This document shows, piece by piece, positions 1 to 64,000 of a stretch of DNA of 64,000 nt. The notes below the pieces were generated by a model. It did not search any database, was not told where the DNA came from, and saw nothing but the letters and a program-made list of their open reading frames with translations. The position numbers and the translations under genes are program-made. This stretch comes from Clostridia bacterium (GTDB lineage Bacteria > Bacillota > Clostridia > Oscillospirales > Acutalibacteraceae). The stretch spans positions 1,010 to 65,009 of the forward strand of contig JAFQLV010000013.1 in the NCBI GenBank assembly GCA_017396515.1, in the 5' to 3' direction. Numbering within the stretch: the stretch's first letter is position 1; the number at the start of each line of letters is the position of its first letter.

Positions 1-276
1 TCTGAAGGCCTCACGCATATCCTCACTGTGATATTTCACGGGGGTCGGCATATCTCCCGTAATTATCTCGGTCATATCGTGATAAAGGCCTAAAAATGCA
101 GCCCTTTCTGCGTTGAGCGTTCCGCCGAAGCGTATATTCTTTATCACTGCAAGGGCATGGGCAATAACTGCCACATCGTTGCTGTGCTCGCTTATATTTT
201 CAGAGCTTACATTTCTCATAAGAGCCCAGCGGTTAATATATTTCATTCTCGAGTGCATTGCAAAAAAATGACCCAT
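1..276 (-). CDS. HD-domain 5'-deoxynucleotidase (YfbR-like), N-terminal part; 3' end lies outside the window
   Basis: Own translation from ATG at 274-276 (minus strand): MGHFFAMHSRMKYINRWALMRNVSSENISEHSNDVAVIAHAL...GLYHDMTEIITGDMPTPVKYH. The H...HD pattern is typical of YfbR-type HD hydrolases. It is absent from the ORF track because it is truncated. Confidence 0.65.
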   Translation of the reverse strand, partial: MGHFFAMHSRMKYINRWALMRNVSSENISEHSNDVAVIAHALAVIKNIRFGGTLNAERAAFLGLYHDMTEIITGDMPTPVKYHSEDMREAFR

Positions 277-278
277 AG

Positions 279-1628
279 TTAACTTCCTTTCTTTGATATG
301 ACATAATCGTCCTTTACTCCCGCGGCAATGGTGAAGGGGTCAGGCGCGGTGCCGTCCCAGACATAAAGATATGCCACACCTGTCTGCTTGCCGTACCATG
401 TTTTGTAGGGATGTATTATATAAAACAGACCTTTGTCAACATATTCTATTCCCTTGGCACCGTTTGAGGCAAACCAGCCGTATATACCCGTGTTTTCATG
501 ACGAAGGCCGTCCTGATAAAGAGTGAGCACCTTCTGCACATCTTCGCCCTGCTGACCCTTGAGTGCCTGCTTTTTCGGCTTTATATCGCCGTCAACTATA
601 AACAGGTTATAATCAGGGAATTTATCTTCTTTCAGAGTGGTGTAAACATTGAGCATCCACAAATTAAGCTCAGGGAAATATGTCATAGTCTGCACACCGT
701 AATTTGTGTTGCCTGTATAAACGAAGTATTTGCCGGCGTGCTTTTCGGGGCCTTTGTGGTGTACCTTGCTTTCATTAAGCGGCTGTGCATATTTATCCCA
801 CCAGCCGCTGACATCATATTGCAGAAGTATCTGATAGTCATTATCCGTTCTCTCTGTCTGAGGTGTTGTGCCGCAGGAGATTGTAAGATAATGCCCCTTT
901 CCCGATGAAAAGGAAGGTCCGAAGCACATGGCATCGGTGCCTGAAACACCGTAACGCCTTGAATAGGTTCTGCCCCCGTTTTGCACTTTAGCGGAAAAAT
1001 CCTTCCACACCTCAGGCAGATGAACAGTGCGGACAAGACCGCTTTTTTCGCAATCAAGACACTTTTTATCAAGCTTTGCAACATCTATAATTGCAACATA
1101 GAGTGCCTTTTTGCCCACAGGATTAAGGGAAGCATAGACCTTGCCGTCTTTTTCGTTATAGCAAACATCGCCCAGGTGCCCCTCGAAGCCCGTAAGGGTT
1201 CCTAAGGCATTGCCCTCAAGGTCACACTTGACAAAGGTGTTTGTGTAGGAATAATAGGCAAAGCCGCCCTGCTTATCAATTGCCATACCCTGGCAGTGCT
1301 TGATATCCCATGAGCCGCCGTTGGCAAGAGATAAGGGAAAATAGTCAATAACCGAAAAGCCCTCGAACTCAATAACGGGTGCCGCAGTGGTGGCAGCGGT
1401 AGTTTCTTCAGGCTCGGTTGTCGTGGGCTTGGTGGTTGCAGGCTTGGTTGTCGTCGCCTTTTCTGTGGTACGCGGCTGAGTTGTTGCAGTAGTTGTCTGT
1501 GTTGTTGCCGCCACAAAGGGTGAGAGCACTCCCCCGTCACCGAAAACACTCAGGCTTATATAGCAGAATGACACCAGAGCCAAAACACATATGAAGCCGA
1601 GAGCAAAATTATGAAGCATCTTTTTCAT
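279..1628 (-). CDS. Secreted or membrane-anchored protein of unknown function (N-terminal hydrophobic segment, Thr/Pro-rich linker, globular domain)
   Basis: 449-aa ORF. It has an N-terminal hydrophobic stretch (FALGFICVLALVSFCYISL), then a TTTATTQPRTTEKATTTKPATTKPTTTEPEETT linker. I recognise no catalytic motif. Confidence 0.6.
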   Translation of the reverse strand: MKKMLHNFALGFICVLALVSFCYISLSVFGDGGVLSPFVAATTQTTTATTQPRTTEKATTTKPATTKPTTTEPEETTAATTAAPVIEFEGFSVIDYFPLSLANGGSWDIKHCQGMAIDKQGGFAYYSYTNTFVKCDLEGNALGTLTGFEGHLGDVCYNEKDGKVYASLNPVGKKALYVAIIDVAKLDKKCLDCEKSGLVRTVHLPEVWKDFSAKVQNGGRTYSRRYGVSGTDAMCFGPSFSSGKGHYLTISCGTTPQTERTDNDYQILLQYDVSGWWDKYAQPLNESKVHHKGPEKHAGKYFVYTGNTNYGVQTMTYFPELNLWMLNVYTTLKEDKFPDYNLFIVDGDIKPKKQALKGQQGEDVQKVLTLYQDGLRHENTGIYGWFASNGAKGIEYVDKGLFYIIHPYKTWYGKQTGVAYLYVWDGTAPDPFTIAAGVKDDYVISKKGS

Positions 1629-1650
1629 TTACAAAACTCCGGAGTTATAA

Positions 1651-1691
1651 TTTAAAACGGTCGCAGACAGGCAAAACCTGCACCGCGACCG
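1651..1691 (-). terminator. Putative terminator downstream of pduL
   Basis: CGGTCGC/GCGACCG outer stem with a CAGG/CCTG inner stem, then a T-rich tract on the minus strand. Confidence 0.5.
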
Positions 1692-1705
1692 AACCTTATC
1701 ATATC

Positions 1706-2296
1706 TTAGTCGATAATGTCGCCTTCCATACCGGGTACACATGAAGCAGCGTTGCTTTCGTCTGTGTCAATATGCATAGCAAGTGCATATGAGGGGCTTA
1801 CTCTTACAACAACATCACCGAAAACAAGGCTTCAGCCGTCAGTTTCAACCTTAACGGAAACGATCTGCTTGTCTTCAAGGTTATATTTTTCAGCATCAGC
1901 AGGTGTCATATGGATGTGACGCTTTGCAATGATAACGCCGTCTTCAAGCTCAACCTCACCCTTGGGGCCTACAAGCTTGCAGCCGTTGCTGCCCTTAAGG
2001 TCGCCTGATTCACGGATGGGAGCCTTAACGCCGATTGAGCGTGCATCGCCTGCGCTGAGCTCAACCTGAGTTTCGGGGCGTACAGGGCCGAGAATTGAAA
2101 CTGCGGGGAAGCTGCCCTTGGGGCCGATTACCTGCACTCTTTCCTCACAAGCGTACTGACCGGGCTGAGAGAGGTCCTTTTTTCTTGTAAGCTCATAGCC
2201 TTCACCGAAAAGGATGTCGAGCACTCTGCGGCTGACATGGATATGTCTTGCTGATGTTTCAACTAAAACAGGTCTGTTCATATTATTGTCCTCCAA
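1706..2296 (-). pseudogene. pduL: Phosphate propanoyltransferase PduL interrupted by an in-frame TGA at 1832-1834
   Basis: The 154-aa ORF carries the PduL-type motifs SARHIHVS and AKRHIHMTPADA. The same frame continues past the TGA as SLVFGDVVVRVSPSYALAMHIDTDESNAA...IID to TAA at 1706-1708, giving a normal PduL length of about 196 aa. Confidence 0.75.
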
Positions 2297-2422
2297 AAAA
2301 ATAATATAATAAATTTACAAGGGATATTTTACAACATATTTCAATTAAATTCAACATAGAAATTGAAATTTTCTGTATTTGTGTTAAAATAAATAAAAAG
2401 ACTCTGTAAAGGAGTGATTAAA

Positions 2423-2992
2423 ATGTTAGAAAAAGAATTTGAAGAGCTTAAAAACGAATGTCTCACCTGCCAAAAATGCGAGCTGTGCTCCGGCAGGCAC
2501 AATGTGGTTTTCGGTGTGGGAAGCCCCAAGGCAAAAATTATGTTTGTGGGCGAAGGCCCCGGCGAGCAGGAGGATTTACAGGGCGAGCCCTTTGTGGGCA
2601 AAAGCGGCCGGCTCCTTGACAAATATCTCTCACTTATTGACCTTTCAAGGGACGCGAACATATATATCGCAAACATTGTCAAGTGCCGCCCGCCCATGAA
2701 CCGTGACCCGAAGCCTGAGGAGCAGGACATCTGCATAGGCTATCTCCGACAGCAGGTCAGGCTCATAAAGCCGCGAATTATCGTGTGTCTCGGCAGAATA
2801 GCGGCACAAAGGCTCATTTCACCTGATTTTCGTGTGACGGCACAGCACGGTGAGTTCACCGAAAAAGGCGGCATACTCTTTATGGGCACCTTTCACCCCT
2901 CGGCACTGCTGAGAAATGAAAGCAACAAGCCTCTTGCCCTTGAGGATTTTCAAAAGCTCAGAGAGAAGATAAAAGAGGAAAAGCTTATATGA
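2423..2992 (+). CDS. Uracil-DNA glycosylase, family 4
   Basis: GEGPGEQED and FHPSALLRN motifs. AGGAG lies 8 nt upstream of the ATG at 2423. The gene ends with TGA at the expected length. Confidence 0.85.
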   Translation: MLEKEFEELKNECLTCQKCELCSGRHNVVFGVGSPKAKIMFVGEGPGEQEDLQGEPFVGKSGRLLDKYLSLIDLSRDANIYIANIVKCRPPMNRDPKPEEQDICIGYLRQQVRLIKPRIIVCLGRIAAQRLISPDFRVTAQHGEFTEKGGILFMGTFHPSALLRNESNKPLALEDFQKLREKIKEEKLI

Positions 2993-3030
2993 CAACGAAA
3001 CAGGGAGCAGTCTTGCCCCCTGTTGTGTTT

Positions 3031-6000
3031 TTAATAATGTGCCACACCGCAATCGCAGACGGCGTTTTTCTTGAAGAGCTTCTGGAAGAAGAGAATGAAA
3101 TTGAAGAAAAATTTTTTTATGCCGGATGCGTGGCAGTTGCAGCCACATTCGTCGGCTTTGTCATAGCCGCAAGAGGTGCACTTTGAGCCGTCAAAGGTGT
3201 GGCTATGTTCAACAAGCGCATAATAACTCAAATGTTCTGTCACAAACGTAGCATAATCGCCCTCAACCTTTGCACTCACGGATTCAATCGTACCATCTTC
3301 CTTATACCAATAAACCATGATATTATTTCTGTCATAACCTACTGGTATAGGTATCATAACTTTAATTTTTCCATTTGGTTGTGCTTCCTTGCCACCTTTA
3401 TAAAGAGTAATATTATAAAGTTTATATTGCTCTGACAATCCATTCAATACTTTATCAGCTTCTATAGCAACTTGATTATTTTCAGCAACAATATATGAAT
3501 GCAAAACATATTCGGGTGACAACTCTGTTTCAGGATTTACAACAACTCCGTTTGATGTATAAGCATCATCATCATTAAGAGGTGGATAAATCACAATCAA
3601 CGGTGCATTATAACTCTTTGAAAAATCGTCTGCTTGAGCAACAATATTCTGAGCATCATTGAATGCAAACATCATTTCAATTACTTTTCCTGTAGGAAGA
3701 ATATTCCAAAGAACAGACTCTGCCAAAGATATTCCAAATTCAAGATTAATTGCATCTGTTACAATTTTAACAATATCCAAATCAAGTTTTTTCATCGCTT
3801 CTGTAAACTCTGCAACATTAAGATTAATATTTTTATATGATATGTTTTTCGAAAGAGACGAAGCATATGTTTGCACTACTTGTATTAATCCAGATTCAAT
3901 TAAATCTTTAACAATACTTTTGCTCAAATCTTTTATCAAAGCACTTTTTTCAGACATTCCTATACTTGCAGAAACTGTTGAAAGTGCAACATTGGTTGTA
4001 TATTCAATCATATTAACAAGATATGCCAATTCATTTTCACTGCAATTATTCGTAATTACTACATATCCGTTTTGAGGAATTTCTAATTGAACATGGGTAT
4101 GTTTAGATATAGAATCACCTGTATAATAATACTTGTCACCAAAAAGCTTACCTAAGTCATAAATTGAGTAACCCAACTCAGCTATATTTTCAGTTAATGT
4201 TGTTTTGTATTCTTTATACGGTTCTAAAATTTCAAAGTCGTGAATTTCACCAATTGAATTGTAAGAAACCGCAACACCATAGTGATGCTTTGAATTATAT
4301 GCATTCATATTCACATAATAGTAACCGTTTTGTTGGGTATAGTTAAAGTAGTCAATACACAAACCGTTGTAATTATAAAAATTTGTTTGTCTGCCTTTTT
4401 GATATTCTTTTGAGGGCACATTATTGAAATAATATACATTCATTTTTGGGGTTGCAGTCAAAAGTACTGTAATATAAGCACCCGTCTCAGAATCACTTAT
4501 AGTGAGGTTTGTAACACCCTCTTTTTTTGCTTTTAACTCTAATGTAAAATAAGCGCCCTCACTATTAGTGTTTGAATTTGAAAAGACGACATCAAAAATA
4601 CCCGGGTTGTCAAAAGATAAGTTAAAAGTTTTTTCCTCATAAGTTTGTTTTCCATTTTTATAGAGAGCAACCCACAAAGGCAAAATTTCATCAACAGGAA
4701 TTGAATTAGAGGAATTTACTGATTCAACTTCAAGATAGCAATCTTCACCTTTTACTGTAACAGTACAACTTTCCGTAGTTCCGTCGGAAGCCGTGGCGGT
4801 AAGTGTAACTGTTCCAAGTTTTAATGCCTTTACATCTAATGTTAAAACATGATAGCCCTTTTCTCTATAATAGAAGCCACCGCTATCTGTGATTTTTAGA
4901 ATACTCTCATCGCTACAAGACCACTCAACATCTTCATAGGTCAAATTGTCAGAATACATTTTTGCGGATAATCCCGAGATTTTAAAATTGTTTTCATCAT
5001 GTAATAACATTGATGAACCTGTGTAAATATAATAATTGTTGCCGTTATCAAAAACAATTTCCGTCTCTTGGTCTTCCGGCTCATCAGTACTAGTTGAATT
5101 ATAATGAATATTAGGACTTCCATATATTTTTTTGTCTCCTATCATTTTTTCCCAATCTTCTTGTGTGCCTGCATAAAATATATCAGAAAAATTATAGCAA
5201 CCATCAAATGCATTTCCACCTATTTCAACAACTGTTTTTGGAATATACATTGTTGTCAAATTATTACAATATTGAAAAGCATTACCACTAAGCTCTTTCA
5301 CCCCTTCTTCTAATATGACATCCGTTATTTGATGATAACCTGAGAGGCATGAGCTTACTTGTTTTATTTCTTTAGGTATTACTATTTTTCCTGCTACTAA
5401 TTCATTACAAATGTAAAATTGTTCTGCAAAATACGTTGGACGATCTGGACCATAATTTGAAGAAATATTATACCATTCAGTCAATGTGCCCGAAAAATAT
5501 ACACTTTTTACACCAAAACATTCTCTAAACGCATATGTTCCCATTCTTTTTACGCTATTGGGAATATGGATAATTTCCAAGTTTTCGCATCCTTTAAAAG
5601 CAAAACCTCCTATTTCTGTAACCCCGTAAGGAATATAAATTTTTGTTAAACTTGTCATATCTGAAAAAGCGTAAGGCGTTATATAAGTAGTTCCTGAACT
5701 TATTGTAATACTAATATTTTCTGTCGGCTCGCCTTTATAGCAATAGCAAATATCGTTAATGTACACTACGCCGTCAGGTTGAGAATTGTACCATTTTGTA
5801 TGCAAAAATGCGCCTTCCCTAATTTTTCTCACACTAGTTGGTATATAAATATTTTCCAAATAATAAAAACTCATGAACGCATATGCACTAATAGATGTTA
5901 CTCCATCTTCGACAATTAAACTTTTAACATTATAGTTTAAATCCTTCCAAGGAGTTTCATATCTTGAAGTATAATTAGTCATTTCACCATTACCGCTTAT

Positions 6001-6198
6001 AAACAGTGTATCACCATCGCGATGCCAAGTTAAGTTTTCTCCACACTTCCCGCTATTTGCTCTCGCTTTACCACCAAAGCAGTTACTAAAATTAAATTCT
6101 GGCCACTCCAACCCTACAAGCCCTTGTAGCGGTGCACTTGTCAAGCATATAACCACAACAAGCAGAGAACATAAGATTTTTTTCATTGTCTTTCCCAT
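3031..6198 (-). CDS. Large surface protein: signal peptide, BspA-type leucine-rich repeats, Ig-like (Big_2-like) domains, Cys-flanked hydrophobic C-terminal tail
   Basis: Repeated I(Y/H)IP.SV..IG..AF..C units. LTATASDGTTESCTVTV is an Ig-like segment. GGAGG lies 9 nt upstream of the ATG at 6198 (MGKTMKKILCSLLVVVICL). The tail is CGCNCHASGIKKFFFNFILFFQKLFKKNAVCDCGVAHY. Confidence 0.8.
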   Translation of the reverse strand: MGKTMKKILCSLLVVVICLTSAPLQGLVGLEWPEFNFSNCFGGKARANSGKCGENLTWHRDGDTLFISGNGEMTNYTSRYETPWKDLNYNVKSLIVEDGVTSISAYAFMSFYYLENIYIPTSVRKIREGAFLHTKWYNSQPDGVVYINDICYCYKGEPTENISITISSGTTYITPYAFSDMTSLTKIYIPYGVTEIGGFAFKGCENLEIIHIPNSVKRMGTYAFRECFGVKSVYFSGTLTEWYNISSNYGPDRPTYFAEQFYICNELVAGKIVIPKEIKQVSSCLSGYHQITDVILEEGVKELSGNAFQYCNNLTTMYIPKTVVEIGGNAFDGCYNFSDIFYAGTQEDWEKMIGDKKIYGSPNIHYNSTSTDEPEDQETEIVFDNGNNYYIYTGSSMLLHDENNFKISGLSAKMYSDNLTYEDVEWSCSDESILKITDSGGFYYREKGYHVLTLDVKALKLGTVTLTATASDGTTESCTVTVKGEDCYLEVESVNSSNSIPVDEILPLWVALYKNGKQTYEEKTFNLSFDNPGIFDVVFSNSNTNSEGAYFTLELKAKKEGVTNLTISDSETGAYITVLLTATPKMNVYYFNNVPSKEYQKGRQTNFYNYNGLCIDYFNYTQQNGYYYVNMNAYNSKHHYGVAVSYNSIGEIHDFEILEPYKEYKTTLTENIAELGYSIYDLGKLFGDKYYYTGDSISKHTHVQLEIPQNGYVVITNNCSENELAYLVNMIEYTTNVALSTVSASIGMSEKSALIKDLSKSIVKDLIESGLIQVVQTYASSLSKNISYKNINLNVAEFTEAMKKLDLDIVKIVTDAINLEFGISLAESVLWNILPTGKVIEMMFAFNDAQNIVAQADDFSKSYNAPLIVIYPPLNDDDAYTSNGVVVNPETELSPEYVLHSYIVAENNQVAIEADKVLNGLSEQYKLYNITLYKGGKEAQPNGKIKVMIPIPVGYDRNNIMVYWYKEDGTIESVSAKVEGDYATFVTEHLSYYALVEHSHTFDGSKCTSCGYDKADECGCNCHASGIKKFFFNFILFFQKLFKKNAVCDCGVAHY

Positions 6199-6216
6199 TT
6201 TGTTTTTACCTCCAAA

Positions 6217-6269
6217 TATAAAAAGTGCGTCTGCAAATGAGACGCACTGCAAAAATGGTTCTCATTTGC
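6217..6269 (-). promoter_or_regulatory. Leader terminator hairpin plus a competing upstream complement, just before the RBS of the LRR surface protein gene
   Basis: The minus strand reads AGTGCGTC-tcatttgca-GACGCACT followed by TTTTTATATTT, 0-6 nt before GGAGG. GCAAATGAGA (rc of 6260-6269) is complementary to TCTCATTTGC (rc of 6233-6242), which covers the terminator loop and the edge of its stem. Confidence 0.4.
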
Positions 6270-6436
6270 TACCACACAAAATTAACAGTTTACTTCAACC
6301 GAAATATAGTTAATCAGAGAAATCCATCAATGCCGATAGTTTTCCCGGTTAAAGTAATATTAAACTGTAATTTATGTGGTGATTTTAGTTTACCACCATT
6401 CTCCCAAAAAATCAACCTTTTCTCAAACAAATAACA

Positions 6437-6471
6437 TAAAAGATAAAAGGACACAGCTTGCACCGTGTCCT
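6437..6471 (-). terminator. Terminator of the PAP2 phosphatase gene
   Basis: The minus strand reads AGGACAC-ggtgcaagct-GTGTCCT followed by TTTATCTTTT. Confidence 0.7.
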
Positions 6472-6543
6472 CATAAGTATATTTCCTTTCGGCGGGTCAA
6501 AGCTCACCACCGCCACAGGTTGGGTCGCGTACCCAAAACAGCC

Positions 6544-7275
6544 TTAAGCTGCTTTTTTCTCTTTCTTGGGCAGCTTTGTCTTTGCCCAGTCGATACCTTT
6601 TTCGATAAAGGGATAAACCAGCTTGACGATAAGCACACCGATAAGAGCGTAAATGATGCCAACAACTGTGCCGGCAATAACATCTGTGCAGTAGTGAACC
6701 TCAACATAAATTCTTGAAAAGCCCATAAGTGCGGCAAGAATTGTTGTGGGGATGCCTATCTTTCTGTCGTACCAGAGAACTGCAATAGCCGCTGCAAAGG
6801 CTGATGATGTGTGGCCTGAGGGGAATGAGTAGCTTGTGAGCTTGTCAACAAAATTCGGGAACTCGTAGGTTTCAACCCATTTTGCGGCAAATTCGGGGTA
6901 CTTCTCAATGAGAGCCGTAACTCTCTCAACAAAGTAGTCAAATCTTGCACCCTTGCCTGCTTCAAGGAAAACATCCTTGTCAGCCATAAGGCCCTCAAGG
7001 TCAAAGATATAGAAGGGTCTTACTCTTGCAAAGAGGTCCTTGAGCACCACATTGTTAAGAAGTGTCATAACAAGCAGTGAAATAAGAACTGTAAGACCTG
7101 CCTTGCGGTACTTCTTTGTGCAAAGAAGTATAAGACCAAGTGCAATAAAGATAATGCCTTCATCGCCCAGTGTGGTAATTACTACCATAATTGCGGTTAA
7201 AATTGAATTCTGAATGCTCTGAACCCACTCAAACACGCTGAGGTCGAAATTTAAAAATGCATCAAAAAATTCCAT
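6544..7275 (-). CDS. PAP2-family phosphatase (membrane)
   Basis: The three PAP2 motifs are present: KDLFARVRP, FPSGHTS and SRIYVEVHYCTDV. The protein has multiple TM segments. Confidence 0.8.
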   Translation of the reverse strand: MEFFDAFLNFDLSVFEWVQSIQNSILTAIMVVITTLGDEGIIFIALGLILLCTKKYRKAGLTVLISLLVMTLLNNVVLKDLFARVRPFYIFDLEGLMADKDVFLEAGKGARFDYFVERVTALIEKYPEFAAKWVETYEFPNFVDKLTSYSFPSGHTSSAFAAAIAVLWYDRKIGIPTTILAALMGFSRIYVEVHYCTDVIAGTVVGIIYALIGVLIVKLVYPFIEKGIDWAKTKLPKKEKKAA

Positions 7276-7352
7276 TTTTAATCCTTCTTTCTTTCATTTT
7301 TATCTATCAAAAAGTTACCTGTCAGTAACCGATGACCTTTATTCAATTATAT

Positions 7353-7817
7353 TTATATGCTTTTAAATTCTATGTCAAACTGCCCTTTTTCTATAGTGAG
7401 AACACAGTATTTTCTCTCACACAAGGCACCCGGATTAATTGCACATATGCCCGTAACAGGGTCGTTATACATATTCGCCTTATGGGTGTGGCCGTAAAGT
7501 GCTATGTTTGCCCTGACACCTTCGGCTTTTTTGAGAAGTGATGTCAATGTATATCTCACATCAAATATATGTCCGTGGCATGCCATGATTGTAACACCGT
7601 CTATGTGCTTATAGGCTTCAGTTTCAAATGAAGAATAAAAATCGTTGTTGCCCTTGACGGCAATAAAGCTTCTCTCGGGGAACATTTCAGTGAGTCTTTG
7701 CATATCTCTTGCACCGTCACCTAAAAAGAAAACCACCGGGCAATCCTTTTCAATTGTGAGCATCTCAATAGCGGCATTAAGTGCTCCGTGACTGTCTGAA
7801 AAGACCAGTGCTTTCAT
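7353..7817 (-). CDS. YfcE-family metallophosphoesterase
   Basis: Motifs SDSHG, GDG, GNND, HGH and GHTH occur in the canonical order. Confidence 0.85.
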   Translation of the reverse strand: MKALVFSDSHGALNAAIEMLTIEKDCPVVFFLGDGARDMQRLTEMFPERSFIAVKGNNDFYSSFETEAYKHIDGVTIMACHGHIFDVRYTLTSLLKKAEGVRANIALYGHTHKANMYNDPVTGICAINPGALCERKYCVLTIEKGQFDIEFKSI

Positions 7818-7884
7818 TCATATTTCACTCCCCGCAAGCATAATATTATACAGCTAATATTATCACAAGTCAGGTGGTTTTTCA

Positions 7885-8103
7885 ATGGGAAATGAAATAA
7901 ATCTTTCTAAAGAACAAATAAATTCACTTTTAGGCAGTCTCTCAGGCGGTACCCGTGACAGTGAGACACTAAAAAAAAGTCTCACACCCGGCCAGCAGGA
8001 GCAGCTGCAAAAAGTTATGTCTGACCCTGAGAAAATCAAAGCCGTATTGACCTCGCCCGAAGCAAAAAAATTGCTTGAAATGCTCAGAAAGAAAAGGGAG
8101 TAA
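7885..8103 (+). CDS. Hypothetical small protein (72 aa)
   Basis: ORF track only. It is the first of three tightly spaced same-strand small ORFs. Confidence 0.4.
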   Translation: MGNEINLSKEQINSLLGSLSGGTRDSETLKKSLTPGQQEQLQKVMSDPEKIKAVLTSPEAKKLLEMLRKKRE

Positions 8104-8106
8104 GCT

Positions 8107-8469
8107 ATGGATTTAGGCTCACTGAATATTGATAACCTTGAAAATATAATAAATTCACTGAGCCAAAGTGATATGGAACAGCTCTCTGACCTTGCACAGA
8201 CCTTTATGGGTACCCCGGGTGAGGACAAAAAGGAAAGCTCGGGCAATCAGAATCAGCCGCAGCAGGATTTTGATTTTGACCCGGCTATGCTGACAAAAAT
8301 TATGAAGCTTATGTCTAAGCTTTCCGCACAAAGAGATGACAGACGGTGCGAGCTTCTCAGGGCACTGAAGCCTCTGCTATCACCTGAAAAGCAGAAAAAA
8401 ACCGACGAAGCCATAAATATGCTGAAAATTTTATCCCTGCTGCCTCTCATTGACGAACTGAAAGGGTGA
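8107..8469 (+). CDS. Hypothetical protein (120 aa)
   Basis: ORF starts 3 nt after the preceding stop. It is an acidic/Gln-rich protein. No function is assignable. Confidence 0.5.
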   Translation: MDLGSLNIDNLENIINSLSQSDMEQLSDLAQTFMGTPGEDKKESSGNQNQPQQDFDFDPAMLTKIMKLMSKLSAQRDDRRCELLRALKPLLSPEKQKKTDEAINMLKILSLLPLIDELKG

Positions 8470-8473
8470 CGCA

Positions 8474-8623
8474 ATGGTTGATTTTTACGGCAGAGTACCC
8501 GACAAAAAGCCTGCCTCAGGCACAAATGAAGACTCGGCACTGATAATAGCACTGTTGCTGCTTTTAAAAAGTGAGCACTGTGACCAAATGCTGCTTTTTG
8601 CCCTTCTTTACATTCTCACTTGA
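8474..8623 (+). CDS. Hypothetical small hydrophobic protein (49 aa); not in the ORF track
   Basis: Own translation: MVDFYGRVPDKKPASGTNEDSALIIALLLLLKSEHCDQMLLFALLYILT. The ATG lies 4 nt after the previous stop, and AAGGGTG lies upstream. Confidence 0.3.
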   Translation: MVDFYGRVPDKKPASGTNEDSALIIALLLLLKSEHCDQMLLFALLYILT

Positions 8624-8648
8624 CAAACTGTGCCCTGTCAGCTATGAT
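8620..8648 (+). promoter_or_regulatory. Promoter of the TSCPD gene
   Basis: TTGACA at 8620-8625, a 17-nt spacer, then TATGAT at 8643-8648. Confidence 0.55.
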
Positions 8649-8677
8649 TATGTCATAACAAAAGGGAGGCAACAAAA

Positions 8678-8920
8678 ATGAAGCACACATATAAAACAAA
8701 GGGTGTTTGTGCCCAGCTCATAACCTTTGACCTTGAAGACGGCATAGTTTCAAACATCAAATTTCTCGGTGGCTGCTCAGGCAACACTCAGGGCGTGGCA
8801 ACACTTGCTGATGGCATGAAGGCTGAGGAGCTCGTTGCAAAGCTTTCGGGCATCCGTTGCGGCTTTAAGGGCACTTCCTGCCCCGACCAGCTTGCTAAGG
8901 CCGTTGCGAGCAAGATGTAA
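8678..8920 (+). CDS. TSCPD-domain small protein (TIGR03905-like)
   Basis: 80 aa with GGCSGNTQG and the literal TSCPD motif near the C-terminus. GGGAGG RBS and a consensus-like promoter lie upstream. Confidence 0.8.
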   Translation: MKHTYKTKGVCAQLITFDLEDGIVSNIKFLGGCSGNTQGVATLADGMKAEELVAKLSGIRCGFKGTSCPDQLAKAVASKM

Positions 8921-8922
8921 GC

Positions 8923-9083
8923 AATTATGAATGAGGAATTATGAATTATGAATTATGAATTGCGACTGAAATTCTGCTAAAGGATAATAGCTACACGCAG
9001 AGATAATGAAGCGTCAGCTTCATTTCATGACCATCAGGTCATTTCATGCACTCAGTGCATTTCATGCCGTCAGGCATTTCATC
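8923..9083 (+). repeat. Structured intergenic element E1: AATTATG array, GCGAC junction, CGCAGAG box and four tandem hairpins
   Basis: Array AATTATG AATGAGG AATTATG x3 AATT at 8923-8961. GCGACTGAAATTCTGCTAAAGGATAA is homologous to the left arm of copies A/B/C. Hairpins span 9006-9077. Confidence 0.8.
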
Positions 9084-9093
9084 AAAACAGCAA

Positions 9094-9123
9094 CCCGACA
9101 GAGCAATCTGCCGGGTTTTGTTG
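9094..9123. terminator. Bidirectional terminator between the TSCPD gene/E1 and the 444-aa secreted protein gene
   Basis: CCCGACAG-agcaat-CTGCCGGG with TTTTGTTG downstream and an A-rich tract upstream. Confidence 0.65.
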
Positions 9124-9133
9124 TATGTATTTA

Positions 9134-10426
9134 TCAATAGTGTGCCGCACCGCAAGCGCAGACTGCATTTTTCTTAAAGAGCTTCTGGAAGAAGAGAATA
9201 ATTTTGAAGAAGAAGGCTTTTATACCGCCTGCATGACAGTTGCAGGAGCAAGGCTCGGCAGGCTTTTCAAAAGTATAACCACAGCCGTAGTCGCATTTGT
9301 AGTCGCCGTTGGTGTCTTTGTGAGGCAGCTTATCAACACGGTCTGCCTCGTAAGCATCACCGCACTCGCAGGTGTAAACTGTGTAGCCGTATGTTGTGCA
9401 GGTGGGTGCATAGACCTTTGTCTTATAGTCGTGCTTGTGATTTAAATTATTGATATCATTAATTTTTAATGCAGGGCGAACACCGAACTCAAGTCCATCT
9501 ACCCAAAAACAGTTCGTATAGCCGGAATCTTCAATATACCAATTTTTAGCTGTATCAATACCCGGAGTACGAAGATGCCAAGGAGATCTTTGGTCATAGC
9601 CGTAAGCCGGACCGGCATCATAGACTCCCTGACACTCAGCATAATCGCTGCTTTGTGCAATTAGATTTACATGACTAACGAAACCAAAATCGCTGTTTTG
9701 TGTATCTTCATAAGACAGCAGAAATATTTTGTCTTTTGTTTCATTTCTGCTTTCTGCAGGTTCTCCAGAACATACAACATCGTTATTAAGGGTAGTAATG
9801 GAGATTTCTTTCTTTTCATTATCCGTAAAAGCCGTATTATAGAAATCATCATTGAGCCATTTTCTTATTGAGCTTGTTTCGTAATCATTTGCATAGTTTT
9901 CATAATCAGGGTCGTTGAAACAGATGTATGCACCGTCATCAGCTGTTTTAAAATAAGATGTGTTGCTGAAAGCCTGTGTGTCAATAATCGTTTCACACAA
10001 CACAAAACCTGTTTCAGGGTCAAGAACACGCCACTCAATAGGCTCAAACTTAAACCAATAGGTCATGTTGACAAAATAACCGTTATCATCTTGTCTTGTA
10101 AAACCACCATTTCTGTATTCTATAAATTTAACACCGCGATATTTATTGCCGCCATATTCTACATCGATATATCTCATCCAAGACATTTGCATTACCGCCC
10201 CATCGAGATCCCAATAATAGTCATAGCTTGTCCAGTTTTCCCACGCAGGTGCAAGTGCACCAAGCTCAGCTATCAAGGCAAAATCTTTGACCTCACTCTG
10301 CGGATATGAGCCGAACTGAATAATGTCGCCCACCTTATATTTACCACCCTCAGCATAAGCCATAGGCACTGTGCAGGCTATCATAATAACCGCTAACACC
10401 AGACTTAGTAACTTTTTTGATTTCAT
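9134..10426 (-). CDS. Secreted protein (DUF6273-like N-terminal region) with Cys-pair module and Cys-flanked hydrophobic C-terminal tail
   Basis: Signal peptide MKSKKLLSLVLAVIMIACTVPMAYA after an AGGAGG RBS. GDIIQFGSYPQ and IEWRVLD motifs are present. The tail is CSCNCHAGGIKAFFFKIILFFQKLFKKNAVCACGAAHY. Confidence 0.75.
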   Translation of the reverse strand: MKSKKLLSLVLAVIMIACTVPMAYAEGGKYKVGDIIQFGSYPQSEVKDFALIAELGALAPAWENWTSYDYYWDLDGAVMQMSWMRYIDVEYGGNKYRGVKFIEYRNGGFTRQDDNGYFVNMTYWFKFEPIEWRVLDPETGFVLCETIIDTQAFSNTSYFKTADDGAYICFNDPDYENYANDYETSSIRKWLNDDFYNTAFTDNEKKEISITTLNNDVVCSGEPAESRNETKDKIFLLSYEDTQNSDFGFVSHVNLIAQSSDYAECQGVYDAGPAYGYDQRSPWHLRTPGIDTAKNWYIEDSGYTNCFWVDGLEFGVRPALKINDINNLNHKHDYKTKVYAPTCTTYGYTVYTCECGDAYEADRVDKLPHKDTNGDYKCDYGCGYTFEKPAEPCSCNCHAGGIKAFFFKIILFFQKLFKKNAVCACGAAHY

Positions 10427-10450
10427 AAGAAAACCTCCTAATTTCTTTTG

Positions 10451-10493
10451 TGTAACAAAATGTAACATAATTATTGTAACAAACTGTTACAAT
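10451..10493. promoter_or_regulatory. TGTAACA repeat cluster (candidate XRE operator) in a divergent intergenic region
   Basis: TGTAACA at 10451, 10461 and 10475, with inverted TGTTACA at 10485. The last two form the palindrome ATTGTAACA-aac-TGTTACAAT (10473-10493). Confidence 0.5.
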
Positions 10494-10513
10494 AAAGTCA
10501 AGGGGTGTTTGTT

Positions 10514-10717
10514 ATGAAAGGGCTGAAAATTGTAAGAAAATCACGAAATCTGAACCAACAAAAGGTTGCTATGGATTTAAACATTTCACGTGAAGCTCTT
10601 TCTCACTATGAAAACGGCAAACGGGAACCAAGCCTCGATATGCTCAATAAATTATCAAAATATTTTAATGTTTCAATCGACTACCTCATTAACGGTGAAG
10701 AATTTAAAAAGCAGTAA
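10514..10717 (+). CDS. XRE-family helix-turn-helix transcriptional regulator
   Basis: The sequence QQKVAMDLNISREALSHYENGKREPSLDMLNKLSKYFNVSIDYL is a classic Cro/C1 HTH. Confidence 0.8.
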   Translation: MKGLKIVRKSRNLNQQKVAMDLNISREALSHYENGKREPSLDMLNKLSKYFNVSIDYLINGEEFKKQ

Positions 10718-10754
10718 CATCAACTTTACACTGATGCTACTGCTTTTAGTTTTT
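10710..10754 (+). terminator. Terminator of the XRE regulator gene
   Basis: AGCAGTA...TACTGCT stem followed by TTTTAGTTTTT. Confidence 0.6.
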
Positions 10755-10757
10755 ATC

Positions 10758-10877
10758 AATTATTCTTGACGGACCGTCGGGGACGCCGGTCCCTACGCAT
10801 TTACTCTGCGGAAAGACACTCCCCTTCTCGGCAGAGTACGACGCAATTCATAATTCATAATTCATACTTCATAATTA
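10758..10877 (-). repeat. Structured intergenic element E2: AATTATG-type array containing the mgtC stop, GCGTCG junction and CCGCAGAG box
   Basis: The plus strand reads ...CTCTGCGGAAAGAC...GCAGAGTACGACGC AATTCAT x3 ACTTCAT AATTA (array 10845-10877). Confidence 0.75.
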
Positions 10878-11597
10878 ATCAATATAAAGGTCTCTTATGC
10901 CCTCAAGGGCTCTGATTGCGGATATTGTCATGCTCAGGCTTTCCTCGTCCTTTGGCATAACAACTGCCTTCATAACAATTGAGTCGCTCTTGCGCTTGGT
11001 GGAGGCACTGTCGGCATAAAGCACCTCAAGGGTGTGCAGGTTGCCGCCGTACCGCTTGATGATTGCACCGATTTCAGCCGCCTGACGGGAAAGATTGTCA
11101 GCCTCAATATATATGTTTCTTGAGGGATTGCCCTTGGCAACAACACGCTTGAGAGTGTTAAGAGTTATGTAAATAACCAATGTGGTTACAAGTGCGCCCA
11201 CATAATAGCCTGCACCTACGGCAAGACCTATGCAGCTGACCGCCCAGAGAGATGCGGCTGTTGTCAGGCCCTTAACACTGAAGCCCTCACGCAGAATTGT
11301 GCCTGCACCGAGGAAACCGATGCCGCTGATAACCTGTGCACCGAGTCTTGTGGGGTCAACATTTACAAGTCCCTGATACTCCAAAAAAACATATTTCGAT
11401 GTCATCATAACAAGGGTTGAGCCTACGGCAACAAGAATGTGAGTTCTGAAGCCTGCAGGTCTGTGGGAATGCTCTCTCTCATAGCCGATAACACCGCTGA
11501 ATATAACGGCAAGCACCATTTTTATCACGGCATCAAGGGCATACTGCACGGAATCAACGGAATATAGCCCGATTAAAAAATCTTTTATCGCTTCCAT
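10875..11597 (-). CDS. mgtC: MgtC/SapB-family membrane protein
   Basis: GYEREHSHRPAGFRTHILVAVGSTLVM and the following TM pattern are typical of MgtC. AAAGGAG lies 8 nt before the ATG at 11597. Confidence 0.85.
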   Translation of the reverse strand: MEAIKDFLIGLYSVDSVQYALDAVIKMVLAVIFSGVIGYEREHSHRPAGFRTHILVAVGSTLVMMTSKYVFLEYQGLVNVDPTRLGAQVISGIGFLGAGTILREGFSVKGLTTAASLWAVSCIGLAVGAGYYVGALVTTLVIYITLNTLKRVVAKGNPSRNIYIEADNLSRQAAEIGAIIKRYGGNLHTLEVLYADSASTKRKSDSIVMKAVVMPKDEESLSMTISAIRALEGIRDLYID

Positions 11598-11763
11598 GCC
11601 ATCATCTCCTTTTATCATTATAACCAATATATTATATCACTTCTCTTGCAAAAAAGCAAATTTATTTTAATGTTTCTTACTTTTATCATTTTTGCTTGAT
11701 TATAAAGAATAACTGTTGTATAATAATAGTGTATATTCAGGAGCTGTGTATTTGTGATTTCTT

Positions 11764-11800
11764 AATTAATTCATAATTCATAATTCCTAATTCATAATTA
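11764..11800 (-). repeat. Solitary AATTCAT/AATTATG heptamer array upstream of zapA
   Basis: AATT AATTCAT AATTCAT AATTCCT AATTCAT AATTA. It is near-identical to the array at 46418-46452. Confidence 0.8.
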
Positions 11801-11818
11801 ATCGAAGGGAATGATACT

Positions 11819-12253
11819 ATGGCAGCAACAAAAGTTAAACTCTATATCGCAGGTGTGGAATATTCCATTATAACCGAAGACGATGTTAAATATGTTCAGG
11901 AGCTCGGCAGAGACCTTGACAGAACCATAACCAAAATTATGAAGGAAAGCCCACGACTTTCCACAACTCAGGCTGCAGTGCTTTCAGCTCTCAACTACGC
12001 TGATGAATGTAAGAAGGCTTCTGACTCTGCCGACCGTCTGCGTGAGCAGATCAAGGATTATCTTGACGATGCCTCAAATGCAAAGAGCAAGGCTGACTGG
12101 GCAAGACACGAGCTTGAAGAAGCAAAAAGACAGCTTGAAAGCCTCATTATTGAAAACGGCAGACTTAAAGCAGAGCTCGGCGCCGTTCTTGGCAATGTTG
12201 CCCCTGCTTCAAATATCAAGCCTATGAAGAAAAAGCCCGATGGCAATGCATAA
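11819..12253 (+). CDS. zapA: Cell division protein ZapA
   Basis: N-terminal KVKLYIAGVEYSIITEDD...YVQELGRDLD followed by a coiled-coil C-terminus. Confidence 0.8.
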   Translation: MAATKVKLYIAGVEYSIITEDDVKYVQELGRDLDRTITKIMKESPRLSTTQAAVLSALNYADECKKASDSADRLREQIKDYLDDASNAKSKADWARHELEEAKRQLESLIIENGRLKAELGAVLGNVAPASNIKPMKKKPDGNA

Positions 12254-14309
12254 GCCTGAAATACTTGCCCCGGCAGGCTCTTTCGATGCACTTGTTGCAG
12301 GAGTACGCTCAGGAGCAAATGCAGTTTATCTCGGCACCGGCAGCTTCAATGCCAGAATGAAAGCCGACAACTTTTCGGGCGAAGATCTGAAAAAAGCCAT
12401 TGACTATTGCCATGCAAGAGGCGTGAAGGTTCATATAACAATGAACACTCTTTTGCAGGACAGCGAGCTTTTGCAGGCTCTTGAAGTGGTAAAAGCAATT
12501 GCTTGTCTGGGCGCAGATGCAGTCATATTGCAGGATTTAGGTCTTGCTTCACTTATTAAAGAGTGCGCTCCCTCACTTGAAAGACACGCCTCAACCCAAA
12601 TGTCTGTGGGTACCCCCTCAGGTGTGGCCTTGCTGGAAAACCTCGGCTACCAAAGAGCAGTGCTTCCGAGGGAGCTGTCGAAAACTGAGATAAAAGAAAT
12701 AAAGAACTCTTCTGACATTGAAATTGAGATTTTTGTTCACGGCGCTCTTTGTATGTGCGTATCGGGTCAGTGCTATATGAGCAGCATTTTCGGTGGCAGA
12801 AGCGGCAACAGAGGTCTGTGTGCACAGCCCTGCCGACTCCCATTTGCAGTGGCAGGCGGCACAGGTCACGACCTGAGCCTTAAGGATTTATCTCTGACAG
12901 AATGTGCAGACGATATTCTCGGCATAGGCGTTGACTCACTTAAAATTGAGGGCAGAATGAAGCGCCCCGAATATGTGAGTGCTGCCGTAAGAAGCGTGAA
13001 GGCTTCACTCGAGGGCGAGCTAAGTGAGGAGCTGACAGAAAAGCTCCGAGCAGTTTTCTCCCGTTCAGGCTTCACTAAGGGATATTTTGAAAGCACCCTG
13101 GGCAGGGATATGTTCGGCATAAGACAAAAGGAGGATGTAACTGCCTCCACCAATAAGGTGCTCACTGAGCTGTCAAGGGCTTATGAAAAAGAAGTCCCCC
13201 TCATACCCACAGAGTTTTATCTCAGCATTATCGAGGGTGAAAAGATTTCTCTTTCAGCTTCGGCAATGGGCAAAACTGTTTTTGTTGAGGACGAAGCCAT
13301 ACCCGAAAAGGCACTGAACAAGCCCCTGACAAAAGAAGGACTCACTGAGAGAATAAGCAAATGCGGCGGCACACAGTTCTACGCCGAAAAAATAGAAATT
13401 GACCTTGATGATGGTCTTATAGTGCCTGCAAGCGTTATAAATAATCTGAGAAGGCAAGCTCTCATAGAGCTTGAAAAGAAGCTTACGAGTGTAAAGGTGA
13501 ACAGCTTTACATATAAAGAAATAAAAATCACTCCCCACGAAGCAAATAAGGAAATGAAATTCCATGTCCGGGTGGCTAAAAAGGAGCAGATTCCGAGAAA
13601 CCTTAAAAATGTTGAAAACTTATATTTACCCCTGAATATTGATGAAAATTCGGTGGAAAGCCTTAAAAACTCAGGTGTTAACATAGGTGTTGAGGTGCCC
13701 AGAGGCCTTTTCGGCAATGAAAAGGCTGTGGAAAAGCTGCTTCTCAGAGCCAAAGCTATGGGAATAAATATGGCTTACTGCTCAACCTTGGACGGTTTAG
13801 CCATTGCAAAAAGCCTCGGCTTTGACATTCACACAGGCTTTTCAATGAATGTGTCAAACAGCCTTTCCGTTGAGGCTTTAGAGAAGCTTGGTGTAAAGTC
13901 ATTGACCTTGTCACCAGAGCTCACCCTGAAGAAGCTTACGGCAATGGGCGGCAGAGTACCCAGAGGAATAATCGGCTTTGGCAGACTGCCCCTGATGCTG
14001 ACAAGGAACTGCCCCATAAAGAACGGCAAAACCTGCAGTGAATGTAAGGGCAGCTCATATCTTACAGACAGACTCGGCAAAAAATTTCCGGTTATGTGCA
14101 ATATGGGCTTTAGCGAAATTCTCAACTCGGCACCGGTCTATATGGCCGATCGCCTTGACGAAATTGAGAATATGGATTTCATCACCTTCTATTTCACAAA
14201 AGAAAAACAGGAGCTTTGCGAAGCCGTTCTTGATGCGTACCGCAAAGGTGCATCGCTCAGAGAAGGCTCCGCTTACACAAGAGGATTATATTACAGAGGT
14301 GCGGAATAA
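12240..14309 (+). CDS. Peptidase U32 family protein
   Basis: PEILAPAGS, LKIEGRMKRPEYV and a 689-aa length are typical of long U32 proteins. The start could be 12240 or 12246. Confidence 0.85.
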   Translation: MAMHKPEILAPAGSFDALVAGVRSGANAVYLGTGSFNARMKADNFSGEDLKKAIDYCHARGVKVHITMNTLLQDSELLQALEVVKAIACLGADAVILQDLGLASLIKECAPSLERHASTQMSVGTPSGVALLENLGYQRAVLPRELSKTEIKEIKNSSDIEIEIFVHGALCMCVSGQCYMSSIFGGRSGNRGLCAQPCRLPFAVAGGTGHDLSLKDLSLTECADDILGIGVDSLKIEGRMKRPEYVSAAVRSVKASLEGELSEELTEKLRAVFSRSGFTKGYFESTLGRDMFGIRQKEDVTASTNKVLTELSRAYEKEVPLIPTEFYLSIIEGEKISLSASAMGKTVFVEDEAIPEKALNKPLTKEGLTERISKCGGTQFYAEKIEIDLDDGLIVPASVINNLRRQALIELEKKLTSVKVNSFTYKEIKITPHEANKEMKFHVRVAKKEQIPRNLKNVENLYLPLNIDENSVESLKNSGVNIGVEVPRGLFGNEKAVEKLLLRAKAMGINMAYCSTLDGLAIAKSLGFDIHTGFSMNVSNSLSVEALEKLGVKSLTLSPELTLKKLTAMGGRVPRGIIGFGRLPLMLTRNCPIKNGKTCSECKGSSYLTDRLGKKFPVMCNMGFSEILNSAPVYMADRLDEIENMDFITFYFTKEKQELCEAVLDAYRKGASLREGSAYTRGLYYRGAE

Positions 14310-14335
14310 TCCGCATCGGAGAGGAAGAAAACACT

Positions 14336-14833
14336 ATGCCAAAAAGACAGGACTATTTATCATGGGATGAATACTTTATGGGAGTTGCCATGCTTTCATC
14401 CTACAGAAGCAAAGACCCCAACACTCAGGTAGGTGCCTGCATCGTCAACGACAATAACAGGATTATGTCAATGGGCTACAACGGTTTCCCCACGGGCTGC
14501 AATGACGATGAGTTTCCTTGGGAAAGAGACGGGGATGCCTATGAGACAAAATATCCCTATGTGTGCCATGCTGAGCTTAATGCCATCCTCAACTGCAGAG
14601 GTGTAAATCTTGAGGGCTGCAGAATTTATGTTGCACTTTTCCCCTGCAACGAATGTGCAAAGGCTATTATTCAAAGCGGTATAAAAGAGGTTGTTTATCT
14701 CTCTGATAAATATGCAAACACTATGGGTACGCGTGCTTCAAAGCGTATGTTCACCGCTGCAGGCGTTAAAATGACAAAGCTCGAGCCGAAGAAGGCATCG
14801 GTGCTCATTGACTTTGATGAGAAGAAAATTTAA
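14336..14833 (+). CDS. dCMP deaminase
   Basis: CHAELNAI and PCNECAK zinc-binding motifs of the cytidine/deoxycytidylate deaminase fold. Confidence 0.9.
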   Translation: MPKRQDYLSWDEYFMGVAMLSSYRSKDPNTQVGACIVNDNNRIMSMGYNGFPTGCNDDEFPWERDGDAYETKYPYVCHAELNAILNCRGVNLEGCRIYVALFPCNECAKAIIQSGIKEVVYLSDKYANTMGTRASKRMFTAAGVKMTKLEPKKASVLIDFDEKKI

Positions 14834-14853
14834 TCAAAGCAGCAAGCCTTGAT

Positions 14854-15133
14854 AAAATGCAAAATTCAAAATTCAAAATGCAAAATTGCGGTCGCGGGCA
14901 CATTTCTGCCGATAAATAATCTTCTCCCGCAAAGTGAGTTGAGATAAAATACCAACTCACAAGATTATAAAAAATAAGGCAGGTCACTACCGATTTGGAA
15001 GTGACCTGCCGTTTGTTTTAAGATTGATAAGATTTGCCGTTTCTGAGCTTTATCTACGCGGAAAGAGTCTTAAGGTTAGTCAGTGGTAAAATCGCGACCA
15101 CAATTTTGCATTTTGAATTTTGCATTTTGCATT
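14854..15133 (+). repeat. Structured intergenic element, full copy A (AAAATGC arrays)
   Basis: Left array at 14854-14886 and TGCGGTCGCG at 14887-14896. CCCGCAAAG box, then terminator hairpin at 14978-15019 and GCGGAAAGAG box. CGCGACCACA at 15093-15102, followed by the inverted array to 15133. Confidence 0.9.
14978..15019 (+). terminator. Rho-independent terminator hairpin inside element A
   Basis: GGCAGGTCAC-13 nt-GTGACCTGCC followed by GTTTGTTTT. It lies downstream of dCMP deaminase. Confidence 0.7.
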
Positions 15134-15162
15134 AAAAAAGCGACTCCTCAGAGTCGCTTTTT
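15134..15162. terminator. Bidirectional terminator next to element A (serves the acidic zinc-ribbon gene)
   Basis: AAAAAA-GCGACTC-ctca-GAGTCGC-TTTTT. Confidence 0.8.
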
Positions 15163-15163
15163 A

Positions 15164-15607
15164 TTATTCTTCGTCTTCGATTTCTTCTTCTTCAATTTCG
15201 AACTCGAGAATTTCTGCACAAGCAGGACATTCTACCTTGCCGTCATCGTCGATGTCATCAAAATCGATGCAGATTTCTGCGCCGCAAGCGGGACAAACAG
15301 CTTCGATGCAATCATCGTCGCAGCAGTCACAGTCATCGTCACAGCAATCGCAGTCACAATCGTCATAATCATAAACGAATTCTTCAACCTCGCCGAGAGC
15401 TTCGTCGATTTCTTCGATATACTCCTCAAGCTCGTCAAGATCGTCATCGATATCCTCGATATCTTCTTCGAGATCGCTTATCTCTGAAGCCATTTCATCA
15501 AGAGCGTCAACGATAGCAGCAAAGAGCTTGCCTTCCTTTGAATCGTCATCGATGTCAAGGCCTTCCATAAGTCCTCTTAAATATGCAACTTTCTCTGATA
15601 CTGACAT
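15164..15607 (-). CDS. Highly acidic zinc-ribbon protein with an Asp/Cys low-complexity run (resembles CD1247 N-terminal-domain proteins)
   Basis: MSVSEKVAYLRGLMEGLDID start, the DCDCDCCDDDCDCCDDDC run, then CPACG...CPACA. The ATG at 15607 is preferred over the GTG at 15616. Confidence 0.6.
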   Translation of the reverse strand: MSVSEKVAYLRGLMEGLDIDDDSKEGKLFAAIVDALDEMASEISDLEEDIEDIDDDLDELEEYIEEIDEALGEVEEFVYDYDDCDCDCCDDDCDCCDDDCIEAVCPACGAEICIDFDDIDDDGKVECPACAEILEFEIEEEEIEDEE

Positions 15608-15654
15608 TATGTCCACATCCTTTTCTAAAGTGTTGTTAATAGTTTGGGGTTAGC

Positions 15655-16212
15655 TTATGCTCTGCCCATATACTCGCCTGTTCTTGTGTCGATCTGAATC
15701 ATTTCGCCCTCGTCGATGAAAAGGGGAACCTTAACCTCAGCGCCTGTTTCAAGTGTAGCGGGCTTGGTTGTGTTTGTAGCTGTGTCACCCTTGAAGCCGG
15801 GGTCTGTCTTTGTTACCTGAAGCTCAACAAAGTTGGGAGGCTCAACGCCGAAAACATTGCCCTTGTAGGAAAGAATCTTACAAACCATGTTTTCCTTAAC
15901 AAACTTGAAGTTGTCTGAAAGTTCGCTTTCGTTAATGGGGATAAGCTCATAGCTTTCGGGATCCATGAAATAGTAAAGACCGCCGTCGCTGTAGGAGTAT
16001 TCCATATCCTTTCTCTCAACAAAAGCTGTGGGGAACTTTTCACTGGGGTTGAAAGTACGCTCAACAACTGAACCTGTGATAACATTTCTTACCTTTGCAC
16101 GAACAAAGGCTGCACCCTTACCGGGCTTAACGTGCTGGAATTCAATGATCTGAAGAACATTGCCGTCCATTTCAAATGTGACGCCATTTCTGAAATCGCC
16201 TGCTGATACCAT
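15655..16212 (-). CDS. efp: Elongation factor P
   Basis: 185 aa with [16 protein letters not shown] and full-length EF-P architecture. Confidence 0.95.
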
Positions 16213-16417
16213 ATTAGTATTCCTCCGAAATTTTAATTTACTTTGTTATTCTATAACAAATTCAAGCATTTTTCAAGTCTTTTTTGAAAATACAGGGAAT
16301 TTACTGAAATTAATAATGCAAATTCTTACAATTTTCATAATTTATAGCAGTTTCTCTTTTGTTTTATGCAAGTCTATGATACAATTCTATTGTTAAAGGA
16401 ACTTAAAACTTAAGGAT

Positions 16418-17269
16418 GTGATTACAATAAAAAAGCTTATTTGTGTTTTAGCCTTTCTGTCGGTACTGCTTACATTCTGTGCTTGCACAAAGGAAGACTC
16501 CCCGCATATAACCGCTGCGCCTGAGGAAACAACCACAACAAAATCTCTTACGGTGAGAGTGACCTTCCCCGAGGGTCTGACCCTTGTGCAGATTGCAGAA
16601 AAATTAGAGGAAAGCGAAGTCTGCAATGCCTCACGCTTTATAGCGTTGACAAACGATATGACTTATATTCAGACACTCCCCTACTCTTTTATAAATGAAA
16701 TTGAAAACAGACAGGAAAGGGCATTTATCCTTGAGGGATATATCTTCCCCGACACCTATGAGTTTTATCGCGGTGAAAGCGAAGAAAAAGCTCTCTCCCG
16801 CTTTCTTGACAACACAGAACGAAAGCTGACGGCAGAGTACAGACAAAGAGCCGCAGAGCTTGGCTACAGCCTTGATGAAATTATCACTCTTGCCTCAATT
16901 GTGCAGGAGGAGTCTTACACCAATGACAGTGTTAAAAATGTCTCAAGCGTCCTTCACAACAGGCTTCGCAGCCCCTCTTTTCCGCGCCTTCAGTGTGATG
17001 TTACCATTCACTATGTCAACGATTATATCACCGACTCGAAATTTCTCAGTGCCACTGACGGCTATGCCGAAAAATACAACACCTACAAGTGTGAGGGCTT
17101 GCCCGTCGGTGCAATTTGCAACCCGGGCCTCGCTTCAATTGAGGCTGCCCTTTACCCTGCCGAGACGGATTATTACTACTTTGTAACAGACAGCGATTGG
17201 GATTATTATTATGCCTCGACCTATGCAGAGCACAAGAAAAACTGCAATGCAGTGGGACTTGCGGGTTAA
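16418..17269 (+). CDS. mltG: Endolytic murein transglycosylase MltG (YceG-like)
   Basis: N-terminal TM segment, EGYIFPDTYEF, LASIVQEE and YNTY..GLP.G.I.NPG motifs. The start codon is uncertain (GTG at 16418). Confidence 0.85.
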   Translation: MITIKKLICVLAFLSVLLTFCACTKEDSPHITAAPEETTTTKSLTVRVTFPEGLTLVQIAEKLEESEVCNASRFIALTNDMTYIQTLPYSFINEIENRQERAFILEGYIFPDTYEFYRGESEEKALSRFLDNTERKLTAEYRQRAAELGYSLDEIITLASIVQEESYTNDSVKNVSSVLHNRLRSPSFPRLQCDVTIHYVNDYITDSKFLSATDGYAEKYNTYKCEGLPVGAICNPGLASIEAALYPAETDYYYFVTDSDWDYYYASTYAEHKKNCNAVGLAG

Positions 17270-17299
17270 TTATGAATTATGAATGAGGAATTATGAATG
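17268..17299 (+). repeat. AATTATG heptamer array forming the mltG/GNAT intercistronic junction
   Basis: AATTATG AATTATG AATGAGG AATTATG AATG overlaps the TAA stop at 17267-17269, GAGGAA at 17285-17290 and the ATG at 17297. Confidence 0.8.
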
Positions 17300-17758
17300 A
17301 TAACTGCTATGAATATTTCTGCCACAAAGGCTATATGCTCGTGGAAATATCCTGAGCCATATGATGTTTATAATTATGTGTCTTTTGACGAGGCGGTGAA
17401 AAACAATTCGCCTTTACTTAAAGACGAAAACAAAGATAATTACATCTGCTTTTGGGATAATGAAACCCTCTCGGCATATATTAACATCTATAAAAAGGAT
17501 GAAAATGTTTTTCTCGGTATAGGTCTTTCACCTGATTTATGCAGCAAAGGATTTGGTGAAGCTTATTTAAGACAAGGCATTGAAACAGCTAAAAGCCGTT
17601 ATCCCAAAAGTGAAATATGGGTAGAAGTACGCTCTTGGAACAAGAGGGCAATTAAATGCTATGAGAGCTGCGGATTTAAAGAAGAGTATAGAAAAATTAT
17701 TAAAGACCGATTCGGAAATGATGCGGAATTTGTTTTTATGAGATGGGAGAAAAAATGA
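17297..17758 (+). CDS. GNAT-family N-acetyltransferase
   Basis: 153 aa. The GFGEAYLRQGIE segment fits the acetyl-CoA motif. The RBS GAGGAA lies inside the heptamer array upstream. Confidence 0.75.
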   Translation: MITAMNISATKAICSWKYPEPYDVYNYVSFDEAVKNNSPLLKDENKDNYICFWDNETLSAYINIYKKDENVFLGIGLSPDLCSKGFGEAYLRQGIETAKSRYPKSEIWVEVRSWNKRAIKCYESCGFKEEYRKIIKDRFGNDAEFVFMRWEKK

Positions 17759-18270
17759 ATAAGGTAATCGTAATCGGATGTCCCGGTTCAGGCAAAACAA
17801 CCTTTGCAGAAAAACTGAATAAATGCACAGGATTACCATTATATTATCTCGATGCAATATGGCACAAGCCCGACAAAACTCACATTCCCAGAGAAGCTTT
17901 TGATGAAAGAATATCAGAAATATTTGCTACTCCCCAATGGATAATTGACGGAAATTACAAAAGAACAATCGAAGTAAGGCTTCAGCACTGCGACACCGTT
18001 TTTCTTTTTGATTTGCCTACAGACATATGTTTGCACGGTGCAACAGGAAGAATCGGAAAAACTCGTTACGACCTACCTTGGTTAGAAACAGAATTAGACC
18101 CTGAATTCAAAGTGTTTATAGAAACCTTCCCCGAAGATACCTTGCCTTATATATATGAATTGCTTGATAGATATAAAGAGGGAAAACAAGTTGTAATCTT
18201 CAAGTCAAGAGAAGAAGCGGACGAATATATAAACAAAATGAGGTGCAAAAATGAAGATAATTGTTTTTAA
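17755..18270 (+). CDS. P-loop NTPase (adenylate-kinase-like / topology-modulation-protein-like)
   Basis: MNKVIVIGCPGSGKTTFAEKL Walker A motif. ATGA start/stop overlap with the preceding gene. Confidence 0.8.
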   Translation: MNKVIVIGCPGSGKTTFAEKLNKCTGLPLYYLDAIWHKPDKTHIPREAFDERISEIFATPQWIIDGNYKRTIEVRLQHCDTVFLFDLPTDICLHGATGRIGKTRYDLPWLETELDPEFKVFIETFPEDTLPYIYELLDRYKEGKQVVIFKSREEADEYINKMRCKNEDNCF

Positions 18271-18685
18271 AGAAAAATATCGTGATGACCTTATTTTTAT
18301 GATTCTTGAAGCCAAAAATGCCCTCGGCAGAGTGCCGGGACTTAACGAAGATTTGCTTGATATTAAAAAGAATTATTTTGATAAAGGTGATATGTTCTGG
18401 ATTGCTCTTGATGATAATGACAGAGTTATAGGCAGTGTGGGTTATAATTCCACTGAGAACAGCGATGATGTTTTGCTTCACAGGCTTTTTGTAAAGTATA
18501 GCCTAAAACATCAGGGTATAGGTACTGCACTTTTGAAAACTGCAGAAGAACATCTGAAAGCTATAGGCAAAAAGACTGTCATTGTGCATCTCGGTAACAA
18601 AGAGCATTTTTATGAAAGCTGGCAGTTTTATCCGAAACACGGTTATAAAGAGTTTGAACCGGACTATATGAGAAAAGTGCTATAA
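18251..18685 (+). CDS. GNAT-family N-acetyltransferase
   Basis: LFVKYSLKHQGIGTALLKTAEEHL matches the R/Q-x-x-G-x-G/A motif. Confidence 0.8.
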   Translation: MKIIVFKEKYRDDLIFMILEAKNALGRVPGLNEDLLDIKKNYFDKGDMFWIALDDNDRVIGSVGYNSTENSDDVLLHRLFVKYSLKHQGIGTALLKTAEEHLKAIGKKTVIVHLGNKEHFYESWQFYPKHGYKEFEPDYMRKVL

Positions 18686-18688
18686 ATA

Positions 18689-18874
18689 ATGTTTTTAAAT
18701 TACCGTAATAAAGGTTTTGGTACAGCCCTTATGAATTCTGCCAAAGATTGGGCAAAAGAGCAAGGTTGCAGTTTTATAAATCTTGATGTTCTCACAAACA
18801 ACCCAAAGGCTATATCATTATATGAAAGACTTGGCTTTACACCCAAGGCACAGGAAATGTATTGTAAATTTTAA
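18689..18874 (+). pseudogene. GNAT acetyltransferase fragment (C-terminal half only)
   Basis: The 61-aa ORF starts at the acetyl-CoA motif (YRNKGFGTALMNSAKDWAKEQG) and has no N-terminal half. Stops lie immediately upstream in frame. Confidence 0.5.
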
Positions 18875-18894
18875 TCCCTATATTGAAACAAATT

Positions 18895-18929
18895 AACCGC
18901 CCGAAAAAATTCGGACGGTTATTTTTTTT
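18895..18929 (+). terminator. Terminator of the GNAT/P-loop gene cluster
   Basis: AACCGCCCGA-aaaaaa-TCGGACGGTT followed by a T8 run. Confidence 0.8.
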
Positions 18930-18996
18930 ATTATTGCAGGGCTCTGCCCCGCACCCCGCAAGCTTTTATAAAAGCTTGACCAAAATTTTGCTGCTT

Positions 18997-19914
18997 TTAT
19001 CCGAACAAATTCACACTCATATATCTTTCGCCGCTGTCGGGGAGCAGGACAACTATCTTCTTGCCCTCATTTTCGGGTCTATGTGCAATTTCTGTTGCCG
19101 CTTTTAATGCCGCACCTGAAGAAATGCCCACAAGCAGTCCCTCTGTTTCAGCAAATGCCCTGCATGCTCTGAAAGCATCGGCAGTGCGTACCGTAACAAC
19201 CTCATCAACCACACTCATGTCGAGATTATCAGGAATAAAGTTGGCACCTATTCCCTGAATACCGTGAGGCCCTGCTTTACCCTTTGTGATAAGAGGCGAA
19301 TCAAAAGGCTCAATGCCTATAACCTTTATAGTGGGATTTTTCTCCTTGAGATATCTGCCCGTACCGCTGAGAGTGCCGCCGGTGCCTATTGAGGCGACAA
19401 AAATGTCAACCTCGCCATTCATATCATCCCATATTTCGGGGCCCGTAGTGAGTGTATGCGCTTCAGGGTTATCCGGGTTATCAAACTGTGAGGGTATGAA
19501 GGAATTGGGAGTTTTATCACACAGCTCTTTAGCCTTTTCAATTGAGCCGAGCATACCCTTTGCGCCCTCTGTCAGCACTATATCAGCACCGTAGGCCTTC
19601 AGAAGCTTCTGCCTTTCCACGCTCATGGTGTCGGGCATAACAAGCACAGCCTTATAGCCAAGGGACACTGCCGCAGCGGCAAGACCTATACCCGTGTTGC
19701 CGCTTGTGGGCTCAATTATTGTTGCACCCTCAGTGATAAGACCCTTAGCTCTTGCCTTTTCAAGCATATTAACAGCCACCCTGTCTTTCACAGAGCCTGC
19801 CGGGTTAAAGCATTCCAGCTTGGCATAAAGCTCCGAAGGCAACCCCTTGCCGAAGGCGTTGAGCTTCATTAAGGGTGTGTTGCCCACAAGCTGACAAAAA
19901 TTATTATAAATCAT
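18997..19914 (-). CDS. cysK: Cysteine synthase A (O-acetylserine sulfhydrylase)
   Basis: LVGNTPLMKL, the PLP-lysine motif NPAGSVKDR and GTGGT. The ATG at 19914 (MIYNN) is preferred over the TTG at 19932. Confidence 0.9.
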   Translation of the reverse strand: MIYNNFCQLVGNTPLMKLNAFGKGLPSELYAKLECFNPAGSVKDRVAVNMLEKARAKGLITEGATIIEPTSGNTGIGLAAAAVSLGYKAVLVMPDTMSVERQKLLKAYGADIVLTEGAKGMLGSIEKAKELCDKTPNSFIPSQFDNPDNPEAHTLTTGPEIWDDMNGEVDIFVASIGTGGTLSGTGRYLKEKNPTIKVIGIEPFDSPLITKGKAGPHGIQGIGANFIPDNLDMSVVDEVVTVRTADAFRACRAFAETEGLLVGISSGAALKAATEIAHRPENEGKKIVVLLPDSGERYMSVNLFG

Positions 19915-19918
19915 AAAA

Positions 19919-20374
19919 TCAGTCCTTTGCAAGAAGCTTTGTCAGCTCGTCCATAAAGGTGTTGATATCCTTAAACTGACGGTAAACGCTGGCAAAACGA
20001 ACATAGGCAACCTCGTCAAGCTCCTTTAATTTTTCCATAACGAGCTCACCTATATGTACTGATGTAACCTCTCTGTCAAGGGAGTTCTGCAAATCTGTTT
20101 CAATCTCCGTTACCACTCTTTCAATCTGGTCAATTGAAACAGGTCTCTTTTCGCAGGCACGAAGCATACCGTTAAAGAGCTTCACTCTGTCGAAAGCCTG
20201 CCTTGATTTATCCTTTTTCACAACCACGATAGGCACACTTTCAATTATCTCATAGGTTGTAAATCTCTTAGCGCAGGAGATGCACTCTCTGCGGCGGCGG
20301 ATTTTTTCGCCCTCGTCTGTAGGTCTTGAGTCAATTACCTTGCTTTCCTCATAACCGCAAAATGGACACTTCAT
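19919..20374 (-). CDS. nrdR: Transcriptional repressor NrdR
   Basis: MKCPFCG...SKVIDSR zinc ribbon plus an ATP-cone. Confidence 0.9.
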
Positions 20375-20389
20375 AGTTTTTACCTCACT

Positions 20390-21181
20390 TTATCTGCTTT
20401 CATTCAGCACCTTTTCAAGATATTGTGCCGAATGAATAATATCCTCTATTGTTTTGAAGCCGTCGGAATACAGCTCAATAATATACTTGCCTTTATAGTT
20501 TATGCTTTTAAGCTGAGTAAACAGCTCCCCGAAATCGAAAAGCCCGTTTTCGCCCGGCGGTGCACAATCGCTGCTTTTTGTTTTATCGCTGAGATGCACA
20601 TGGGCAATGCTTTCACCTGCCGTTTTGATATACTCTATAGGTTCTATGCCGGCTTTTCTTGCCTGCTTGACATCAAGCACCATCTTAAAGCTTTCCTTGC
20701 CGTACCTTTTGAGCAGAGCCATAAACTCAGGCTTTTCACCTGAAAAGTTAACCACATTTTCGTGTGCCATAAAGCAGCCGAAGCTCATAGCAATTTCATT
20801 GAGCTTAGTGAACCTCTCTGCATATTCCTCGTCACATATGTCTGCACCGAATTTAGCACCGTGCATTACCACATATCTTGCATCTAATTCGGCGGCAACA
20901 GAGAAAAAGCGTTTGTAGTTCTCACACGCGTCCACAAAGCGGCGATAATAATTTGAAAAAAAGTTATATCCCTCGCCGAAGCTCTCATAAGGGTGAATCG
21001 ATGTGACATTTACGCCGTAGGCATCCCTGATGCTTTTCAGCTCTTTTATAAAGGATTTTTCCGTTTCGCTTGGTGAGTTGAGAAAAATTTCAATATTTCT
21101 GAAGCCGTGACTCGCCACATGCAAAAAGGCTTTTTCTGTTTCCATTGGATAAAAGCAGGATGACGATGCACCTATTTCCAT
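20390..21181 (-). CDS. Sugar phosphate isomerase/epimerase (xylose-isomerase-like TIM barrel)
   Basis: General family-level similarity pattern (HGFRNIEIF, VVMHG, HVHLSD). GGAGGG RBS precedes the ATG at 21181. Confidence 0.75.
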   Translation of the reverse strand: MEIGASSSCFYPMETEKAFLHVASHGFRNIEIFLNSPSETEKSFIKELKSIRDAYGVNVTSIHPYESFGEGYNFFSNYYRRFVDACENYKRFFSVAAELDARYVVMHGAKFGADICDEEYAERFTKLNEIAMSFGCFMAHENVVNFSGEKPEFMALLKRYGKESFKMVLDVKQARKAGIEPIEYIKTAGESIAHVHLSDKTKSSDCAPPGENGLFDFGELFTQLKSINYKGKYIIELYSDGFKTIEDIIHSAQYLEKVLNESR

Positions 21182-21331
21182 TTTCTCACCCTCCAAAAAA
21201 TCTATATATAGTTATTATATCAAAGAAATAACAAAAAAACAACTGTAAATTGTGTAAAAAAAGCATTACACCCCGGATATTTCTATCCGGGATGTAACAC
21301 CCTACTATATCTAAATACCTCAAGCTGTCAG

Positions 21332-22003
21332 TTATCTTGCAATTGATGCAAGGCTTTCAATGCCGAAAAGCGCCAGGTCATATATGCCGCTTGTTATAGC
21401 TTCAAGGTCAGTGCACAAATCGCCTGTGTAACTGCTTACACTTGTGCCTTCTATTTCAATATATGCACCAAGGTTACCAGTACCCTCGGCATCAACATAA
21501 TAATCCTCAGGGATATAGACATAATATGTCTTTCCCTTTTCTATACTCTGTGAAATAAGCCTGAAGGCAAGATTGGTCTTTTCGCAGTCAACCGTTACAC
21601 CCACACTGCCAAGGCCGCCTAAAAGAGCCGACAAGCTGTCGCTCGGGCTGACAGCATATTCCTTCTTACCTGCGAACCAGGTGGTGAGATTCTCTTTTGT
21701 TATGCTGTGAATTGCCGTAAATGTGCCGTCTTCATTTTTTGTGCAAAGCTGAATATCCTTTTCGCTTGTGCCGTAATCTGTGAAAAGGTTGTCAAGGCAA
21801 AGTGCCACTGCACCCTTTTGTGAGCCGCTGTTATAGTATGCATAATAGGTTTTCTCTTTATTTACGGCCACTCTCTGAATCTGAGGCTGTGTTGTTTCCT
21901 CACCGCTTTCCCCTATATTATCGGCCGAAGCTGAAACCACTATACCCGTGATACAGCTGATTGCAATAATAAGGGAAATAATAATGAAAAGCTTGTTTTT
22001 CAT
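21332..22003 (-). CDS. Secreted hypothetical protein
   Basis: Signal-like N-terminus MKNKLFIIISLIIAISCITGIVVSASA. It lies downstream of a sigma/anti-sigma pair. Confidence 0.5.
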   Translation of the reverse strand: MKNKLFIIISLIIAISCITGIVVSASADNIGESGEETTQPQIQRVAVNKEKTYYAYYNSGSQKGAVALCLDNLFTDYGTSEKDIQLCTKNEDGTFTAIHSITKENLTTWFAGKKEYAVSPSDSLSALLGGLGSVGVTVDCEKTNLAFRLISQSIEKGKTYYVYIPEDYYVDAEGTGNLGAYIEIEGTSVSSYTGDLCTDLEAITSGIYDLALFGIESLASIAR

Positions 22004-22043
22004 AATATGCACCTCTTTCATTAATATATCATAAGAAAAACGC

Positions 22044-22817
22044 TTATTTACTGCCCTCTTCGGCAGCCTTTACATTTTCTTCGTTTCCGTATTTTTCGGC
22101 AATTTCAAAAATACTTTTGCCGCTTGCATCCTTGAGACTGACATCAAATCCCTTTTCCATAAATTCACTTATAACCTCACTGTCACAAAAGGCTGCCGAG
22201 AAAAAGAAGGACAGCTTTTCAAGGGGTGTCATAAGCATATTTTCCCGTTCCTTCAGCTCTTTCAGTGCTTTTTCGGAATCGCCTAACAATGTGCTTTCAA
22301 GCAGTGCGTCAAGGCCCGTTGTGCCGAAGCTTTTTTCAACTGCCTTTGCAATTTCCTGTATGACCGTGTAGGAAAGAAAATCTGCACAGTCAATGGCAAA
22401 GGTCAGCACATCCTCTGTAAGGAGAATTGTATTTGTAAGCAGAGATTCAATAAGGCTCTCATTGCCCGATGAAATAGCAAGCATAAGAGGATTGTCACGC
22501 CAGCTGTTTTTATTCTGCGTTGTTGTTACCGCCGTGGTGGTTTCAGGCTCCTTTTGCGGTGAAGCAAGCTCACTGACTGCAACCACTGCACCGGCAATAA
22601 AAATAATAAGTGCCGCTGCAACGGGAATAATTTTAAATATTCTCGGGATACTTTTTTCCCTGACCTCAGGTGCAGAGTCCTCTTTTGTCAGCTGCGGAAG
22701 TGCCTTCTGCTTTATTCTTGCACTCAGAAGCATATCCTGCTGTGCATCAATACCGTCTAACAGCTCACTCATTTCCTGTGCATCAAGCTCACTTAATATT
22801 TTTTCAATATCAGCCAT
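22044..22817 (-). CDS. Putative anti-sigma factor, single TM segment with ankyrin-like C-terminal repeats
   Basis: Overlaps the stop of the ECF sigma gene. Has a central TM segment (IIPVAAALIIFIAGAVVAV). NPLMLAISSGNESLIESLL is ANK-like. Confidence 0.55.
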   Translation of the reverse strand: MADIEKILSELDAQEMSELLDGIDAQQDMLLSARIKQKALPQLTKEDSAPEVREKSIPRIFKIIPVAAALIIFIAGAVVAVSELASPQKEPETTTAVTTTQNKNSWRDNPLMLAISSGNESLIESLLTNTILLTEDVLTFAIDCADFLSYTVIQEIAKAVEKSFGTTGLDALLESTLLGDSEKALKELKERENMLMTPLEKLSFFFSAAFCDSEVISEFMEKGFDVSLKDASGKSIFEIAEKYGNEENVKAAEEGSK

Positions 22818-23355
22818 AAAAAACACCTCCTAACATTATCTTAAGCTTATCCATGCTTCTCTCAAGTCTTTTTTGCACAGCCTCAGGGGAAAGTGCCACA
22901 TATGCACTTATTTCCTTTGCTGTTTCGCCTAATATATATTTTCTCGTCACTATGGTACTGTCGGGCTCACCAAGGTCTTTAATTGCCTTGACAAGAGCCG
23001 CCTTTGTCTCATAGTCGGCAGTACCGTCAGCACCTTCTGCAGCCATGCTCTCATCAAGAGGCATATCGGCATATTGCTGTCTTTTAAGGGTATGATAGAG
23101 ATTGATTGCCCGCCTTTTTGCAATAACTGCAAGATAACCCTTGACACTGCCTCTTTCAAGGTCAACATCCTCTAAATTATTATAAAAGGCAAGGAAGGTG
23201 TCGCTTACACACTCCTCGGCATCCTCTCTTGTGCCCACGGGCAAAACCACTGAGGACACTATTTTATATATCAGGGCAGAATATGTATCCACCAGCAAAG
23301 TAAAGCCCCTGACTTTATCTTCACTGATAAGAAGCAAAAGCTCTCTGTCAGTCAT
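22810..23355 (-). CDS. ECF-type RNA polymerase sigma factor
   Basis: Sigma-70 region 2 and region 4 pattern in a 181-aa protein. Confidence 0.8.
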   Translation of the reverse strand: MTDRELLLLISEDKVRGFTLLVDTYSALIYKIVSSVVLPVGTREDAEECVSDTFLAFYNNLEDVDLERGSVKGYLAVIAKRRAINLYHTLKRQQYADMPLDESMAAEGADGTADYETKAALVKAIKDLGEPDSTIVTRKYILGETAKEISAYVALSPEAVQKRLERSMDKLKIMLGGVFYG

Positions 23356-23416
23356 TGTCCTCCACCTTTCTATATATTAATACAGTTAAAATTCACCGTT
23401 TCCGACAGATTTATTT

Positions 23417-23456
23417 TAAAAAATTAAAAAAGTTACAGAAGCGTTATATCTGTAAC
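23417..23456 (-). terminator. Terminator of the chromate transporter genes
   Basis: GTTACAGA/TCTGTAAC stem followed, on the minus strand, by TTTTTTAATTTTTT. Confidence 0.7.
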
Positions 23457-23468
23457 CTTTTATAGACT

Positions 23469-24062
23469 TTACATTTTGAATATTATTCCTATAACCGCAG
23501 ACAGAGCAATAAGTGCTATAGGGTGAAGCTTTTTAAATTTAGTTATAAGGAAAAATATAACAGCACTGAGTATGAGACTCTTGTAATCCACAGCCATAAA
23601 GAAATTGCCGCTTTCTGCCATAGTCTCTGCGTTAAAAAAGGCAATCTTTGCAACGCCTAAAAGAGCGGCAGCAATAAGACCCACACTGGCAGCACGAAGT
23701 CCGTAAAAAGCATACTCAACATATTTTGAATCGCGGAATTTTACAAGTATTTTTGAAACTATCATAATAACTATCACGCAGGGGGTCACTTCACCAAGGG
23801 TTGCAACAACACTGCCTAAAATGCCGAAGCCTGCACCGCCGAAATTACTGCCCACCTGATAGCCGATATAGGTTGCCATATTTATACCTATAGGTCCGGG
23901 AGTGGACTCGGAGATAGCAACCATATTTGAAATATCCATAGATGTGAACCAGCCTGTTGTCTCACCCATTGCCGTCAGGAAGGGCAAGGTGGCAAGTCCT
24001 CCGCCCACGGCAAACAGACCGACCATGGCAAATCTGATATAAAGCTCGAGGAAAATCATCAT
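23469..24062 (-). CDS. Chromate transporter family protein (ChrA half)
   Basis: FGGGLATLPFL-type motif. Paired half-size genes overlap by 4 nt. Confidence 0.8.
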   Translation of the reverse strand: MMIFLELYIRFAMVGLFAVGGGLATLPFLTAMGETTGWFTSMDISNMVAISESTPGPIGINMATYIGYQVGSNFGGAGFGILGSVVATLGEVTPCVIVIMIVSKILVKFRDSKYVEYAFYGLRAASVGLIAAALLGVAKIAFFNAETMAESGNFFMAVDYKSLILSAVIFFLITKFKKLHPIALIALSAVIGIIFKM

Positions 24063-24619
24063 TTTTTCTTTTCCTCCTTTGCTTTTCTTATGCCTGTCAG
24101 GTTAAGCACAAGACCGAGAAGACCTGCCGACACAACAAAAATAACAGGTGAAAGGTCCGTGAAAAATGAAACAAGGGCAACCACAAGGAATATGGCAATT
24201 GCAAAAATATCAACAAGTGACTTCTTGGCAATTTTCCACATTGAGCTGAGTATAAGTGCAACAACTGCGGCACGAATACCGGAAAATGCCCACTGCACCG
24301 GCTCATAATCCTGAAAGCCGCTGATAAACATAGCAATTGAACCCACAATTATAAGCGAAGGTGTAACCATGCCCAAAGTGGCAAAAATTGCACCTAAAAC
24401 ACCTTTTTTCTTAAAGCCGATAAAGGTTGCAACATTAACGGCAATTACACCGGGGGTGCACTGACCTATGGCATAATAGTCAATAAGTTCCTCATTAGTT
24501 GTCCACTTTTTATTTTCAACCAATTCCTTCTGAAGCATAGGCAGCATTGCATAGCCGCCGCCGAAGGTGAATCCGCCTATACGGGCGAAAATAAGAAATA
24601 GCTGTAAAAGAATTTTCAT
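24059..24619 (-). CDS. Chromate transporter family protein (ChrA half)
   Basis: FTFGGGYAMLPMLQKELVE motif. Confidence 0.8.
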   Translation of the reverse strand: MKILLQLFLIFARIGGFTFGGGYAMLPMLQKELVENKKWTTNEELIDYYAIGQCTPGVIAVNVATFIGFKKKGVLGAIFATLGMVTPSLIIVGSIAMFISGFQDYEPVQWAFSGIRAAVVALILSSMWKIAKKSLVDIFAIAIFLVVALVSFFTDLSPVIFVVSAGLLGLVLNLTGIRKAKEEKKK

Positions 24620-25527
24620 TATATTATTTCTTCCTGTTTTTCATATTTTTTAAAGAATGCGAGCATCTCGTCAATTGTCTTTCCTGAGGGCTCACTTTCA
24701 GGGTAAAGCACGGGGAAAACATGAGGCAGAGCCTTGCCGTCAAATTTATCCCAATTCATCAGCTTATGCTCTATGCCCTTTTCTTCAAAGAGCTTTGCTG
24801 TTTTCAAGGTCTGACTGAGAGCCAGAGTGTCGCCCGATGAAGTAACCAGAAAGGCGGGTGGCATTTTGCCTAAGTCAACTATTTTATCCGCGTTCACATA
24901 AGGTGCCCACTTTTGTTTTTTATAATTTTTTCCGCCCAGAATATGCTTTGTGTAAACACTTATAAGTGAGCCGTCATCCATATATGTTACGGGGGAAGTC
25001 AGGGCAACGGCATTAAAGCTGAGGCCAAAATCCTCAACATCATAGATTTTACGCAGTTCTTCACTGACACTGAGCATTGCCGTAAAGCAGGCAAGCATAC
25101 CGCCGGCAGAGTCGCCTGTCAGGCAGATGCTTCTCTTATCGCAGGGGTAATTGTCGAGATTTGCGGCAATCCACTGCAAAGCCCGGCTTATATCACGCAG
25201 CTGCTCGTCAGGTGTAACCTCGGGGAAAAGCCTGTAGCTCATATTAAAAACCACATTGCCCCTTTTTGCAAGGGTGAGACAGTAGGGCTTGTTCAACTCC
25301 TTGTCGCCGTACATCCAACCGCCGCCGTGAATATCTATAATCACGGGAAGCTTCTGCGCAGCACCCTCGGGATAATAAACATCAAGTTGATGATATTTAT
25401 GTCCGTCAGACATATATTCGTGATTGTTGCTCTCATAAACACCCTCGGGCATAGTGAGAGTGGCAATTCTTTTGTCGTCCATTCTTTTTGTGTTTGCCCA
25501 GAAGGCAGCTAAAATTTTATTGAGCAC
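24619..25527 (-). CDS. Alpha/beta hydrolase (esterase/lipase, HGGG type)
   Basis: HGGGW oxyanion motif and the GDSAGG nucleophile elbow. GTG start follows AAAGGAGAG. Confidence 0.8.
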   Translation of the reverse strand: MLNKILAAFWANTKRMDDKRIATLTMPEGVYESNNHEYMSDGHKYHQLDVYYPEGAAQKLPVIIDIHGGGWMYGDKELNKPYCLTLAKRGNVVFNMSYRLFPEVTPDEQLRDISRALQWIAANLDNYPCDKRSICLTGDSAGGMLACFTAMLSVSEELRKIYDVEDFGLSFNAVALTSPVTYMDDGSLISVYTKHILGGKNYKKQKWAPYVNADKIVDLGKMPPAFLVTSSGDTLALSQTLKTAKLFEEKGIEHKLMNWDKFDGKALPHVFPVLYPESEPSGKTIDEMLAFFKKYEKQEEII

Positions 25528-25544
25528 AGTTCTCTCTCCTTTCA

Positions 25545-25580
25545 GAAAAAAACATTCGGCCGCAAGATAAGCTGCGACCG
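25545..25580 (-). terminator. Terminator downstream of the 298-aa hypothetical gene
   Basis: The minus strand reads CGGTCGC-agcttatctt-GCGGCCG followed by AATGTTTTTTT. Confidence 0.6.
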
Positions 25581-25610
25581 TTTGTATTATTATTCAGACC
25601 GCAACAGCAA

Positions 25611-26507
25611 TTACTGAATCGGGGGCTGCATTCCGCCTGCACCTGCCATTGCCTGAGCAAACATGCCGGGCTTCTTTTGCTTCTTAGGCTTGTACGCGGG
25701 AGGATTAAGGAGCTTTTTCTTAGCCTTTTTGCCCGCCCCTGAAGCAAGATATCTGTTCACCTCAATTACGGGAGGAGCCATGGTTTCGCTCATATAGTCT
25801 ACACAGCGTGCAAGAAGAATCTGGTCATTGCCCAGCTCACCGAGAATTGTTACGGCAATAAGACTCTGTGTATCGTTTGTGCCGTCGTCATATATCTCAT
25901 TAAGCACCTGAAAAAGCTTTTTCATAGTCTGAGGGTCATTTGCCTTTATAGCATCAATTACCTTTTTTGTGCCGTATTTTGTAAAGAACTCTTCACAAAG
26001 GAACTCGCCGTATCTTGCGATATTATCTTTATAATAAGGTCTCAGCTCAGGGAAAACAAGGCAGAGCTTGCTTGCAAGAGTGTTGGGGTCATAGAAAGAG
26101 CCGTTCTTGACAGCAGCCTTTGAAACAGTCTGAGCTGCCTTTGCCTGCTGTGCCTTCTTCTGCACGGGAGCCTTTGTGCCGAACTTATCGGCTAAGGTCT
26201 CTGCACAGTCGCTTACTGCATACTTGATATCTCTGTCATCTGCATCCTCACTGAAAAGTGAAGCGGAAAGCTTTTTGGGTGTTTCTTCGGGGTTTTCTGC
26301 GTCTTCACCTGAGAAAATGGTGATTTTTCCGTCGGCGACACAAAAAGCAACTACGCCCTTTTCACCCACATATCTTGCCCAGAGAGCACCGCCCTTTTCA
26401 TAGAGGACTTCTCCCTTTTCGTTTTTATAAGCCGAAAAGCCAAGCTTTTCAATATCCTGTGAAAGATTGTCAAGAACCTTTCTGAAATTTTCATTTAAGC
26501 TGCTCAT
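25611..26507 (-). CDS. Hypothetical protein
   Basis: 298-aa ORF with a good RBS (AAAGGAG). No motif recognised. Confidence 0.5.
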   Translation of the reverse strand: MSSLNENFRKVLDNLSQDIEKLGFSAYKNEKGEVLYEKGGALWARYVGEKGVVAFCVADGKITIFSGEDAENPEETPKKLSASLFSEDADDRDIKYAVSDCAETLADKFGTKAPVQKKAQQAKAAQTVSKAAVKNGSFYDPNTLASKLCLVFPELRPYYKDNIARYGEFLCEEFFTKYGTKKVIDAIKANDPQTMKKLFQVLNEIYDDGTNDTQSLIAVTILGELGNDQILLARCVDYMSETMAPPVIEVNRYLASGAGKKAKKKLLNPPAYKPKKQKKPGMFAQAMAGAGGMQPPIQ

Positions 26508-26594
26508 AGGATAGCTCCTTTAATAAGTTTATTGTCAGGTATTATATCATACCTTCAGTAATTTATCATTATAAAAATTAAAATAATCTGTTTG

Positions 26595-27539
26595 TTACCA
26601 CTCTTTGATAATTTCAGGATTTTCAAATATTTCGTCAAGCTTTCTGATGAAAGGCATAACATCAGCAAAGCCGCCTATTCTGTGGTCAAAAACAAGAGTG
26701 ATGGGAAGCACCTTCTTTGTGCCTATATCAACTACACCGTCATCATTTTTGAAAACATATTCTCTGTCTCTGATACATCCCACAGCCATAAGGAAAACCT
26801 GAGGATAAAGAAGAGGTGTATAGGTAACATCACCTGTGATTTTATCGTTAAGGGGGCCCCAGTTTGTAAGGCAGACAGTGCCTTCATTCATATCCAGAGG
26901 CTCAAGTGACTCAGGGTCACGGGGTGCCTTCTTTGCAAAAAGACCTGAAAGCTTTGCAACCTTATATTTGCCGAAATAGCCTGAGCTTATCTGTGACACT
27001 GTGGAAATAAGCTTGCCCTTGAGCATAAAGCCCACCATTCTCTGCGCAATAAGATCAAAAAGAATACTGTCCATATCAGTCTTATCAACTCTTGCAATAA
27101 GATTATCTGTCAGCTCAGCAATTTCTTTAAGAGATTTATCCTCAACACCTCTGACCTTAATGGGGAAGGTCTCTCCGCTTTCAAGGAAAATGGGCATAGC
27201 AACATCAATATGCTTTTTGACAATAAGTCTGCCGCAGGAAGCGGTATGATTATACTGAAGATGTGCATTGAGTCTGGGAGCAGCCTTAAGACCTTCAACA
27301 AGCACTCTCATCATAAGAGCGTTAAAGGAAAGGTGATAGCCGCAGTCTTTCTTGAGCTCCTTATAAATCTCAAGAAACTTTGTGATGTCTGCCTCGTAGG
27401 CATATGCGGGGCTGGGAATGTTTCTCTGTGCGTTTGTCAGAACATTGCCTGAAACCCTTGCTTTAAGGTTAAAATACTCAACGGTGTCGCCCTCTTCAGG
27501 CTCACATAATGCGCCCCTGATAAATTCTTTGAAGTCCAT
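26595..27539 (-). CDS. 2-oxoacid dehydrogenase E2-type acyltransferase catalytic domain protein (no lipoyl domain)
   Basis: DHRIGGFADV catalytic His motif near the C-terminus. The start at MDFKEF follows AAAAGGAAG. Confidence 0.7.
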   Translation of the reverse strand: MDFKEFIRGALCEPEEGDTVEYFNLKARVSGNVLTNAQRNIPSPAYAYEADITKFLEIYKELKKDCGYHLSFNALMMRVLVEGLKAAPRLNAHLQYNHTASCGRLIVKKHIDVAMPIFLESGETFPIKVRGVEDKSLKEIAELTDNLIARVDKTDMDSILFDLIAQRMVGFMLKGKLISTVSQISSGYFGKYKVAKLSGLFAKKAPRDPESLEPLDMNEGTVCLTNWGPLNDKITGDVTYTPLLYPQVFLMAVGCIRDREYVFKNDDGVVDIGTKKVLPITLVFDHRIGGFADVMPFIRKLDEIFENPEIIKEW

Positions 27540-27689
27540 TTTTTTATACTTCCTTTTCATTATTTTTAGATATAGCATTGGAATCGGGACTTTTTCCCGT
27601 GGGGTCATCTTTTTTCATACCAAATAAATATACACCTTTTTTTTAAAAAAGTAAATACTTTTACGCCTTTACAGCAATAGGTTTACAGT

Positions 27690-28280
27690 TTATTTACCAA
27701 CAGAAAGCACAACTCTTGCATTTATTCCGAACTCGCCTAAAGCCCTTGCCGCCTTGGCAACAGGCAGCCCCATAACGGAAAAATAATCTCCCTTTATCTC
27801 TTTTACCAGTACACTGCCGTAGCCCTGAATGCCGTAAGCACCTGCTTTATCACTGCATTCGCCTGTTGCAATATAGCTTCTTACGGTTTCGTCACTGAGC
27901 TGATAAAAGGTGACCTGCGTTGTGTCACAAAAGCAAATTTCTTTTTCTTCTGATATTATACATACTCCCGTTGAAACTCTGTGTGTTCTGCCCGAAAGCA
28001 TTTTCAGCATATTGAAAGCAGCTTCGTCGTTTTCGGGCTTGCCCAATATTTTGCCGTCAACTGCCACAACTGTGTCACAGCCGAAAACTATTCTGCCGGG
28101 ATATCTGCTGAGTATATACCGGGCCTTTCTTTTTGCAAGCTCCTTTACCGTTTCCTCATCGCTGAGATCTCCGGCAATATTTTCATCTGCATCAGAGGGG
28201 ATAGTCTCAAAGGAAAAGCCTGCATTAGTCAGTATTTCCTTTCTTCTGGGTGACGCTGAGGCTAAAATAAAATCTGCCAT
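27690..28280 (-). CDS. maf: Maf-like nucleoside triphosphate pyrophosphatase
   Basis: LASASPRRKEIL start and GAYGIQG motif. Confidence 0.85.
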   Translation of the reverse strand: MADFILASASPRRKEILTNAGFSFETIPSDADENIAGDLSDEETVKELAKRKARYILSRYPGRIVFGCDTVVAVDGKILGKPENDEAAFNMLKMLSGRTHRVSTGVCIISEEKEICFCDTTQVTFYQLSDETVRSYIATGECSDKAGAYGIQGYGSVLVKEIKGDYFSVMGLPVAKAARALGEFGINARVVLSVGK

Positions 28281-28825
28281 TAAAGCACACCTTCCTCTTT
28301 AAGCTTTGCCACCTTAAGTATAGCGGCAACGGTTTTCGCATCTCTTATTTCGCCTTCCATTACCATTTTAAGGGCATCGCTGAATTTAATTTTTTCAACG
28401 CCCAAGAACTCACCTTCGTCAAGGTGCTGATGGGTCTTATGCAGGGATGTGGCCGCAAACATACGGATAATCTCGCTGCAATAAGCAACAGTGGGATAGA
28501 TTTCGCCTAAGGATATAATCTTATCGGCAACCACTCCGCATTCCTCCTCAAGCTCTCTTATCCCCGCGGCAAGGGGGTCTTCACCCTTCTCAAGCTTACC
28601 CGCCGGTACCTCTAAAAGCTCACGGGAAAAGGGGTAGCGGAACTGCCTGACCATAAGCAGCTCGTCATTGTCCGTCAGCGGTGCAACACATACTCCGCCG
28701 CTATGCTCAACCACTTCTCTCACAGACCTTTTGCCGTCGGAAAGCTCCACATCGTCAACATGAACATTAATTATTCTGCCCTCAAAAATTGTTTTCACAT
28801 TTAATGTTTTTTCGCTGAAAGCCAT
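28280..28825 (-). CDS. NUDIX hydrolase (ADP-ribose pyrophosphatase-like)
   Basis: Nudix box GKLEKGEDPLAAGIRELEEECG. Confidence 0.85.
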   Translation of the reverse strand: MAFSEKTLNVKTIFEGRIINVHVDDVELSDGKRSVREVVEHSGGVCVAPLTDNDELLMVRQFRYPFSRELLEVPAGKLEKGEDPLAAGIRELEEECGVVADKIISLGEIYPTVAYCSEIIRMFAATSLHKTHQHLDEGEFLGVEKIKFSDALKMVMEGEIRDAKTVAAILKVAKLKEEGVL

Positions 28826-28883
28826 AGTTTATTTCCTCTTTTCATCATATTGCGGTTATTGCTTTAATATATATCACTAAGGA

Positions 28884-29798
28884 TTGGTGATAAAATTGAA
28901 TTACATAGTAAAACCGTGTACTTATGATTATAACACAAATAAAAGAATAATAGAAGAGCTAATTTCGGAATATCCCTTTATAAATGCAGAGCTTTGCGGC
29001 AGAACGGCTCTGGGCAGAGGCATTTTCGCTCTGAACATAGGCAACCGCGACAACTGTGTTGTTTATGCCGCCGCCTTTCACGGCAGTGAGTGGCTGACAA
29101 GCCTTGTGCTTTTGCTTTTCACCGAAAGACTGTGCCGCAGCATAAAAGACGGCAGGCTTCTTTGCGGTGTGAATATGAAGCGTGCTCTTACACAGTTAGG
29201 TGTTACAATAATTCCTTGCGTGAACCCTGACGGAGTTGAAATAGCCGTTCACGGCACAGACAGTGCCAAAAACCTCAAAGGCTTTGTCAAAGGTATAAAA
29301 TGCGAGGATTACAGCAAATGGAACGCAAACGCAATGGGCGTTGACATCAATCACAACTTCAATGCAGGCTGGCACACCTTAAGGCAGATGGAAGAGGAGC
29401 AGGGCATACACTCACCCTCACCACGACAGTTTGGGGGCACCTACCCCGAAAGTGAAGCGGAAACCAAGGCTCTCACCCGCCTTTGCAGAATAAGGCAGTT
29501 CAGGCAATGCATGGCCCTGCACTCTCAGGGTGAGGAGCTCTATTGGCAGTACGGTGAAAACACTCCGCCCCAGGCTGATATGATGGCAAAAATTCTCGCA
29601 GATTCCTGCTCATATCAGCTTATAAGCAACAGCGGTCTTGCCTCCCACGGCGGATTTAAGGATTGGTTTATAGATGAATTTCACCGACCCGGCTTCACCT
29701 TAGAAATAGGCAAGGGAGAAAACCCTTTGCCCGCAAGTGAGCTATATGAAATCTACTGCGGAATTGAAGAAGCGCGGACACTTTTTTCACTTATGTGA
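28884..29798 (+). CDS. M14-family zinc carboxypeptidase-like protein
   Basis: FHGSEW (HxxE zinc motif) and a later conserved His region. The start codon is uncertain (TTG at 28884 or GTG at 28887). Confidence 0.7.
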   Translation: MVIKLNYIVKPCTYDYNTNKRIIEELISEYPFINAELCGRTALGRGIFALNIGNRDNCVVYAAAFHGSEWLTSLVLLLFTERLCRSIKDGRLLCGVNMKRALTQLGVTIIPCVNPDGVEIAVHGTDSAKNLKGFVKGIKCEDYSKWNANAMGVDINHNFNAGWHTLRQMEEEQGIHSPSPRQFGGTYPESEAETKALTRLCRIRQFRQCMALHSQGEELYWQYGENTPPQADMMAKILADSCSYQLISNSGLASHGGFKDWFIDEFHRPGFTLEIGKGENPLPASELYEIYCGIEEARTLFSLM

Positions 29799-29805
29799 AA
29801 AAAGT

Positions 29806-30139
29806 AATGCAAAATGCTAAAAAAATGCAAAATGCAAAATTGTGGTCGCGGGGAATTTTCTGCTGATAAGTAGTTTTCTCCCGCAAAAGGAGTGGGGACG
29901 AGATGGTAAGTCTGTAGATTATAATCCTCATCCGTCACTGCGTGACACCTTCCCCTTAACTCAAGGGGAAGGTATAAATAAGGCAGGTCACTACAAGTTT
30001 TCAGTAGTGACCTGCCGTTTGTTTTAAGATTGATGAGATTTGCCTCCTCTGAGCTTCATCTATGCGGAAAGAGGCTTAAGGTTAGTGGGCGGTGAAATCG
30101 CGACCACAATTTTGCATTTTGCATTTAGCATTTTGCATT
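29806..30139 (+). repeat. Structured intergenic element, full copy B (AAAATGC arrays, extra internal hairpins)
   Basis: TGTGGTCGCG at 29841-29850 and CGCGACCACA at 30099-30108. Terminator hairpin at 29982-30025. A 71-nt block (30011-30081) is identical to the reverse complement of 56692-56762. Confidence 0.9.
29982..30025 (+). terminator. Rho-independent terminator hairpin inside element B
   Basis: GGCAGGTCACTAC-9 nt-GTAGTGACCTGCC followed by GTTTGTTTT. Confidence 0.75.
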
Positions 30140-30143
30140 CAAA

Positions 30144-31870
30144 TTACCATCCGAAGCCGAAGTATTCGTTGAAGAAATCCTCAAAGCTGCTTGCACCGCC
30201 GTAGTAGTAATCGTTGCCGCCTGAAGGCATAGTTGTTGTTTCCTCCTGCTGTGACGAGCCCTTATCCTCAACGAGGGTGATTGTCACATCAAAGGTTTTG
30301 GTTTTATAGGTACGGTTATCAACTCTGCAAAGGGTGAGAGTGAGGGTGTCACCAACTGCACCTGTGTCAATAAGGTCAAGAAGCACGCTGGAATCGTCCA
30401 TATCCTTGCCGTTGACTGCTATAATAAGGTCGCCTACCTGTGCATCTGTATCCTTAAGTGAGCTGTCCTGAGAAATGCCTGCAATTACAAGTGATCCCTG
30501 AGGAAGACCCTTAATGGAAACAACAAGTGAATAAAGCTGATATGCACTTACGGGTGCATACTCAATGCCCAGCTTAGGTCTGTTAGGCACATATTTATAC
30601 TGAATGAGTGCATCTACAACAGGCACCGCAATTGATGTCGGCACCGCAAAGCCCATGCCCTCATACTCGGTTGAGGCTATCTTTGAGGAGTTGATGCCCA
30701 CTATCTGACCTGCCATATTGACCAGTGCACCGCCCGAGTTGCCCGGATTAATGGCAGCACTGTGCTGAATACAGGTCATTGTATAGGTTGCATCCACACT
30801 TCTGTCAATGGCTGAAACTATGCCGTCAGTAATTGAGCCGAAGAAGGCTGCACCGCCCGGGTTGCCGATAGCATAAATGGGCTCGCCTATTTTAAGCGCA
30901 GAGGAATCGCCTATTCGGCAAGAGGAAGTCCTGTTTCCTTAATTTTGAGCACACCTATATCTGTTCTGGTGTCACTTGCCACCATCTCTGCCTCAAAGCT
31001 TTTGCCGTTTTCAAGAAGCACACCGTAGGTGACACCGCTTTCGTTAATAACATGGGCACAGGTGACAACATAGGTATATTTGCCTGTTTCATCTGTTGCC
31101 CAGAGAACGCCCGAGCCTTCACCGTAAAGCTGACCGTTTTTATAGGTCATAACACCCACAACACTGGGACGAACCTTTTCAGCTATAACAATTGAATTAA
31201 TCTGTGACAGCTCCTCACTGCCCTGTGTGGTTCCGATTATGGGCTTGATTGTTGTGGGAGCTTCTGTGGTTGAAGTGTTTGCATCGGTTTTTCCCACATC
31301 GGGAGCACCGCCCGTAAACGCATTGACAATTGCAATAACAGCTATAACAATGCATGCCGCCACTATGCCTAAGGCAATCTTTTTACCGCTACCCTTCTTT
31401 TTGGGAGGCATATTGTTGCCCACCTGATAGTATGAATAATTCTGCTGTTGCTGATTAAAGGGAGGGGTCTGACCGTAGTGATTGAACTGCTGCGTGTTGT
31501 TAGGTGCAGCATAAGGGTTGAATGAAGGAGGTGTTTCTTTTGAGTCTGTCACCCTTTGGGCACCCACAGGCTCTGCCTTTACACTTTCCTGCTTGTTTCC
31601 TGCATCGGCATAAGAATTATACTCCTGCTGATTTGCACCATCGGAATAAGGGTTGTAATCGGAATAAACGCCTTGTTCGCCCTCTTTGAAATATCCCTCG
31701 TAATTCTTTGCATCTTCACCTGAAAAGCTTATTTCCTCACCTGAAACATTAGGGTCAGAAAAAATATCCGTGCTTTCATGAGCCTTAGCTTCATCTGCAG
31801 TGTCAGGGGCAATACCCTCGCTGTGCTCAGGCTCCTGTGAAGGATTGTAGTTTGTTTCGTTATCGTTCAT
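30144..31870 (-). pseudogene. htrA: HtrA/DegP-type serine protease with PDZ domain, split by a 1-nt frameshift near 30909-30913
   Basis: The upstream ORF ends ...DIGVLKIKETGLPLAE-TAG. The next frame continues GDSSALKIGEPIYAIGNPGG...INPGNSGGALV plus a PDZ domain. Only 2 nt (TA) separate the GAA and GGC codons. Confidence 0.75.
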
Positions 31871-31979
31871 GGTAACTGTCTCCTTTCTGCATAAAAAGCA
31901 GAAAAATTATTTTATCTTTAAAAGCTTGATGTAAGGATACACCTATTCATTTAAAGAAAGTTAAAAATTTATAATAAAT

Positions 31980-33452
31980 TTATTCAGCAAAGGGAATTTC
32001 AAATGAAAACTCAGTATATTCTCCCTTTTTGCTTGCGGCACTGATATCGCCGTCATGCATATTTATGATTGTTTTAACTATATATAGACCTAATCCCACA
32101 CCTTTTGTGTCAAAGCTTCTGGATTTATCAACCTTATAGAACCGCTCAAAAATTCTTGATATTTCATCCTCGGAAACACCTGCGCCCGAATTTCTTATCG
32201 TCACCTTGGTGCTTTCATCATTACTGCTTGCAAACACTGTTATTGTTCCCTTTTCGGGGGTAAACTTAACTGCATTGTCTATAAGATTATAAACTACCTG
32301 CTGAACAAGGTCACGGTCTGCCTCAATTATAACCTCACCCATATTTTCAAAGCCGGCAATTTCAATGTGCTTTTCGTCGATTTTCTTTTCAAATGACAGC
32401 AGAGTTTCAAAAATCTGCTTGCCTATATCGTACCGCTGAGGTGAGAGCTGGACCTCGCCTGCCTCAATTTTTGAGAGATTGAGCATGGAAACAACCATTC
32501 TTGAAAGCCTCTTGACCTCACTTGAAACGACAGTGAGATACTTCTTTTCCTCCTCAGGTGCAATAGTACCGTCAAGAATGCCGTCAATAAAGCCGCCGAT
32601 TGAGGTCATAGGTGTTTTCAGCTCGTGAGACACATTTGCAATAAAGCTCTTTTGTGCTTCGTCGTCTATTTTCAGCTCATAAGCCATTTTATTAAGAGCC
32701 TTTGCAAACTCCCTGAAGTCACGCTTTTTATACTCCTCATTTGCCCTGAACTCAAATTCTCCCTTTGCAAAATGAGTGGTTACCTCTTTCATTTCATTAA
32801 GGGGCTTTGTTATGCCTCTTGTTATGAAATAAATGGCAATAAACACTATAACAAGAGCAAAAAGCATAAAGTAAAGTATGGCTGTAACGATATTTATAAC
32901 ATAAGGTACGAGCCCCGTAACAGCATCCTCAACAGCAAAAACTATAACCTGCGTTTCGCCGTCAGAAGCTTTTACGGGCAAAGAGGCAACAAACTTACCG
33001 ATACCGAAATCCTCGTCTGTTATATAGTCAGAGAAGCCGCCGTCTTTTGCTCTTTCAAGGGTTTCCTTCGCAATAACAAGATTTTTGTGGTTATCGCACT
33101 TTTTGCTCAGACCGCTTTCACAGTCACCGCATAAAAGCACTGTTCCGTCAGCATCAGTCAGAAAATATTCTGACTTGGTTGCCGAAGACATAATCTGCAG
33201 GGTACCGACAACACTTTCAGTATCAAATGGCTCTTCGTCTGACAAGCGCTGGTATATAGCCGCTATATCATGAGCGTTGCTGACAAGAACATCAACCTTA
33301 TCGGTCCACCACTGTGCAGAAATGAAAAAAACCATAGCCAGTGCAATAAAAACAAAGCTCATAAATACTGTCAGTGCAGATATGCCGAAGTACCTCATGA
33401 AAAGGCTGCTGCCTCTGATTCTCTTTTTGAGTTTTCGATTTGTTTTTTTCAT
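31980..33452 (-). CDS. Sensor histidine kinase (2 TM, HAMP, HisKA, HATPase)
   Basis: H-box SHELKTPMTSI plus N and G boxes. GGGAGG RBS precedes the ATG at 33452. Confidence 0.85.
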   Translation of the reverse strand: MKKTNRKLKKRIRGSSLFMRYFGISALTVFMSFVFIALAMVFFISAQWWTDKVDVLVSNAHDIAAIYQRLSDEEPFDTESVVGTLQIMSSATKSEYFLTDADGTVLLCGDCESGLSKKCDNHKNLVIAKETLERAKDGGFSDYITDEDFGIGKFVASLPVKASDGETQVIVFAVEDAVTGLVPYVINIVTAILYFMLFALVIVFIAIYFITRGITKPLNEMKEVTTHFAKGEFEFRANEEYKKRDFREFAKALNKMAYELKIDDEAQKSFIANVSHELKTPMTSIGGFIDGILDGTIAPEEEKKYLTVVSSEVKRLSRMVVSMLNLSKIEAGEVQLSPQRYDIGKQIFETLLSFEKKIDEKHIEIAGFENMGEVIIEADRDLVQQVVYNLIDNAVKFTPEKGTITVFASSNDESTKVTIRNSGAGVSEDEISRIFERFYKVDKSRSFDTKGVGLGLYIVKTIINMHDGDISAASKKGEYTEFSFEIPFAE

Positions 33453-33510
33453 AGGATTTCCTCCCTGCTTCAACAAAACGCCTGACAAAAATATCAGGCG
33501 CTTATTTTAA

Positions 33511-34200
33511 TTATTCTTTTGTTTCAAACTTGTAGCCTACGCCCCAAACGGTTCTGAGCTCCCACTTATCAGAGGTGCCCTCAAGCTTTTCACGAAGACG
33601 CTTTACATGCACGTCAACGGTTCTTGAATCGCCGTAATAGTCATAGCCCCATACCTCATCAAGAAGCTGATCTCTTGTGAAAACTCTGTTGGGGTTCTTT
33701 GCAAGGTGGAAAATAAGCTCCATCTCTTTGGGCGGTGTGTCAATCTGAACACCTGCAACCTTAAGCTCATAGTTTGTCAGGTTAATTGACAGCTTATCGT
33801 AGTGCACTTCCTTAACCTCTTCGCTTGCTGAGGCTGCACTGCGGCGAAGAACTGCCTTTATTCTTGCAACAATTTCCTTTGTGTCAAAGGGCTTTACCAC
33901 ATAGTCATCGGCACCCAGCTCAAGACCGAGCACTCTGTCGAAAACCTCTCCCTTTGCCGTGAGCATAATAATGGGAGTTTCGGAAAACTTTCTTATTTCT
34001 CTGCACACCTGCCAACCGTCAAGCTTGGGAAGCATTATGTCAAGCAGCACCAGTGAGGGGCTTTCCTCCTGGAACATTGTAACGGCACTGACACCGTCGT
34101 TTGCTATAACCACATTATAGCCTTCCTTTGTAAGATAAAGTCTGAGAAGTTCGCAGATATTAAGATCATCATCAACAACAAGAATTTTTTCTGAGTTCAT
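33511..34200 (-). CDS. OmpR-family response regulator
   Basis: Receiver domain (VVDDD...DIMLP) plus a winged-helix C-terminus (RTVWGVGYKF). Confidence 0.9.
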   Translation of the reverse strand: MNSEKILVVDDDLNICELLRLYLTKEGYNVVIANDGVSAVTMFQEESPSLVLLDIMLPKLDGWQVCREIRKFSETPIIMLTAKGEVFDRVLGLELGADDYVVKPFDTKEIVARIKAVLRRSAASASEEVKEVHYDKLSINLTNYELKVAGVQIDTPPKEMELIFHLAKNPNRVFTRDQLLDEVWGYDYYGDSRTVDVHVKRLREKLEGTSDKWELRTVWGVGYKFETKE

Positions 34201-34301
34201 AACTTTACTCCTTTTCTTTTAATTATATTAATGACAGTATAGCATACTAACCTTAACTGTTAATTAATTTTATTTTTCTCAAATTCTTTCCGAAAAATTC
34301 A

Positions 34302-36041
34302 TTACATTCTGTCGGGAGCATCAACCTTAAGCATACTCAGTATGCTCTTCATTGTGTCTTTGACACATATGCAAAGGAAAAATCTTGCCTGCATAAGCTC
34401 CTCATCCTCCACGCTGACACGGCAGGCGTTATAGAACTTATGGAAATGTGTTGCAAGGTCAACGGCATAATGTGTGACCTTAGCGGGGTCATAGTTTTTA
34501 GCTGCATTGATTATTACATCACCCAAGGTTGAAAGATAGCGTATAAGCTCTCTTTCCTCAGGGCAGGTGAGCTTCTTAAGCTCATCCTTTGTGCAGGCTC
34601 TCACTTCTTTGCCCTCAGAAGCAAGCTTTGAGAGAATACTGCATATTCTTGCATGGGCATACTGACAATAGTAAACAGGGTTCTGTGAGCTTTCCTCAAC
34701 TGCAAGGTCAAGGTCAAAATCCATAAGTGAGCCCGGCTCTCTCATATTAAACAGGAAGCGCACCGCATCAATTGGCACCTCATTAAGAAGGTCAACAAGA
34801 GTAATTGCTTTGCCTGTTCTCTTTGACATTCTGACAACCTCGCCGTCACGCACAAGACGCACGAACTGCATAAGCAGAATATCAAGTCTGTCAGGGTCAA
34901 TGCCCACTGCCTTCATTGCGCCCTTCATTCGTGCAACATGACCGTGGTGGTCTGCACCCCAGACATCAATTGCTTTATCGAAGCCTCTTTTTTCCAGCTT
35001 ATTTCTGTGATAAGCAATATCGGCGGCAAAATATGTGGGGTTGCCGTTGGCTCTTATGAGAACATCGTCTTTCAGCTCAAGCTTATCGATATATTCCTGA
35101 GTCTTGCCCTGAGCGAGAAGCATTTCAGTCTGCACCTCAATGTTTTTGTACCACAGAGCACCGTCCTTTTCATAAGTGTAACCTTTTTCGGTGAGTATGT
35201 CAATGGTTTCCTTAAGCTCACCGCCGTTATGAAGTGTGAGCTCGCTGAACCAAAGGTCATAATCTATGCGGTACTTTGCCATGGCTGCCTTCATATTCTC
35301 AAGATTTTTAGGCAGTGCAAATTCAACGAGAGCCTTTCTTCTTTCTTCCTCGCTCTTGCTGAGATAGCTGTCACCGAAAGCCTCTTTGAATTCACCGGCT
35401 CTTTCGATAATATCCTCACCGTGATAGCTGTCCTCGGGAAGTTCAACATCTCTGCCCAGAAGCTGCTGATATCTTATATCAAGCGAAAGACCGAATTTAT
35501 CAATCTGATTGCCTGCATCGTTGACATAAAACTCTCTTGAAACATTGAAGCCTGCATAGTCCAGAACTGCTGCAAGACAGTCACCGAGTGCACCGCCTCT
35601 TGCGTTACCCATATGCATGGGGCCTGTGGGGTTTGCCGAAACGAACTCAACATTTACGCTCTTGCCCTTACCCCAGTCACTTCTGCCGTAGCTGTCACCT
35701 GCTTCGTTTATTTCAAGAAGTATGTCGGCATAATAATCGTCACAAAGGAAGAAGTTGATAAAGCCGGGGCCTGCAATTTCCACCTTTTCAAAATATGTTC
35801 CCTCAAGGCACATATTGTCACATATTGCTTCGGCAATTTTTCTCGGCGGCAGGCGGAAGGCTCTTGCACCAACCATAGCGGCATTTGTTGAAAAATCACC
35901 GTTAGCTCTGTCGGCGGGAACCTCCACACCGAAAACAGGAGCCTCAGCACCTGCAAGAAGCTCTTTTTCCCGAGCCTTTGCAATTGCACCGAGAACAAGG
36001 TCTTTTATCTGATTTTGTGCTTTATTTACAGTTTTTGACAT
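34302..36041 (-). CDS. argS: Arginine--tRNA ligase
   Basis: SANPTGPMHMGNARGG and MSKRTGK class I signatures, 579 aa. Confidence 0.95.
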   Translation of the reverse strand: MSKTVNKAQNQIKDLVLGAIAKAREKELLAGAEAPVFGVEVPADRANGDFSTNAAMVGARAFRLPPRKIAEAICDNMCLEGTYFEKVEIAGPGFINFFLCDDYYADILLEINEAGDSYGRSDWGKGKSVNVEFVSANPTGPMHMGNARGGALGDCLAAVLDYAGFNVSREFYVNDAGNQIDKFGLSLDIRYQQLLGRDVELPEDSYHGEDIIERAGEFKEAFGDSYLSKSEEERRKALVEFALPKNLENMKAAMAKYRIDYDLWFSELTLHNGGELKETIDILTEKGYTYEKDGALWYKNIEVQTEMLLAQGKTQEYIDKLELKDDVLIRANGNPTYFAADIAYHRNKLEKRGFDKAIDVWGADHHGHVARMKGAMKAVGIDPDRLDILLMQFVRLVRDGEVVRMSKRTGKAITLVDLLNEVPIDAVRFLFNMREPGSLMDFDLDLAVEESSQNPVYYCQYAHARICSILSKLASEGKEVRACTKDELKKLTCPEERELIRYLSTLGDVIINAAKNYDPAKVTHYAVDLATHFHKFYNACRVSVEDEELMQARFFLCICVKDTMKSILSMLKVDAPDRM

Positions 36042-36477
36042 TTTTCTTTTCCTCTCTTAAAGTTATGCCTTTTCTCTTCACCCTGATGTAAAAATCTGAT
36101 TTACTGACAGGCATATTATCCTGATAGGTTGCATATGAGAATTTCAGCTCGACACCGTTTTCACCGAAGTCACTGCTTATGCTTTTGCCAATGACCTCAA
36201 GCTGAAAGCAGCCGAAGGGCAGCTTGTGCTCGGAAATGTGCTTAATGCCTGCCTCGATTATCATATCAGTCTGCATTTCTGCTTTTCGTCTGACAGTGAC
36301 ACATTCACCCTTCAGCACCCTGATGGTTGTTTCAGCAGGAAAGCCGTCGGTTTCTTCCGTATACACCACAGTGTAATCATCCTTATCCCCCGAAAGAGAG
36401 GCATGGGTGATAATTTCCTGCTTTGTTACATCGCCGTCAATTTCATTCAAAGATCGGACCTTTATAAGATAATCCAT
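36022..36477 (-). CDS. DUF1934-domain protein
   Basis: Small beta-rich protein immediately upstream of, and overlapping, argS. This arrangement is common for DUF1934 in Firmicutes. Confidence 0.7.
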   Translation of the reverse strand: MDYLIKVRSLNEIDGDVTKQEIITHASLSGDKDDYTVVYTEETDGFPAETTIRVLKGECVTVRRKAEMQTDMIIEAGIKHISEHKLPFGCFQLEVIGKSISSDFGENGVELKFSYATYQDNMPVSKSDFYIRVKRKGITLREEKKNVKNCK

Positions 36478-36604
36478 GTTTTTCTTTGTCCTTCACATAA
36501 ATATACATTATATATAATAACACACACTTTGTAAAAAATCAATTTTTATTTTCATTTTTTAAAGTCGATTTTTAACAAGCTTTTGACCATATTTTTGGTA
36601 CTTC

Positions 36605-36634
36605 TTGACATAATATGCAAATTGAGGGTATAAT
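36605..36634 (+). promoter_or_regulatory. Promoter of the GH95 gene
   Basis: TTGACA at 36605-36610, an 18-nt spacer, then TATAAT at 36629-36634. Confidence 0.55.
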
Positions 36635-36669
36635 TGAAAGCAGTTCATTATGTTTTATGAGGTGAAAAT

Positions 36670-39102
36670 ATGTTTTTATGCTATAAAGAGCCTGCTCACA
36701 TGAGCTACTACGGCTGGGAAAACGAGGCTCTCCCCTTGGGCAACGGCAAAATAGGTGCAAAGGTTTTCGGCGGTGTGGACTGTGAGCTTATTCATTTCAA
36801 CGAGAAAACCCTCTGGTCAGGCGGCAAGGATGTAAAAGGCTTCAACTACGGAGTGAAAAACGGTGACAAGGGTGCCGCCTTCAGAGAACTACAGGAGCTT
36901 CTGAGCAATGGCAATGTAAAAGCCGCCACTGAAAAAATGAAAGGCTTAGAGGGCGATATGACGGGCTTCGGTGCCTATCAGTCCTTCGGCAACCTTTATA
37001 TTCAGTTCCCCAAGCCCAAAAACGAAAAAGATAAATATACCCGCGACTTAGAGCTTGACACCGCTTCTTCAATGGTGAGCTATCACCTTGACGGTGCCAA
37101 CTACACCCGTCACTATTTCTGCAGCTATCCCGACAATGTTTTTGTGGGCAGAATAAAGGCTGAGCCTCTGCCTGTAAAGGAAGGCGAAGAGGCACCCGAG
37201 ATAAAAATCAACCTTGAGGCATATTTTATTTCGGACCAGAAAGCACCCTGCAAAGCCGAAAACGGCACAATCACAGTGGAGGGCACTGTTATGGCTAATG
37301 TGGGTGCCGACAGTGATGCAGGTGCAGACAAAAACTCTATGAGATTTGCAGGAGCCTTTAAATTTATAACAGACGGCGAAATGCGTGAAACCGCCGACGG
37401 ACACATTATTATAAAAAATGCCGGCAGTGTTACTGTCATAGCTTCACTGGCAACAAACTATGTCAACAGCTTCCCCGAGTATTTTTCAGAGGAAAATCCT
37501 CTTGACAAAGCACTTTCCTGTGTCACCTCTGCCGCAGAAATGAGCTTCGGCGAGCTTTACAGAAGGCATCTTGCCGACTATAAGACACTTTATGACAGAG
37601 TTAAATTCACCTTAGGCGAAAGCGATGCCATCCTCACAACAGACTATATGCTAAGCCGTTTTGAAAAGAAGGGCGAAAACAAAAGAAACCTTATCACCCT
37701 TTTGTTCCAATATGCAAGATATCTGCTTATTGCCTCCTCACGAGACGGCTCACTGCCCGCAAATCTTCAGGGTATATGGAATGCAAAAAACGACCCCAAA
37801 TGGTGCTGCGACTATCATTTCAATGTCAATGTGCAGATGAATTACTGGGGTGCTTATGCGGCAAACCTTGCAGAGACGGCACTGCCCTATATCGACTTTG
37901 TCAATTCCCTTAAAAAGCCCGGCAGACTCATTGCAAACAAAACTCTCGGCATAGGTCAGAATAGGGCTGACGGCACTCCCGACACTGATAAAGCAACAGG
38001 CTTTATGATTCATACAATGGTTACCCCCCTCGGCTTTGTGGGTCCCGGAAGCCAATGGCGTTGGGGCTGGGCACCCACAAACGGTGCATGGGCACTTCAG
38101 GGAATGTATGACTATTTCCTTTTCACAAGAGATAACGAAAAGCTCAGAAACGATATTTATCCCGCAATGGAAGAATGTGCCCTTATGTGGACTCAGCTGC
38201 TGACAGAGGATAAAAAAAGCGGCAGACTCGTCTGCTCACCGGGCTATTCACCCGAGCACGGCCCCGTTGCAGCAGGTAACACCTATGACCAGTGCATTAT
38301 CTATAACCTTTATGAAGACCTTATCTCTGCGGCAGAGTACATGAAAAAAGCAGGCTTCGGCAGCGATGTAAACGAAAGCCTTATTGAAACCGTAAAGCAG
38401 CAGATAACCCGATTAAAGCCCCTGCATATCGGCAAGTGGGGCCAGATTAAGGAATGGTATGACGAGGATAAGTTCTTTATGCGCGGCTTCTATAATCAGG
38501 GTGTGCAGAAAAAGCACAGGCACATTTCCCACCTGCTGTCACTTTATCCCTTCAGACAGATTTCACCCGATGATAAGGCACTCTCTGAGGCGGCACTGAC
38601 CACACTTAAAGACAGAGGCAACAAGAGCACCGGCTGGGGACTCGCCATAAGGCTTCTCAGCTATGCAAGACTTCTCAGAGGCAACGAGTGCGATGAAATT
38701 ATCACTCAGATAATGAAAACAACTATACTCAAAAACCTTTTCGGCACTCACCCGCCCTTCCAGATCGACGGCAACTTCGGTCTGCTTGCAGGCATATGTG
38801 AAATGCTTCTTCAGAGCCACGAAGACTATATCCGTATTCTCCCTGCCCTGCCCGAAAGCTGGCACGAGGGTGAAATTGAGGGTCTTATGGCAAGAGGCGG
38901 CTTTGAGCTTAAGCTCGTGTGGAAAGATAACAAGCTTAAAGAGGGCTGTGTAAAATCAAATCACGGCGGCAAGTGCCCACTTAAATATGACGGCAAAATT
39001 ATGCTCATTTATGACCGGGACGGAAAAGAGGTAGAAACGGAATTTTCTGACGGTGTGACATCATTTATCAGCGAAAAAGGAAAAGCATATAAATTCAGCT
39101 GA
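36670..39102 (+). CDS. Glycoside hydrolase family 95 (alpha-L-fucosidase-like)
   Basis: N-terminal W..EALPLGNGKIGAKVFGG...NEKTLWSG, then LQGIWN and the HFNVNVQMNYW pattern. Confidence 0.85.
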   Translation: MFLCYKEPAHMSYYGWENEALPLGNGKIGAKVFGGVDCELIHFNEKTLWSGGKDVKGFNYGVKNGDKGAAFRELQELLSNGNVKAATEKMKGLEGDMTGFGAYQSFGNLYIQFPKPKNEKDKYTRDLELDTASSMVSYHLDGANYTRHYFCSYPDNVFVGRIKAEPLPVKEGEEAPEIKINLEAYFISDQKAPCKAENGTITVEGTVMANVGADSDAGADKNSMRFAGAFKFITDGEMRETADGHIIIKNAGSVTVIASLATNYVNSFPEYFSEENPLDKALSCVTSAAEMSFGELYRRHLADYKTLYDRVKFTLGESDAILTTDYMLSRFEKKGENKRNLITLLFQYARYLLIASSRDGSLPANLQGIWNAKNDPKWCCDYHFNVNVQMNYWGAYAANLAETALPYIDFVNSLKKPGRLIANKTLGIGQNRADGTPDTDKATGFMIHTMVTPLGFVGPGSQWRWGWAPTNGAWALQGMYDYFLFTRDNEKLRNDIYPAMEECALMWTQLLTEDKKSGRLVCSPGYSPEHGPVAAGNTYDQCIIYNLYEDLISAAEYMKKAGFGSDVNESLIETVKQQITRLKPLHIGKWGQIKEWYDEDKFFMRGFYNQGVQKKHRHISHLLSLYPFRQISPDDKALSEAALTTLKDRGNKSTGWGLAIRLLSYARLLRGNECDEIITQIMKTTILKNLFGTHPPFQIDGNFGLLAGICEMLLQSHEDYIRILPALPESWHEGEIEGLMARGGFELKLVWKDNKLKEGCVKSNHGGKCPLKYDGKIMLIYDRDGKEVETEFSDGVTSFISEKGKAYKFS

Positions 39103-39106
39103 CAGG

Positions 39107-39150
39107 TTGCAGGGGCTGCGAGGAAACAGCCCCTGCAAAACATTTGATGC
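39107..39150 (+). terminator. Terminator of the GH95 gene
   Basis: 12-bp stem TTGCAGGGGCTG/CAGCCCCTGCAA. The T tract is weak. Confidence 0.6.
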
Positions 39151-39228
39151 TTTTCTATTGCTTTTTTCAGCATAACAATGTATAATTAGAACATTATACA
39201 ACTATTATTAACCCAAGGAGTGAATTTA

Positions 39229-40998
39229 ATGGAACCTATTAAAGTTGATTTTACCGGCGGCGGTGACAACACCAAGGGTAGCGGCAAGAGTGCTTACCTT
39301 GCCCCTGAAAAAGCAGGCCTTAAGCTTATCATAAGCATTATCGGCACAATTATCGGTGCTGTTGTTGCCTACTATTTTATGCTTCCGCCCCTTAATTTCA
39401 AGAGCACGGACACTTATATGTATTTCGGCCTTGTTGCCGCTATGTTTATAGGCCTTCTCTTTATTACAAGCGGTGCATTCATAAGACCCGAATATACTGC
39501 CTATGTTAAAAAACGCAGCATTGTGTCAATTGCTGTCATTGCTCTGTTAGTTGCAGTTGTCGGCGTGGGCATGCTCACCTCAACAGTGGTTTTCAGAGCT
39601 AAAACCTACAGTGACATTATTGAGGTAAACGAAGACACAAGCTTTGCAAAGGATATTGAGGAAGCAGACTTCTCCTCAGTACCCGTTCTTGATAACCTTG
39701 CAGCAGGCGTGCTTGCAAACCGCACTCTCGGTGACCTTGCCTCAATCAATGCAATTTCTCAGTTTGAGGTTTCAAACCAGATGACACAGATCAACTATAA
39801 AAACGAGCCTGTCAAGGTTACAACCCTTGCTTACGGCGACGTTTTCAAATGGCTGAAAAACACAAAGGAAGGTCTGCCCGGCTATATTGTTGTCAATATG
39901 GTAACACAGAAGGCTGAGCTTGAAATCCTTCCCGAGGGCGAATATATCAGATATTCAATTCACGAGCATTTCGGCAAGTACCTGATGAGACATGTGCGTT
40001 TTGCTTATCCCACCTATATTTTTGACACACCTCACTTTGAAATTGACGAGGAAGGCAATCCCTACTGGCTCTGCCCCGTGCTTGATAAGACTATCGGTCT
40101 TTTCGGCGGCACCGATGTAAAGGGTCTTGTTATTGTTGATGCTGTTACAGGTGATATGACCGAGTACACTGCCGATGAAGTGAAAAGCAGTGCTGAACTT
40201 CAGTGGATTGACGGTATTTACTCAAAGGATCTTCTCGTTGAGCAGTTCAACTACTACGGTCAGTATCAGAACGGCTTTATCAACTCCATCCTCGGTCAGG
40301 ACGGCGTTAAGATGGCTACAGAGGGTGAAAACTTCCTTGCACAGAATGACGACGTTTATATGTATACAGGTGTTACCTCGGCAGGTAATGACCAGGCTAT
40401 CATAGGCTTCGTGCTTATCAACATGAGAACCAAGGATGCCAGCTTCTATGCAGTTTCAGGTGCTAAAGAAAATTCGGCACAGTCATCCGCACGCGGTGAG
40501 GTTCAGGACTATGCTTACGATGCAACCTTCCCCATTCTGCTCAACATCAGCGGTGAGCCCACCTACTTTATGTCACTTAAGGATAAGGATAACCTTGTCA
40601 AGCGTTATGCTATGGTTAATGTTGAGAATTATCAGGTAGTTGTCACCGGCACAACAATAGCAGAATGCACCGACGCTTATGTCAGAAAGCTCAAGCAGAA
40701 CAACATCAACATCGATGTTGACATTGATAAGATTGAGGATGCCACAAATAATAACGAGGGTGAAAGCACTACTCCCGAGGCGGAGCTTATAACTGTCAAG
40801 GGTGCAATCACAGACATCCGCACAGCTGTTATGAACGGCGAAAGCGTATACTTCCTCGAGCTTGACGGCAAGGGCGTTTATTACAGCATCAAGGCCTCTG
40901 ACGAGGAAATGGTTGTTATTATGTCAAAGGGCGACAGCGTCACAATCACCCATGAGGAAAGCACAGCAAAAATTATTGATATCGTGACAATCAAATAA
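39229..40998 (+). CDS. Membrane protein of unknown function (3 N-terminal TM segments plus a large extracytoplasmic domain)
   Basis: AAGGAG lies 8 nt before the ATG at 39229. Hydrophobic segments occur at roughly residues 30-130. No motif recognised. Confidence 0.5.
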   Translation: MEPIKVDFTGGGDNTKGSGKSAYLAPEKAGLKLIISIIGTIIGAVVAYYFMLPPLNFKSTDTYMYFGLVAAMFIGLLFITSGAFIRPEYTAYVKKRSIVSIAVIALLVAVVGVGMLTSTVVFRAKTYSDIIEVNEDTSFAKDIEEADFSSVPVLDNLAAGVLANRTLGDLASINAISQFEVSNQMTQINYKNEPVKVTTLAYGDVFKWLKNTKEGLPGYIVVNMVTQKAELEILPEGEYIRYSIHEHFGKYLMRHVRFAYPTYIFDTPHFEIDEEGNPYWLCPVLDKTIGLFGGTDVKGLVIVDAVTGDMTEYTADEVKSSAELQWIDGIYSKDLLVEQFNYYGQYQNGFINSILGQDGVKMATEGENFLAQNDDVYMYTGVTSAGNDQAIIGFVLINMRTKDASFYAVSGAKENSAQSSARGEVQDYAYDATFPILLNISGEPTYFMSLKDKDNLVKRYAMVNVENYQVVVTGTTIAECTDAYVRKLKQNNINIDVDIDKIEDATNNNEGESTTPEAELITVKGAITDIRTAVMNGESVYFLELDGKGVYYSIKASDEEMVVIMSKGDSVTITHEESTAKIIDIVTIK

Positions 40999-41012
40999 AA
41001 AGCAAAAATTGA

Positions 41013-41043
41013 AGACAGGCTCATGTGAGCCTGTCTTTATTTA
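41013..41043. terminator. Bidirectional terminator between convergent genes (membrane protein / GH38)
   Basis: AGACAGGCTCA-tg-TGAGCCTGTCT flanked by A-rich and T-rich tracts. Confidence 0.8.
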
Positions 41044-43962
41044 TATTCCTATTGTCACAATCTCAAAGGGGCTGTATTCGATCACATCGGTTTCACCTGT
41101 GACCTCCTCAAGCATATTGAGGAGTCTGACTTTTCTTCCGAGTGCTATTCTTCCGCGTTTGCCGTCCTGCTCGCTGAGTCTCACAACGGTCATGGTACCG
41201 TCCTCACTCAGCTTTGCCGCCTGAAGATAAAGAGGCTCAAAGGTGGGCAGAGTCCACTCACAGTCCGCCTTTATCAGTGGCACATTATACTCAAGGGCAA
41301 GCTTGTTTATCCCTGCCGTAACAGCATCATTTTCGTGGGGCACAATCATATACGAGAAGCTGTGCATTCCCATATCCGAGGTGACATCGGGTCTTATGGT
41401 GGCACGAAGCAGTGACAGACCTATTGTGTTTTCTTCAAAGGACGCGCCGTACTTGCCGTCATTTATTATGGCTATGCCGCCGCCTGCCTCACTGAGGTCG
41501 CACCATTTGTGGTGACAGCACTCAAAGCGTGCCTGCTGCCAGGTGGTGTTGCGGTGAGTTTCACGCTCAATATAGCCTGCACTTGTGTCACAAAGAGCCT
41601 TTCTTGTGAGCACATTGCACGAGAACTGTGCCTTGGCAAGCTTGTGCTTTTCCTGCCAATCAACTATATTCTCAACCTCAATGCCTCTGCTTCTTCTGAA
41701 AAGGCGAATAAGCATGGTCCACTGTGATTTTTCTGTGGCAAGCACTGCTTCAAATGTGGCACACTCACCGTCTTTTTCAACAAGGTGAAGGGGTGTTTTA
41801 ACCTTAAGTGCAATCTGCTTATCCTTATAGTTGGGCAGAATATCCCAAGCATCATAGTTGCCCGGGTTATCTGTATAAATTTTAAGCTTGTTGAAATCTC
41901 CCTTGACCCACTCACGGCAAAGCTCCTTATCCCAAAGGCTCTCAATAGAGCCGTCCTCACGGAATTTAAGGGTATAATAAGGAGTTTGCACTGTGTCATC
42001 CACGCTTATCCATTCGGCAGAGTACCTTGCCGAACGAAGTGCCGCCGAGGAAAGCGGTGCCATATGGGGAATGAGCCAGTTGCCCTTTTCGCCGTAGCGT
42101 GTGGAAGTGCCTTTTTTGTTTGGCACAAAGGTAAGAGCATCACGCTTTATATTAAGGGTGTTGAAATATTTTGTGCCCTTGCCGATAATGCTGTCAAGAG
42201 CCTTTTCTATTTCGGCGTAATCGGCCAAAGCATCCTCATAAACAGGATGAATATGTGAGCCGGGGATAATATCGTGGAACTGGTTGACCAGAAACCTTTT
42301 ATAAAGGTCACGGATAGTGTCGGCATTGCCGTCTTTTTTCATAAGAGAGAGCATTTCTGCCGTGCGGAATTTGAACTCAAGACGACGGTTATATCTTTTG
42401 AGAACACTCTTTGTGGTGAAGGTGCCTCTGTGCATTTCAAGATATAGTTCTCCGTCCCATGTTTCAAGGCTGTCATTGTTTTTAAGGTTTTTCTCAAGGA
42501 ACTCGTCACCTCTCATATGCTGACATTTGGGCATAATGCTGAGCTTATCAAAGCGGTGCATAAGCTCAATCATCTCCTCTGTGCAGCCTGAGCCGCCGTC
42601 ACCGTAACCGAACATATTGAGAGTCTGTCCGCCCCTGTCTTTATCGATATATGCTTCCCAGTTTTCCTGAATCTGTGAGGGCATATTCCATGTTATAAAG
42701 TGTGTGGGCGGCACGCAGGCTAAAACCTCACTGCCGTCAATACCTCTCCACCTAAAGTTATTGTGGGGAAAACGGTTAGTGTCATTCCATGTTGACATTT
42801 TGTTGGATACAAAATAATCCACACCGCTTTTTTTGAGTATCTGAGGCAATATCCATGAGTTTCCGAAAACATCAGGCAGCCATGCATTGTTTACGGTTTT
42901 GCCGAACATTCTTTTATAGGTCTGCTGACCGTAAAGGCACTGTCTTATAAGCGATTCAGCCGAAGGAACATTGCAGTCAGGCTCAACATACATTGCACCT
43001 ACAGGCTCAAACTGACCTGCGGCAACCTTCTCCTTCAGCTCCTCAAAAACCTCAGGATAATATTTTTCAAGGGTCTCATAAACATAAGGCTGTGTATGAG
43101 TATATCTGAAGTCGGGATATTTATCCATAAGGCGAAGCTGAATGAGCACTGTGCGAAGGTTTTTCTGCACTGAATGGATTCTTCTCCAATAATAAGCTAT
43201 ATCAAGGTGAGAGTGTGAAATAAGTGCCACATCACCGCTGCCCTTGTAGTTATCATTGCCATAGATTACTTCGTCAACATATTTTTTTGCCTCAGCTACG
43301 CCTGTGAGTTCTTCACTGTCAAAATCAATGAGATTCATTGCATTGCAAAGCTCCCTGTTAAGAAAAGCTCTGTAGTCCTCATTAAAAAGCTCACTTTTGG
43401 CTATATCGAGCAAAAGCTCAAAGTCCCACACCAAATCCTGCACCTCGTGATTAACGGTGCAGATGTAAGCCCCCTCAAAAACCTGACGGCATCCGCGTAC
43501 GGAAAGGGACTCCGGGTTTCTTTCATCGTCGGGCTTTGAACGGTTATAGCCCATCATCTCAAAATGAAGCACTTCGTTTTCGTTTATATAAGGCGAAAGC
43601 AACATTCTTTCTCTGTTAGGGTCAACACCGCCGATATATCTGCCGTTGACCTTAACGCAGATTTCTGCCGCTGTTTTAAGGCTGAACCACAGCTCCTTGC
43701 CCTTTAACTGCTCGGGAAGTGTCACATCAGCCTTTATAAATGCAGTGCCGTCGGGAGTAAAATACATATCACCCTTATTAAGAGGTCTGTAATCCTCAGA
43801 GTAATACTCAAATTTCATCTCACTTACCTGACGGGCATCTCTTATCATCAGATTTTCAATTTCCCACTTAAAGGAATAAATATGTCTTTTAAGCCAGCCG
43901 AAACGAAGATCAGTCCACTCCTCAGGGCGCATTGAACGGCGGATAACTTTAATATGTGCCAT
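41041..43962 (-). CDS. Glycoside hydrolase family 38 alpha-mannosidase
   Basis: ISHSHLDIAYYW metal-binding motif, WLPDVFG and a 973-aa length. Confidence 0.85.
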   Translation of the reverse strand: MAHIKVIRRSMRPEEWTDLRFGWLKRHIYSFKWEIENLMIRDARQVSEMKFEYYSEDYRPLNKGDMYFTPDGTAFIKADVTLPEQLKGKELWFSLKTAAEICVKVNGRYIGGVDPNRERMLLSPYINENEVLHFEMMGYNRSKPDDERNPESLSVRGCRQVFEGAYICTVNHEVQDLVWDFELLLDIAKSELFNEDYRAFLNRELCNAMNLIDFDSEELTGVAEAKKYVDEVIYGNDNYKGSGDVALISHSHLDIAYYWRRIHSVQKNLRTVLIQLRLMDKYPDFRYTHTQPYVYETLEKYYPEVFEELKEKVAAGQFEPVGAMYVEPDCNVPSAESLIRQCLYGQQTYKRMFGKTVNNAWLPDVFGNSWILPQILKKSGVDYFVSNKMSTWNDTNRFPHNNFRWRGIDGSEVLACVPPTHFITWNMPSQIQENWEAYIDKDRGGQTLNMFGYGDGGSGCTEEMIELMHRFDKLSIMPKCQHMRGDEFLEKNLKNNDSLETWDGELYLEMHRGTFTTKSVLKRYNRRLEFKFRTAEMLSLMKKDGNADTIRDLYKRFLVNQFHDIIPGSHIHPVYEDALADYAEIEKALDSIIGKGTKYFNTLNIKRDALTFVPNKKGTSTRYGEKGNWLIPHMAPLSSAALRSARYSAEWISVDDTVQTPYYTLKFREDGSIESLWDKELCREWVKGDFNKLKIYTDNPGNYDAWDILPNYKDKQIALKVKTPLHLVEKDGECATFEAVLATEKSQWTMLIRLFRRSRGIEVENIVDWQEKHKLAKAQFSCNVLTRKALCDTSAGYIERETHRNTTWQQARFECCHHKWCDLSEAGGGIAIINDGKYGASFEENTIGLSLLRATIRPDVTSDMGMHSFSYMIVPHENDAVTAGINKLALEYNVPLIKADCEWTLPTFEPLYLQAAKLSEDGTMTVVRLSEQDGKRGRIALGRKVRLLNMLEEVTGETDVIEYSPFEIVTIGI

Positions 43963-43974
43963 AATTATACCCCC

Positions 43975-44214
43975 TTAAACATCCTGAAAATAAGGCTTTT
44001 TGCGTATAGCCTGCACCTTGACCGTCTTTTTTAAATCCAGCTTTATCTGCTGCTCAATCCAATCGGTACAGCGGTGAAGAATAAGACATTTTGAACATTC
44101 ACCACGGAAAATGAGGGTGAGCTTCTCACCCTCAAGACCCGCATATTCCACCCAACCGCCGTCGCCCTGAAGCTTGGGCTGAAGGATATTTTCAACATAA
44201 CTCTGAACTGTCAT
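43975..44214 (-). CDS. NifU-like domain protein
   Basis: 79 aa with LQGDGGWVEY...GECSKC, the NifU C-terminal-domain pattern. Confidence 0.7.
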   Translation of the reverse strand: MTVQSYVENILQPKLQGDGGWVEYAGLEGEKLTLIFRGECSKCLILHRCTDWIEQQIKLDLKKTVKVQAIRKKPYFQDV

Positions 44215-44223
44215 AATTTCCTC

Positions 44224-45846
44224 TTATTTAATAATGTTATCAATAACACTCTTATATCCGGCAAGCTTTGCCTTTGATTCTTCTCTTGTCTGAGCCTGAA
44301 CACTGTAATAAACCTTTATCTTAGGCTCTGTACCTGAGGGTCTTACTGCCATCCATGTGCCGTCCTTCCAGAGGAATTTGAGCACATTTTCCTTAGGCAG
44401 GTCTGCAACGCCCTTGCTGTAGTCAATAACCTCACTCAGACCCTCAAAGAGATCCATACCCTTTTCTCTGAAATAAACCATAAGGTCTGCTATTTTCTCT
44501 GCACCGTCCTTACCCTTAAGCACAAATGAATCAAGGTGGTCAAGGTAATAGCCGTATTCCTCATAAATATCCTCAAGTGCCTGAACAAGAGTTTTGCCCT
44601 GATTGTAATAATAAGCAGCCATCTGGCAAATAAGCATTGATGACACAACAGCATCCTTATCTCTTGCGTGAGTGCCCACAAGATAGCCGTAGGACTCCTC
44701 ATAGCCGATGATAAATTCCTGCTCACCGCTTGCTTCATACTTATTGATTTTGTCACCGATATATTTGAAGCCTGTGAGAGTTTCTTCACACTTGAGACCG
44801 TAGCTTCTGCCGATATTTGCACCAAGCTCTGAGGTAACGATAGTCTTGACAAGAGTGCTCTTTGATGAAAGAGTAGCCTTCTTCATTTCAAGGATAAACT
44901 TAACAAGAAGTGCACCTGTCTGATTACCGGTGAAAAGCACATATTCATCACCGTTTTTAACTGCAATGCCGACTCTGTCGCAGTCCGGGTCTGTGCCGAG
45001 AACAAGGTCAGCACCGATTTCCTTTGCTTTTTCAATTGCAATTGTCAGCGCATCCTTTTCCTCAGGATTCGGGCTTCTGACAGTTGAGAAGTTTCCGTCG
45101 GGCATTTCCTGCTCTTTAACAACGGTCACATTCATACCCTCAAGCATTCTTCTGACGGGAATATTGCCTGTGCCGTGAAGGGGTGTGTAAACAATTTTAA
45201 GCTCTGAGGGCTCCTCATAAACACTCTGCTGCTTAACCTTGGCAAGGAAAGCTGAAAGCACATCTTCACCAACATAGCTGATATTTTCTGCCTTGCCCTC
45301 AAAGGGAATAGAAGTGTAATCCTCAATAGCATTTATACATTCAATTGCGCCCTTGGCATCCTCTGTGCAGAACTGGCAGCCCTTGCTGTCATAGACCTTA
45401 TAGCCGTTGTACTCCTTGGGGTTGTGAGAAGCGGTAAGCATTACGCCTGCTGTGCAGCCGAGATGTGATGTGGCAAAAGAAAGCACCGGGACGGGTACAA
45501 GAAACTCAAAAAGGTAAACCCTGAAGCCCTGACCCGAAAAGATATCGGCGGCAACCTTGGCAAAGTAGGATGAATTGTTTCTTGAGTCATAGGCGAGAAC
45601 TACGCTGAGCTCGCCGCTGTTTTTGCTTTTTATATACTGTGCAAGACCGTAGGTTGCCTTGCCGACAGTGTATTTATTCATGCGGTTTGAGCCGGCACCC
45701 ATAATGCCGCGAAGACCGCCTGTACCGAAAGCAAGGTCCTTATAAAATCTGTCTTCAATTTCTTTTTCGTCAGTGACAGCACTGAGCTCTGCCTTTGTTT
45801 CCTCGTCAAAAGTGAGCCACTGCTGATATTTTGCCTTATAATCCAT
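44224..45846 (-). CDS. Phosphoglucomutase/phosphomannomutase family protein
   Basis: Active-site loop TASHNPKEYNGYK, GTDPDCDR metal loop and GYEESYG. Confidence 0.85.
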   Translation of the reverse strand: MDYKAKYQQWLTFDEETKAELSAVTDEKEIEDRFYKDLAFGTGGLRGIMGAGSNRMNKYTVGKATYGLAQYIKSKNSGELSVVLAYDSRNNSSYFAKVAADIFSGQGFRVYLFEFLVPVPVLSFATSHLGCTAGVMLTASHNPKEYNGYKVYDSKGCQFCTEDAKGAIECINAIEDYTSIPFEGKAENISYVGEDVLSAFLAKVKQQSVYEEPSELKIVYTPLHGTGNIPVRRMLEGMNVTVVKEQEMPDGNFSTVRSPNPEEKDALTIAIEKAKEIGADLVLGTDPDCDRVGIAVKNGDEYVLFTGNQTGALLVKFILEMKKATLSSKSTLVKTIVTSELGANIGRSYGLKCEETLTGFKYIGDKINKYEASGEQEFIIGYEESYGYLVGTHARDKDAVVSSMLICQMAAYYYNQGKTLVQALEDIYEEYGYYLDHLDSFVLKGKDGAEKIADLMVYFREKGMDLFEGLSEVIDYSKGVADLPKENVLKFLWKDGTWMAVRPSGTEPKIKVYYSVQAQTREESKAKLAGYKSVIDNIIK

Positions 45847-45953
45847 GTTTCTTCATCCTTTCCGGAAATTTATTCACAACAATTATATCACAAGGCTTTT
45901 GTCGAAACAATATAAATAATAAAATTTCTGCAATAAAAATTAATACTGCGGCA

Positions 45954-46002
45954 ACTAAAAAAAGAACACAGGCTCCCGTGCATAAAGCACAAGCACCTGT
46001 GT
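45954..46002 (-). terminator. Terminator after the 29-aa candidate ORF
   Basis: ACACAGG...CCTGTGT stem with an inner GTGC/GCAC stem, then GTTCTTTTTTT on the minus strand. Confidence 0.6.
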
Positions 46003-46017
46003 CCCTTTGTCTTTCAA

Positions 46018-46107
46018 TCAGAAGGGTAAGATTATTTTAAGCCCTAATTTAAGCATAAGCTTAGTGAAAACACCTGCAAGATGTAATATTAATTCAGGCA
46101 GCCACAT
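46018..46107 (-). CDS. Candidate 29-aa hydrophobic/cationic peptide; not in the ORF track
   Basis: Own translation: MWLPELILHLAGVFTKLMLKLGLKIILPF. AAAGGAG lies 9 nt upstream. A stem-loop plus T-run follows at 45954-46002. Confidence 0.35.
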   Translation of the reverse strand: MWLPELILHLAGVFTKLMLKLGLKIILPF

Positions 46108-46246
46108 AATATTTTTCTCCTTTATTTGTAAATTCAGGTTATTTATTCCTATAATTTTATTTTATCCTAAAGAATTATATCCTTGCTATAACTTTTTTAA
46201 TTTTTCTTGAATTCTATTTCAGTTAGTGCAAACAACTTTTTAAACA

Positions 46247-54920: not shown

Positions 54921-56015
54921 TTACTGCAGACTTCCGTCAAAGACTGTTATTTCACCTAAGTATTCATCTTCAACGGCACAGACATAAATGTAAGCATACC
55001 TTTGAAAATCACTGTCACCCGAATAGCTTTTCACATAAAATCTGTAATATGGCAGGTAATATTCCTGATTACCCATAGTGTAATAAATGAGATCCGCTTT
55101 TGCTATTACATCTTCGGTGATTTTTCCACCCTCGACATAGTTTTCAGCCGCAGTGCTTATATATTCGCCCCTGAGGAGCTTTTCTTTGGCCTTGTTGAGA
55201 CTTATAACAGGATAGTCCCCTATTTTTTCTGAGCCGTTTAAATAATTATCGCTGCTGCCTGTGATATAATTTCCGCTTTCGGTGAGATAGTGACTTTGCA
55301 TATTAAAGCTGATAATATCTTCGGTAATATTGCCGCTTTTATAATAGGTGCGTGTTTTACTTGTCAGCAGCTCCCCGTCTACGGAATATTCATTATATAC
55401 ACCGGTTTCGGCTTTACTGTTGCTGTTTTTGCTGCAGGCGGACTGCATATGCTTTTCTATGAGAGTAAAATCGCTTTCCCTTACGGTTATGTTGCTTCCC
55501 TTCGGGAAGGCTCTGACAGTTCCCTTTTCCGTTTCAAGGCTGAAGGAATATATCTCCTGATCATGACTGATACTTATCTGTGTGTTACCGTAGTGCATAC
55601 CTAATTTATCTGCAAGGTCCTCTGCCTGCTTTTTAAGCTCAAGAATATTAAAATATGTCTGCGACAGCTTACCCTCATTGTAACAGAGATTTTTATAAAC
55701 TGGCAGCTTATCAAGCTTTATATCCTCATTCCAAGGGTTAATATCCTGAGAATTTGAAAGTGCCAGCTCGTCAGTACCCTCATAGCCCATACCTTCCATA
55801 ACAAGGGTATAGCTTATTTCGGGTAAATTCCCGTCTCTTGCCGTAAGCACCGAGGCAACACTGTAGCCGCCTGCTATAAGACAAAGGCAGGCTGCAGCAG
55901 CCACAGCTCCTTTAAAAACACTCTTGCGGTAAAAGGCAACCTTTTTCGGTGCGGCGGCCTCAACATATTTTTCATCAATTTTGCCTAAGGCATTAAATAA
56001 GTCTTCACCTTTCAT
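54921..56015 (-). CDS. Putative anti-sigma factor / membrane protein with extracytoplasmic domain
   Basis: Overlaps the stop of the ECF sigma gene by 4 nt. It has a single TM segment (GAVAAAACLCLIAGGYSVASVL). Confidence 0.5.
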   Translation of the reverse strand: MKGEDLFNALGKIDEKYVEAAAPKKVAFYRKSVFKGAVAAAACLCLIAGGYSVASVLTARDGNLPEISYTLVMEGMGYEGTDELALSNSQDINPWNEDIKLDKLPVYKNLCYNEGKLSQTYFNILELKKQAEDLADKLGMHYGNTQISISHDQEIYSFSLETEKGTVRAFPKGSNITVRESDFTLIEKHMQSACSKNSNSKAETGVYNEYSVDGELLTSKTRTYYKSGNITEDIISFNMQSHYLTESGNYITGSSDNYLNGSEKIGDYPVISLNKAKEKLLRGEYISTAAENYVEGGKITEDVIAKADLIYYTMGNQEYYLPYYRFYVKSYSGDSDFQRYAYIYVCAVEDEYLGEITVFDGSLQ

Positions 56016-56569
56016 ATTAGTTCCTCGCTTTCTAAGTGTTCCTTCAGCTTCATTCGCTGACGGTAAAGAATGGATGCCACCTTACTTTCGCTCACGGAAA
56101 AATCTCTTGCTATATCGCTTATTGAAGAGCAGTACCAATAGCGCCTGAGGAAAATATTTCTCTTTTCGGTACTCTGCCGTCTGAGAAAGTCTTCAATTGA
56201 TTTTAAAAGAAGCTTCTCATCAAGTGAGTCCTCCACCCTCATTTGTGAGGGTATACAGCCTTCAAGCTCTGAGAAAACTATATCTGCGGTGCTGCCGCCT
56301 CTTTTTTCGGCAGAGTACAGCTTATAGCGGTTTATGGCAAGACCTCTCGTTATCCTGCCGAGATAAGTGCGAAGGTTCGACGGCTCCTTAGGCGGTATAG
56401 AGTTCCACGCACGAAGGTATGTATCGTTGACACACTCCTCGCTGTCCTGCTGATTGCACAGAATGTTGTGAGCTATGCACTTGCAGTAGGCACCGTATTT
56501 GATATTGGTTTCGTCAATGGCTTTTTCCGAGCGGGCAAAGTAAAGCTTTATGATATCGATATCTTTCAT
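56012..56569 (-). CDS. ECF-type RNA polymerase sigma factor
   Basis: Sigma-70 region 2/4 pattern. AAAGGAGG lies 6 nt before the ATG at 56569 (MKDIDI). Confidence 0.8.
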   Translation of the reverse strand: MKDIDIIKLYFARSEKAIDETNIKYGAYCKCIAHNILCNQQDSEECVNDTYLRAWNSIPPKEPSNLRTYLGRITRGLAINRYKLYSAEKRGGSTADIVFSELEGCIPSQMRVEDSLDEKLLLKSIEDFLRRQSTEKRNIFLRRYWYCSSISDIARDFSVSESKVASILYRQRMKLKEHLESEELI

Positions 56570-56633
56570 ATCTATCCTCCTTTCACTTATATACACCGCA
56601 AATCTTTAAAAAAATTGCAATTTTTTTAAAGAT

Positions 56634-56910
56634 AATGCAAAATGCTAAATGCAAAATGCAAAATTACGGTCGCGACTCCACCACCCGCTGACCTTAAGCC
56701 TCTTTCCGCATAGATGAAGCTCAGAGGAGGCAAATCTCATCAATCTTAAAACAAACGGCAGGTCACTTCCAATTCGGTAGCGACCTGCTGATGCATTATA
56801 ATCTACAGAGTGGGAATTTCATCCCCACTCCCTTTGCGGGAGAGGATTGCTTATCAGTAGAAATGTGCCCGCGACCACAATTTTGCATTTTGCATTTAGC
56901 ATTCTGCATT
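56634..56910 (-). repeat. Structured intergenic element, full copy C (inverted relative to A and B)
   Basis: The reverse complement aligns end to end with A/B. GGTCGCG at 56668-56674, CGCGACCACA at 56870-56879, hairpin at 56757-56788. Confidence 0.9.
56748..56788 (-). terminator. Terminator hairpin inside element C (slightly degenerate stem)
   Basis: The minus strand reads GCAGGTCGCTACCGAATTGGAAGTGACCTGCC followed by GTTTGTTTT. It lies downstream of ridA. Confidence 0.6.
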
Positions 56911-56913
56911 TAA

Positions 56914-57288
56914 TCACACGATTGCAACTGCTTCCACTTCACAAAGCACACCCTTGGGAAGTGCCTTAACGGCCACACAGCTTCTTGCAGGTGCTGAGGT
57001 GATATATTTGGCATAAACCTCATTGAAAGCTGCGAAATCGCCCATATCGGCAATAAAACAGGTGGTCTTGACCACATTGTCAAAGCTTGTTCCCGCCTCT
57101 TCAAGAACAGCTTTAAGGTTAACCATAACCTGCTCTGTCTGAGCAGTGATGCCCTCAGCATCAACATTGCCTGTAGCAGGATTAATGGGAATCTGTCCCG
57201 ATGTAAAAAGAAAGCCGTTTGCCATTATAGCCTGTGAATAGGGGCCGATAGCAGCAGGTGCCTTGTCTGTTGAAATCTTTTTTAGCAT
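56914..57288 (-). CDS. ridA: RidA-family reactive-intermediate deaminase
   Basis: 124 aa with APAAIGPYSQA, GQIP and the RSCVAV...LPKGVLCEVEA pattern. Confidence 0.85.
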   Translation of the reverse strand: MLKKISTDKAPAAIGPYSQAIMANGFLFTSGQIPINPATGNVDAEGITAQTEQVMVNLKAVLEEAGTSFDNVVKTTCFIADMGDFAAFNEVYAKYITSAPARSCVAVKALPKGVLCEVEAVAIV

Positions 57289-57301
57289 AGTAAATTCTCC
57301 T

Positions 57302-58483
57302 TTATTTGAAAGATTTTATAAACTGCTGTGCAGCTCTGGGCGAACGAGAGCCCTTTGCAAGAGCAAATGCCTCTGCCTTAAGGTAAAGCTCTTTTTCGTC
57401 AATGTTGAGCCTTTCCTTTTTAGCCAGCTCGTGAACGATGTCAAGATAGAGCTTTTTGTTAGGCTTTGAGAAGTACACAACAAGACCGAAGCGGTCGGAA
57501 AGCGAAAGCAGCTCCTGAACCGTGTCACTGTGGTGAATATCGTCCTCGTGGCCTCTCTCAGAGAATCGCTCCTTGACAATATGTCTGCGGTTGCTTGTGG
57601 CATAAATAACGGCATTTGATGCCTTGGCGCTTGCCGAGCCTTCCAGAGCCGCCTTAAGCATTGAGAAGCAGTCATCGTTTTTGTTGAAGGAAAGGTCGTC
57701 GATAAAGATAATGAACTTCAGGGGGTTATCGGCAATTCTGCCCATAATATGCGAAAGGGAGAAAAGCTGATCCTTGCGAACTTCAATAAGTCTCACGCCC
57801 TTATCAAAGCAGGCATTTGCCACAGCTTTGACAGTGGAGGACTTACCCGTACCCGCATCACCGCAGAGAAGCACATTCTGTGCGTACCTGCCCTCAGTGA
57901 GTGCAAGGGTGTTATCCATAACCTGCTGTCTTTCTGCCTCATAGCCGATAAAGCTTTCGGTGGTGATATCGTCGGCAGCCTCAACGGGAACGATCTCATC
58001 CTTTTCCACTCTGAACATACCTGCCGTGGCAAAAATGCCATAGCCGTAGCGGTGAATATGGCTGAGTCTTTCTTTGTACACTGCCGAAAAGTCTACTTTT
58101 TCGTTTTCAAACAGAGGGATATATCCCTCATAGTCCGTATCTTCAAAAAGGCTTTCTGCTGTCAGAGACGTAAGGGAAGAAAATATATCAAGCTCCTTTT
58201 CTGCATTAGCCTTAAGTGAAGCGGACACCTCTTTATTTTTAGCCACAGAGGTAATATAAGTATTTTCATCCTCACACACTGCCTTGGTTAAAAAGGCTGA
58301 AAACGAGCCGCCGTATGCACCGAGAGAGCTGACAAACTCACCGTAAAAGCTGAGCTTTTCATATATATCCTCACTTCTGAGGAAGTTAAGGAAGGCCGTC
58401 ATTTCTTTTTTGTCTGTCAGCCCTCTGAAAACACTCAGAGCCGAGAGCTGACAGGCAAGTAATTTTAAATCTGTCTTTTTCAT
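57302..58483 (-). CDS. AAA-type ATP-binding protein (DUF815-like)
   Basis: Walker A motif LCGDAGTGKSS and Walker B motif FIIFIDDLSF. Confidence 0.7.
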   Translation of the reverse strand: MKKTDLKLLACQLSALSVFRGLTDKKEMTAFLNFLRSEDIYEKLSFYGEFVSSLGAYGGSFSAFLTKAVCEDENTYITSVAKNKEVSASLKANAEKELDIFSSLTSLTAESLFEDTDYEGYIPLFENEKVDFSAVYKERLSHIHRYGYGIFATAGMFRVEKDEIVPVEAADDITTESFIGYEAERQQVMDNTLALTEGRYAQNVLLCGDAGTGKSSTVKAVANACFDKGVRLIEVRKDQLFSLSHIMGRIADNPLKFIIFIDDLSFNKNDDCFSMLKAALEGSASAKASNAVIYATSNRRHIVKERFSERGHEDDIHHSDTVQELLSLSDRFGLVVYFSKPNKKLYLDIVHELAKKERLNIDEKELYLKAEAFALAKGSRSPRAAQQFIKSFK

Positions 58484-58487
58484 AATA

Positions 58488-60152
58488 TCAGAACTTGTTG
58501 ATAATTGCGCCCTTGTCAGCTGAGCTTACCATTGCGGCATAACGGGCAAGATAACCTCTCACATCGGTCTTGACCTTAATAGGCATTTCCTGCTTACGCC
58601 TCTCAATTTCCTCATCGCTGACCTTGAGTTCAATTTTATATTCGGGAATGTTGATTGAAATTATGTCTCCGTCCTTGACATAGGCAATAAGTCCGCCTCT
58701 GACAGCTTCAGGTGATACGTGACCTATGGATGCACCTCTTGTTGCACCTGAGAATCTGCCGTCTGTGATAAGAGCAACATCCTTGTCAAGACCCATACCT
58801 GCAATAGCTGAGGTGGGTGAAAGCATTTCTCTCATGCCGGGGCCGCCTGAGGGGCCTTCATAGCGGATAACAACCACATCACCCTTGACAATTTTGCCGC
58901 CGTATATAGCTGCGATGCATTCCTCTTCACTGTCAAAAACCTTGGCAGGACCTTCGTGAATAAGCATTTCGGGAGCCACTGCACTTCTCTTGACAACACA
59001 GCCGTCAGGGGCAATATTACCTCTGAGCACAGCTATGCCGCCTGTTTTTGAATAGGGGTTATCTACTGTTCTTATAACAGTTTCATCCTTGTTGAAGGCA
59101 TTTTCGATGTTTTCGCCTAAGGTCTTACCTGTACAGGTCATAACACTTGTGTCAAGAAGACCCAGCTTTGCAATTTCTCTGAGTACGGCATAAACACCGC
59201 CTGCTTCGTTAAGGTCTTCCATATAGGTGTGACCTGCAGGTGCAAGGTGGCAGATGTTAGGTGTTTTTTCGCTTATTTCGTTTGCCATATCAAGGTTGAA
59301 GTCAATACCGCATTCATTTGCAATAGCAGGCAGATGAAGCATACTGTTGGTGCTGCAGCCTATAGCCATATCGGCAGTTACGGCATTTCTCATAGCAGCC
59401 TCAGTCATAATGTCACGGGGACGGATATTCTTTTTGACAAGCTCCATAATCTGCATACCTGCGTGCTTTGCAAGCTCAATTCTTGCCGAATAAACAGCAG
59501 GAATGGTACCGTTGCCCTGAAGGCCCATGCCCAGCACCTCTGTCAGACAGTTCATTGAGTTAGCGGTGTACATACCTGAGCATGAGCCGCAGGTGGGGCA
59601 GGTGTTTTCCTCGCATATGCGAAGCTGCTCATCATCAATTTTGCCTGCAGTGTAAGCGCCTACTGCCTCAAACATACTTGAAAGGCTTGTCTTTTTGCCG
59701 TCAACTCTGCCTGCAAGCATAGGGCCGCCTGAAACGAAAATAGTGGGGATATTGAGTCTTGCCGCAGCCATAAGAAGACCGGGCACATTTTTATCGCAGT
59801 TGGGAATCATAACAAGGCCGTCAAAGCCGTGAGCCATAACCATAGCCTCAGTTGAATCGGCAATAAGGTCTCTTGTTACAAGTGAATACTTCATACCGGT
59901 GTGGCCCATGGCAATGCCGTCACAGACTGTAATTGCAGGGAAAACTATAGGAGTACCGCCTGCCATAGCAACGCCAAGCTTGACCGCATCGGCAATTTTA
60001 TCAAGATTTATGTGACCGGGCACTATCTCATTGAATGAGCTGACAATACCGATAAGAGGGCGTGACTGCTCCTCTTTTGTCATGCCCAGAGCGTGATAGA
60101 GACTGCGGTGAGGGGCATTGTGAAATCCGTCGACTATTGTGTCTTTTATCAT
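58488..60152 (-). CDS. ilvD: Dihydroxy-acid dehydratase
   Basis: [19 protein letters not shown] and PNCDKNVPG motifs. AAGGAG lies 9 nt before the ATG at 60152. Confidence 0.95.
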
Positions 60153-60199
60153 TGAAAGCATCTCCTTAAAATTAAAGTAGCGGTGGAGTAAAAAGTCAA

Positions 60200-60458
60200 G
60201 AGTGAGGAGTGAGGAGTTAGGAGTTAGTAGTTAGGAGTTAGGAGTTAGGAGTTGTGGTCGCGGGTTAACTCTATACTAACCTTAAACTCGTTGCCGCAAG
60301 CACAAAACTCGCAAGCGGAAAATTCCGTCGATCATAAAATGTGCTTTTAAATTGCATTATTTTGGCGGAATATAGGGTTCGTTTAAATAAGTTTAAAACG
60401 GATATAATCGGAGCGAAGCGACCCTTAACTCCTAACTCCTAACTCCAAACTCCTAACT
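60200..60458 (-). repeat. Variant element D with GGAGTTA/TAACTCC arrays between ilvC and ilvD
   Basis: GAGTGAG x2 and GAGTTAG-type x5 at 60200-60252. TGTGGTCGCGGG at 60253-60264. The CTAACCTTAA segment is shared with A/B/C. GCGACCC then TTAACTCC TAACTCC TAACTCC AAACTCC TAACT to 60458. Confidence 0.8.
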
Positions 60459-60500
60459 TATTAAAGCTGCTGCACAAACGCACAGCAGCCCTGCAAATTC

Positions 60501-61538
<1,038 letters not shown>

Positions 61539-62039
61539 TTATTCCTGATTAATCATTGTGTCTGTGCCTCTTTCAATGGCAACTATACCTGTGCGGCACA
61601 TCTCGAGTATGCCCAGAGGCATCATTATTTTGATGAATGCATCAAGCTTTACGGGTTCACCTGTCAGCTCAACACTCATAACATCCGTAGAATAGTCTAT
61701 AATTTTGGCTCGGTATATTTCAGCCGCAGCCATAATGTCAGGTCTTGTTTCAGGTGTGTTTTTCACCTTTATGAGCATAAGCTCTCTCTTGACCGTAACA
61801 TCATCATCAAGCACCTTAACCTTTTTAACATTATAGAGCTTTTTCATCTGGCTCACAAACTGGTTTTTGGTGTTTTCGTCACCGCTTATGGTGATTGTGA
61901 TTCTTGAATAATTGGGGTCTTCAATGGTACTTACCGTAAGTGCATCAATATTGAATGCCCTTCTTGTAAACATACTTGTTACTCTCATAAGCACGCCCGG
62001 CTTATTATCTACGAGGACAGCTATAACAAACTTACTCAT
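61539..62039 (-). CDS. ilvN: Acetolactate synthase small (regulatory) subunit
   Basis: ACT-domain start VLVDNKPGVLMRVTSMFTRRAFNI. The ATG at 62039 lies 1 nt after the ilvB stop. Confidence 0.9.
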   Translation of the reverse strand: MSKFVIAVLVDNKPGVLMRVTSMFTRRAFNIDALTVSTIEDPNYSRITITISGDENTKNQFVSQMKKLYNVKKVKVLDDDVTVKRELMLIKVKNTPETRPDIMAAAEIYRAKIIDYSTDVMSVELTGEPVKLDAFIKIMMPLGILEMCRTGIVAIERGTDTMINQE

Positions 62040-62040
62040 A

Positions 62041-63729
62041 TCACTCTCCCCTTTCCTTTGAAACGATAATATCATCAATTGAGCCGCCGGGAGGTAGCAT
62101 GGGAAGCACAAATTCATCTTTATCGATAAGCACTTCTATTATATATGTACCCTCACCCTGAGAGGCCTCACTGAAGGCTGATCTGAAATCTTCGGGGGTT
62201 GATACTCTCATACCTTTGGCACCGAAGGCATCGGCAAGCTTCATAAAATCGGTCTTTCTGCCAAGAACGGTGTTGGAATATCTTTCACCGTAGAAAAGAG
62301 TCTGCCACTGTCTTACCATACCGAGAACTCCGTTATTGAGAAGCACTATTGTAACCGGCAGATTATAGCTGACAGCCGTTGCCACCTCATTGAGGTTCAT
62401 GCCGAAGGAGCCGTCACCTGTTATAAGAACAGTTCTCTCTTTTTTAGCGGTAGCCGCACCTATTGCCGCACCCAGGCCGTAGCCCATTGTGCCCAGACCG
62501 CCGCTTGAGATGAAGGTTCTGTTTTCTTTAAATGAAAGATACTGAGCTGCCCACATCTGATGCTGACCCACATCCGTTGCAACAACTGTGGAATCAAGCT
62601 TGATTTCATTGATTATATCAAAAACCTGCTTGGGTGTCAGGGGTACTTCAGCAGAAAGCTCTGCCTTTTCGGCAATCGCCCTTTCTTCGGCTCTGAGAAT
62701 CTCTATGCGTTCTTTCCACTGAGGTCTTTCGTCAGAGTTGACCCTGGCGGAGATACGCTTGAGGGAATCTCTCAGATCCCCGTGTACACCAACATCAACG
62801 CCTATATTTTTGCCAAGCTCGGATATATCCACATCAAGCTGAATAAACTGAGTGTTTTTGACATATTTTTCTGTGTTGCCCGTGGCTCTGTCACTGAAGC
62901 GCACACCTATGCCGATAACTAAATCAGCCTCTTTGTTCGCCATAGAGGAAGCATAATGGCCGTGCATTCCCTGCATGCCGAGAAAGCGCTCGTGGTCGCT
63001 GGGGAATGCCGAAAGACCCATAAAGGTGCAGCCGATATAGCCGCCGATTTTTTCTGCAAAGGCAGCCACCTCATCAGCCATTCCCTGGCCGAGAACACCG
63101 CCGCCGATGTAAATATAAGGTCTTTCACTTTCATTGATAAGCTTAGCAGCTTTCTCAATATATATATCCTTTGCCTTTTTGTTTTCAAAGGGTGCAACAA
63201 CCTCTGCCTTTTCATAATCTGCCTTGGCTATCTGCACATCCTTGGGGATATCAATAAGCACCGGGCCGGGTCTGCCGCTTTTTGCAATGCGGAAGGCCTC
63301 TCTTATAGTGTCGGCAAGGTCATTTACATCACTGACAAAGTAGTTGTGCTTGGTTATGGGCAGAGTTATGCCCGTAATATCAATTTCCTGAAAAGAGTCG
63401 CGGCCGATAAGTGCGTTCGGCACGTTACCCGTAATAGCAACCATAGGCACCGAATCCAGCATTGCCGTTGCTATGCCTGTTACGAGATTTGTGGCACCGG
63501 GGCCTGAGGTGGCAATAACCACACCGACCTTACCCGTGCTTCTTGCATAGCCGTCAGCGGCATGAGAAGCACCCTGCTCGTGAGCAGTGAGGACATGGTT
63601 TATTCTGCCCTGCGCCTTGTAAAGCTCGTCATAGATATTGAGCACCTGACCGCCGGGATAGCCGAAAACATCGGTAACGCCCTGCTCTATCAGGGTTTCT
63701 ATAACAATTTGTGAACCTGTGAGTTTCAT
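62041..63729 (-). CDS. ilvB: Acetolactate synthase large subunit
   Basis: ThDP enzyme with GYPGG, HEQGA.HAADGYAR and GDGSF.MN motifs. Confidence 0.95.
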   Translation of the reverse strand: MKLTGSQIVIETLIEQGVTDVFGYPGGQVLNIYDELYKAQGRINHVLTAHEQGASHAADGYARSTGKVGVVIATSGPGATNLVTGIATAMLDSVPMVAITGNVPNALIGRDSFQEIDITGITLPITKHNYFVSDVNDLADTIREAFRIAKSGRPGPVLIDIPKDVQIAKADYEKAEVVAPFENKKAKDIYIEKAAKLINESERPYIYIGGGVLGQGMADEVAAFAEKIGGYIGCTFMGLSAFPSDHERFLGMQGMHGHYASSMANKEADLVIGIGVRFSDRATGNTEKYVKNTQFIQLDVDISELGKNIGVDVGVHGDLRDSLKRISARVNSDERPQWKERIEILRAEERAIAEKAELSAEVPLTPKQVFDIINEIKLDSTVVATDVGQHQMWAAQYLSFKENRTFISSGGLGTMGYGLGAAIGAATAKKERTVLITGDGSFGMNLNEVATAVSYNLPVTIVLLNNGVLGMVRQWQTLFYGERYSNTVLGRKTDFMKLADAFGAKGMRVSTPEDFRSAFSEASQGEGTYIIEVLIDKDEFVLPMLPPGGSIDDIIVSKERGE

Positions 63730-63779
63730 TTTCCTACTCCTTTTAGAGTATAAGTCTTCATTTAAAAATCTATTGGGCT

Positions 63780-63808
63780 ATTATATCACGAGAGTCAAGG
63801 CTTGTCAA
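63780..63808 (-). promoter_or_regulatory. Consensus sigma-A-type promoter of ilvB-ilvN-ilvC
   Basis: The minus strand reads TTGACA (63803-63808), a 17-nt spacer, then TATAAT (63780-63785), about 50 nt upstream of the ilvB ATG. Confidence 0.65.
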
Positions 63809-63862
63809 CGGGTTTGTAACAATTTAAAGCGGTGAAATGATAATGTTTTGTACGCGTTTCAG

Positions 63863-63891
63863 ACAAACAAAAAGGCGAGCCGAAGCCCGCC
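63863..63891 (-). terminator. Terminator of the partial gene upstream of the ilv operon
   Basis: The minus strand reads GGCGGGC-ttcg-GCTCGCC followed by TTTTTGTTTG. Confidence 0.7.
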
Positions 63892-63899
63892 GAATAAGT

Positions 63900-64000
63900 T
63901 TATTTGATTTTCACACTTTTTGCACTGCTGAAAGAGCCGTATATTGTTTTGCCGTCAGCCTTTTTATAGGCTCTGACTTTGAAATAATAGGTTTTGCCGC
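63900..64000 (-). CDS. C-terminal end of an unidentified protein (5' part outside the window)
   Basis: Own translation: ...GKTYYFKVRAYKKADGKTIYGSFSSAKSVKIK-stop. This resembles the end of a beta-sandwich repeat. A terminator follows. Confidence 0.4.
   Translation of the reverse strand, partial: GKTYYFKVRAYKKADGKTIYGSFSSAKSVKIK

Follow-up and report, generated by a model that had tools for sequence, protein, structure and literature searches.

The locus considered here raises the question of why two secreted proteins that are otherwise unrelated should end in the same 40 residues. Both are encoded on the minus strand of the window, by which the whole 64-kb stretch of DNA that was analysed is meant, and their common tail had been put forward in the original prediction as a candidate sorting or anchoring signal. 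Acutalibacteraceae-type bacteria are abundant and uncultured in human and livestock guts, and genomes of this lineage encode many lectin-like and BspA-type LRR proteins, which current tools label "hypothetical" without a localisation call. The tail described here is an unnamed domain on thousands of surface proteins from these uncultured Acutalibacteraceae-type bacteria. In the window it is carried by two genes:

3031..6198, minus strand: BspA-type LRR / Ig-like surface-protein gene, 1055 aa, predicted secreted (ORF list, Pfam, start and RBS)
9134..10426, minus strand: DUF6273 protein gene (P0001), 430 aa, predicted secreted (ORF list, Pfam, start and RBS)

The span originally singled out, 3031-3165, consists of the stop codon (3031-3033) and the last 44 codons of the LRR gene, and the lengths given for the two proteins, 1055 aa and 430 aa, agree with likely starts that are preceded by GGAGG and from which the proteins begin with MGKTMKKILCSLLVVVICLTSAPLQG and MKSKKLLSLVLAVIMIACTVPMAYA, respectively. 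LRR_5 is found in the longer protein with an E value of 2.5e-38 in Pfam, the Ig-like matches being weak, and a 1055-aa gene with LRR_5 is also called on an independent metagenome contig. The DUF6273 protein is modelled by AlphaFold2 with a mean pLDDT of 87.

When the two proteins are compared by BLASTP, only their C-terminal ends align: the last ~60 residues share 61% identity (E 1e-19), and outside of them no segment falls below E 1. As DNA, the two tails constitute a direct repeat of 115 nt with 83% identity (79-83% for the tail DNA), while the flanks, compared without gaps over 120 nt on each side, share 28-31%. The 40 tail codons comprise 22 that are identical between the copies, 9 with synonymous and 9 with non-synonymous differences. 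An origin by chance or from low-complexity sequence is ruled out by the E value of 1e-19 together with this synonymous divergence. The claim of a shared tail on unrelated proteins stands. The two copies and their parts are as follows:

3034..3153, minus strand: tail copy 1, 40 aa, DECGCNCHASGIKKFFFNFILFFQKLFKKNAVCDCGVAHY (ORF list, motif scan, BLASTP)
3130..3147, minus strand: N-terminal Cys/His cluster of tail 1, CGCNCH, tail positions 3-8 (motif scan)
3067..3120, minus strand: amphipathic helix of tail 1, IKKFFFNFILFFQKLFKK, tail positions 12-29 (hydrophobic moment, AlphaFold2)
3034..3057, minus strand: C-terminal Cys/His knuckle of tail 1, CDCGVAHY, tail positions 33-40 (motif scan, model)
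3154..3198, minus strand: His/Cys knuckle HSHTFDGSKCTSCGY(DKA) upstream of tail 1, a Cys/His-rich spacer (ORF list, model)
9137..9256, minus strand: tail copy 2, 40 aa, EPCSCNCHAGGIKAFFFKIILFFQKLFKKNAVCACGAAHY (ORF list, motif scan, BLASTP)
9233..9250, minus strand: N-terminal Cys/His cluster of tail 2, CSCNCH (motif scan)
9170..9223, minus strand: amphipathic helix of tail 2, IKAFFFKIILFFQKLFKK (AlphaFold2, hydrophobic moment)
9137..9160, minus strand: C-terminal Cys/His knuckle of tail 2, CACGAAHY (motif scan, AlphaFold2)

The layout of the tail runs from CxCxCH through an invariant Gly and an amphipathic Phe/Ile/Trp helix of 15 residues that bears a stripe of Lys to a terminal CxCGxxH[Y/W]. 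In a conservation table built on 223 unique tails, C3, C7, H8, C33, C35, G36 and H39 are invariant and C5 is conserved to 96%. Cluster counts, which refer to 243 tails, show position 5 to be Cys in 234 and His in the other 9, with no further residue in intact tails. The two Cys/His clusters are coupled, as both are present in all 243 tails and a single cluster in none, and they are separated by 24 residues in 235. Within the helix, F23 (99%), K25 (96%) and F22 (92%) are strongly conserved, and the conserved Lys residues at positions 18, 25 and 28 lie in one stripe.

The segment between the clusters had been called hydrophobic. Such a segment is indeed present, but it is amphipathic, has Lys inside and does not span a membrane. 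The hydrophobic moment of tail helices lies between 0.5 and 0.7 with a mean hydrophobicity of 0.15-0.39 and a longest apolar run of at most six residues; the values for tail 1 are 0.58 and 0.23. Set beside the anchor of E. coli PBP5, which has a moment of 0.50, the helices have moments of 0.50-0.61. AlphaFold2 predicts the helix with a pLDDT of 84-92. In a 62-aa model of tail 1 it covers residues 34-48 (pLDDT about 91), and in the model of the DUF6273 protein it covers residues 402-416, the tail as a whole having a pLDDT of 75-86. A transmembrane anchor or re-entrant hairpin is ruled out, since a helix of 15 residues that is Lys-striped is too short and too polar for either.

The ends of the tail resemble zinc ribbons and knuckles, with which they share short paired CxC and CxCG motifs, at least four invariant Cys/His and a single position of Cys-to-His exchange. 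The likeness extends to the model, in which a β-bridge forms around the C-terminal CxCG knuckle. Unlike in zinc ribbons, however, the seven candidate ligands are split across a 24-residue amphipathic helical spacer, and they are extracytoplasmic. What seven Cys/His ligands grouped around an amphipathic helix do outside the cytoplasm is the structural question posed by the tail. In the PDB, neither a sequence relative (hmmsearch, best E 0.78) nor a fold neighbour of the 62-aa model (Foldseek, best E 8.8) is found.

The impression that similar termini occur on surface proteins of other gut Clostridia proved right. With the C-terminal 150 aa of the LRR protein as the query, only 5 matches were obtained; a tail profile picks up 2358 protein clusters at the 50% identity level. 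Among the best 150 of these 2358 clusters, the match reaches the last residue in every case, in proteins of 68 to 3853 aa. LRR_5 is the passenger domain in 57 of 84 tail proteins scanned, and DUF6273, Peptidase_M23, GDSL lipase, Lipase_3, Lectin_C, RicinB, Flg_new, Big_2 and A2M are found as well. Signal peptides are predicted in 103 of 147 representatives, the remainder resembling fragments or wrong starts. At genomic loci, where tail DNA was searched with a 111-letter degenerate pattern, 71 of 76 complete genes encode a signal peptide, and the other five are broken; neither set holds a convincing cytoplasmic carrier. The tail is therefore, as had been proposed, a modular unit at the extreme C-terminus of unrelated proteins, and it is restricted to those that are exported. 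A spore-coat type of cysteine-rich cross-linker was also considered and is ruled out by the Sec signal peptides of the tail proteins. The matching genomes are, without exception, MAGs from the gut with Acutalibacteraceae or other Clostridia as their label, and no tail was found in the viral contigs of IMG/VR.

No existing family model covers the tail: Pfam gives no match at E values up to 10, and NCBIfam gives no sorting-domain match with either whole proteins or isolated tails. A description of the tail was likewise not found in the literature on DUF6273, Acutalibacteraceae surface proteins, Gram-positive C-terminal amphipathic helices and BspA-like Cys-rich anchors. The tail thus offers Pfam and NCBIfam a new family model with at least 2358 clusters.

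A clue to its function comes from close relatives that lack the cysteines. Among the 120 closest homologues of the DUF6273 protein, the Cys tail is present in 95; in 20 others its place is taken by an amphipathic tail without Cys, and in one by a dockerin. The Cys tail is thus interchanged with a PBP5-like Cys-less helix among orthologues, and Cys-less tails are found on other large proteins with signal peptides, too. The Cys-less consensus NFFQKIIQWFKDLFDKLFG aligns end-to-end with the 19 C-terminal residues of E. coli DacA/PBP5, 10 of the 19 being identical, and an HMM of the Cys-less tail has DacA as its top match at 13-14 bits, the next best scoring 5 bits, in what is a short, hypothesis-driven match against a small local database. 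Experiments have shown that PBP5 is held at the outer face of the inner membrane by its last 18 residues (PMC2909392). The PBP5 anchor (and that of PBP6 and DacD) is, like the tail, found at the C-terminus of a Sec-exported protein, and each is an amphipathic helix whose aromatic/aliphatic face is broad; the Cys-less variant shares NFFxKIIx[YW][IF]KxxFxxxFG and the same end point with the PBP5 anchor. There are also differences. In the Cys-less orthologues the helix is the very C-terminus, whereas in the Cys tails of the window 11 residues including the CxCGxxH knuckle come after it, and the invariant clusters CxCxCH and CxCGxxH stand on either side of the helix. The passengers are adhesin-like proteins and enzymes instead of a DD-carboxypeptidase, and the host is a monoderm Clostridia lineage, unlike E. 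coli. As the match is short, homology of the Cys-less tail with the PBP5 anchor is not established, and the likeness may be one of convergence; were it due to common descent, an old membrane anchor would have been reused and elaborated. A search for PBP5 homologues in the tail genomes gave one S11-type match, a single match only and one without an amphipathic tail.

These observations lead to a reading that we regard as evenly poised between right and wrong, in which the tail is an amphipathic membrane anchor that suffices by itself, has caps that bind metal and is independent of sortase, and is not a cleaved sorting signal. It would act as a retention domain for Sec-exported surface proteins of the monoderm Acutalibacteraceae-type lineage. 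After export and cleavage of the signal peptide, the 15-residue helix would settle into the cytoplasmic membrane's outer leaflet with its broad Phe/Ile/Trp/Leu face, narrow Lys stripe and aromatic residues at the ends, and the passenger (LRR adhesin, DUF6273 lectin-like domain, peptidase or lipase) would be tethered as PBP5 is, with neither cleavage nor sortase. The CxCxCH and CxCGxxH clusters would bind metal, probably Zn2+, and might stiffen the helix as caps at its ends, shield the free C-terminus or join tails in pairs. Binding to the membrane and to metal is inferred here, as is the lack of processing. If the tail does mark surface retention, the surface proteome of the lineage could be predicted from sequence alone, and a retention domain of this size could be put to use as a compact anchor when proteins are to be displayed on anaerobes.

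The surroundings of the genes are in line with an anchor of this kind. The original prediction had found no processing or attachment partner nearby, and the neighbours of the tail genes in the window, namely PduL, UDG, PAP2, a YfcE-type phosphoesterase, TSCPD, MgtC, ZapA and a U32 peptidase, indeed fit no such role; a sortase is absent from all 64 kb. Clustering of all ORFs from 117 tail-bearing loci revealed no recurrent neighbour, the largest non-tail cluster being present at 12 of the 117 loci and apparently an antisense artefact. Because the tail is swapped with the PBP5-like Cys-less helix and the PBP5 anchor needs no processing enzyme, a dedicated partner would not seem to be required.

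The helix is, on the other hand, conserved far beyond the need of lipid binding alone. This could reflect a specific protein partner or self-association, or paralogous tails may have evolved in concert within a narrow lineage. Tentatively, the tail might be read as a new lineage-specific class of surface-display domain, metal-dependent and sortase-independent, whose metal centres pair two tails or dock on a dedicated receptor and for which neither structure nor sequence would offer a precedent; Acutalibacteraceae-type gut commensals would use it to display large repertoires of BspA-like LRR adhesins, lectin-like DUF6273 proteins and hydrolases.

That the tail is a docking or oligomerisation module is rather unlikely, even though the very strong conservation of the helix residues speaks for it. 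In its docking form, a metal-capped Phe-rich helix would insert in the groove of a dedicated surface receptor, much as dockerin and cohesin interact. Dockerins of Ruminococcus and Clostridia surface enzymes are, like the tail, small C-terminal modules that place secreted passengers on the surface, and the one DUF6273 homologue with a dockerin at the place of the tail adds to the likeness. In contrast, PF00404 does not match the tail, the duplicated Ca-binding segments are absent, and no partner like the cohesin of dockerins is known for the tail, nor is there a candidate receptor near any of the 117 loci. In the oligomeric form, tails would bundle, and two chains might, for instance, pair in antiparallel fashion so that CxCxCH from the first comes to lie against CxCGxxH from the second. 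Such interchain pairing fits with two clusters that always occur together, 24 residues apart, at opposite ends of the predicted helix. In a straight helix of 15 residues the clusters would be separated by ~22 Å, a distance that speaks against a simple clip within a single chain. The a/d/e/g-type hydrophobic pattern matches a designed pentameric coiled coil weakly, in favour of bundling; the match is not significant, however (E 1.9), and the Cys-less variant resembles a lipid-binding anchor.

That the tail is a sorting signal recognised by an enzyme and then cleaved or covalently attached to lipid, cell wall or a metal cofactor appears decidedly unlikely. Like the LPXTG/sortase, PEP-CTERM and GlyGly-CTERM signals, the tail is modular, lies at the extreme C-terminus of diverse, unrelated exported passengers, is present in several copies per genome and has a three-part layout. 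LPXTG and PEP-CTERM signals consist of a signature motif, a membrane-spanning uncharged helix of ~20 residues and a basic end. An LPXTG-like pentapeptide, which would be expected some 30-35 residues before the C-terminus, is found neither in the two tails nor in the position table of the 223 unique tails, the uncharged hydrophobic segment of 15-20 residues is replaced by one with an apolar run of at most six and Lys at 18, 25 and 28, and in the place of an Arg/Lys-rich cytoplasmic end all 243 tails have CxCGxxH, CxCGxxHY or CxCGxxHW. The architecture does not fit PEP-CTERM, GlyGly-CTERM or another exosortase or rhombosortase type, either, and the LPXTG/PEP-CTERM analogy that was first drawn has to give way to a Lys-striped amphipathic helix of 15 residues with a Cys/His knuckle at the end. 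The sorting-domain models of NCBIfam remain silent, orthologues swap the tail for an amphipathic helix devoid of motifs, and no neighbour is conserved among the 117 loci; enzymes of this kind are often encoded elsewhere in the genome, away from their substrates.

Covalent chemistry of the cysteines, be it cross-linking of a surface layer by disulphides, a radical-SAM modification such as thioether formation or the attachment of c-type haem, is very improbable: the presence of five Cys, all invariant or nearly so, among 40 residues and the possible reading of C3-x3-C7-H8 as a CX3CH haem motif would favour it, but this reading leaves the extra C5 and the C-terminal cluster unexplained, the number of Cys is odd, the exchange of C5 for His only and the two invariant His are typical of metal ligands, the hosts are strictly anaerobic gut bacteria, maturation genes are absent nearby in the window and at the 117 loci, and no family model matches the tail.

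The region just upstream of the tail has features of its own. Pro-rich or repeat spacers often precede the tail, which is present in many copies per genome, and a His/Cys knuckle is found before 82% of tails. In the 62-aa model of tail 1, this upstream knuckle forms a β-hairpin at residues 9-14.

The two matching C-terminal tails of the original prediction are real, as both minus-strand reading frames end in the quoted sequence, a 40-residue domain with a Cys/His cluster at each end. The frames and genes are as follows:

3031..6252, minus strand, ORF of the LRR protein
3031-6198, minus strand, LRR protein, 1055 aa, N-terminus MGKTMKKILCSLLVVVICLTSAPLQG, ATG with GGAGG upstream
9134..10468, minus strand, ORF of the DUF6273 protein P0001
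9134-10426, minus strand, DUF6273 protein P0001, 430 aa, N-terminus MKSKKLLSLVLAVIMIACTVPMAYA, ATG with GGAGG upstream

Signal peptides are obvious on both proteins, and both gene calls are identical on an independent metagenome contig. Pfam assigns BspA-type LRR_5 and weak Ig-like matches to the 1055-aa protein and DUF6273 to the 430-aa protein. Their BLASTP alignment is confined to the last ~60 residues (61% identity, E 1e-19). At the DNA level the tail is a 115-nt direct repeat with 83% identity between copies, and the 120 nt on each side are 28-31% identical, which is the random level. Among the 40 tail codons, 22 are identical, with 9 synonymous and 9 non-synonymous differences. A chance match and a very recent copy are both rejected; the shared tail is a conserved protein module.

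When the full DUF6273 protein was used as query, 95 of the 120 best homologues ended in the Cys-flanked tail, and in 20 its place was taken by a Cys-less amphipathic tail with the consensus ELNFFQKIIQWFKDLFDKLFGWMK; one carried a C-terminal dockerin and four were truncated or had no such end. The profile search and tabulation of passengers proposed in the original prediction were carried out with a 40-column profile built from 51 tails (A2) and scored against 1.84 billion representative proteins, giving 2358 clusters at E <= 1e-3 and 1266 at E <= 1e-10. In the best 150 of the 2358 clusters the match always ended at the last residue (150/150), in proteins of 68-3853 aa. A Pfam scan of 84 tail proteins among these 150 found exclusively extracytoplasmic passenger domains: LRR_5 (57), LRR_8 (37), DUF6273, Peptidase_M23, Flg_new and A2M (3 each), GBS_Bsp-like, GDSL lipase, Lectin_C, Big_2 and Glug (2 each), and RicinB and Lipase_3 (1 each). 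No Pfam family covered the tail in these 84 proteins. The existing family for which a check had been suggested was not found either: no model in Pfam (2025) or NCBIfam (June 2026) matched the tail, whether isolated tails (E <= 10) or the two whole proteins were scanned. The PDB held neither a sequence relative nor a fold neighbour, and no description of the tail was found in the literature.

A simple heuristic test detected a signal peptide in 103 of 147 representatives, the others being short fragments or having a start that lies within a visible signal peptide or ahead of it. For the complete tail genes in genomic loci (n = 76), heuristic calls gave 67 with ATG and signal peptide, four in which GTG or TTG is the start codon of a signal peptide, and five fragments or broken genes. 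The sole apparent cytoplasmic carrier encountered, P0272 (169 aa, from a 1-kb metagenome contig), has no signal peptide; its TnpV-like N-terminus (PF14198) is joined directly to a degenerate tail with Tyr for Cys at position 5, probably a chimera created by transposon insertion or during assembly. As 71 of the 76 complete tail genes have signal peptides and P0272 is chimera-like, tails on cytoplasmic proteins, named in the original prediction as evidence against it, were not found beyond this odd case.

A degenerate DNA pattern of the tail, first validated on the window, matched at least 116 sites in species-representative genomes. Among the matches listed, every source is a gut MAG, the hosts being humans, goats, sheep, cattle, deer or chicken and the labels Acutalibacteraceae, Ca. 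Fimenecus, Ruminococcaceae/Oscillospiraceae, "Eubacteriales" or "Clostridia bacterium"; one MAG holds six tail loci. The tail was not found in viral contigs.

In a table of 243 tails (223 unique in canonical register), C3, C7, H8, G11, C33, C35, G36 and H39 are invariant, and position 5 is occupied by Cys (234 tails) or His (9). The proteins end at H39 (33), HY (172) or HW (38) and in no other way. Both the N-terminal CxCxCH and the C-terminal CxCGxxH are present in 243/243, never one alone, with a spacer of exactly 24 residues in 235. That the clusters strictly co-occur and keep a fixed spacing shows that they function together, be it in a single chain, at distinct sites or across a pair of antiparallel tails.

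The segment between them, with the consensus G-[IF]-x-G-[FL]-[IF]-[WF]-K-I-[IL]-x-F-F-x-K-L-F-[KGR]-x-N, has a hydrophobic moment of 0.5-0.6, a mean hydrophobicity of 0.23-0.39, an apolar run of at most 6 residues, and conserved Lys18, Lys25 and Lys28 on one helical stripe. AlphaFold2 models of the whole DUF6273 protein (mean pLDDT 87) and of a 62-residue tail construct of the LRR protein (mean pLDDT 85.9, pTM 0.56) agree on a 15-residue helix (pLDDT 84-92), a short turn in CxCxCH and a beta-bridged knuckle around CxCG...H. The helix is thus predicted to be amphipathic and surface-seeking; a transmembrane segment is rejected by the short apolar run, the Lys stripe and the amphipathicity. If straight, the helix (~22 Å) would put the two clusters at opposite ends.

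Orthologous passengers come in two forms, with the Cys-capped tail or with a bare amphipathic helix, and these share the core FFxKIIx[WF]FxxLF. Bare helices also terminate other large signal-peptide proteins of the same genomes (e.g. ...AFFQKIIDFFRNLFNL at the stop, ...GFFQKIIGFFKGLFG...), so the bare helix would be a modular anchor in its own right. Cys-less amphipathic ends were seen on ORFs of 550-1109 aa at loci L075, L002/L055, L077 and L114 (e.g. ...AFFQKIIDFFRNLFNL and ...GFFQKIIGFFKGLFGLTKIHE, both at the stop), and at L114 one gene of each tail type, Cys and Cys-less, lies in the same 8 kb. In a comparison with PBP5, an HMM of 20 Cys-less tails aligned end-to-end with the last 19 residues of E. 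coli K-12 DacA (10/19 identical, 13-14 bits), a short and hypothesis-driven match, the top one in a local database of 860 sequences (runner-up 5 bits). Experiments have established that the last 18 residues of PBP5 form an amphipathic helix by which the exported enzyme is held on the outer face of the inner membrane, and without them PBP5 becomes soluble (PMC2909392).

By analogy, the natural swap, which is the decisive clue, and the likeness to PBP5 suggest that the tail is most likely a sortase-independent, uncleaved anchor in the membrane plane for surface proteins that a monoderm bacterium exports. We infer membrane binding, metal binding and absence of processing: the amphipathic helix would lie in the plane of the membrane and retain the protein, the tail would stay on it with neither sortase nor cleavage, and the two clusters would cap the helix by binding metal. 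That the clusters are metal-binding caps, most likely for Zn, is suggested by the invariant ligand positions, by His as the sole substitute for Cys at position 5, and by the two invariant His together with an odd Cys count, which argues against disulfides. Functionally, the C-terminal anchor of PBP5/PBP6 is the closest known thing; compared with it, the Cys/His-capped form, the expansion onto thousands of adhesin-like proteins and the restriction to one lineage (among the matches listed, at least 116, in species-representative genomes) are new. Recognition of the tail would allow the surface proteomes of uncultured Clostridia that abound in the gut to be annotated better, and the structural question raised by the tail is well defined.

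A docking or oligomerisation module must be considered as well, as the helix sequence is conserved far above the need of generic lipid binding, clusters at opposite helix ends would fit pairing between chains, and a dockerin replaces the tail in one homologue; however, no receptor candidate emerged and coiled-coil similarity was insignificant. The cleaved or processed sorting signal of the original prediction fares less well. Its layout is superficially three-part and a distant partner is conceivable, but the tail has neither the membrane-spanning helix nor the basic end that LPXTG, PEP-CTERM and similar signals share, it matches no curated sorting-domain model, and no neighbouring gene recurs among 117 tail loci. 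A covalent role of the cysteines (in disulfides, in thioethers or, with CX3CH read as the motif, in haem attachment) is opposed by the Cys-to-His exchange and the invariant His residues.

An H-x5-9-C-x2-3-C knuckle lies at most 30 residues upstream of the tail in 82% of proteins, the others having Pro-rich acidic linkers or a beta-domain ending ..DHFSxYA.. in its place. Repeated extracytoplasmic Cys/His knuckles of the types PTCTxxGYTxYTCxCG and HxDxNxDxxCDxxCG were seen in the surface proteins P0001-P0267. As sporadic weak zinc-ribbon matches are their only Pfam cover, they seem to form a spacer module not described before. In the window they lie upstream of the tail copies:

3154-3198, minus strand, Cys/His knuckle region
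9257-9420, minus strand, Cys/His knuckle region

In Foldseek, the passenger model of P0001 hits 9qa6, the structure of the IgA peptidase of Thomasclavelia ramosa (E 3.5e-7). A paper on this enzyme describes it as SPXTG-anchored and places DUF6273 in its N-terminal domain. DUF6273 is also a reported target of diversity-generating retroelements in the literature; a repeat scan of the window showed no template-repeat-like copy. Another surface protein, uncharacterised and anchored N-terminally rather than C-terminally, and three copies (78-95% identical) of a non-coding element are present:

279-1628, minus strand, 449-aa protein with N-terminal hydrophobic anchor, Thr/Pro-rich linker and C-terminal domain without Pfam match
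14850-15137, plus strand, ~290-nt element, copy 1
29822-30143, plus strand, ~290-nt element, copy 2 (~30 kb), with a 50-nt insertion
56633-56916, minus strand, ~290-nt element, copy 3

The element has no Rfam match at gathering thresholds. It has terminal inverted repeats of ~50 nt, composed of motifs similar to AATGCAAAATGC, and in its interior a T-run comes after a GC stem-loop; in appearance it is a mobile element of the MITE type.

Follow-up and report, generated by a model that had tools for sequence, protein, structure and literature searches.

Why should a small dispersed repeat begin, again and again, at a stop codon, and does it do so in the direction of the gene that ends there? In a 64-kb stretch (64,000 nucleotides, referred to here as the window) of contig JAFQLV010000013.1 from a Clostridia bacterium of the family Acutalibacteraceae, an initial annotation had described ten loci with arrays of heptanucleotide units, placed behind nine stop codons and oriented like the upstream gene in nine of nine cases. 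Repeat and ORF mapping found all ten loci and all nine stop codons at the positions given for them, with ORFs ending at 8918-20, 10875-77, 14831-33, 17267-69, 29796-98, 46453-55, 54803-05, 56914-16, and 60501-03. Pfam matches, obtained with the same proteins in related contigs (using the neighboring NUDIX gene as query for the M14 locus), support the assignments TSCPD, MgtC, dCMP deaminase, YceG/MltG, peptidase M14, RidA, and KARI/IlvC, while the ‘lipase-like’ and the 642-aa proteins gave no Pfam match. The ten loci are as follows:

E1, 8921..9117, + strand: left end of the TSCPD-mgtC cassette; AATTATG array 8923-8961, junction AATTGCG 8958-8964, box CACGCAGAG 8994-9002, three mini-hairpins with CATTTCATG spacer 9021-9082, terminator-like hairpin 9092-9117.
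E2, 10780..10877, - strand: right end of the TSCPD-mgtC cassette; AATTATG array on the minus strand from 10877 down to 10845, which includes the mgtC stop codon, then AATTGCG, a TACTCTGC...GCAGAGTA stem, and a GGGACCGGCGTCCC hairpin.
E3, 11767..11801, - strand: array 11767-11799 that lacks both junction and box; the zapA start codon is 17 nt downstream of its outer TAA end.
E4, 14854..15133, + strand: full core-A element between convergent genes (stops 14831-33 and 15164-66); arrays 14854-14886 and 15103-15133, inverted repeats 14884-14896 and 15093-15105, central hairpin 14978-15010 followed by GTTTGTTTT; a distinct native hairpin lies at 15135-15162.
E5, 17268..17300, + strand: AATTATG array that overlaps two codons, the mltG stop (17267-69) and the first ATG (17297) of the ORF that follows.
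E6, 29806..30139, + strand: full core-A element, the entire spacer of convergent genes (stops 29796-98 and 30144-46); arrays 29806-29840 and 30109-30139, inverted repeats 29838-29850 and 30099-30111, central hairpin 29982-30016, and an extra internal insert of ~50 nt.
E7, 46337..46452, - strand: short paired element of 116 bp; AATTATG array 46418-46449, flush with the stop 46453-55, then AATTGCAGG, GCCGCAGAG, and an inverted AGTGCAG-type array 46337-46368.
E8, 54806..54898, + strand: partial core-A copy that lacks arrays, in a convergent junction (stops 54803-05 and 54921-23); CCCGCAAAG box and hairpin 54861-54889, then ATTTATTTT.
E9, 56634..56911, - strand: full core-A element at a tandem junction; arrays 56634-56664 and 56880-56911; it lies 2 nt past the ridA stop (TGA, 56914-16) and ends 37 nt short of the start codon of a sigma-70-family gene (56596).
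E10, 60194..60458, - strand: divergent relative with GGAGTTA arrays (60200-60253 and 60426-60458) and without central hairpin or T-run, flanked by the native ilvC hairpin on one side and the ilvD start on the other.

The best reading of these ten loci is that they are copies, fragments, and composites of a single repeat family, represented in the window by three full copies, one partial, and one divergent. A full copy measures 265-335 bp and is built, from the outside inward, of a TA, three to eight heptads starting with A-R-T, the 13-bp inverted repeat AATTGYGGTCGCG, a sub-terminal stem, and a GC-rich central hairpin with T-runs on both strands. Full elements are pseudo-palindromic, so that array, AATTGYGGTCGCG, and a CCGCRNAG box are met reading inward from either end, and in E4 and E9 the terminal arms reach 93-95% complementarity over 41 nt. 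Three copies are 83-95% identical within 64 kb. Copies share a common core and differ in their heptads (AAAATGC, AGAATGC, or GGAGTGA), keeping the A-R-T phase constant while the other four positions vary. The central stem is 10-12 bp long, with GTTTGTTTT on one strand and TTATTTTTT or TTATTTAT on the other; the string GGCAGGTCAC...GTGACCTGCC followed by GTTTGTTTT is conserved in 9/9 aligned copies, and the reverse strand carries TTATTTTTT. No copy fully encloses an ORF of 80 aa or more. The complete E4 folds at -115.6 kcal/mol (z = -12.3); covariation among the nine core-A copies is nearly absent (covariation term -0.24 kcal/mol, a double change in only 5/60 pairs) and gives no reason to invoke a selected RNA fold in addition to the DNA palindrome. 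Rfam gave no match at gathering score or at E <= 0.05, and only three weak matches far below threshold at E <= 1.

A single cassette has E1 at one end and E2 at the other; the two form an inverted repeat in which E2 is 89% complementary to E1. On its left side, a strain-variable gene block between mltG and a PALP gene is bounded by E5; at related locus L023, this block is closed by an inverted array at the PALP stop. At the E3 site, L023 has a complete module consisting of an AATTCGG array, AATTGCGGGG, and CGCCGCAG.

The claim that orientation follows the upstream gene, with chance odds of about 1/512 for nine concordant loci out of nine, does not hold. The order array-junction-box-hairpin on which it drew is present, but it gives no direction: in E4, E6, E9, and E10 it reads alike from either side because the arrays and the AATTGYGGTCGCG repeats are inverted at both ends. 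Five of the nine loci (E1, E2, E4, E6, and E8) are flanked by convergent genes and would agree with the rule whichever way they pointed, so that they are uninformative; the E2 junction was reassigned to this class by hand, since an HTH gene lies on the + strand. Only two or three loci can be used, namely E5, E9, and, doubtfully, E10, whose orientation has one homologous block of ~50 nt as its sole basis, and 3/3 concordant gives p = 0.125 at best. A strict rule is also contradicted by array modules lying against start codons (mgtC in L024 and L025; zapA in the window and L023) and by the orthologous intergenic sites. There, orientation is constant at E9, found in ridA sense in every strain seen, but not at the E4 site after the dCMP deaminase gene, where related strains have the element in both orientations. 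With junctions convergent and elements palindromic, the orientation test is mostly vacuous, and the rule follows largely from geometry rather than from how the element inserts.

Closeness to stop codons, by comparison, is real: seven of the ten stop-facing array ends in the window lie 0-7 nt from the stop. Elements occupy 5/8 convergent junctions versus 5/51 others (Fisher p = 0.002), and at E6, L003, and L004 the element is the entire convergent spacer, which has no other hairpin. The outer ends have a signature of their own. With flanks read by eye, TA stands beside 22/24 outer ends, including ends that face no stop, at a local TA frequency of 6%, and TAA is found at the array boundary in 29/32 distinct contexts against 20% at random positions. 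Several stop codons consist of a T plus the first AA of the array, and after the TGA stops of ridA and the M14 gene, the element begins at the first downstream TA. TTAA as the duplicated target fits only about half of the ends. Heptads are not explained as stacked excision footprints, which as TA-NNN-TA would give a 5-nt period.

One explanation for this pattern is targeted insertion, in which the mobilizing enzyme would recognize stops, the next TA downstream, or terminators and insert with a fixed orientation relative to transcription. Such behavior has a precedent in class C group II introns, which insert in one orientation behind intrinsic terminators. The stop-codon contacts just described are what it would lead one to expect, as is the placement of similar heptad arrays in a larger set from at least 120 metagenome contigs of 28-67% GC (238 arrays in 120 loci). 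When 125 arrays from unrelated contigs were examined for an ORF of 250 or more codons with its stop between -40 and +10 nt, 34% had one, versus 3% of random segments, with a polarity of 31 to 11. However, TA and TAA ends are also found with no gene ending beside them (at E3, on the left side of E9 and E10, and in the copies nested in L004 and L036), modules adjoin start codons, and one site holds both orientations. Moreover, spacers minus their elements leave implied empty spacers of only about 11-74 nt, so any tolerated insertion would lie near a stop anyway. We regard targeting of this kind as unlikely.

Selection by the host is a second explanation, with elements kept mainly as portable terminators or 3'-UTR stabilizers and their orientation under selection. 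It would account for the GC-rich stem of 10-12 bp with T-runs on both strands, for the elements that provide the sole hairpin of a convergent spacer (E6, L003, and L004), for E8, which retains its hairpin despite loss of the arrays, and for the constant ridA sense of E9. With T-runs on both strands, a terminator role would need no single orientation. A consensus terminator scan called only a partial reverse-strand site in the central hairpin of E4, because loop and mismatch exceed the limits of the scan. Against this explanation, native hairpins adjoin both E4 and E10, so a terminator role is unneeded there; E10 has neither hairpin nor T-run; orientation flips at the E4 site; and arrays or modules at 5' ends cannot terminate the adjacent gene. 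As the main reason for the distribution, such selection seems to us somewhat unlikely. Targeted insertion and a portable terminator were the two mechanisms originally put forward, and both are possible; the hairpin with its T-runs, the enrichment at 3' ends, and TA/TAA ends able to serve as a stop support parts of each, but the evidence runs against a strict orientation rule.

A third explanation looks to the arrays themselves, as protein-binding sites with one unit per 7 nt in a regulatory or RNA-processing network rather than selfish DNA; candidate binders would be a cold-shock-domain protein (RNA or single-stranded DNA) or a ribbon-helix-helix protein (DNA). Constancy of the A-R-T phase while four positions differ is consistent with this, as are the same-type arrays across the GC range of the metagenome contigs and the similar arrays reported in other phyla (PMC4679880, PMC2700814). 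Against it, the number and the sequence of the units at a single site are not the same from strain to strain, the arrays have no candidate protein tied to them, and some arrays fall within ORFs. Hairpins are not in excess beside arrays in the metagenome set, where mean folding is -8.1 kcal/mol versus -9.4 kcal/mol for random segments; this also rejects, for that set, a module of ‘every array then hairpin’. We consider a binding-site network quite improbable.

Taken whole, it is probable that a single MITE-like, non-coding palindromic repeat family, tolerated at gene 3' ends, accounts for the loci, the orientation rule being geometric. Several features typical of MITEs are found: elements shorter than ~500 bp and without coding capacity, terminal inverted repeats, and dispersed, strain-variable copies. 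A transposase acting in trans would move the elements into TA dinucleotides, and insertion in or just behind a TAA or TAG stop would rebuild TAA, since the element begins with A, and leave the gene intact. Copies would then persist where harmless, a few bases behind stops and above all in very short convergent spacers, where the hairpin could double as a two-way terminator. Wedged between two gene ends, an element with an array at each end would automatically ‘start after the stop’ of the upstream gene. In the best reading, elements at gene 3' ends may sometimes have been co-opted as terminators, as proposed for the pneumococcal repeats compared below. Some single modules count against this family-wide account, since they have no inverted partner and cannot be simple transposon ends.

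The copies are dispersed and vary between strains. Metagenome contigs of related strains break inside elements, heptad number and unit sequence differ at the same site, L036 has a duplicated left end, L004 and L027 have other elements nested in them, and L013 and L016 have different elements at the ridA and ilvC sites. An insert of ~170 nt between a DUF815 gene and ridA takes the place of the final two codons and supplies its own stop codon. The sole filled/empty pair (L017 versus L018) is not a clean insertion, and as no clean empty site for an array-flanked element was found among the strains compared, we infer the TA duplication from the flanks alone.

Relatives were sought in several collections. 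Scanning a genome collection with the core-A left-half pattern gave seven matches; only the two from Acutalibacteraceae MAGs, which were the two inspected, were judged genuine. Both copies from other MAGs likewise fill convergent spacers. A 22-mer from the hairpin region had no match in the metagenome scan, distant blastn with E4 had none in the plasmid collection, and two scans of viral contigs gave four matches, of which the three inspected looked like chance. Neither the window nor about 40 related loci contained a transposase or a full-length IS with matching ends, and no protein family, transposases included, recurred beside arrays across the 120 metagenome loci. Heptad arrays are not known as a feature of any IS family.

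Several known repeats offer points of comparison. Correia elements of Neisseria and the TA-duplicating MITEs of IS630/Tc1-mariner have terminal inverted repeats, a flanking TA, and lengths of about 100-300 bp, and are co-transcribed with their neighbors as long hairpins. The elements here resemble them in inverted repeats, TA, size, and hairpins; unlike Correia elements, which end in 26-bp unique repeats, they end in arrays, their TA duplication is putative, and no cognate IS was found in the window or related loci. REP/BIME of enterobacteria, extragenic palindromes that form mosaic clusters and are concentrated at convergent junctions and the 3' ends of operons, act as mRNA stabilizers or attenuators; REPs are hairpins of 20-40 nt with a conserved GTAG head, mobilized by RAYT transposases. 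Clustering and position are shared, whereas the present units are larger and built differently, with no GTAG head or RAYT gene in the window or flanks. SPRITE, BOX, and RUP of Streptococcus pneumoniae, which are likewise dispersed, structured, small, and non-coding, occur between convergent genes significantly more often than expected and insert into one another; SPRITE, with its long stem and U-rich tract near CDS 3' ends, was proposed to be a co-opted terminator (Croucher et al. 2011, PMC3049150). Common to both are a Firmicute host, enrichment between convergent genes, nesting, and closeness to CDS 3' ends. The pneumococcal repeats differ in host order, lack tandem heptad arrays and the AATTGYGGTCGCG repeat, and show no sequence likeness in a comparison by eye alone, SPRITE ends being AAAA/TTTT.

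Closest in the arrays themselves are the TAACTGA-type repeats of Beggiatoaceae, cyanobacteria (STRR), and Bacteroidetes, whose function was left open in a report that cites CspB binding to heptamer repeats (PMC4679880), and the MTYCTGA x5 arrays of Geobacter metallireducens, termed ‘global regulator binding sites’ (PMC2700814). These known arrays comprise 2-8 heptamers, are intergenic, and lie a few bases from ORF boundaries (PMC4679880, PMC2700814); as the unit contains a stop in every frame, some of them overlap stop codons. The window and the metagenome set likewise have direct arrays with a 7-nt unit, intergenic and beside ORF boundaries, and the reverse complements AGTTATC (of TAACTGA) and AATTCAG (of ATTCTGA) both fit the A-R-T unit. 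In contrast to the Beggiatoa TAACTGA arrays, mostly single direct arrays just upstream of start codons, those described here are inverted pairs that end a palindromic element and mostly face stops. It is very unlikely that A-R-T, TA-bounded arrays are the ends of a widespread, undescribed class of mobile cassettes that integrate at stops and convergent junctions; content may then range from a hairpin alone to several genes, and PF05635 (‘23S rRNA intervening sequence protein’, a small four-helix bundle) may be a recurrent, possibly cognate passenger.

The placement bias is textbook behavior of bacterial interspersed repeats, and a new mechanism is not needed. The repeat family itself looks undescribed, and a full-text literature search with the array sequences returned no paper. 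Its heptad-array termini are unusual, and it is clear that the arrays here form the ends of an element that is palindromic, strain-variable, and TA-bounded. In practice, such repeats interrupt assemblies made from short reads and can displace stops and starts in annotations. On more than 100 unrelated metagenome contigs, arrays touch stop codons ten times above chance. For the heptanucleotide repeats left unexplained in earlier work, this gives a testable idea, namely that arrays are ends of mobile DNA able to supply stop codons, and the Acutalibacteraceae MAGs of this gut Clostridia lineage provide a test bed for it.

All ten repeat loci of the window, E1 to E10, were read individually, and open reading frames (ORFs) and period-7 arrays were catalogued across it. 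The loci themselves are genuine; the array and stop-codon positions proposed in the initial annotation were all borne out by the locus reading, the ORF list and the array catalogue, and the closeness of the elements to stop codons is real, as seen from the gaps at nine stops. The names TSCPD, MgtC, dCMP deaminase, YceG/MltG, peptidase M14, RidA, and KARI/IlvC are backed by Pfam through identical proteins on related contigs, while Pfam gave no match for the ‘lipase-like’ protein or the 642-aa protein.

Repeat loci of the window and their gap to the neighboring stop codon.
E1, 8921..9117 (+): 2 nt from the TSCPD stop
E2, 10780..10877 (-): overlaps the mgtC stop
E3, 11767..11801 (-): array
E4, 14854-15133: carries core A; 20 nt from the dCMP deaminase stop
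E5, 17268..17300 (+): array overlapping the mltG stop
E6, 29806-30139: carries core A; 7 nt from the M14 peptidase stop
E7, 46337..46452 (-): short paired element; 0 nt from the stop of the 642-aa protein
E8, 54806-54898: partial copy without arrays; 0 nt from the stop of the 577-aa protein
E9, 56634-56911: carries core A; 2 nt from the ridA stop (TGA, then TTAA)
E10, 60194-60458: divergent relative; 42 nt from the ilvC stop, with ilvC’s own hairpin in between

A core (core A, 83–95% identity) is common to E4, E6, and E9. A full copy is a pseudo-palindrome with a heptad array (tandem 7-nt units) and then AATTGYGGTCGCG at either end, a box of the form CCGCRNAG ~35 nt inward of AATTGYGGTCGCG, and a central hairpin, GGCAGGTCAC...GTGACCTGCC, after which one strand has GTTTGTTTT and the opposite strand either TTATTTTTT or TTATTTAT; asymmetry is confined to the middle. 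The 13-mer AATTGYGGTCGCG has eight matches at ≤2 mismatches versus 2.1 expected, arranged in inverted pairs, and E4 RNA is predicted to fold into a single long hairpin (−115.6 kcal/mol, z = −12.3). With the junction setting the register, every heptad (e.g., AATTATG, AATGCAA, AATGCAG, AGTTAGG, AGTGAGG, AATTCGG, AATGAAT) starts with A-R-T, the junction ARTTGYG being one further unit of this type, and heptad sequence differs between copies having one and the same core. Mini-hairpin arrays were also seen (window 9021-9082; compared contigs L016 2944-3118, L017 2132-2326, and L174 1277-1500), in which a constant 7–9 nt spacer, CATTTCATG or, in another Clostridia species, TGAATTG, alternates with short stems whose sequence changes per unit with complementarity retained.

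TAA stands at the outer array boundary in 29 of 32 distinct contexts versus 20% at random positions, and, by our reading of the listed flanks, TA borders 22 of 24 outer ends, its frequency in those loci being 6%. Ends that face no stop codon but a start codon, native hairpin or further element have the TA flank too, so TA/TAA belongs to the element end or its target and is more than the gene’s stop. An A-initial element inserting with TA duplication into a TAA or TAG stop would rebuild TAA; at the TGA stops (ridA and M14), the element begins at the first TA downstream. Since no clean empty site was found among the loci of related strains compared, we infer this TA-duplicating step.

In the window, elements occupy 5/8 convergent, 4/43 tandem, and 1/8 divergent junctions (convergent versus all others, Fisher p = 0.002), and the copies in two other MAGs (L003 and L004) also span convergent spacers from stop to stop. 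The spacers implied after subtracting the element (about 11 nt for E6, 39 nt for E9, 50 nt for E4, and 74 nt for E10) are so short that any tolerated insertion necessarily falls near a stop codon. The placement matches the pattern already known for bacterial interspersed repeats: SPRITE lies near CDS 3′ ends, which its authors interpreted as tolerance of insertions 3′ of genes, and its co-option as a terminator has been proposed (PMC3049150; review PMC10969869).

Of the placement rule in the initial annotation, whereby elements follow stop codons and are oriented like the gene upstream, proximity holds, and the orientation component is mostly geometry, arising from convergent junctions and palindromic elements. 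The order used for orienting (array, junction, box, hairpin) runs inward from either end in E4, E6, E9, and E10, and an element between convergent genes (E1, E2, E4, E6, and E8, with E2 reassigned manually because a small HTH gene adjoins it on the + strand) counts as concordant in either direction. E1 and E2 are non-independent, their arrays forming an inverted pair around the gene block between TSCPD and mgtC. Information is left only in E5 (a single array), in E9, and perhaps in E10, which has no hairpin and whose orientation is based on a single ~50-nt block; the score of 9/9, put at about 1 in 512, thus shrinks to 3/3 (p = 0.125).

Nor is orientation fixed across strains at the dCMP deaminase site. 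Among ~40 contigs of related strains and species retrieved by exact-protein look-ups (ENA, Logan, and NCBI MAGs, the last labelled Acutalibacteraceae), core A after dCMP deaminase is reversed in L023, L024, L026, and L029, and forward in L022, L027, L028, and L030, as in the window. A complete array module adjoins the mgtC start in L024 and L025 and the zapA start in L023, where the window retains array E3 alone. The heptad count at one site ranges from 1 to 8 across strains, the left end is duplicated in L036, and other small elements are nested inside L004 and L027 copies. In L027 (6400-6530), the heptad array after mgtC is interrupted by an element of ~100 nt that has three small hairpins and the ends CGATAA...TTATCCG; the otherwise near-identical L024 lacks it. 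In some strains, quite different elements sit downstream of ridA and in the ilvC–ilvD spacer. Where ~170 nt are inserted between ridA and the DUF815 gene, the insert takes the place of the last two codons and brings a new stop codon. Many related contigs terminate within elements, the behavior expected of dispersed repeats.

Whole gene blocks vary by strain as well. Across the window and L022–L029, the block at 8921-10877, delimited by the inverted AATTATG arrays that follow TSCPD and mgtC, contains DUF6273 and HTH genes, a sigma-70-family gene with a 275-aa gene, a RicinB lectin with an HTH gene, or no genes (L023, 211-nt spacer). Between mltG and the PALP gene (window 17268-18997; L023 7203-8672; L029) lie GNAT acetyltransferases, radical SAM and NUDIX genes, or GNATs with ParE/Phd; in L023, an inverted array closes the block and its TAA is the PALP stop codon. 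Separately, inverted repeat arrays flank PF05635 genes, which encode the four-helix-bundle ‘23S rRNA intervening sequence protein’, at four independent sites: the E10 site (L013 6500-7140/L164 1348-1958), where, in the lineage of the window, the cassette stands in for E10 between ilvC and ilvD, and contigs L063 (83-529), L130 (777-1263), and L157 (201-1529). Many PF05635 homologues sit on 0.5–2 kb contigs, as if bordered by assembly-breaking repeats.

Two further observations concern genes of the window. RHH proteins bind tandem heptads on plasmids, and a predicted 64-aa ORF with a weak RHH_1 match, mapped from compared contig L032, would lie at ~48652-48846 (+) between the M20 peptidase and 642-aa genes. 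A trypsin/PDZ protease gene (30144-31870, minus strand) has a 1-nt A-run deletion relative to contig L035 at 30797-30911 (GCCGAAATAGG in L035, GCCGAATAGG in the window) that splits a 575-aa ORF in two, so that this is a pseudogene unless the assembly is in error.

The central hairpin resembles an intrinsic terminator that would work in both directions. It is the sole hairpin between the two genes at E6 and in L003 and L004, E4 and E10 adjoin native hairpins, a simple terminator scan detected it in part only, and covariation is almost absent across nine copies. At some sites, it may plausibly act as a terminator.

Core A is rare, with two matches judged genuine among 185,579 species representatives and no genuine match in JGI metagenomes or viral contigs. 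The array pattern (≥3 AAT-type heptads ending in AATTGYG) is common, found in at least 120 metagenome contigs of 28–67% GC, with 238 period-7 arrays among the contigs listed. Among the matches listed, 42 of 125 arrays (34%) have the stop of a ≥250-codon ORF in the interval from −40 to +10 nt around an end, versus 3% of random segments drawn from these contigs, and arrays whose A-R-T strand extends the coding strand outnumber those of opposite polarity 31 to 11. Proximity, plus a weaker array polarity preference, therefore recurs in independent data, and since the bias persists for stops located before the array (12 versus 3 among these matches), in-array stop codons cannot account for it. These loci (≥120 contigs) revealed no recurrent neighboring protein among those listed and no general hairpin adjoining the arrays. 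Across metagenome contigs L044–L163, this GC range takes in cases such as L060 and L062, where AT-rich arrays surround GC-rich cores within GC-rich DNA; horizontal spread or a common binding factor is suggested. In two organisms, MiaB-like radical-SAM ORFs (L046 1-1392; L120 1215-2570) contain in-frame AATTCAA arrays encoding KIQNSKFKIQN-type peptide inserts.

Intergenic heptamer arrays at ORF boundaries, some of them overlapping stops, have been reported elsewhere, in each case without explanation: TAACTGA arrays in Beggiatoaceae, cyanobacteria, and Bacteroidetes (PMC4679880), and palindromic sites with five MTYCTGA units in Geobacter metallireducens (PMC2700814). A palindromic element with TA-bounded heptad-array ends appears to be an undescribed family, one that connects to this unexplained class of heptanucleotide repeats.

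What the first reader, a model, noticed from the sequence alone, without database searches (positions are those of the whole stretch)
9006..9077. Four tandem mini-hairpins with a conserved frame and perfectly compensatory stem changes
The region contains four hairpins. They are ATGAAGC-gtca-GCTTCAT (9006-9023), ATGACC-atca-GGTCAT (9027-9042), ATGCAC-tca-GTGCAT (9046-9060) and ATGCC-gtca-GGCAT (9064-9077). Each is separated from the next by TTC. The closing ATG...CAT and the TCA loop core are constant. The inner stem triplets differ (AGC, ACC, CAC, CC) but always have the exact complement, and unit length decreases 18, 16, 15, 14 nt. This is a covariation signature for selected structure, either RNA hairpins or tandem palindromic protein-binding sites. 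It sits inside element E1, just upstream of a bidirectional terminator.
Basis: seen in the sequence. Interest (0 to 1): 0.65.

Follow-up and report, generated by a model that had tools for sequence, protein, structure and literature searches.

The report
Gut-1-type tandem mini-hairpin repeat array
The four small hairpins are real and far beyond chance, and they are one copy of a dispersed repeat of gut Clostridia related to the orphan Rfam motif "Gut-1", whose function is still unknown.

Summary
Positions 9006-9077 hold four perfect mini-hairpins, each framed by ATG...CAT and followed by TTC. A bidirectional terminator follows at 9092-9117.

The array is not a local curiosity. Arrays with the same C-ATTTCAT-G linker and freely varying, self-complementary inner stems occur in Acutalibacteraceae and other Clostridia genomes. 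They also occur several times per genome in rumen metagenomes, beside unrelated housekeeping genes. Across 40 units from 11 arrays, the two variable inner pairs are both Watson-Crick in 37 units. Shuffled partners give 5.5.

Rfam's Gut-1 model (RF01706: three hairpins joined by GUGAAAU) is the best match to the window copy. It scores only 26 bits against a threshold of 50. Relatives score up to 54.5 bits, and canonical members 62-78 bits.

The linker is one base away from AATTCAT, the heptamer that forms plain tandem arrays at the ends of repeat elements throughout this window. So the array is best read as a heptamer array with short fold-out palindromes between the heptamers. That points to a REP/BIME-like selfish intergenic repeat that is read as a single strand.

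The functional strand, transcription and the mobilising enzyme remain unresolved. A double-stranded operator array and a small ORF are rejected.

The parts
9006..9023 (.). Hairpin 1, ATGAAGC-gtca-GCTTCAT (8 bp if 9005/9024 are included). This is the conserved first unit of the subfamily.
   Evidence: and folds. The same stem appears with other loops (tct, aca, gtca, aac) in L008, L009, L117 and an X3 contig.
9027..9042 (.). Hairpin 2, ATGACC-atca-GGTCAT.
   Evidence: The same unit with loop gtca occurs in L011. An orthologous strain changes only the loop (9033 A>G).
9046..9060 (.). Hairpin 3, ATGCAC-tca-GTGCAT.
9064..9077 (.). Hairpin 4, ATGCC-gtca-GGCAT.
   Evidence: An identical unit occurs in L117. 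An orthologous strain changes only the loop (9069 G>A).
9021..9083 (+). Constant linkers C-ATTTCAT-G at 9021-9029, 9040-9048 and 9058-9066, plus a terminal CATTTCATC at 9075-9083. The heptamer ATTTCAT is one base from the window's AATTCAT heptamer. On the minus strand the linker reads CAUGAAAUG, which resembles the Gut-1 linker GUGAAAU.
9092..9117 (.). Bidirectional intrinsic terminator shared by the convergent TSCPD and DUF6273 genes.
   Evidence: Inverted repeat with 11-nt arms, terminator scan, folds.
8923..8961 (+). Plain tandem heptamer array (AATTATG) x5.6 that starts right after the TSCPD stop codon.
   Evidence: Its depth is 50-60 times that of the flanks in metagenomes.
8962..9003 (+). 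End module (TGAATTGC-N30-CGCAGAGA). Together with the heptamer array it forms an 81-nt unit that is absent in a related strain. Its middle matches the Clostridiales-3 consensus.
   Evidence: Joint 8913>9004 in X11, alignment with the inverted copies at 10790-10844 and 46372-46417, Rfam match of 21 bits.
8678..8920 (+). TSCPD-domain gene. The array lies in its 3' untranslated region if plus-strand transcription runs on to the terminator.
9134..10468 (-). Convergent gene for a secreted DUF6273 protein. On this strand the array lies beyond the terminator.

Best explanation
What it is. The array is one copy of a dispersed, structured intergenic repeat of gut and rumen Clostridia. It belongs to the same kind as the orphan Rfam motif Gut-1. 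The repeat is an array of a family heptamer. Here the heptamer is ATTTCAT, one base from AATTCAT, which forms the plain tandem arrays at the ends of the MITE-like elements (small non-autonomous repeat elements) of this window. In the hairpin version, successive heptamers are separated by short spacers whose sequence is free but which are self-complementary.

How it most likely works. Only the heptamers and the ability of each spacer to fold back are preserved. So the array is read in single-stranded form, where each spacer folds out as a mini-hairpin and the heptamers are presented in a regular series. I think it behaves like REP/BIME clusters. It is a selfish repeat that settles beside intrinsic terminators and gene ends, and its hairpin-plus-linker units are the cis signal for its spread or maintenance, probably as single-stranded DNA. 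When it is transcribed it acts passively. Here that would be as the 3' UTR of the TSCPD gene on the plus strand, ahead of the shared terminator, where it would add stem-loops at the 3' end of the mRNA.

Shown: the structure, the covariation, the multi-copy dispersal, the kinship to Gut-1, the link to the heptamers, and separability from the neighbouring 81-nt unit.

Inferred: reading as a single strand, the likeness to REP, and any effect on the mRNA.

Unknown: the enzyme or protein that reads it, and the strand.
For: Structure and chance.

Relatives with the same linker but different perfect stems:
- L008 and L009, both Acutalibacteraceae.
- L011, a Clostridia MAG from buffalo cecum.
- L033, L034, L041 and L117.
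- Three further contigs per run in rumen metagenomes that match only 9005-9089.

Covariation: 40 units from 11 arrays. Inner pairs 4 and 5 are both Watson-Crick in 37 of 40 units, against 5.5 with shuffled partners (maximum 15 in 10,000 shuffles). All four pair types occur. As a negative control, the other roughly 110 loci with the same linker boxes are plain satellites with identical, non-palindromic spacers.

Orthologous diverged strain: the only two substitutions inside the array fall in loops.

Kinship to Gut-1: the window copy scores 26 bits. L011 scores 54.5 (above the threshold of 50), L034 48.8, and canonical members 62-78 bits.

Heptamer link:
- L034 uses ATTTCAT, AATTCAT and ATGAATT linkers in one locus.
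- In the authors' flanked Gut-1 alignment, a hairpin array sits at one end of an element whose other end is a plain AUUUUCA heptamer array. That element has the same UUGCGGUCG...UCUGC...GAUAA module as this window's elements.
- The element ends are 60-400 times deeper than the flanks in metagenomes.

Unrelated neighbours: TrmFO, FolD, L9, AraA, TrmK and tRNA genes.

Position next to terminators.
Against: No mobilising enzyme was identified and no target-site duplication was seen. No clean presence/absence polymorphism of the hairpin array itself was found; only the neighbouring 81-nt unit shows one.

In this family the ATG/CAT ends of the linker pair inside the stems, so only TTC stays single-stranded. 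That weakens the picture of presented heptamers.

Rfam and its authors file Gut-1 as an RNA gene on the strength of covariation.

Some features look like transcription signals: a unidirectional terminator after the array in L009 and a promoter-like site reading through an array in L011.

The RNA data are uninformative.

The window copy fails the Gut-1 threshold.
Confidence: 0.5

Rival explanations
1. The array is a dedicated structured RNA, as Rfam files Gut-1. It would be either a small RNA or a UTR element whose repeated linkers, presented between hairpins, bind several copies of an RNA-binding protein, working as a sponge or scaffold in the manner of CsrB/RsmZ. In the window this would be the plus-strand 3' UTR of TSCPD, or a minus-strand read-through or independent transcript in the Gut-1 orientation.
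For: Covariation of the kind expected for RNA. The authors of Gut-1 rated it an RNA. Canonical Gut-1 consensus loops are C(UUCG)G, an RNA-stabilising loop. L009 has a unidirectional terminator after the array on the ATTTCAT strand, and L011 has a promoter-like site that reads outward through an array. In the window there is no terminator between the TSCPD stop codon and the array. Heptamer arrays are very deep in a metatranscriptome.
Against: There is no consistent position or orientation relative to genes: arrays lie in a 3' UTR, in a 5' UTR, upstream of a promoter, or after tRNA genes. No conserved promoter was found. Arrays usually come as inverted pairs, like transposon ends. The same positions can be taken by plain, unstructured heptamer arrays. 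G.T versus A.C counts are 3 to 2, so they give no strand signal. No RNA contig crosses the array.
Confidence: 0.22
2. The array has no function and is not under selection. It would be a tandem duplication of an 18-nt palindromic unit, kept palindromic by a mutational mechanism: intrastrand template switching, in which one arm of a quasi-palindrome is corrected against the other. Units would be gained and lost by slippage between the identical 9-nt linkers.
For: Stems are perfect while loops vary, which is what arm-to-arm correction predicts. Unit number and order differ between copies, and some units recur in different arrays. For example, ATGCC-gtca-GGCAT occurs in the window and in L117, and ATGACC-ntca-GGTCAT in the window and in L011.
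Against: This does not explain the dispersal to many unrelated loci and genomes, the conservation of the linker across families, the conserved first hairpin stem that carries five different loops, the pairing of arrays in inverted orientation, or the position next to terminators.
Confidence: 0.13
3. The palindromes are tandem operators on duplex DNA for a dimeric regulator, for example the XRE-type HTH protein encoded 1.4 kb away (10514-10717).
For: Each unit is a palindrome with conserved outer half-sites ATG/CAT. An HTH_3 gene lies in the same inter-array segment.
Against: Half-site spacing varies from 13 to 19 nt within and between arrays. The inner bases are free but complementary, which duplex recognition does not require. 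Arrays occur beside TrmFO, FolD, L9, AraA and tRNA genes with no regulator nearby. The HTH gene has its own likely operator, TGTAACA repeats at 10450-10495.
Confidence: 0.03
4. The array is a small protein-coding ORF (9006-9140, 44 aa) that starts at the ATG of hairpin 1.
For: The ORF exists.
Against: Unit lengths of 21/19/18/17 nt are not multiples of three. Relatives change unit number and length, so no reading frame is kept. The ORF runs through the terminator, and there is no convincing ribosome-binding site.
Confidence: 0.01

Closest known systems
Gut-1 RNA motif (Rfam RF01706; Weinberg et al. 2010, PMC2864571)
   Same: Tandem short hairpins joined by a conserved heptamer linker ((G/A)UGAAAU). 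Stems are supported by covariation. It is found in gut Clostridia-type sequence, lies next to terminators, and has no known function. It is the best Rfam match to the window copy, and relatives with the window's linker reach the threshold.
   Different: The window copy scores 26 bits against a threshold of 50. It has four hairpins rather than three, shorter stems, and the linker AUGAAAU flanked by C and G so that the linker ends pair into the stems. Its loops are NTCA rather than UUCG. It comes from a ruminant rather than a human gut. It is a solo array, whereas canonical members come as an inverted pair of arrays around a centre of about 35 nt.
REP / BIME clusters of Enterobacteria and Pseudomonas (with RAYT transposases)
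   Same: Short extragenic palindromes with a conserved flanking motif. They are clustered with conserved linkers, present in many copies, sit after stop codons and near terminators, form hairpins as a single strand, and can stabilise upstream mRNA (established knowledge; PMC2817692 and PMC3116915 were listed).
   Different: REPs in BIMEs alternate in orientation, whereas these units are all direct. REP stems are conserved in sequence, whereas here they are free. No RAYT-like gene was found or searched for genome-wide. The taxon is different.
Tandem heptanucleotide arrays of Cyanobacteria and Beggiatoaceae (STRR, TAACTGA repeats; PMC4679880)
   Same: Intergenic tandem heptamers of 2-8 copies at gene boundaries. 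There are several heptamer families per genome, and the function is unknown.
   Different: Those arrays are plain, with no palindromic spacers between heptamers. They are not described as inverted pairs that flank elements. The phyla are different.
MITEs and modular repeats of Firmicutes (BOX, RUP) and Neisseria (Correia elements)
   Same: Non-autonomous, abundant intergenic elements with inverted ends and a variable number of internal modules. They often carry terminators or promoters (my own knowledge).
   Different: The ends here are tandem heptamer or hairpin arrays rather than simple inverted repeats. No target-site duplication and no cognate transposase were identified.
Clostridiales-3 RNA motif (Rfam RF02942)
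   Same: The module next to the array (8969-8991, GAAAUUCUGCUAAAGGAUAAUA) aligns to a conserved stretch of this model.
   Different: It scores 21 bits against a threshold of 103. The rest of the model is not matched, and the MITE-like element at 29806-30139 does not match it at all.

Membership tests
Gut-1 RNA motif (RF01706) | Three or more tandem hairpins joined by a conserved (G)UGAAAU linker | tested here: met
   The window has four hairpins. On the minus strand the linker reads CAUGAAAUG, which differs from GUGAAAU at one position.
Gut-1 RNA motif (RF01706) | Covariance-model score at or above Rfam's gathering threshold (50 bits) | tested here: not met
   The window copy scores 26 bits with E = 0.0036 in a local search. 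Nothing is found at the gathering threshold or in the whole-window E-value search. Relatives with the same linker score 54.5 (L011), 48.8 (L034) and 29-41 for others.
Gut-1 RNA motif (RF01706) | Stems supported by compensatory changes | tested here: met
   In 37 of 40 units both variable pairs are Watson-Crick, against 5.5 expected with shuffled partners.
Gut-1 RNA motif (RF01706) | Expressed as a non-coding RNA | tested here: inconclusive
   Only assembled metatranscriptome contigs were available. None crosses 8968-9160, and they carry no strand information.
Gut-1 RNA motif (RF01706) | Canonical locus layout: left array, short centre, inverted right array | tested here: not met
   Canonical members show this layout. 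The window has a single array, with a plain heptamer array plus module on its other side, and that unit is absent in a related strain.
REP/BIME | Palindromic units in alternating orientation with a conserved head motif | tested here: not met
   All four units are in direct orientation.
REP/BIME | Cognate RAYT (Y1 transposase) in the genome | not tested
   Only 64 kb of the genome is available, and no search for a RAYT-like gene was made.
MITE | Terminal inverted repeats, target-site duplication and presence/absence polymorphism | tested here: inconclusive
   The neighbouring elements have inverted ends and are extremely abundant. An 81-nt unit next to the array is a clean indel. No duplication of the target site was seen, and no empty site was found for the hairpin array itself.
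Intrinsic terminators in tandem | G+C-rich stem followed by a run of T | tested here: not met
   The terminator scan calls only 9092-9117. The four hairpins are followed by TTC, not by a T run.
Clostridiales-3 RNA (RF02942) | Score at or above the gathering threshold (103.4 bits) | tested here: not met
   It scores 21 bits, and only the stretch GAAAUxxUGCxxAAGGAUAAUA aligns well.

The most novel reading that the evidence does not exclude
Plain heptamer arrays and Gut-1-type hairpin arrays are two forms of one cis-acting end signal. That signal belongs to a so far undescribed and extremely abundant class of mobile intergenic elements in gut and rumen Clostridia. A protein would read the signal on single-stranded nucleic acid, one heptamer at a time, with the palindromic spacers folding out of the way. 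The elements settle preferentially beside intrinsic terminators. On this reading, Gut-1, and probably part of Clostridiales-3, would be pieces of mobile DNA rather than RNA genes.
Probability: 0.25. Interest if true: 0.8.

Novelty: new variant of a known kind. Interest (0 to 1): 0.55.

Why it matters
Gut-1 has been in Rfam since 2010 as an RNA of unknown function, known then only from human gut metagenomes. This window places a close variant in named genome bins (Acutalibacteraceae and other Clostridia, from the ruminant gut). It also shows that the linker is the same kind of heptamer that forms tandem arrays at the ends of very abundant MITE-like elements, and it gives concrete loci where the array sits in a defined transcription context.

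If the link holds, an orphan RNA motif becomes a testable piece of a mobile-element system. The heptamer arrays that fill many intergenic regions of these genomes would then have an explanation. If the link does not hold, the array remains a good candidate for a multi-hairpin RNA that binds a protein.

Tried and rejected
1. Rfam at gathering thresholds over the whole window found nothing. The whole-window E-value mode gave only one unrelated weak hit. The Gut-1 and Clostridiales-3 leads appeared only in a local search.
2. A viral-contig scan with three CATTTCATG boxes gave one hit, a coding repeat in a giant-virus bin. I rejected it.
3. In the genome scan, L005-L007 are chance matches and L010 is a 21-nt Bacteroidales satellite.
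4. In the metagenome scan, about 110 of 120 loci are ordinary satellites. I used them as a negative control.
5. Long-range pairing between the left heptamers and the array linkers is not favoured in the predicted fold; the local hairpins win.
6. I read TTGCGA-17-GATAAT at 8960-8988 as a possible promoter. The spacing is not conserved in related elements (19-22 nt), so I did not rely on it.
7. I tried to call the strand from G.T versus A.C mismatches. The count is 3 to 2, which is uninformative.
8. For RNA evidence, two metatranscriptome runs are held only as contigs, and neither has coverage across an array.
9. A MAFFT alignment of whole arrays anchors on the linkers but misplaces gaps inside the stems. 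I therefore counted covariation per unit with my own script, not with the count of structure pairs.
10. Literature searches for heptamer-flanked elements in Clostridia, for later work on Gut-1 and for Clostridiales-3 found nothing beyond Weinberg 2010. The supplement of Weinberg 2017 is not held.
11. Canonical Gut-1 arrays occur in IMG/VR contigs. They lie next to tRNA genes and a partial tRNA 3' end, so they are most simply host flank of integrated elements and not phage parts.

Full report
OBSERVATION. There are four perfect mini-hairpins: ATGAAGC-gtca-GCTTCAT, ATGACC-atca-GGTCAT, ATGCAC-tca-GTGCAT and ATGCC-gtca-GGCAT. Each is followed by TTC. The constant part is the 9-mer C-ATTTCAT-G, which occurs in the window only here, at 9021, 9040 and 9058. 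A degenerate fifth copy, CATTTCATC, lies at 9075-9083. Tandem Repeats Finder sees a period of about 18. A detector of my own, which looks for runs of perfect hairpins, finds only this array in the 64 kb. In simulated windows, runs of four occur 0.025 times per window even without requiring a common frame. Both strands are predicted to fold into the four hairpins plus the terminator, with z near -6.7.

SETTING. The array lies between two convergent genes. One is a TSCPD-domain gene (8678-8920, plus strand). The other encodes a secreted DUF6273 protein (9134-10468, minus strand). The array sits just before their shared bidirectional terminator at 9092-9117. Between the TSCPD stop codon and the array lie a tandem heptamer array, (AATTATG) x5.6 at 8923-8961, and a 42-nt module at 8962-9003.

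The window is full of such heptamer arrays at gene boundaries. Four heptamer families are present. Many arrays come as inverted pairs that flank MITE-like elements of 250-330 bp, which have TTGYGGTCGCG inverted ends and a central terminator. In rumen metagenomes the ends of these elements are 60-400 times deeper than the flanking genes, and their interiors vary.

THE ARRAY IS A DISPERSED REPEAT. In gut metagenomes that hold this locus, the stretch 9005-9089 on its own also matches three other long contigs per run at about 90% identity, with different flanks and different terminators after it.

- A pattern scan of one genome per species found true relatives in two Acutalibacteraceae bins (L008, L009) and in a Clostridia bin from buffalo cecum (L011, which has two arrays in inverted orientation).
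- A metagenome scan added L033, L034, L041 and L117. The roughly 110 other loci with the same boxes are ordinary satellites whose spacers are identical and not palindromic, which makes them a natural control.
- The neighbouring genes are unrelated housekeeping genes: TrmFO, FolD, ribosomal protein L9, AraA, TrmK and tRNA genes.

COVARIATION. I took 40 units from 11 arrays. Thirty are perfect hairpins, and most of the other ten depart by a single mismatch, wobble pair or bulge. At the two inner positions that vary, all four Watson-Crick pair types occur, and 37 of 40 units have both pairs intact. With partners shuffled among units the mean is 5.5, and the maximum in 10,000 shuffles is 15.

The first hairpin keeps its stem ATGAAGC/GCTTCAT in five copies, with loops GTCA, TCT, ACA, GTCA and AAC. 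In an orthologous strain about 5% diverged, the only two substitutions inside the array are in loops (9033 and 9069). So the fold-back form is what is kept. The TCA loop and the falling unit length are peculiar to this copy.

WHAT IS KNOWN. In a local Rfam search, Gut-1 (RF01706) is the best match to the array, on the minus strand, at 26 bits against a threshold of 50. The Gut-1 consensus is three hairpins joined by GUGAAAU, and the window's linker on that strand is CAUGAAAUG.

- Relatives with the window's linker score 54.5 bits (L011, above threshold), 48.8 bits (L034) and 29-41 bits.
- Canonical members found in IMG/VR contigs score 62-78 bits.
- The paper that described Gut-1 says only that it is found in human gut sequences, that covariation supports it, and that it is probably a non-coding RNA. 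No function is given. I found no later work.

THE HEPTAMER LINK. The linker ATTTCAT differs by one base from AATTCAT, the inverted form of the window's AATTATG heptamer.

- In L034 one locus uses ATTTCAT, AATTCAT and ATGAATT as linkers between hairpins.
- In the authors' own flanked alignment, a Gut-1 array is followed by UUGCGGUCG...UCUGC...GAUAAG, an internal hairpin, a terminator and then a plain AUUUUCA heptamer array. That is the architecture of the MITE-like elements in this window, with the hairpin array in the place of one terminal heptamer array.
- Canonical Gut-1 loci are a left array, a centre of about 35 nt, and a right array in inverted orientation.

I therefore read the hairpin arrays as heptamer arrays in which short palindromes separate the heptamers.

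THE ARRAY IS SEPARABLE FROM ITS NEIGHBOUR. A contig from a related strain joins the end of the TSCPD gene to position 9004. It lacks exactly the 81 nt of heptamer array plus module and keeps the hairpin array and the terminator. The same module occurs in inverted orientation at 10790-10844 and at 46372-46417. Its middle matches a conserved stretch of the Rfam model Clostridiales-3, at only 21 bits.

MECHANISM. Free but self-complementary spacers between constant heptamers make sense only if the array is read as a single strand. On duplex DNA the heptamer spacing would vary from 17 to 21 bp, and the inner bases would not need to be complementary. Several features fit a selfish, REP/BIME-like repeat better than a dedicated regulator:

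- dispersal beside unrelated genes;
- inverted pairing of arrays;
- interchangeability with plain heptamer arrays;
- a habit of lying next to terminators and gene ends.

In this window the plus strand would carry the array in the TSCPD 3' UTR ahead of the terminator. On the minus strand the array lies beyond the terminator of the DUF6273 gene.

Hints on strand conflict. Rfam's orientation is the minus strand. In L009, however, a unidirectional terminator follows the array on the ATTTCAT strand, and in L011 a promoter-like site reads outward through an array in that same orientation. Wobble counts do not decide. The RNA data available are assembled contigs without coverage of any array. I give the REP-like reading 0.5, a dedicated RNA function 0.22 and a purely mutational origin 0.13. 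A duplex operator array and a small ORF are close to excluded.

VERDICT. This is a real, non-random, structured repeat. It is a variant of a known but uncharacterised kind (Gut-1), seen here in a ruminant-gut Clostridia genome. It adds a new and testable connection to the tandem heptamer arrays and MITE-like elements that crowd this genome.

Noticed in passing
window 8923-8961, 10845-10876, 11767-11799, 17268-17298, 46418-46449; 14854-14886/15103-15133; 29806-29840/30109-30139; 56634-56664/56880-56911; 60200-60253/60426-60458; 46337-46368: Tandem heptamer arrays of 3.6-8.4 copies from four families (AATTATG, AAAATGC, GAGTTAG, AGTGCAG) sit directly at gene boundaries. They often overlap the stop codon, and many come as inverted pairs.
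   Followed up: partly
window 14854-15133, 29806-30139, 56634-56911, 60200-60458: MITE-like elements of 250-330 bp are flanked by inverted heptamer arrays. They have TTGYGGTCGCG...CGCGACCRCAA inverted ends and a central terminator hairpin. In rumen metagenomes their ends are 60-400 times deeper than the flanks, and minimal forms with a 19-nt core exist. They have no Rfam match.
   Followed up: partly
window 8923-9003 (inverted copies of the module at 10790-10844 and 46372-46417): An 81-nt unit (heptamer array plus a module TGAATTGC-N30-CGCAGAGA) is a clean insertion/deletion difference between strains. Its middle matches the Rfam Clostridiales-3 consensus, at 21 bits only.
   Followed up: partly
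window 46337-46449: A chimeric mini-element of about 110 bp has an AGTGCAG heptamer array on one side and an AATTCAT array on the other, with one end module between them.
   Followed up: no
window 10450-10495: Three direct TGTAACA repeats and one inverted TGTTACA lie between the divergent DUF6273 gene and the XRE-type HTH gene (10514-10717). This is probably the regulator's operator.
   Followed up: no
L150 9715-9757 and L171 about 470-500: A partial tRNA 3' end that neither ARAGORN nor Rfam calls is followed by a terminator and a canonical Gut-1 element. It looks like the scar of an element integrated into a tRNA gene, which would explain why Gut-1 arrays turn up in 'viral' contigs.
   Followed up: partly
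L010 6384-6981: A Bacteroidales chromosome carries a long 21-nt satellite (GACATTTCAYRTCGTTCAGAA, more than 25 copies) that shares the CATTTCATG box by chance.
   Followed up: no
window 9134-9400 (minus strand): The DUF6273 protein has a signal peptide and a cysteine-rich C-terminal part. Paralogous copies in metagenomes have a heptamer array directly against the stop codon, with no hairpin array or terminator between them (joint 8963>9136).
   Followed up: no

Follow-up and report, generated by a model that had tools for sequence, protein, structure and literature searches.

What kind of element occupies positions 14854–15133 of this Clostridia bacterium (Acutalibacteraceae; GCA_017396515.1, contig JAFQLV010000013.1)? 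The DNA analysed is a 64,000-nt stretch of that contig, hereafter the window. A preliminary description had taken the unit, here called copy A, for a modular non-coding foldback repeat with a built-in terminator and likened it to BOX, RUP and Correia elements. The analysis supports this description, and the cassettes are a real, previously undescribed family of small non-coding DNA elements.

Architecture of copy A

Copy A consists of two mirror-image arms of ~41 bp around two unlike modules of ~80 nt and a GC hairpin with a U-run, and each arm of the cassette is built from four to five heptamers and a TGYGGTCGCG core. All of the motifs previously named in copy A were found where they had been placed:

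14854–14886, + strand: left (entry) arm, 4.7 heptamers AAAATGC/AAAATTC
14887–14896, + strand: left core TGCGGTCGCG, the inner end of the terminal inverted repeat
14897–14977, + strand: left module with TTCTGCCGATAA, CCCGCAAAG and the variable hairpin GTGAGTTG/CAACTCAC
14978–15019, unstranded: central GC hairpin GGCAGGTCAC/GTGACCTGCC, −26.3 and −24.5 kcal/mol
15020–15092, + strand: right module with TTAAGATTGAT, GCGGAAAGAG and CTTAAGGTTAG
15093–15133, − strand: right core CGCGACCACA (15093–15102) and inverted heptamer arm

The mirrored part of the left arm begins with AATGC at 14856, and the arms are identical at 31 of 35 positions. The predicted fold of copy A has an energy of −114.9 kcal/mol compared with −57.7 for shuffled sequences (z = −12.7). 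TGYGGTCGCG occurs six times in the window against an expectation of 0.09, a count reached by none of 100 shuffles, and the blocks TTTAAGATTGAT and CTTAAGGTTAG within the modules are invariant across 13 copies. The possibility that the modules are diverged halves of an old perfect palindrome was rejected, the left module compared with the reverse-complemented right giving z ≤ 1.6 against shuffles.

Related units in the window

Alignment to copy A bears out copies B and C as full relatives and copy D as a variant. The 'partial versions' of the preliminary description exist as well, but are really half units (arm, core-like junction, module and terminator) and mostly carry another heptamer, AATTATG/AATTCAT; the one at 54806–54898 does contain a left-type module with a hairpin, but has no arm at all. 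The units are as follows:

29806–30139, + strand: copy B, full element in the same orientation as A, aligning to it end to end
56634–56911, − strand: copy C, full element that likewise aligns to A end to end; on the + strand its interior runs opposite to that of A; central hairpin 56757–56788
60200–60458, − strand: copy D, variant with GGAGTTA/TAACTCC arms, between ilvC and ilvD
8923–9110, + strand: half unit after the TSCPD gene, with an AATTATG array, TTGCGAC junction, TTCTGCTAAAGGATAA, three 18-nt mini-hairpins and a terminator
10758–10877, − strand: half unit read from the mgtC stop codon, with an AATTATG-type array, TTGCGTCG junction and right-type box CTTTCCGCAGAG
46337–46451, − strand: hybrid unit, with an AATTCAT array abutting the stop of ORF 46453–48381 and a right-type module
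54806–54898, + strand: armless left-type module with the GGCAGGTCAC hairpin and T-run, beginning at the stop codon of ORF 53072–54805
11767–11799, + strand: lone AATTCAT array in the zapA 5' leader, 19 nt ahead of the ATG
17268–17298, + strand: lone AATTATG array forming the entire yceG–GNAT spacer, with the stop codon, a GAGGAA unit and the following start codon inside it

The unit had been credited with a fixed grammar, but its orientation is not fixed, copy C having its interior the other way round from A and B; seen from the upstream RidA gene (− strand), copy C reads forward. Copy B has two additional mini-hairpins ahead of its central hairpin (29992–30016). In copy D, TGTGGTCGCG is present at just one side and the module is of the right type; a strong terminator is missing, and the alignment to A covers the right module and core. 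The mgtC stop codon sits in the last array unit of the half unit at 10758–10877, and the second array of the hybrid unit, AGTGCAG (46337–46368), does not match the first. The two lone arrays are additions to the earlier list; at zapA, the orthologue in a related MAG has a right-type module and a TTCCGAA array.

Heptamer arrays at gene boundaries

Tandem Repeats Finder detected period-7 arrays at all of the listed sites, about 12–13 of them in the window. Their density is 0.19–0.22 per kb, compared with 0.003 per kb in 715 kb of unrelated DNA (~60-fold). No arrays of period 5, 8 or 9 were present in the window or related loci, and period 6 yielded a single array over both, outside the window. 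At least six unrelated heptamers are in use (GCAAAAT, GCAGAAT, GGAGTTA, AATTATG, GGGACTA and AGTAGTC). The type varies by locus, yet is mirrored within one element: arms of ~41 bp are common to A, B and C, the two ends are 86–94% identical in most copies, and the arms mirror each other unit by unit down to the variant units, such as AGTGCAG in L003 and AAGTGC in L005, each at the same position in both arms. One orthologous site carries AATTCAT in the window and GTTTTGC in L131, and array copy number differs from strain to strain.

Nine of 13 window arrays begin 0–42 nt past the stop codon of the gene reading into them, six of these within 7 nt; others lie directly ahead of start codons (zapA, GNAT and, in L130, mgtC). 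Copies A and B are located between convergent genes, and C and D between co-directional ones. We also considered whether the heptamers supply stop codons in all three frames. This is true of AATTATG, GGAGTTA and GGGACTA; the general rule was rejected because AAAATGC and GCAGAAT break it. A separate hairpin element of ~90 nt, possibly with a 5-bp duplication, is inserted in some heptamer arrays. At locus C, an apparently replaced interior in L138, L141 and L144–146 was discounted, L193 displaying a ~90-nt insertion in the left arm with the cassette behind it.

Terminator and promoter signals

The central hairpin is a predicted intrinsic (Rho-independent) terminator, a GC-rich stem-loop followed by a U-run, a call that rests on hairpin energy and U-runs. 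The stem comprises 11–13 bp with energies of −20 to −26 kcal/mol (z −5 to −8). On the forward strand, the family-invariant U-run GUUUGUUUU directly follows the hairpin in all window copies that have one; copy A also has a U-run, UUAUUUUUU, on the − strand. The reverse-strand run ranges from good in A through moderate in B to poor in C, so the cassette is not truly bidirectional in every copy, and the contrast between an invariant forward and a variable reverse run implies some strand asymmetry.

Neither a promoter scanner nor manual inspection gave a convincing promoter in the interior of copy A or at the cores; the sole promoter-like match inside copy A is weak and at background level. The cores (TTGYGG) were considered as sigma-70 −35 elements paired with a GATAAN −10 element; in A, B and C the two would lie 19 nt apart. 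A good fit (TTGCGA-17-GATAAT) was limited to the AATTATG half unit at 8923, and the reading was rejected as a general feature because the scanner gave nothing above background.

Searches for known families and enzymes

The element had been called unclassified, and it matches no known repeat or ncRNA family in Rfam, the phage and plasmid collections or a literature search for its motifs. Rfam 15 gave no matches over the whole window at gathering thresholds, and at E ≤ 10 between 14800 and 15200 there were chance matches only, the best scoring 24 bits against a 100-bit threshold. By blastn, the heptamer array was the one part of the element with matches in the phage and plasmid collections, which contained no relative beyond it, and two element patterns had no match in viral contigs. 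The central-hairpin pattern GCAGGTCRC-N8-16-GTGACCTGC proved too unspecific in a metagenome scan, returning 120 unrelated loci, none of them element-like by blastn. The earlier statement that no ORF, transposase or integrase is associated with the element likewise holds: Pfam identified no transposase or recombinase among the ~53 window ORFs, nor any IS200/RAYT-like match, and no such gene was present in any flank examined.

Variation between strains

Some of the related loci were retrieved through the NUDIX gene adjoining an M14 peptidase ORF. The family is confined to a few Acutalibacteraceae/Clostridia MAGs, uncultured and from gut and rumen. Both outcomes that would have counted against the preliminary description failed to appear: the copies correspond to no described family, and related genomes conserve them at the same positions. 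Locus A is occupied in L003/L128, where the flanks are ~90% identical to the window, and locus B in L002, as judged from matching flanking sequence. Orthologous sites are filled in all same-species strains and in one ~90% identical relative; in more distant relatives the spacers are rearranged or replaced. In small samples, arrays are present in the window species and the P0051 and P0083 species, and none was observed in L171, L172 or the P0073 species.

At several of these sites, strains differ in which way round the interior lies between its inverted repeats. The interior is flipped at locus A in L127, L128, L130 and L132 and at locus B in L153; locus C, in its co-directional context, has one orientation in five of five assembled variants. 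A clean flip also distinguishes L175 from L177 in a sister family with GGGACTA arms, the interiors being 96.8% identical after reverse complementation and the flanks 98–99% identical. The sister family has quite different arms and does not share the core of the A family. Heptamer-armed cassettes are a wider habit of this lineage, the sister family differing in both arms and interior. Strains share 86–88% identity in the interior and 97.5–98.8% (about 97.5–99%) in the flanks, and interiors are mosaic between copies: L133 equals the window in its left half but not in its right, and in L153 the right module matches that of L150 and the left part is A-like.

A proposed foldback cassette at the 3' ends of genes

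The reading that we favour, at roughly even odds (about 0.5), is a lineage-restricted foldback 3'-end or terminator cassette placed after stop codons, in which the arms bring about inversion and exchange. Since one arm is the inverted repeat of the other, transcripts arriving from the gene on either side run first through the same arm sequence, then through a module and then into the hairpin. The cassette would then serve as a 3'-end, terminator or insulator unit between genes, and the terminator would have been lost where the cassette lies inside an operon, as in copy D. In read-through RNA the arms could pair as a duplex of ~40 bp that RNase III might plausibly cleave, as it does in Correia/NEMIS elements. 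The arms would also act as recombination substrates, with inversion probably permitted where the neighbouring genes converge but not where they are co-directional, a rule drawn from few independent haplotypes (about five at A, six at B and five at C). Gene conversion or template switching between arms may maintain their complementarity, and the arrays would lengthen and shorten in 7-nt register through replication slippage. The terminator role does not account for the conserved blocks TTTAAGATTGAT and CTTAAGGTTAG, and the cassette reading as a whole accounts for neither the exact period of seven nor arrival at new loci; the element could have originated by transposition.

More speculatively, and with a low probability in our estimate, the arms may be sites of a putative dedicated DNA-rearrangement system that works in 7-nt register to invert, exchange and seed regulatory cassettes at gene boundaries. 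Such a system could amount to a 'shufflon for intergenic DNA' in which the cassettes moved are terminators and untranslated-region modules, and similar machinery could lie behind cyanobacterial STRR heptamer arrays and heptamer-hairpin insertions.

Alternative explanations

A MITE, with the 41-bp arms as transposase-binding ends, copies mobilised by a trans-acting transposase from another part of the genome and inversions and mosaics secondary, would fit the terminal inverted repeats of defined length common to A, B and C, the many copies per 64 kb, the frequent breaks at the element in contigs of other assemblies and the ~90-nt hairpin element inserted in arrays with its possible 5-bp duplication. 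Half units also come and go between strains, ~120 nt upstream of mgtC (L130–L132) and ~160 nt between DUF815 and RidA (L141/L142), with boundaries that are not clean. We nevertheless regard a MITE as unlikely. No consistent target-site duplication lies beside the arms of A, B, C, L003, L005 and L130, orthologues included, no clean empty site was found at the orthologous loci examined, and the same sites are filled across ~10% nucleotide divergence, which argues against recent insertion. The heptamers differ among loci and even at one orthologous site, which is hard to reconcile with one sequence-specific transposase, and neither the 64 kb nor the flanks examined contain a transposase.

Invertons are invertible promoters or terminators between inverted repeats, as in gut Bacteroides and at Clostridioides difficile cwpV/flgB, and trans-acting invertases that serve many dispersed sites occur in Bacteroides and Clostridioides. 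By analogy, a dedicated site-specific recombinase encoded elsewhere might act on the core or arms and turn the interior around, giving phase-variable control of the neighbours or of antisense transcription. The cassette shares with invertons a segment of ~130–270 bp between inverted repeats that is found in both orientations at the same site, here in near-identical strains and at three loci from two element families, and all copies share the TGYGGTCGCG core, with half of the palindrome GGTCGCGACC inside it. It differs in having no evident promoter or orientation-specific terminator, the interior terminator being predicted to work at least partly both ways, and in arms that are far longer than typical inverton repeats and repetitive. 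Moreover, the flips occur between convergent genes with their own terminators, where little effect is expected, orientation follows sequence haplotype instead of varying freely, and no recombinase or invertase gene was found nearby. The sister family, with very different arms and without the common core, would not be covered by the same recombinase specificity, and we consider an inverton quite improbable.

Alternatively, a nucleic-acid-binding protein specific to the lineage might bind the arrays, reading mRNA untranslated regions in 7-nt register for post-transcriptional control, with the rest of the element secondary; this is very unlikely as the primary function. Arrays do lie directly after stop codons or before start codons, the enrichment is limited to period 7, and the TAACTGA repeats found just upstream of start codons prompted the same proposal (PMC4679880). 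Against this, at least six unrelated heptamers are in use, a change of heptamer at one orthologous site argues against sequence-specific recognition, and no candidate protein was identified. Such platforms could coexist with a terminator cassette.

Least probable of all is a structured ncRNA, either one multi-stem RNA of ~280 nt closed by the arms or two convergent small RNAs running from core to shared hairpin. It has in its favour a very stable predicted fold, invariant sequence blocks in both modules and a variable hairpin that keeps its pairing through different sequences (GTGAGTTG/CAACTCAC, GAGTGGG/CCCACTC and, with G-U pairs, GAGTTGG/CCGGCTC), and against it the lack of an Rfam match or a convincing promoter at the cores and an orientation that varies with respect to neighbouring genes. 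The interior is also less conserved than its flanks (86–88% against ~98% identity), where purifying selection on an RNA gene would give the reverse. A strand-specific RNA structure was looked for with RNAalifold on 13 distinct copies; the predicted helices were confined to the arms, the central hairpin and some short stems, with energies equal for the two strands (−48.3 and −48.6 kcal/mol) and covariation terms of about zero (−0.57 and +0.31).

Relation to described repeats

The cassette recalls Correia, BIME and REPIN elements and the heptamer hairpins of cyanobacteria without fitting any one of these groups. Correia/NEMIS elements of Neisseria are small non-coding intergenic repeats with terminal inverted repeats, present in many copies and often co-transcribed with their neighbours. 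They can serve as terminators, and their arms pair in RNA as RNase III substrates. The cassette resembles them, by description, as a small intergenic multi-copy repeat with terminal inverted repeats, and they are the nearest functional parallel to the role proposed for it. Correia arms are ~26 bp and not tandem heptamers, and the elements have TA target duplications and an IHF site. The two are further set apart, again by description, by phylum and by the lack of sequence similarity, and by the interior inversion and heptamer switching of the cassette.

Heptamer tandem repeats also occur in cyanobacteria (STRR), Nostoc reportedly having heptanucleotide-repeat hairpins and nested small dispersed repeats, in work attributed to Mazel in 1990, Costa in 2002 and Elhai in 2008. 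The window shares with STRR tandem 7-nt units, an intergenic location and many arrays. The only database matches to copy A are arrays of the AAAATKC type in Nostoc and Aulosira plasmids, and at one pCC7120alpha locus inverted (AAAATTC)n arms surround an interior of ~140 bp. As in the cassette, inverted heptamer pairs form hairpin arms around an inserted interior, and small hairpin elements inserted in arrays are likewise reported in the Nostoc literature. The cyanobacterial arrays belong to a different phylum from Clostridia, however, and their interiors are unrelated. We know of no cyanobacterial repeat described with the TGYGGTCGCG core, a fixed arm of ~41 bp, an interior of two modules and a terminator, or strain-level inversion.

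BIMEs and REPINs are, like the cassette, extragenic, hairpin-forming mosaics of short modules that evolve intragenomically and encode no enzyme of their own, typically at 3' ends and between convergent genes (PMC3116915). REPINs are doublets of ~100 nt of a GC-rich palindrome of ~20 nt, tied to a REP-flanked RAYT (IS200-like) transposase gene (PMC3116915). The cassette instead has AT-rich heptamer arrays, a 10-nt core and an interior of ~200 nt with its own terminator, and the combination of GC-rich REP doublets and a RAYT gene is absent from the window.

TAACTGA intergenic direct repeats, known in Beggiatoaceae, cyanobacteria and Bacteroidetes, consist of one conserved heptamer in single arrays, mostly upstream of start codons (MacGregor 2015, PMC4679880). 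Like the window arrays, they lie a few nucleotides from coding-sequence boundaries and have a patchy phylogenetic distribution and no known mechanism (PMC4679880). The lone arrays at 11767–11799 and 17268–17298 fit their description. The cassette differs in that inverted pairs of variable heptamers bound it and lie mostly downstream of stop codons.

Significance

Small interspersed repeats affect transcription boundaries, mRNA stability and genome rearrangement, and to our knowledge the families studied in depth are almost all from Proteobacteria, Neisseria, streptococci and cyanobacteria. The present family combines an unusual trio of features, namely heptamer arms that stay complementary despite sequence change, an interior that inverts and recombines, and placement at stop codons with a predicted terminator. 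It provides a second lineage, and a workable one, for studying why seven is the favoured unit length of bacterial tandem repeats, and since some close relatives have it and others do not, the responsible enzyme could feasibly be sought by phylogenetic profiling. If a dedicated rearrangement system does act on the arms, a gene tracking period-7 arrays across Acutalibacteraceae would represent a new class of recombinase or template-copying enzyme. Metagenomic pipelines may misread the strain-level structural variation that the cassettes produce. The cassettes also break short-read assemblies, as is evident from the many contigs of other assemblies that break at the element or end inside it.

Architecture of the cassette

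Four copies of the cassette lie in the window, as follows.

14854-15133, copy A, between convergent genes
29806-30139, copy B, between convergent genes
56634-56911, copy C, between RidA and an ECF sigma gene, both on one strand
60200-60458, copy D, a variant, between ilvC and ilvD inside the ilv operon

Inspection of the sequence found every motif that the preliminary description had placed in copy A. Read on the + strand, its parts are arranged in this order.

Left arm: 4.7 tandem heptamers AAAATGC/AAAATTC, then TGCGGTCGCG
Left module: TTCTGCCGATAA, CCCGCAAAG, hairpin GTGAGTTG/CAACTCAC
Centre: GGCAGGTCAC...GTGACCTGCC, then GTTTGTTTT
Right (second) module: GCGGAAAGAG and CTTAAGGTTAG
Right end: CGCGACCACA, then inverted heptamers

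The window has six occurrences of the core TGYGGTCGCG where 0.09 would be expected, and copy A folded as RNA reaches -114.9 kcal/mol (z = -12.7 against shuffles). Tandem Repeats Finder returned period-7 arrays at every site that the preliminary description had named. B and C, proposed there as full relatives, do align with A over their whole length, with the qualification that the interior of C is inverted on the + strand relative to A and B. D is indeed a variant, having the core and right module in common with A and GGAGTTA as its heptamer. What had been called partial copies are instead half units (one array, a TTGCG-type junction, a module and a terminator), mostly with the AATTATG/AATTCAT heptamer; the one at 54806-54898 is a left module with the family hairpin and no arm. 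The zapA leader and the yceG-GNAT spacer each carry a lone array.

Aligned on the core, A, B and C share the arm sequence AATGC AAAATGC TAAATGC AAAATGC AAAAT TGTGGTCGCG. In most copies the left arm is 86-94% identical to the right, and variant heptamer units are mirrored at equal positions in both arms (AGTGCAG in L003 and AAGTGC in L005, two loci from other assemblies). The arms are therefore defined terminal inverted repeats of ~41 bp with an internal 7-nt periodicity rather than open-ended microsatellites. The heptamer type can switch at one fixed site, being AATTCAT in the window and GTTTTGC in L131, a strain locus.

For 13 distinct copies RNAalifold predicted that the cores pair and that the central hairpin and short helices form; the energy is the same for the two strands (-48.3 and -48.6 kcal/mol) and the covariation terms are approximately zero. 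Both strands give the central hairpin -20 to -26 kcal/mol. A U-run follows it that is invariant on the 'forward' strand only; on the reverse strand this run ranges from good (A) through moderate (B) to poor (C). Copy D has no strong terminator. The modules contain invariant blocks; direct comparison rejected the idea that they are diverged mirror images of each other.

Distribution and known families

Rfam 15 gave no match anywhere in the window at gathering thresholds, and only chance matches far below threshold over the element at E<=10. A full-text literature search by architecture, host family and literal motifs found no description. Two element patterns had no matches in viral contigs; in phage and plasmid collections the heptamer array alone was matched, the plasmid matches coming from Nostoc and Aulosira. 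A strict pattern spanning the right module and core, searched in single genomes of 185,579 species, matched only 6 loci in 3 MAGs, two from Acutalibacteraceae and one from a 'Clostridia bacterium' of roe-deer caecum. L003 occupies the A site, between the deaminase and a small acidic ORF, with flanks ~90% identical and arms of GCAGAAT/GCAGAGT; L002 occupies the B site by flank sequence match, with GCAGAGT-like arms. These sites are therefore long-resident, with the heptamer changing in step on both arms.

By analogy, the closest known systems to the cassette's predicted action would be Correia/NEMIS elements and BIMEs/REPINs (PMC3116915), while the nearest likeness to its arms is in the heptamer-repeat hairpins of Nostoc. 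At 213951-214190 of plasmid pCC7120alpha of Nostoc sp. PCC 7120, inverted (AAAATTC)n / (GAATTTT, GCATTTT)n arrays enclose a ~140-bp interior that holds a direct repeat of GGGGGCTTGTACCCA; the arm architecture of this cyanobacterial locus is that of copy A and the heptamer is almost the same. The cassette lacks the defining features for membership in any of these families and, judged by sequence, appears to have no relative outside its clade.

Period-7 arrays are a wider habit of the lineage, with 0.19-0.22 per kb in the window and array-bearing relatives, whereas a 715-kb sample of unrelated metagenomic DNA has 0.003 per kb; in these lineages arrays of period 5, 8 and 9 are absent and there is one of period 6. 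Neighbourhoods of distant relatives were reached through deaminase homologues. In a species with an 83% identical deaminase, the post-deaminase site carries a sister family with (GGGACTA)n...(TAGTCCC)n arms, unrelated interiors and a central hairpin flanked on each side by T-runs. In a species at 81% identity, (AGTAGTC)n forms the 5' arm of a small terminator hairpin with the loop GATGCGGATAACC. Three further relatives had no arrays in the few kilobases seen.

Inversion and mosaicism among strains

The main new result comes from comparing strains, whose loci were retrieved from other assemblies by exact flanking proteins. Sequence flanking locus A matches the window at 97.5-98.8% identity. The locus A interior is reversed in L127, L130 and L132, and likewise in the more distant L128, and after re-orienting it is only 86-88% identical. 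In L130 the first ~45 nt beside one core are the window's left module, now at the opposite side, which shows that a real inversion moved this segment. The left half of L133 is the window's and its right half differs. Locus B has the forward orientation in most strains and the reverse one in L153, whose right module matches the L150 one apart from three differences and whose left part is like that of A. The arm and core are duplicated in L150, and arrays are expanded in L153 and L156. Locus C, which is co-directional, has one orientation in all five assembled variants. In L138, L141 and L144-146 the interior at this locus appears different, and L193 shows this to be a ~90-nt three-hairpin insertion in the left arm, ruling out a replaced interior. 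The sister family provides a clean 126-nt interior inversion (L175 against L177), with interiors 96.8% identical after reverse complementing and flanks 98-99% identical; further strains carry other interiors within the same arms.

Genomic setting

The window is ordinary chromosome (zapA, U32 peptidase, dCMP deaminase, EF-P, yceG, NrdR, ArgRS, ilvBNCD, two-component systems and glycoside hydrolases) with no tRNA genes, and the ~53 ORFs scanned include no transposase, integrase or invertase domain. In 9 of its 13 arrays the array starts 0-42 nt past the stop codon of the gene reading in (<=7 nt in six), and all nine have the 'entry' polarity of array, TTGYG, module; the mgtC stop codon lies inside the last heptamer unit of its array. 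Each of the other arrays is an 'exit' arm or closely precedes a start codon.

Copy A is bracketed by the neighbouring genes' own hairpins (14833-14853 and 15135-15162), one of which is AAAAAGCGACTCCTCAGAGTCGCTTTTT, the bidirectional terminator of an acidic 150-aa ORF. The other, directly after the deaminase stop, is a T-less hairpin whose loop and stem vary among strains.

Interpretation

The best-supported reading makes the element a foldback 3'-end/terminator cassette. Since its arms are inverted repeats, a transcript entering from either neighbour would come first to the same arm sequence, next to a module and last to the hairpin. Such a design would account for the placing of full units between convergent genes and of half units after single ones, for free orientation in convergent contexts (flips at three loci) with constancy at C, and for an in-operon copy, D, that has no terminator. 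The arms may also serve as recombination substrates, which would account for the inversions, the paralogue mosaics, the mirrored arm evolution and an interior diverging several-fold faster than its flanks. Anatomy, distribution, inversions and array enrichment are direct observations, from which the functional and mechanistic parts of this reading are inferred.

A MITE moved by a transposase encoded elsewhere is unlikely, given that no consistent target duplication is seen outside the arms, that neither an empty site nor a parent element was found, and that arm sequences vary. Rather less likely is a programmed inverton, since neither a promoter nor a recombinase is evident and orientation tracks haplotype. 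Heptamer arrays as protein-binding platforms, a role earlier proposed for TAACTGA repeats (PMC4679880), are improbable since no single specific binder would fit heptamers so varied. Least credible are RNA genes, which absent covariation, absent strand asymmetry and fast divergence all oppose.

Other repeats and variation near the cassettes

The ~90-nt three-hairpin element (GTCAAAAC...GTTTTGAC, CTCCCC-TTTCA-GGGGAG, GGTGGCACC...GGTGC) is inserted within heptamer arrays at L193 1040-1130, downstream of mgtC in L162/L163/L169, and after RidA in L138, L141 and L144-146. Its insertions cover both orientations, two loci and arrays built of two heptamer types, with ATTCC on both sides at the mgtC site. 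It looks like a separate small mobile element targeting heptamer arrays.

A second repeat type consists of arrays of a ~18-nt unit, a constant CATTTCATG/TTC plus a short hairpin whose stems differ with complementarity kept (ATGACC-ATCA-GGTCAT, ATGCAC-TCA-GTGCAT, ATGCC-GTCA-GGCAT). It is found at 9021-9082 in the window. In L138, two inverted arrays (1040-1150 and 1520-1630) surround a 23S_rRNA_IVP-family gene in the ilvC-ilvD spacer, where the window has copy D. An inserted block of ~160-180 nt containing such units, with a possible TAAAG duplication, separates DUF815 from RidA in L141 and L142.

Comparison with L162/L163 and L128 shows that inverted AATTATG/AATTCAT arrays bound a swap site between the TSCPD gene and mgtC (8921-10877). 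Its cargo is a DUF6273 gene and an XRE-type HTH gene in the window, and a 275-aa protein and an ECF sigma factor in other strains of the species; in the related MAG L128, two half units are adjacent with no cargo. Directly upstream of the mgtC ribosome-binding site, L130/L131/L132 carry a ~120-nt half unit (AATGAAT/GGTGAAT heptamers + TTGCGGGGAGC..., at ~1150-1270) where the window has TTTTATCATTAT, a presence/absence polymorphism whose boundaries are not clean.

Two ORFs that lie in different frames (30911-31870; 30144-30797, open through to 30920) make up the HtrA-like serine protease gene at 30144-31870 (- strand). It is single in other strains (575-576 aa), and the split is a frameshift or sequencing error. 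Finally, a 115-nt direct repeat (3028-3142 and 9131-9245, 83% identical) spans the 3' ends of the genes for a BspA-type LRR protein (3031-6252) and the DUF6273 protein (9134-10468), which suggests that the two proteins have a C-terminal segment in common.

Follow-up and report, generated by a model that had tools for sequence, protein, structure and literature searches.

The 334-nt sequence at positions 29806-30139 of the 64-kb stretch of DNA analysed here (the window) is probably one copy, called B below, of a family of palindromic repeats that is non-coding, confined to one lineage and located between genes. Such repeats would constitute MITE- or foldback-like selfish DNA and be grouped with the heptamer-flanked cassettes that carry S23p genes, which are known from 23S rRNA intervening sequences. 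The family is new and narrowly distributed, being found in DNA scans in a single lineage of Acutalibacteraceae, an uncultured one of ruminant or gut type in which these repeats had gone unannotated until now. Its recognition explains both the extra length of B and the match between B and a second copy, C, neither of which then points to a new kind of gene; as a single finding this is modest. Repeats of this kind also break metagenome assemblies and are mistakable for RNA genes.

Copies of the repeat in the window

Three copies of the element (A, B and C) are present in the 64 kb, along with a distant relative (D) and several fragments. All copies were retrieved with nhmmer.

14856-15133, + strand: copy A, 278 nt, with convergent genes on either side
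29806-30139, + strand: copy B, 334 nt, consisting of arms, interior, a module of about 50 nt and a central hairpin
56634-56910, - strand: copy C, 277 nt, in sense orientation between co-directional RidA and sigma-factor genes
60185-60463, - strand: copy D, distantly related, in the ilvC-ilvD spacer, with arms of (GGAGTTA)n
54800-54905, + strand: armless relative of the central core, with the hairpin CCCGCAAAG and the hairpin GGCAGGTCAC...GTGACCTGCC as in the central core

The copies are positioned at gene ends, in spacers between protein-coding genes, that of B separating the convergent genes for an M14 gamma-D-Glu-mDAP peptidase and an HtrA-like protease. A preliminary description of this DNA had stated that B shares its ends with A, and a search of the window with a 26-nt end probe bears this out: exactly six sites were found, corresponding to both ends of A, B and C, with no matches in 100 shuffles. 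As that description also held, B is a longer variant of the element seen in A and C. The right half of D is homologous to all three (nhmmer E values of 1e-7 to 3e-4 against the window copies), and a right-hand sub-terminal motif, CTCTGCGG(A/C)AAGAG, is common to A, B, C, D and two ATGAATT-armed fragments. The central hairpin also stands alone at 54851-54895. The coding content of the copies (277-334 nt) is limited to short spurious ORFs.

Heptamer arrays were also observed elsewhere in the window. Solitary tandem arrays lie at gene boundaries at 11767-11799, 17268-17298 and 46337-46449, the last comprising (AGTGCAG)n and (AATTCAT)n arrays 50 nt apart with a CTCTGCGGCAAGAG-bearing fragment between them, which resembles a truncated element. 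A unit of 1.96 kb at 8923-10879 has inverted (ATGAATT)n arrays as its boundaries (38 nt, 89% complementary). Inside it are two genes, one of 444 aa on the minus strand and one of the XRE-type HTH class, together with a terminator-like hairpin and a hairpin array at 9021-9082 in which ATTTCAT accompanies palindromes. The right sub-terminal motif of this unit matches A, B and C; similarity to these copies is significant only for this right-hand motif, CTCTGCGGAAAGA, and not for the left sub-terminal part.

The HtrA-like protease gene beside B (30144-31870, minus strand) is split into two frames in the window and is intact, at 575-576 aa, in other strains. Alignment with strains L008 and L011 shows a single 1-nt indel and no mismatches, and the split represents either a sequencing error or a recent pseudogene.

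Anatomy of copy B

Each A/B/C unit is delimited by outer inverted arms of 41 nt composed of tandem heptamers, (AAAATGC)n. These adjoin an inner motif that is conserved and reads TTGTGGTCGCGG at the left arm and CGCGACCACAA at the right. The arms are 93-95% complementary over the 41 nt, with a perfect stretch of 28 nt in B, and pairing is also possible within the interior, between CCUCUCCCGCA on the left and UGCGGAAAGAGG on the right. Since the left and right interiors are partly complementary, the entire unit is a long imperfect palindrome, with a folding z of approximately -14 on both strands. The parts of B are as follows.

29806-29851, + strand: left arm, tandem heptamers AATGCAA/AAAATGC with a 4-nt AAAA slip, then the inner motif
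29840-29851, + strand: conserved inner motif TTGTGGTCGCGG of the left arm
29852-29916, + strand: left interior, holding CTCCCGCAAAAGGAG and a degenerate hairpin, partly complementary to the right interior
29917-29925, + strand: GATTATAAT motif, with a perfect TATAAT at 29920-29925
29926-29975, + strand: facultative module of about 50 nt, with two hairpins and a TATAA direct repeat at both edges
29934-29946: hairpin 1 of the module, GTCAC-tgc-GTGAC, predicted -5.0 kcal/mol
29948-29972: hairpin 2 of the module, CCTTCCCC-ttaactcaa-GGGGAAGG, predicted -18.7 kcal/mol
29982-30028, no strand: central hairpin, GGCAGGTCACTAC...GTAGTGACCTGCC, -25.6 kcal/mol forward and -25.8 kcal/mol reverse
30006-30082, + strand: block of 77 nt matched perfectly by copy C (56691-56767, reverse complement)
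30028-30060, + strand: hairpin GATGAG...CTTCATC, with a sub-threshold C/D-box-like match
30061-30075, + strand: sub-terminal motif TATGCGGAAAGAGGC, common to family D and the fragments at 10800 and 46380
30099-30139, + strand: right arm, CGCGACCACAA then (TTTTGCA)n

The additional segment with two hairpins that had been noted in B is present, with a length of about 50 nt rather than the 55 nt or so first given. B is 56-57 nt longer than A and C; the left arm accounts for 4 nt of this gap, a hairpin loop for 2 nt and the module for the remainder. The module is placed after the conserved GATTATAA, its borders being ambiguous by 5 nt because TATAA is present at either edge, and the insertion hotspot lies directly 3' of the GATTATAAT motif, which is present in every A/B/C-type copy but that of strain L011, where GATTTTAA is found instead. 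Within the window the module is specific to B, with A and C lacking it. The orthologue of B in a sister species also has no insert, and as this polarises the change, the module was most likely gained in the species represented by the window. The hairpin that is degenerate in the left interior of B is intact in an alignment of A, C and the sister-species copy.

Other palindromes occupy the position of the insert in strains L009 and L011. Where B has GTCAC-TGC-GTGAC as hairpin 1, L009 has ACCGC-AA-GCGGT and L011 a longer form, and the A-locus copy of strain L021 carries a truncated module of the L011 type. The additional 50 nt of B may hence represent a lineage-specific insertion of a two-hairpin module at the hotspot, later remodelled through the replacement of palindromes.

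Sequence exchange between copies

The block at 30011-30081 had been described as identical over 71 nt to the reverse complement of 56692-56762 in copy C, with copy A differing from it at seven positions. The count for A was confirmed, and the exact match between B and C in fact extends to 77 nt (30006-30082). None of the 77 positions in the block differs between these two copies, against 34 of 200 (17%) outside it, and under a uniform model of divergence such unevenness would have a probability of about 1e-4 to 1e-3 (a rough estimate). Of the causes suggested for the identity, strong constraint alone fails to explain it, because the same region varies at 6-14 positions when other copies or the sister species are compared, whereas gene conversion or recombination is favoured by the mosaic nature of the orthologues of B.

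An orthologous B, in the same orientation, was found in all six strains with contigs spanning the spacer, and two further contigs end within B. Relative to the window, these elements are 89.6-99.1% identical and their flanks 97.5-99.9% identical, with the differences in patches. In L011, identity in the flanks is 99.7-99.95%, with 5 mismatches over approximately 1.8 kb on one side and 0 on the other, yet the element itself has around 40 differences in roughly 90 alignment columns. The left interior of the L009 element is 99% identical to that of B and the right only 86%, while the opposite pattern is seen in L007. Such patchy divergence despite near-identical flanks implies the replacement of segments, as in gene conversion between paralogues. 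The perfect block shared by B and C is therefore best explained by gene conversion or recombination between copies, and would represent either a conversion tract or a recently shared segment of the two paralogues.

Sequence resembling the arms was also seen outside the elements, in the form of a second left arm of 52 nt in L009 (8910-9002) and an arm remnant, AATGCTAAATGCAGAG, in L021 (2005-2040). These extra outer arms suggest that arms have been duplicated more than once or that events were nested.

Inversion at the A locus

The interior of copy A is in the orientation of the window in five strains and inverted in the other four of the nine compared, between the same arms and flanks. One explanation would be that the element is an inverton, in which a recombinase acting in trans on the arms flips the interior and thereby alters expression of the flanking genes. 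The arrangement of a segment of about 200 bp between 41-bp inverted repeats would suit such a switch, as would the presence of both orientations within identical flanks; the arm sequences of the flipped strains fit a crossover inside the arms, and the inner motif TTGTGGTCGCGG is kept across families while the outer heptamers vary. However, the orientation of the interior follows strain lineage and sequence divergence, unlike the pattern expected of fast switching, and a single orientation is observed at B (7/7), C (3/3) and D (3/3). No recombinase gene is found near any copy in the gene calls around A, B, C and D, a convincing internal promoter was not found, and the central hairpin is predicted to terminate transcription in either orientation. 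Furthermore, the loop of an unrelated hairpin beside A also flips, pointing to a generic process driven by inverted repeats. An inverton is for these reasons very unlikely.

The hairpin in question is a small terminator-like structure, TCAAAGC-loop-GCTTTGA, located just upstream of A (14838-14856; also in L019 and L026 at about 2005-2025). Its loop is TGCAG in some strains and CTGCA in others, and so constitutes a second inversion mediated by inverted repeats at this place. Given this flipped loop, the tracking of lineage by orientation and the lack of a nearby recombinase, the inversion at A is attributed to recombination or template switching that occurs now and then between inverted repeats; a programmed switch is not the preferred reading.

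Structure, strand and transcription

A further explanation is that the repeats are a family of structured non-coding RNA genes, each producing a forward-strand transcript with a long processing stem and with hairpins, including the extra two of B, as functional domains. The structure is certainly retained between copies: when that of copy C is transferred to the others, 90% of alignment cells are paired, compared with approximately 40% in slid controls, and 14 pairs are changed on both sides. Substitutions that preserve stems, proposed earlier as the mark of a constrained structure as opposed to decaying DNA, were found on alignment in the arms, in hairpin 1 of the insert and in two interior hairpins. 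The left hairpin of B is an exception, having degenerated, which tells against an RNA gene, and the double-sided changes fall mostly in the arms. Among the interior pairs, that of columns 247 and 269 in the GATGAG...CTTCATC hairpin passes from G-C through G.U to A-U across copies, as would be expected of an RNA, although the ratio of wobble pairs to A.C mismatches in the arms and hairpin (about 5 sites against 3) is uninformative.

The evidence from strand is similarly divided. In 10 of 11 copies the raw folding energy is lower for the forward strand, which is also the sense strand in both co-directional contexts (C and D). When the interiors are compared with dinucleotide shuffles, the z-scores are alike on the two strands (-2.9 to -6.4 forward, -2.7 to -6.6 reverse), indicating that the energy advantage of the forward strand is an effect of G+T composition; strand-specific selection for an RNA was rejected for this reason. 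The sub-threshold C/D-box match offers some resemblance to a k-turn, but the k-turn reading of UGAUGAG...CUGAG was likewise discarded, as copy A has UGAUAAG, which breaks the G.A pairing, and the alternative helix GAUGAG/CUUCAUC co-varies. The inversion of the A interior in four of nine strains, the lack of any excess of promoters or match to an Rfam family, and the absence of the element from a close relative also argue against an RNA gene, which is accordingly judged unlikely. The data fit palindromy at the level of DNA, with folding also in any RNA that reads through the element; a dedicated RNA gene is unsupported.

A more specific transcriptional role would make the element a miniature expression cassette, in which TATAAT serves as a -10 box, transcription runs into a terminator formed by the central hairpin, and the insert of B makes up most of a small RNA, about 95 nt long, with hairpins that vary between strains. 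In keeping with this, the perfect TATAAT at 29920-29925 is conserved beside the hotspot, the insert falls exactly between it and the terminator-like hairpin, and copy C has a promoter-like ATGAAA-16-TATAAT (10 of 12 matches). However, shuffled sequences contain promoter-like sites just as often, and B has no called site; its -35 region matches poorly and an extended -10 is lacking. In addition, A and C would yield a terminator hairpin alone, and the module is truncated in the A copy of L021. It is thus very improbable indeed that the element is such a cassette.

The central hairpin itself has a 13-bp G+C-rich stem and lies between an A-tract and a T-tract, with ATAAATAA on its 5' side and GTTTGTTTT on its 3' side, and on the basis of its sequence looks like a bidirectional intrinsic terminator with the U-rich tails GUUUGUUUU and UUAUUUAU. 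A terminator scan called a reverse-strand site in A but no site in B, which it misses because of the 9-nt loop. Under the preferred interpretation of these repeats as selfish DNA, insertion into spacers would be tolerated because the elements bring with them this predicted bidirectional terminator. In RNA reading through an element, the arms would be expected to pair as a duplex of about 40 bp that RNase III could cleave, as in Correia elements and rRNA intervening sequences. Both terminator activity and cleavage of the arm duplex are properties that we infer from sequence.

Insertion polymorphism and arm variation in related species

Four relatives were located through homologues of the M14 peptidase and the spacers between the M14 and HtrA-like genes were compared.

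L067, M14 90% identical (amino acids): B-type element in the same orientation, without the 50-nt insert, with GCAGAAC-type heptamer arms
L070, M14 88% identical: element-free spacer of 49 nt with a plain terminator hairpin
L069, M14 86% identical: D-type element with (AGTGAAT)n arms
L068, M14 84% identical: unrelated spacer content

This spacer therefore exhibits insertion polymorphism across relatives. In L068, a more distant relative, the spacer content was observed to be a nested multi-hairpin element (2104-2210) in which GGCGGCTCCAT...ATGGAGCCGCC surround three short perfect palindromes.

The heptamer of the arms differs between members of the family, being AATGCAA, AATGCAG, GCAGAAC, GGAGTTA, AGTGAAT or ATGAATT, while the two arms of an element are always complementary. 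The conserved property of the arms is hence their complementarity, or their concerted evolution, unlike the fixed end sequences to which transposases bind.

At one further locus (L023, 1998-2117), an identical dCMP deaminase protein is encoded beside wholly different downstream genes (DUF3021, LytTR) and no element is present. This difference is a rearrangement or a transferred gene.

Distribution and mobility

Searches of sequence collections returned little. In the window and in eight related loci, Rfam searches at gathering and E-value thresholds produced no hit at or above the gathering score; the weaker matches were snoRNA and miRNA noise only, the strongest of them scoring 18.5 bits where 45 is required. 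A blastn search with B found nothing in plasmid and phage collections, four scans of viral contigs gave only chance hits in coding DNA, and a metagenome scan gave one chance hit only. Scanning a genome collection with a degenerate 28-nt core retrieved one record, an Acutalibacteraceae MAG. The single genome match, together with the purely chance match in metagenomes, implies that the family is rare or poorly assembled in those collections. Of 30 contigs retrieved around copies A, B and C, 14 terminate in or at the element, as is expected for a multi-copy, hairpin-forming repeat.

No means of transposition was apparent. Neither a transposase or recombinase, nor an autonomous cognate element with the same ends and a transposase, was found when the window and some 480 kb from related loci were inspected. 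There is no direct repeat indicative of a target-site duplication in the flanks of A (GATAA / AAAAA), B (AAAGT / CAAAT) or C (GATTA / ATCTT), and none could be derived from comparison with the empty site of L070. Retrons, omega-RNA/TnpB systems and integron attC sites were dismissed as identities for the element, since no reverse transcriptase, TnpB or integrase is present in the Pfam gene calls around A-D in related strains and their size and architecture are unfitting. All strains sampled have A, B and C at the same three sites, and B is present in the sister species as well, so movement must be rare. These elements would have spread as selfish DNA into spacers, moving only seldom.

Association with S23p cassettes

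In the ilvC-ilvD spacer of three other strains, D is replaced by a gene of 117-120 aa belonging to PF05635, the family of the "23S rRNA intervening sequence protein", or S23p, a four-helix-bundle protein. This gene is flanked by inverted AATTCAT/ATGAATT (or ATTTCAT) heptamer arrays and short variable palindromes. Homologues of S23p are very abundant in Clostridia, and arrays of heptamers with palindromes surround S23p genes at three further unrelated loci, making four in total. The positions in Clostridia MAG records at which this arrangement was seen are listed below.

L039, 2018-2692
L041, 2018-2625
L044, 1328-1960
L052, 1277-1500
L060, 431-1170
L062, 500-700

At these loci there is an array upstream of the S23p gene and usually an inverted array downstream, the conserved heptamer being ATGAATT/AATTCAT with the variant ATGAAAT, and short variable palindromes separate the heptamers. 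In L060, one array is duplicated, with a directly repeated copy flanking the gene on each side. Pure (ATGAATT)n arrays occur in the window too, as does a hairpin array of the S23p-cassette type (9021-9082); no S23p gene was detected in the window by tblastn, and it has no rRNA.

The 23S intervening sequence of Coxiella carries an S23p ORF, varies in its number of tandem heptamers and has a 28-bp terminal inverted-repeat stem that RNase III cuts (PMC4990558), and PF05635 resembles the Avd protein of diversity-generating retroelements (PMC10053308). The architectural parallel between A, B and C and the S23p cassettes is strong. The link between them is based on this similar architecture, one shared site (that of D) and one short motif, and does not involve extended homology. 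A tentative and rather doubtful extension of the parallel would be that heptamer-armed repeats and S23p cassettes in Clostridia all belong to a single class of elements, mobile or recombining, which is widespread but has not been described before and of which 23S rRNA intervening sequences are a special case, with the Avd-like S23p protein recognising heptamer arrays or hairpins and driving spread, inversion or the turnover of palindromes. If true, a very common orphan family, S23p, would gain a function.

Comparison with known repeat systems

Copies A, B and C are similar to MITEs in being shorter than 500 bp and non-coding, in having terminal inverted repeats and in occurring as dispersed copies with insertion polymorphism; they are unlike them in having no target-site duplication. 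The Correia elements (NEMIS) of Neisseria are reportedly small, non-coding, intergenic MITEs with terminal inverted repeats and length variants, and are said often to be co-transcribed with neighbouring genes; their ends can pair as a long RNA hairpin, which RNase III cleaves. The repeats described here share with them the small size, non-coding nature, intergenic location, terminal inverted repeats and variation in length. By contrast, Correia elements have fixed 26-bp ends, a TA target duplication and an IHF site, whereas A, B and C have heptamer arms that vary by family and no duplication, and there is no sequence similarity between the two.

The gain and loss of modules had been likened in the preliminary description to the variable boxB number of pneumococcal BOX elements, which reportedly have the structure boxA-boxB(n)-boxC, with the 45-nt boxB varying in its number of tandem copies. 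Both BOX and B are modular, hairpin-forming intergenic repeats in which length varies with the presence of internal modules, and the analogy holds loosely, insofar as a facultative module is found at a single hotspot where small palindromes are strain-specific. It does not extend to the arrangement of the modules: BOX has tandem copies of boxB and no heptamer arms, while there is no tandem internal box in B, whose insert is unique, repeats nothing in the element and is found nowhere else in the window.

Tandem heptamers have parallels in other organisms. The STRR heptamer arrays of cyanobacteria are said to contain embedded small dispersed repeats, to show compensatory changes in hairpins and to be associated with mini-transposons. 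In both cases intergenic tandem heptamer arrays accompany embedded hairpin elements, but STRR belong to another phylum and have other sequences, and the arrays described here are inverted pairs around a conserved core or an S23p gene. Foldback (FB) transposons of Drosophila and other eukaryotes have long inverted repeats of short tandem units, with variable arrays and a variable loop, and are mostly non-coding. These eukaryotic elements are far larger than A, B and C and have other unit sizes; no evolutionary link is implied by the likeness.

The S23p-type intervening sequences of Coxiella and Leptospira have in common with A, B and C a terminal inverted-repeat stem with tandem heptamers, and differ in that the copies in the window have no ORF and lie in intergenic spacers, not in rRNA helices 25 or 45. 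The arms of the present family are built of tandem heptamers, free in sequence but always complementary. Such an architecture also surrounds S23p genes in four unrelated places and is seen in the rRNA intervening sequence of Coxiella. This shared heptamer architecture provides a handle on how intervening sequences and S23p genes move and on the function of the S23p protein, and the heptamer-array architecture common to S23p cassettes and rRNA intervening sequences, which lies outside the coordinates of B, is the most interesting lead to arise from the analysis.
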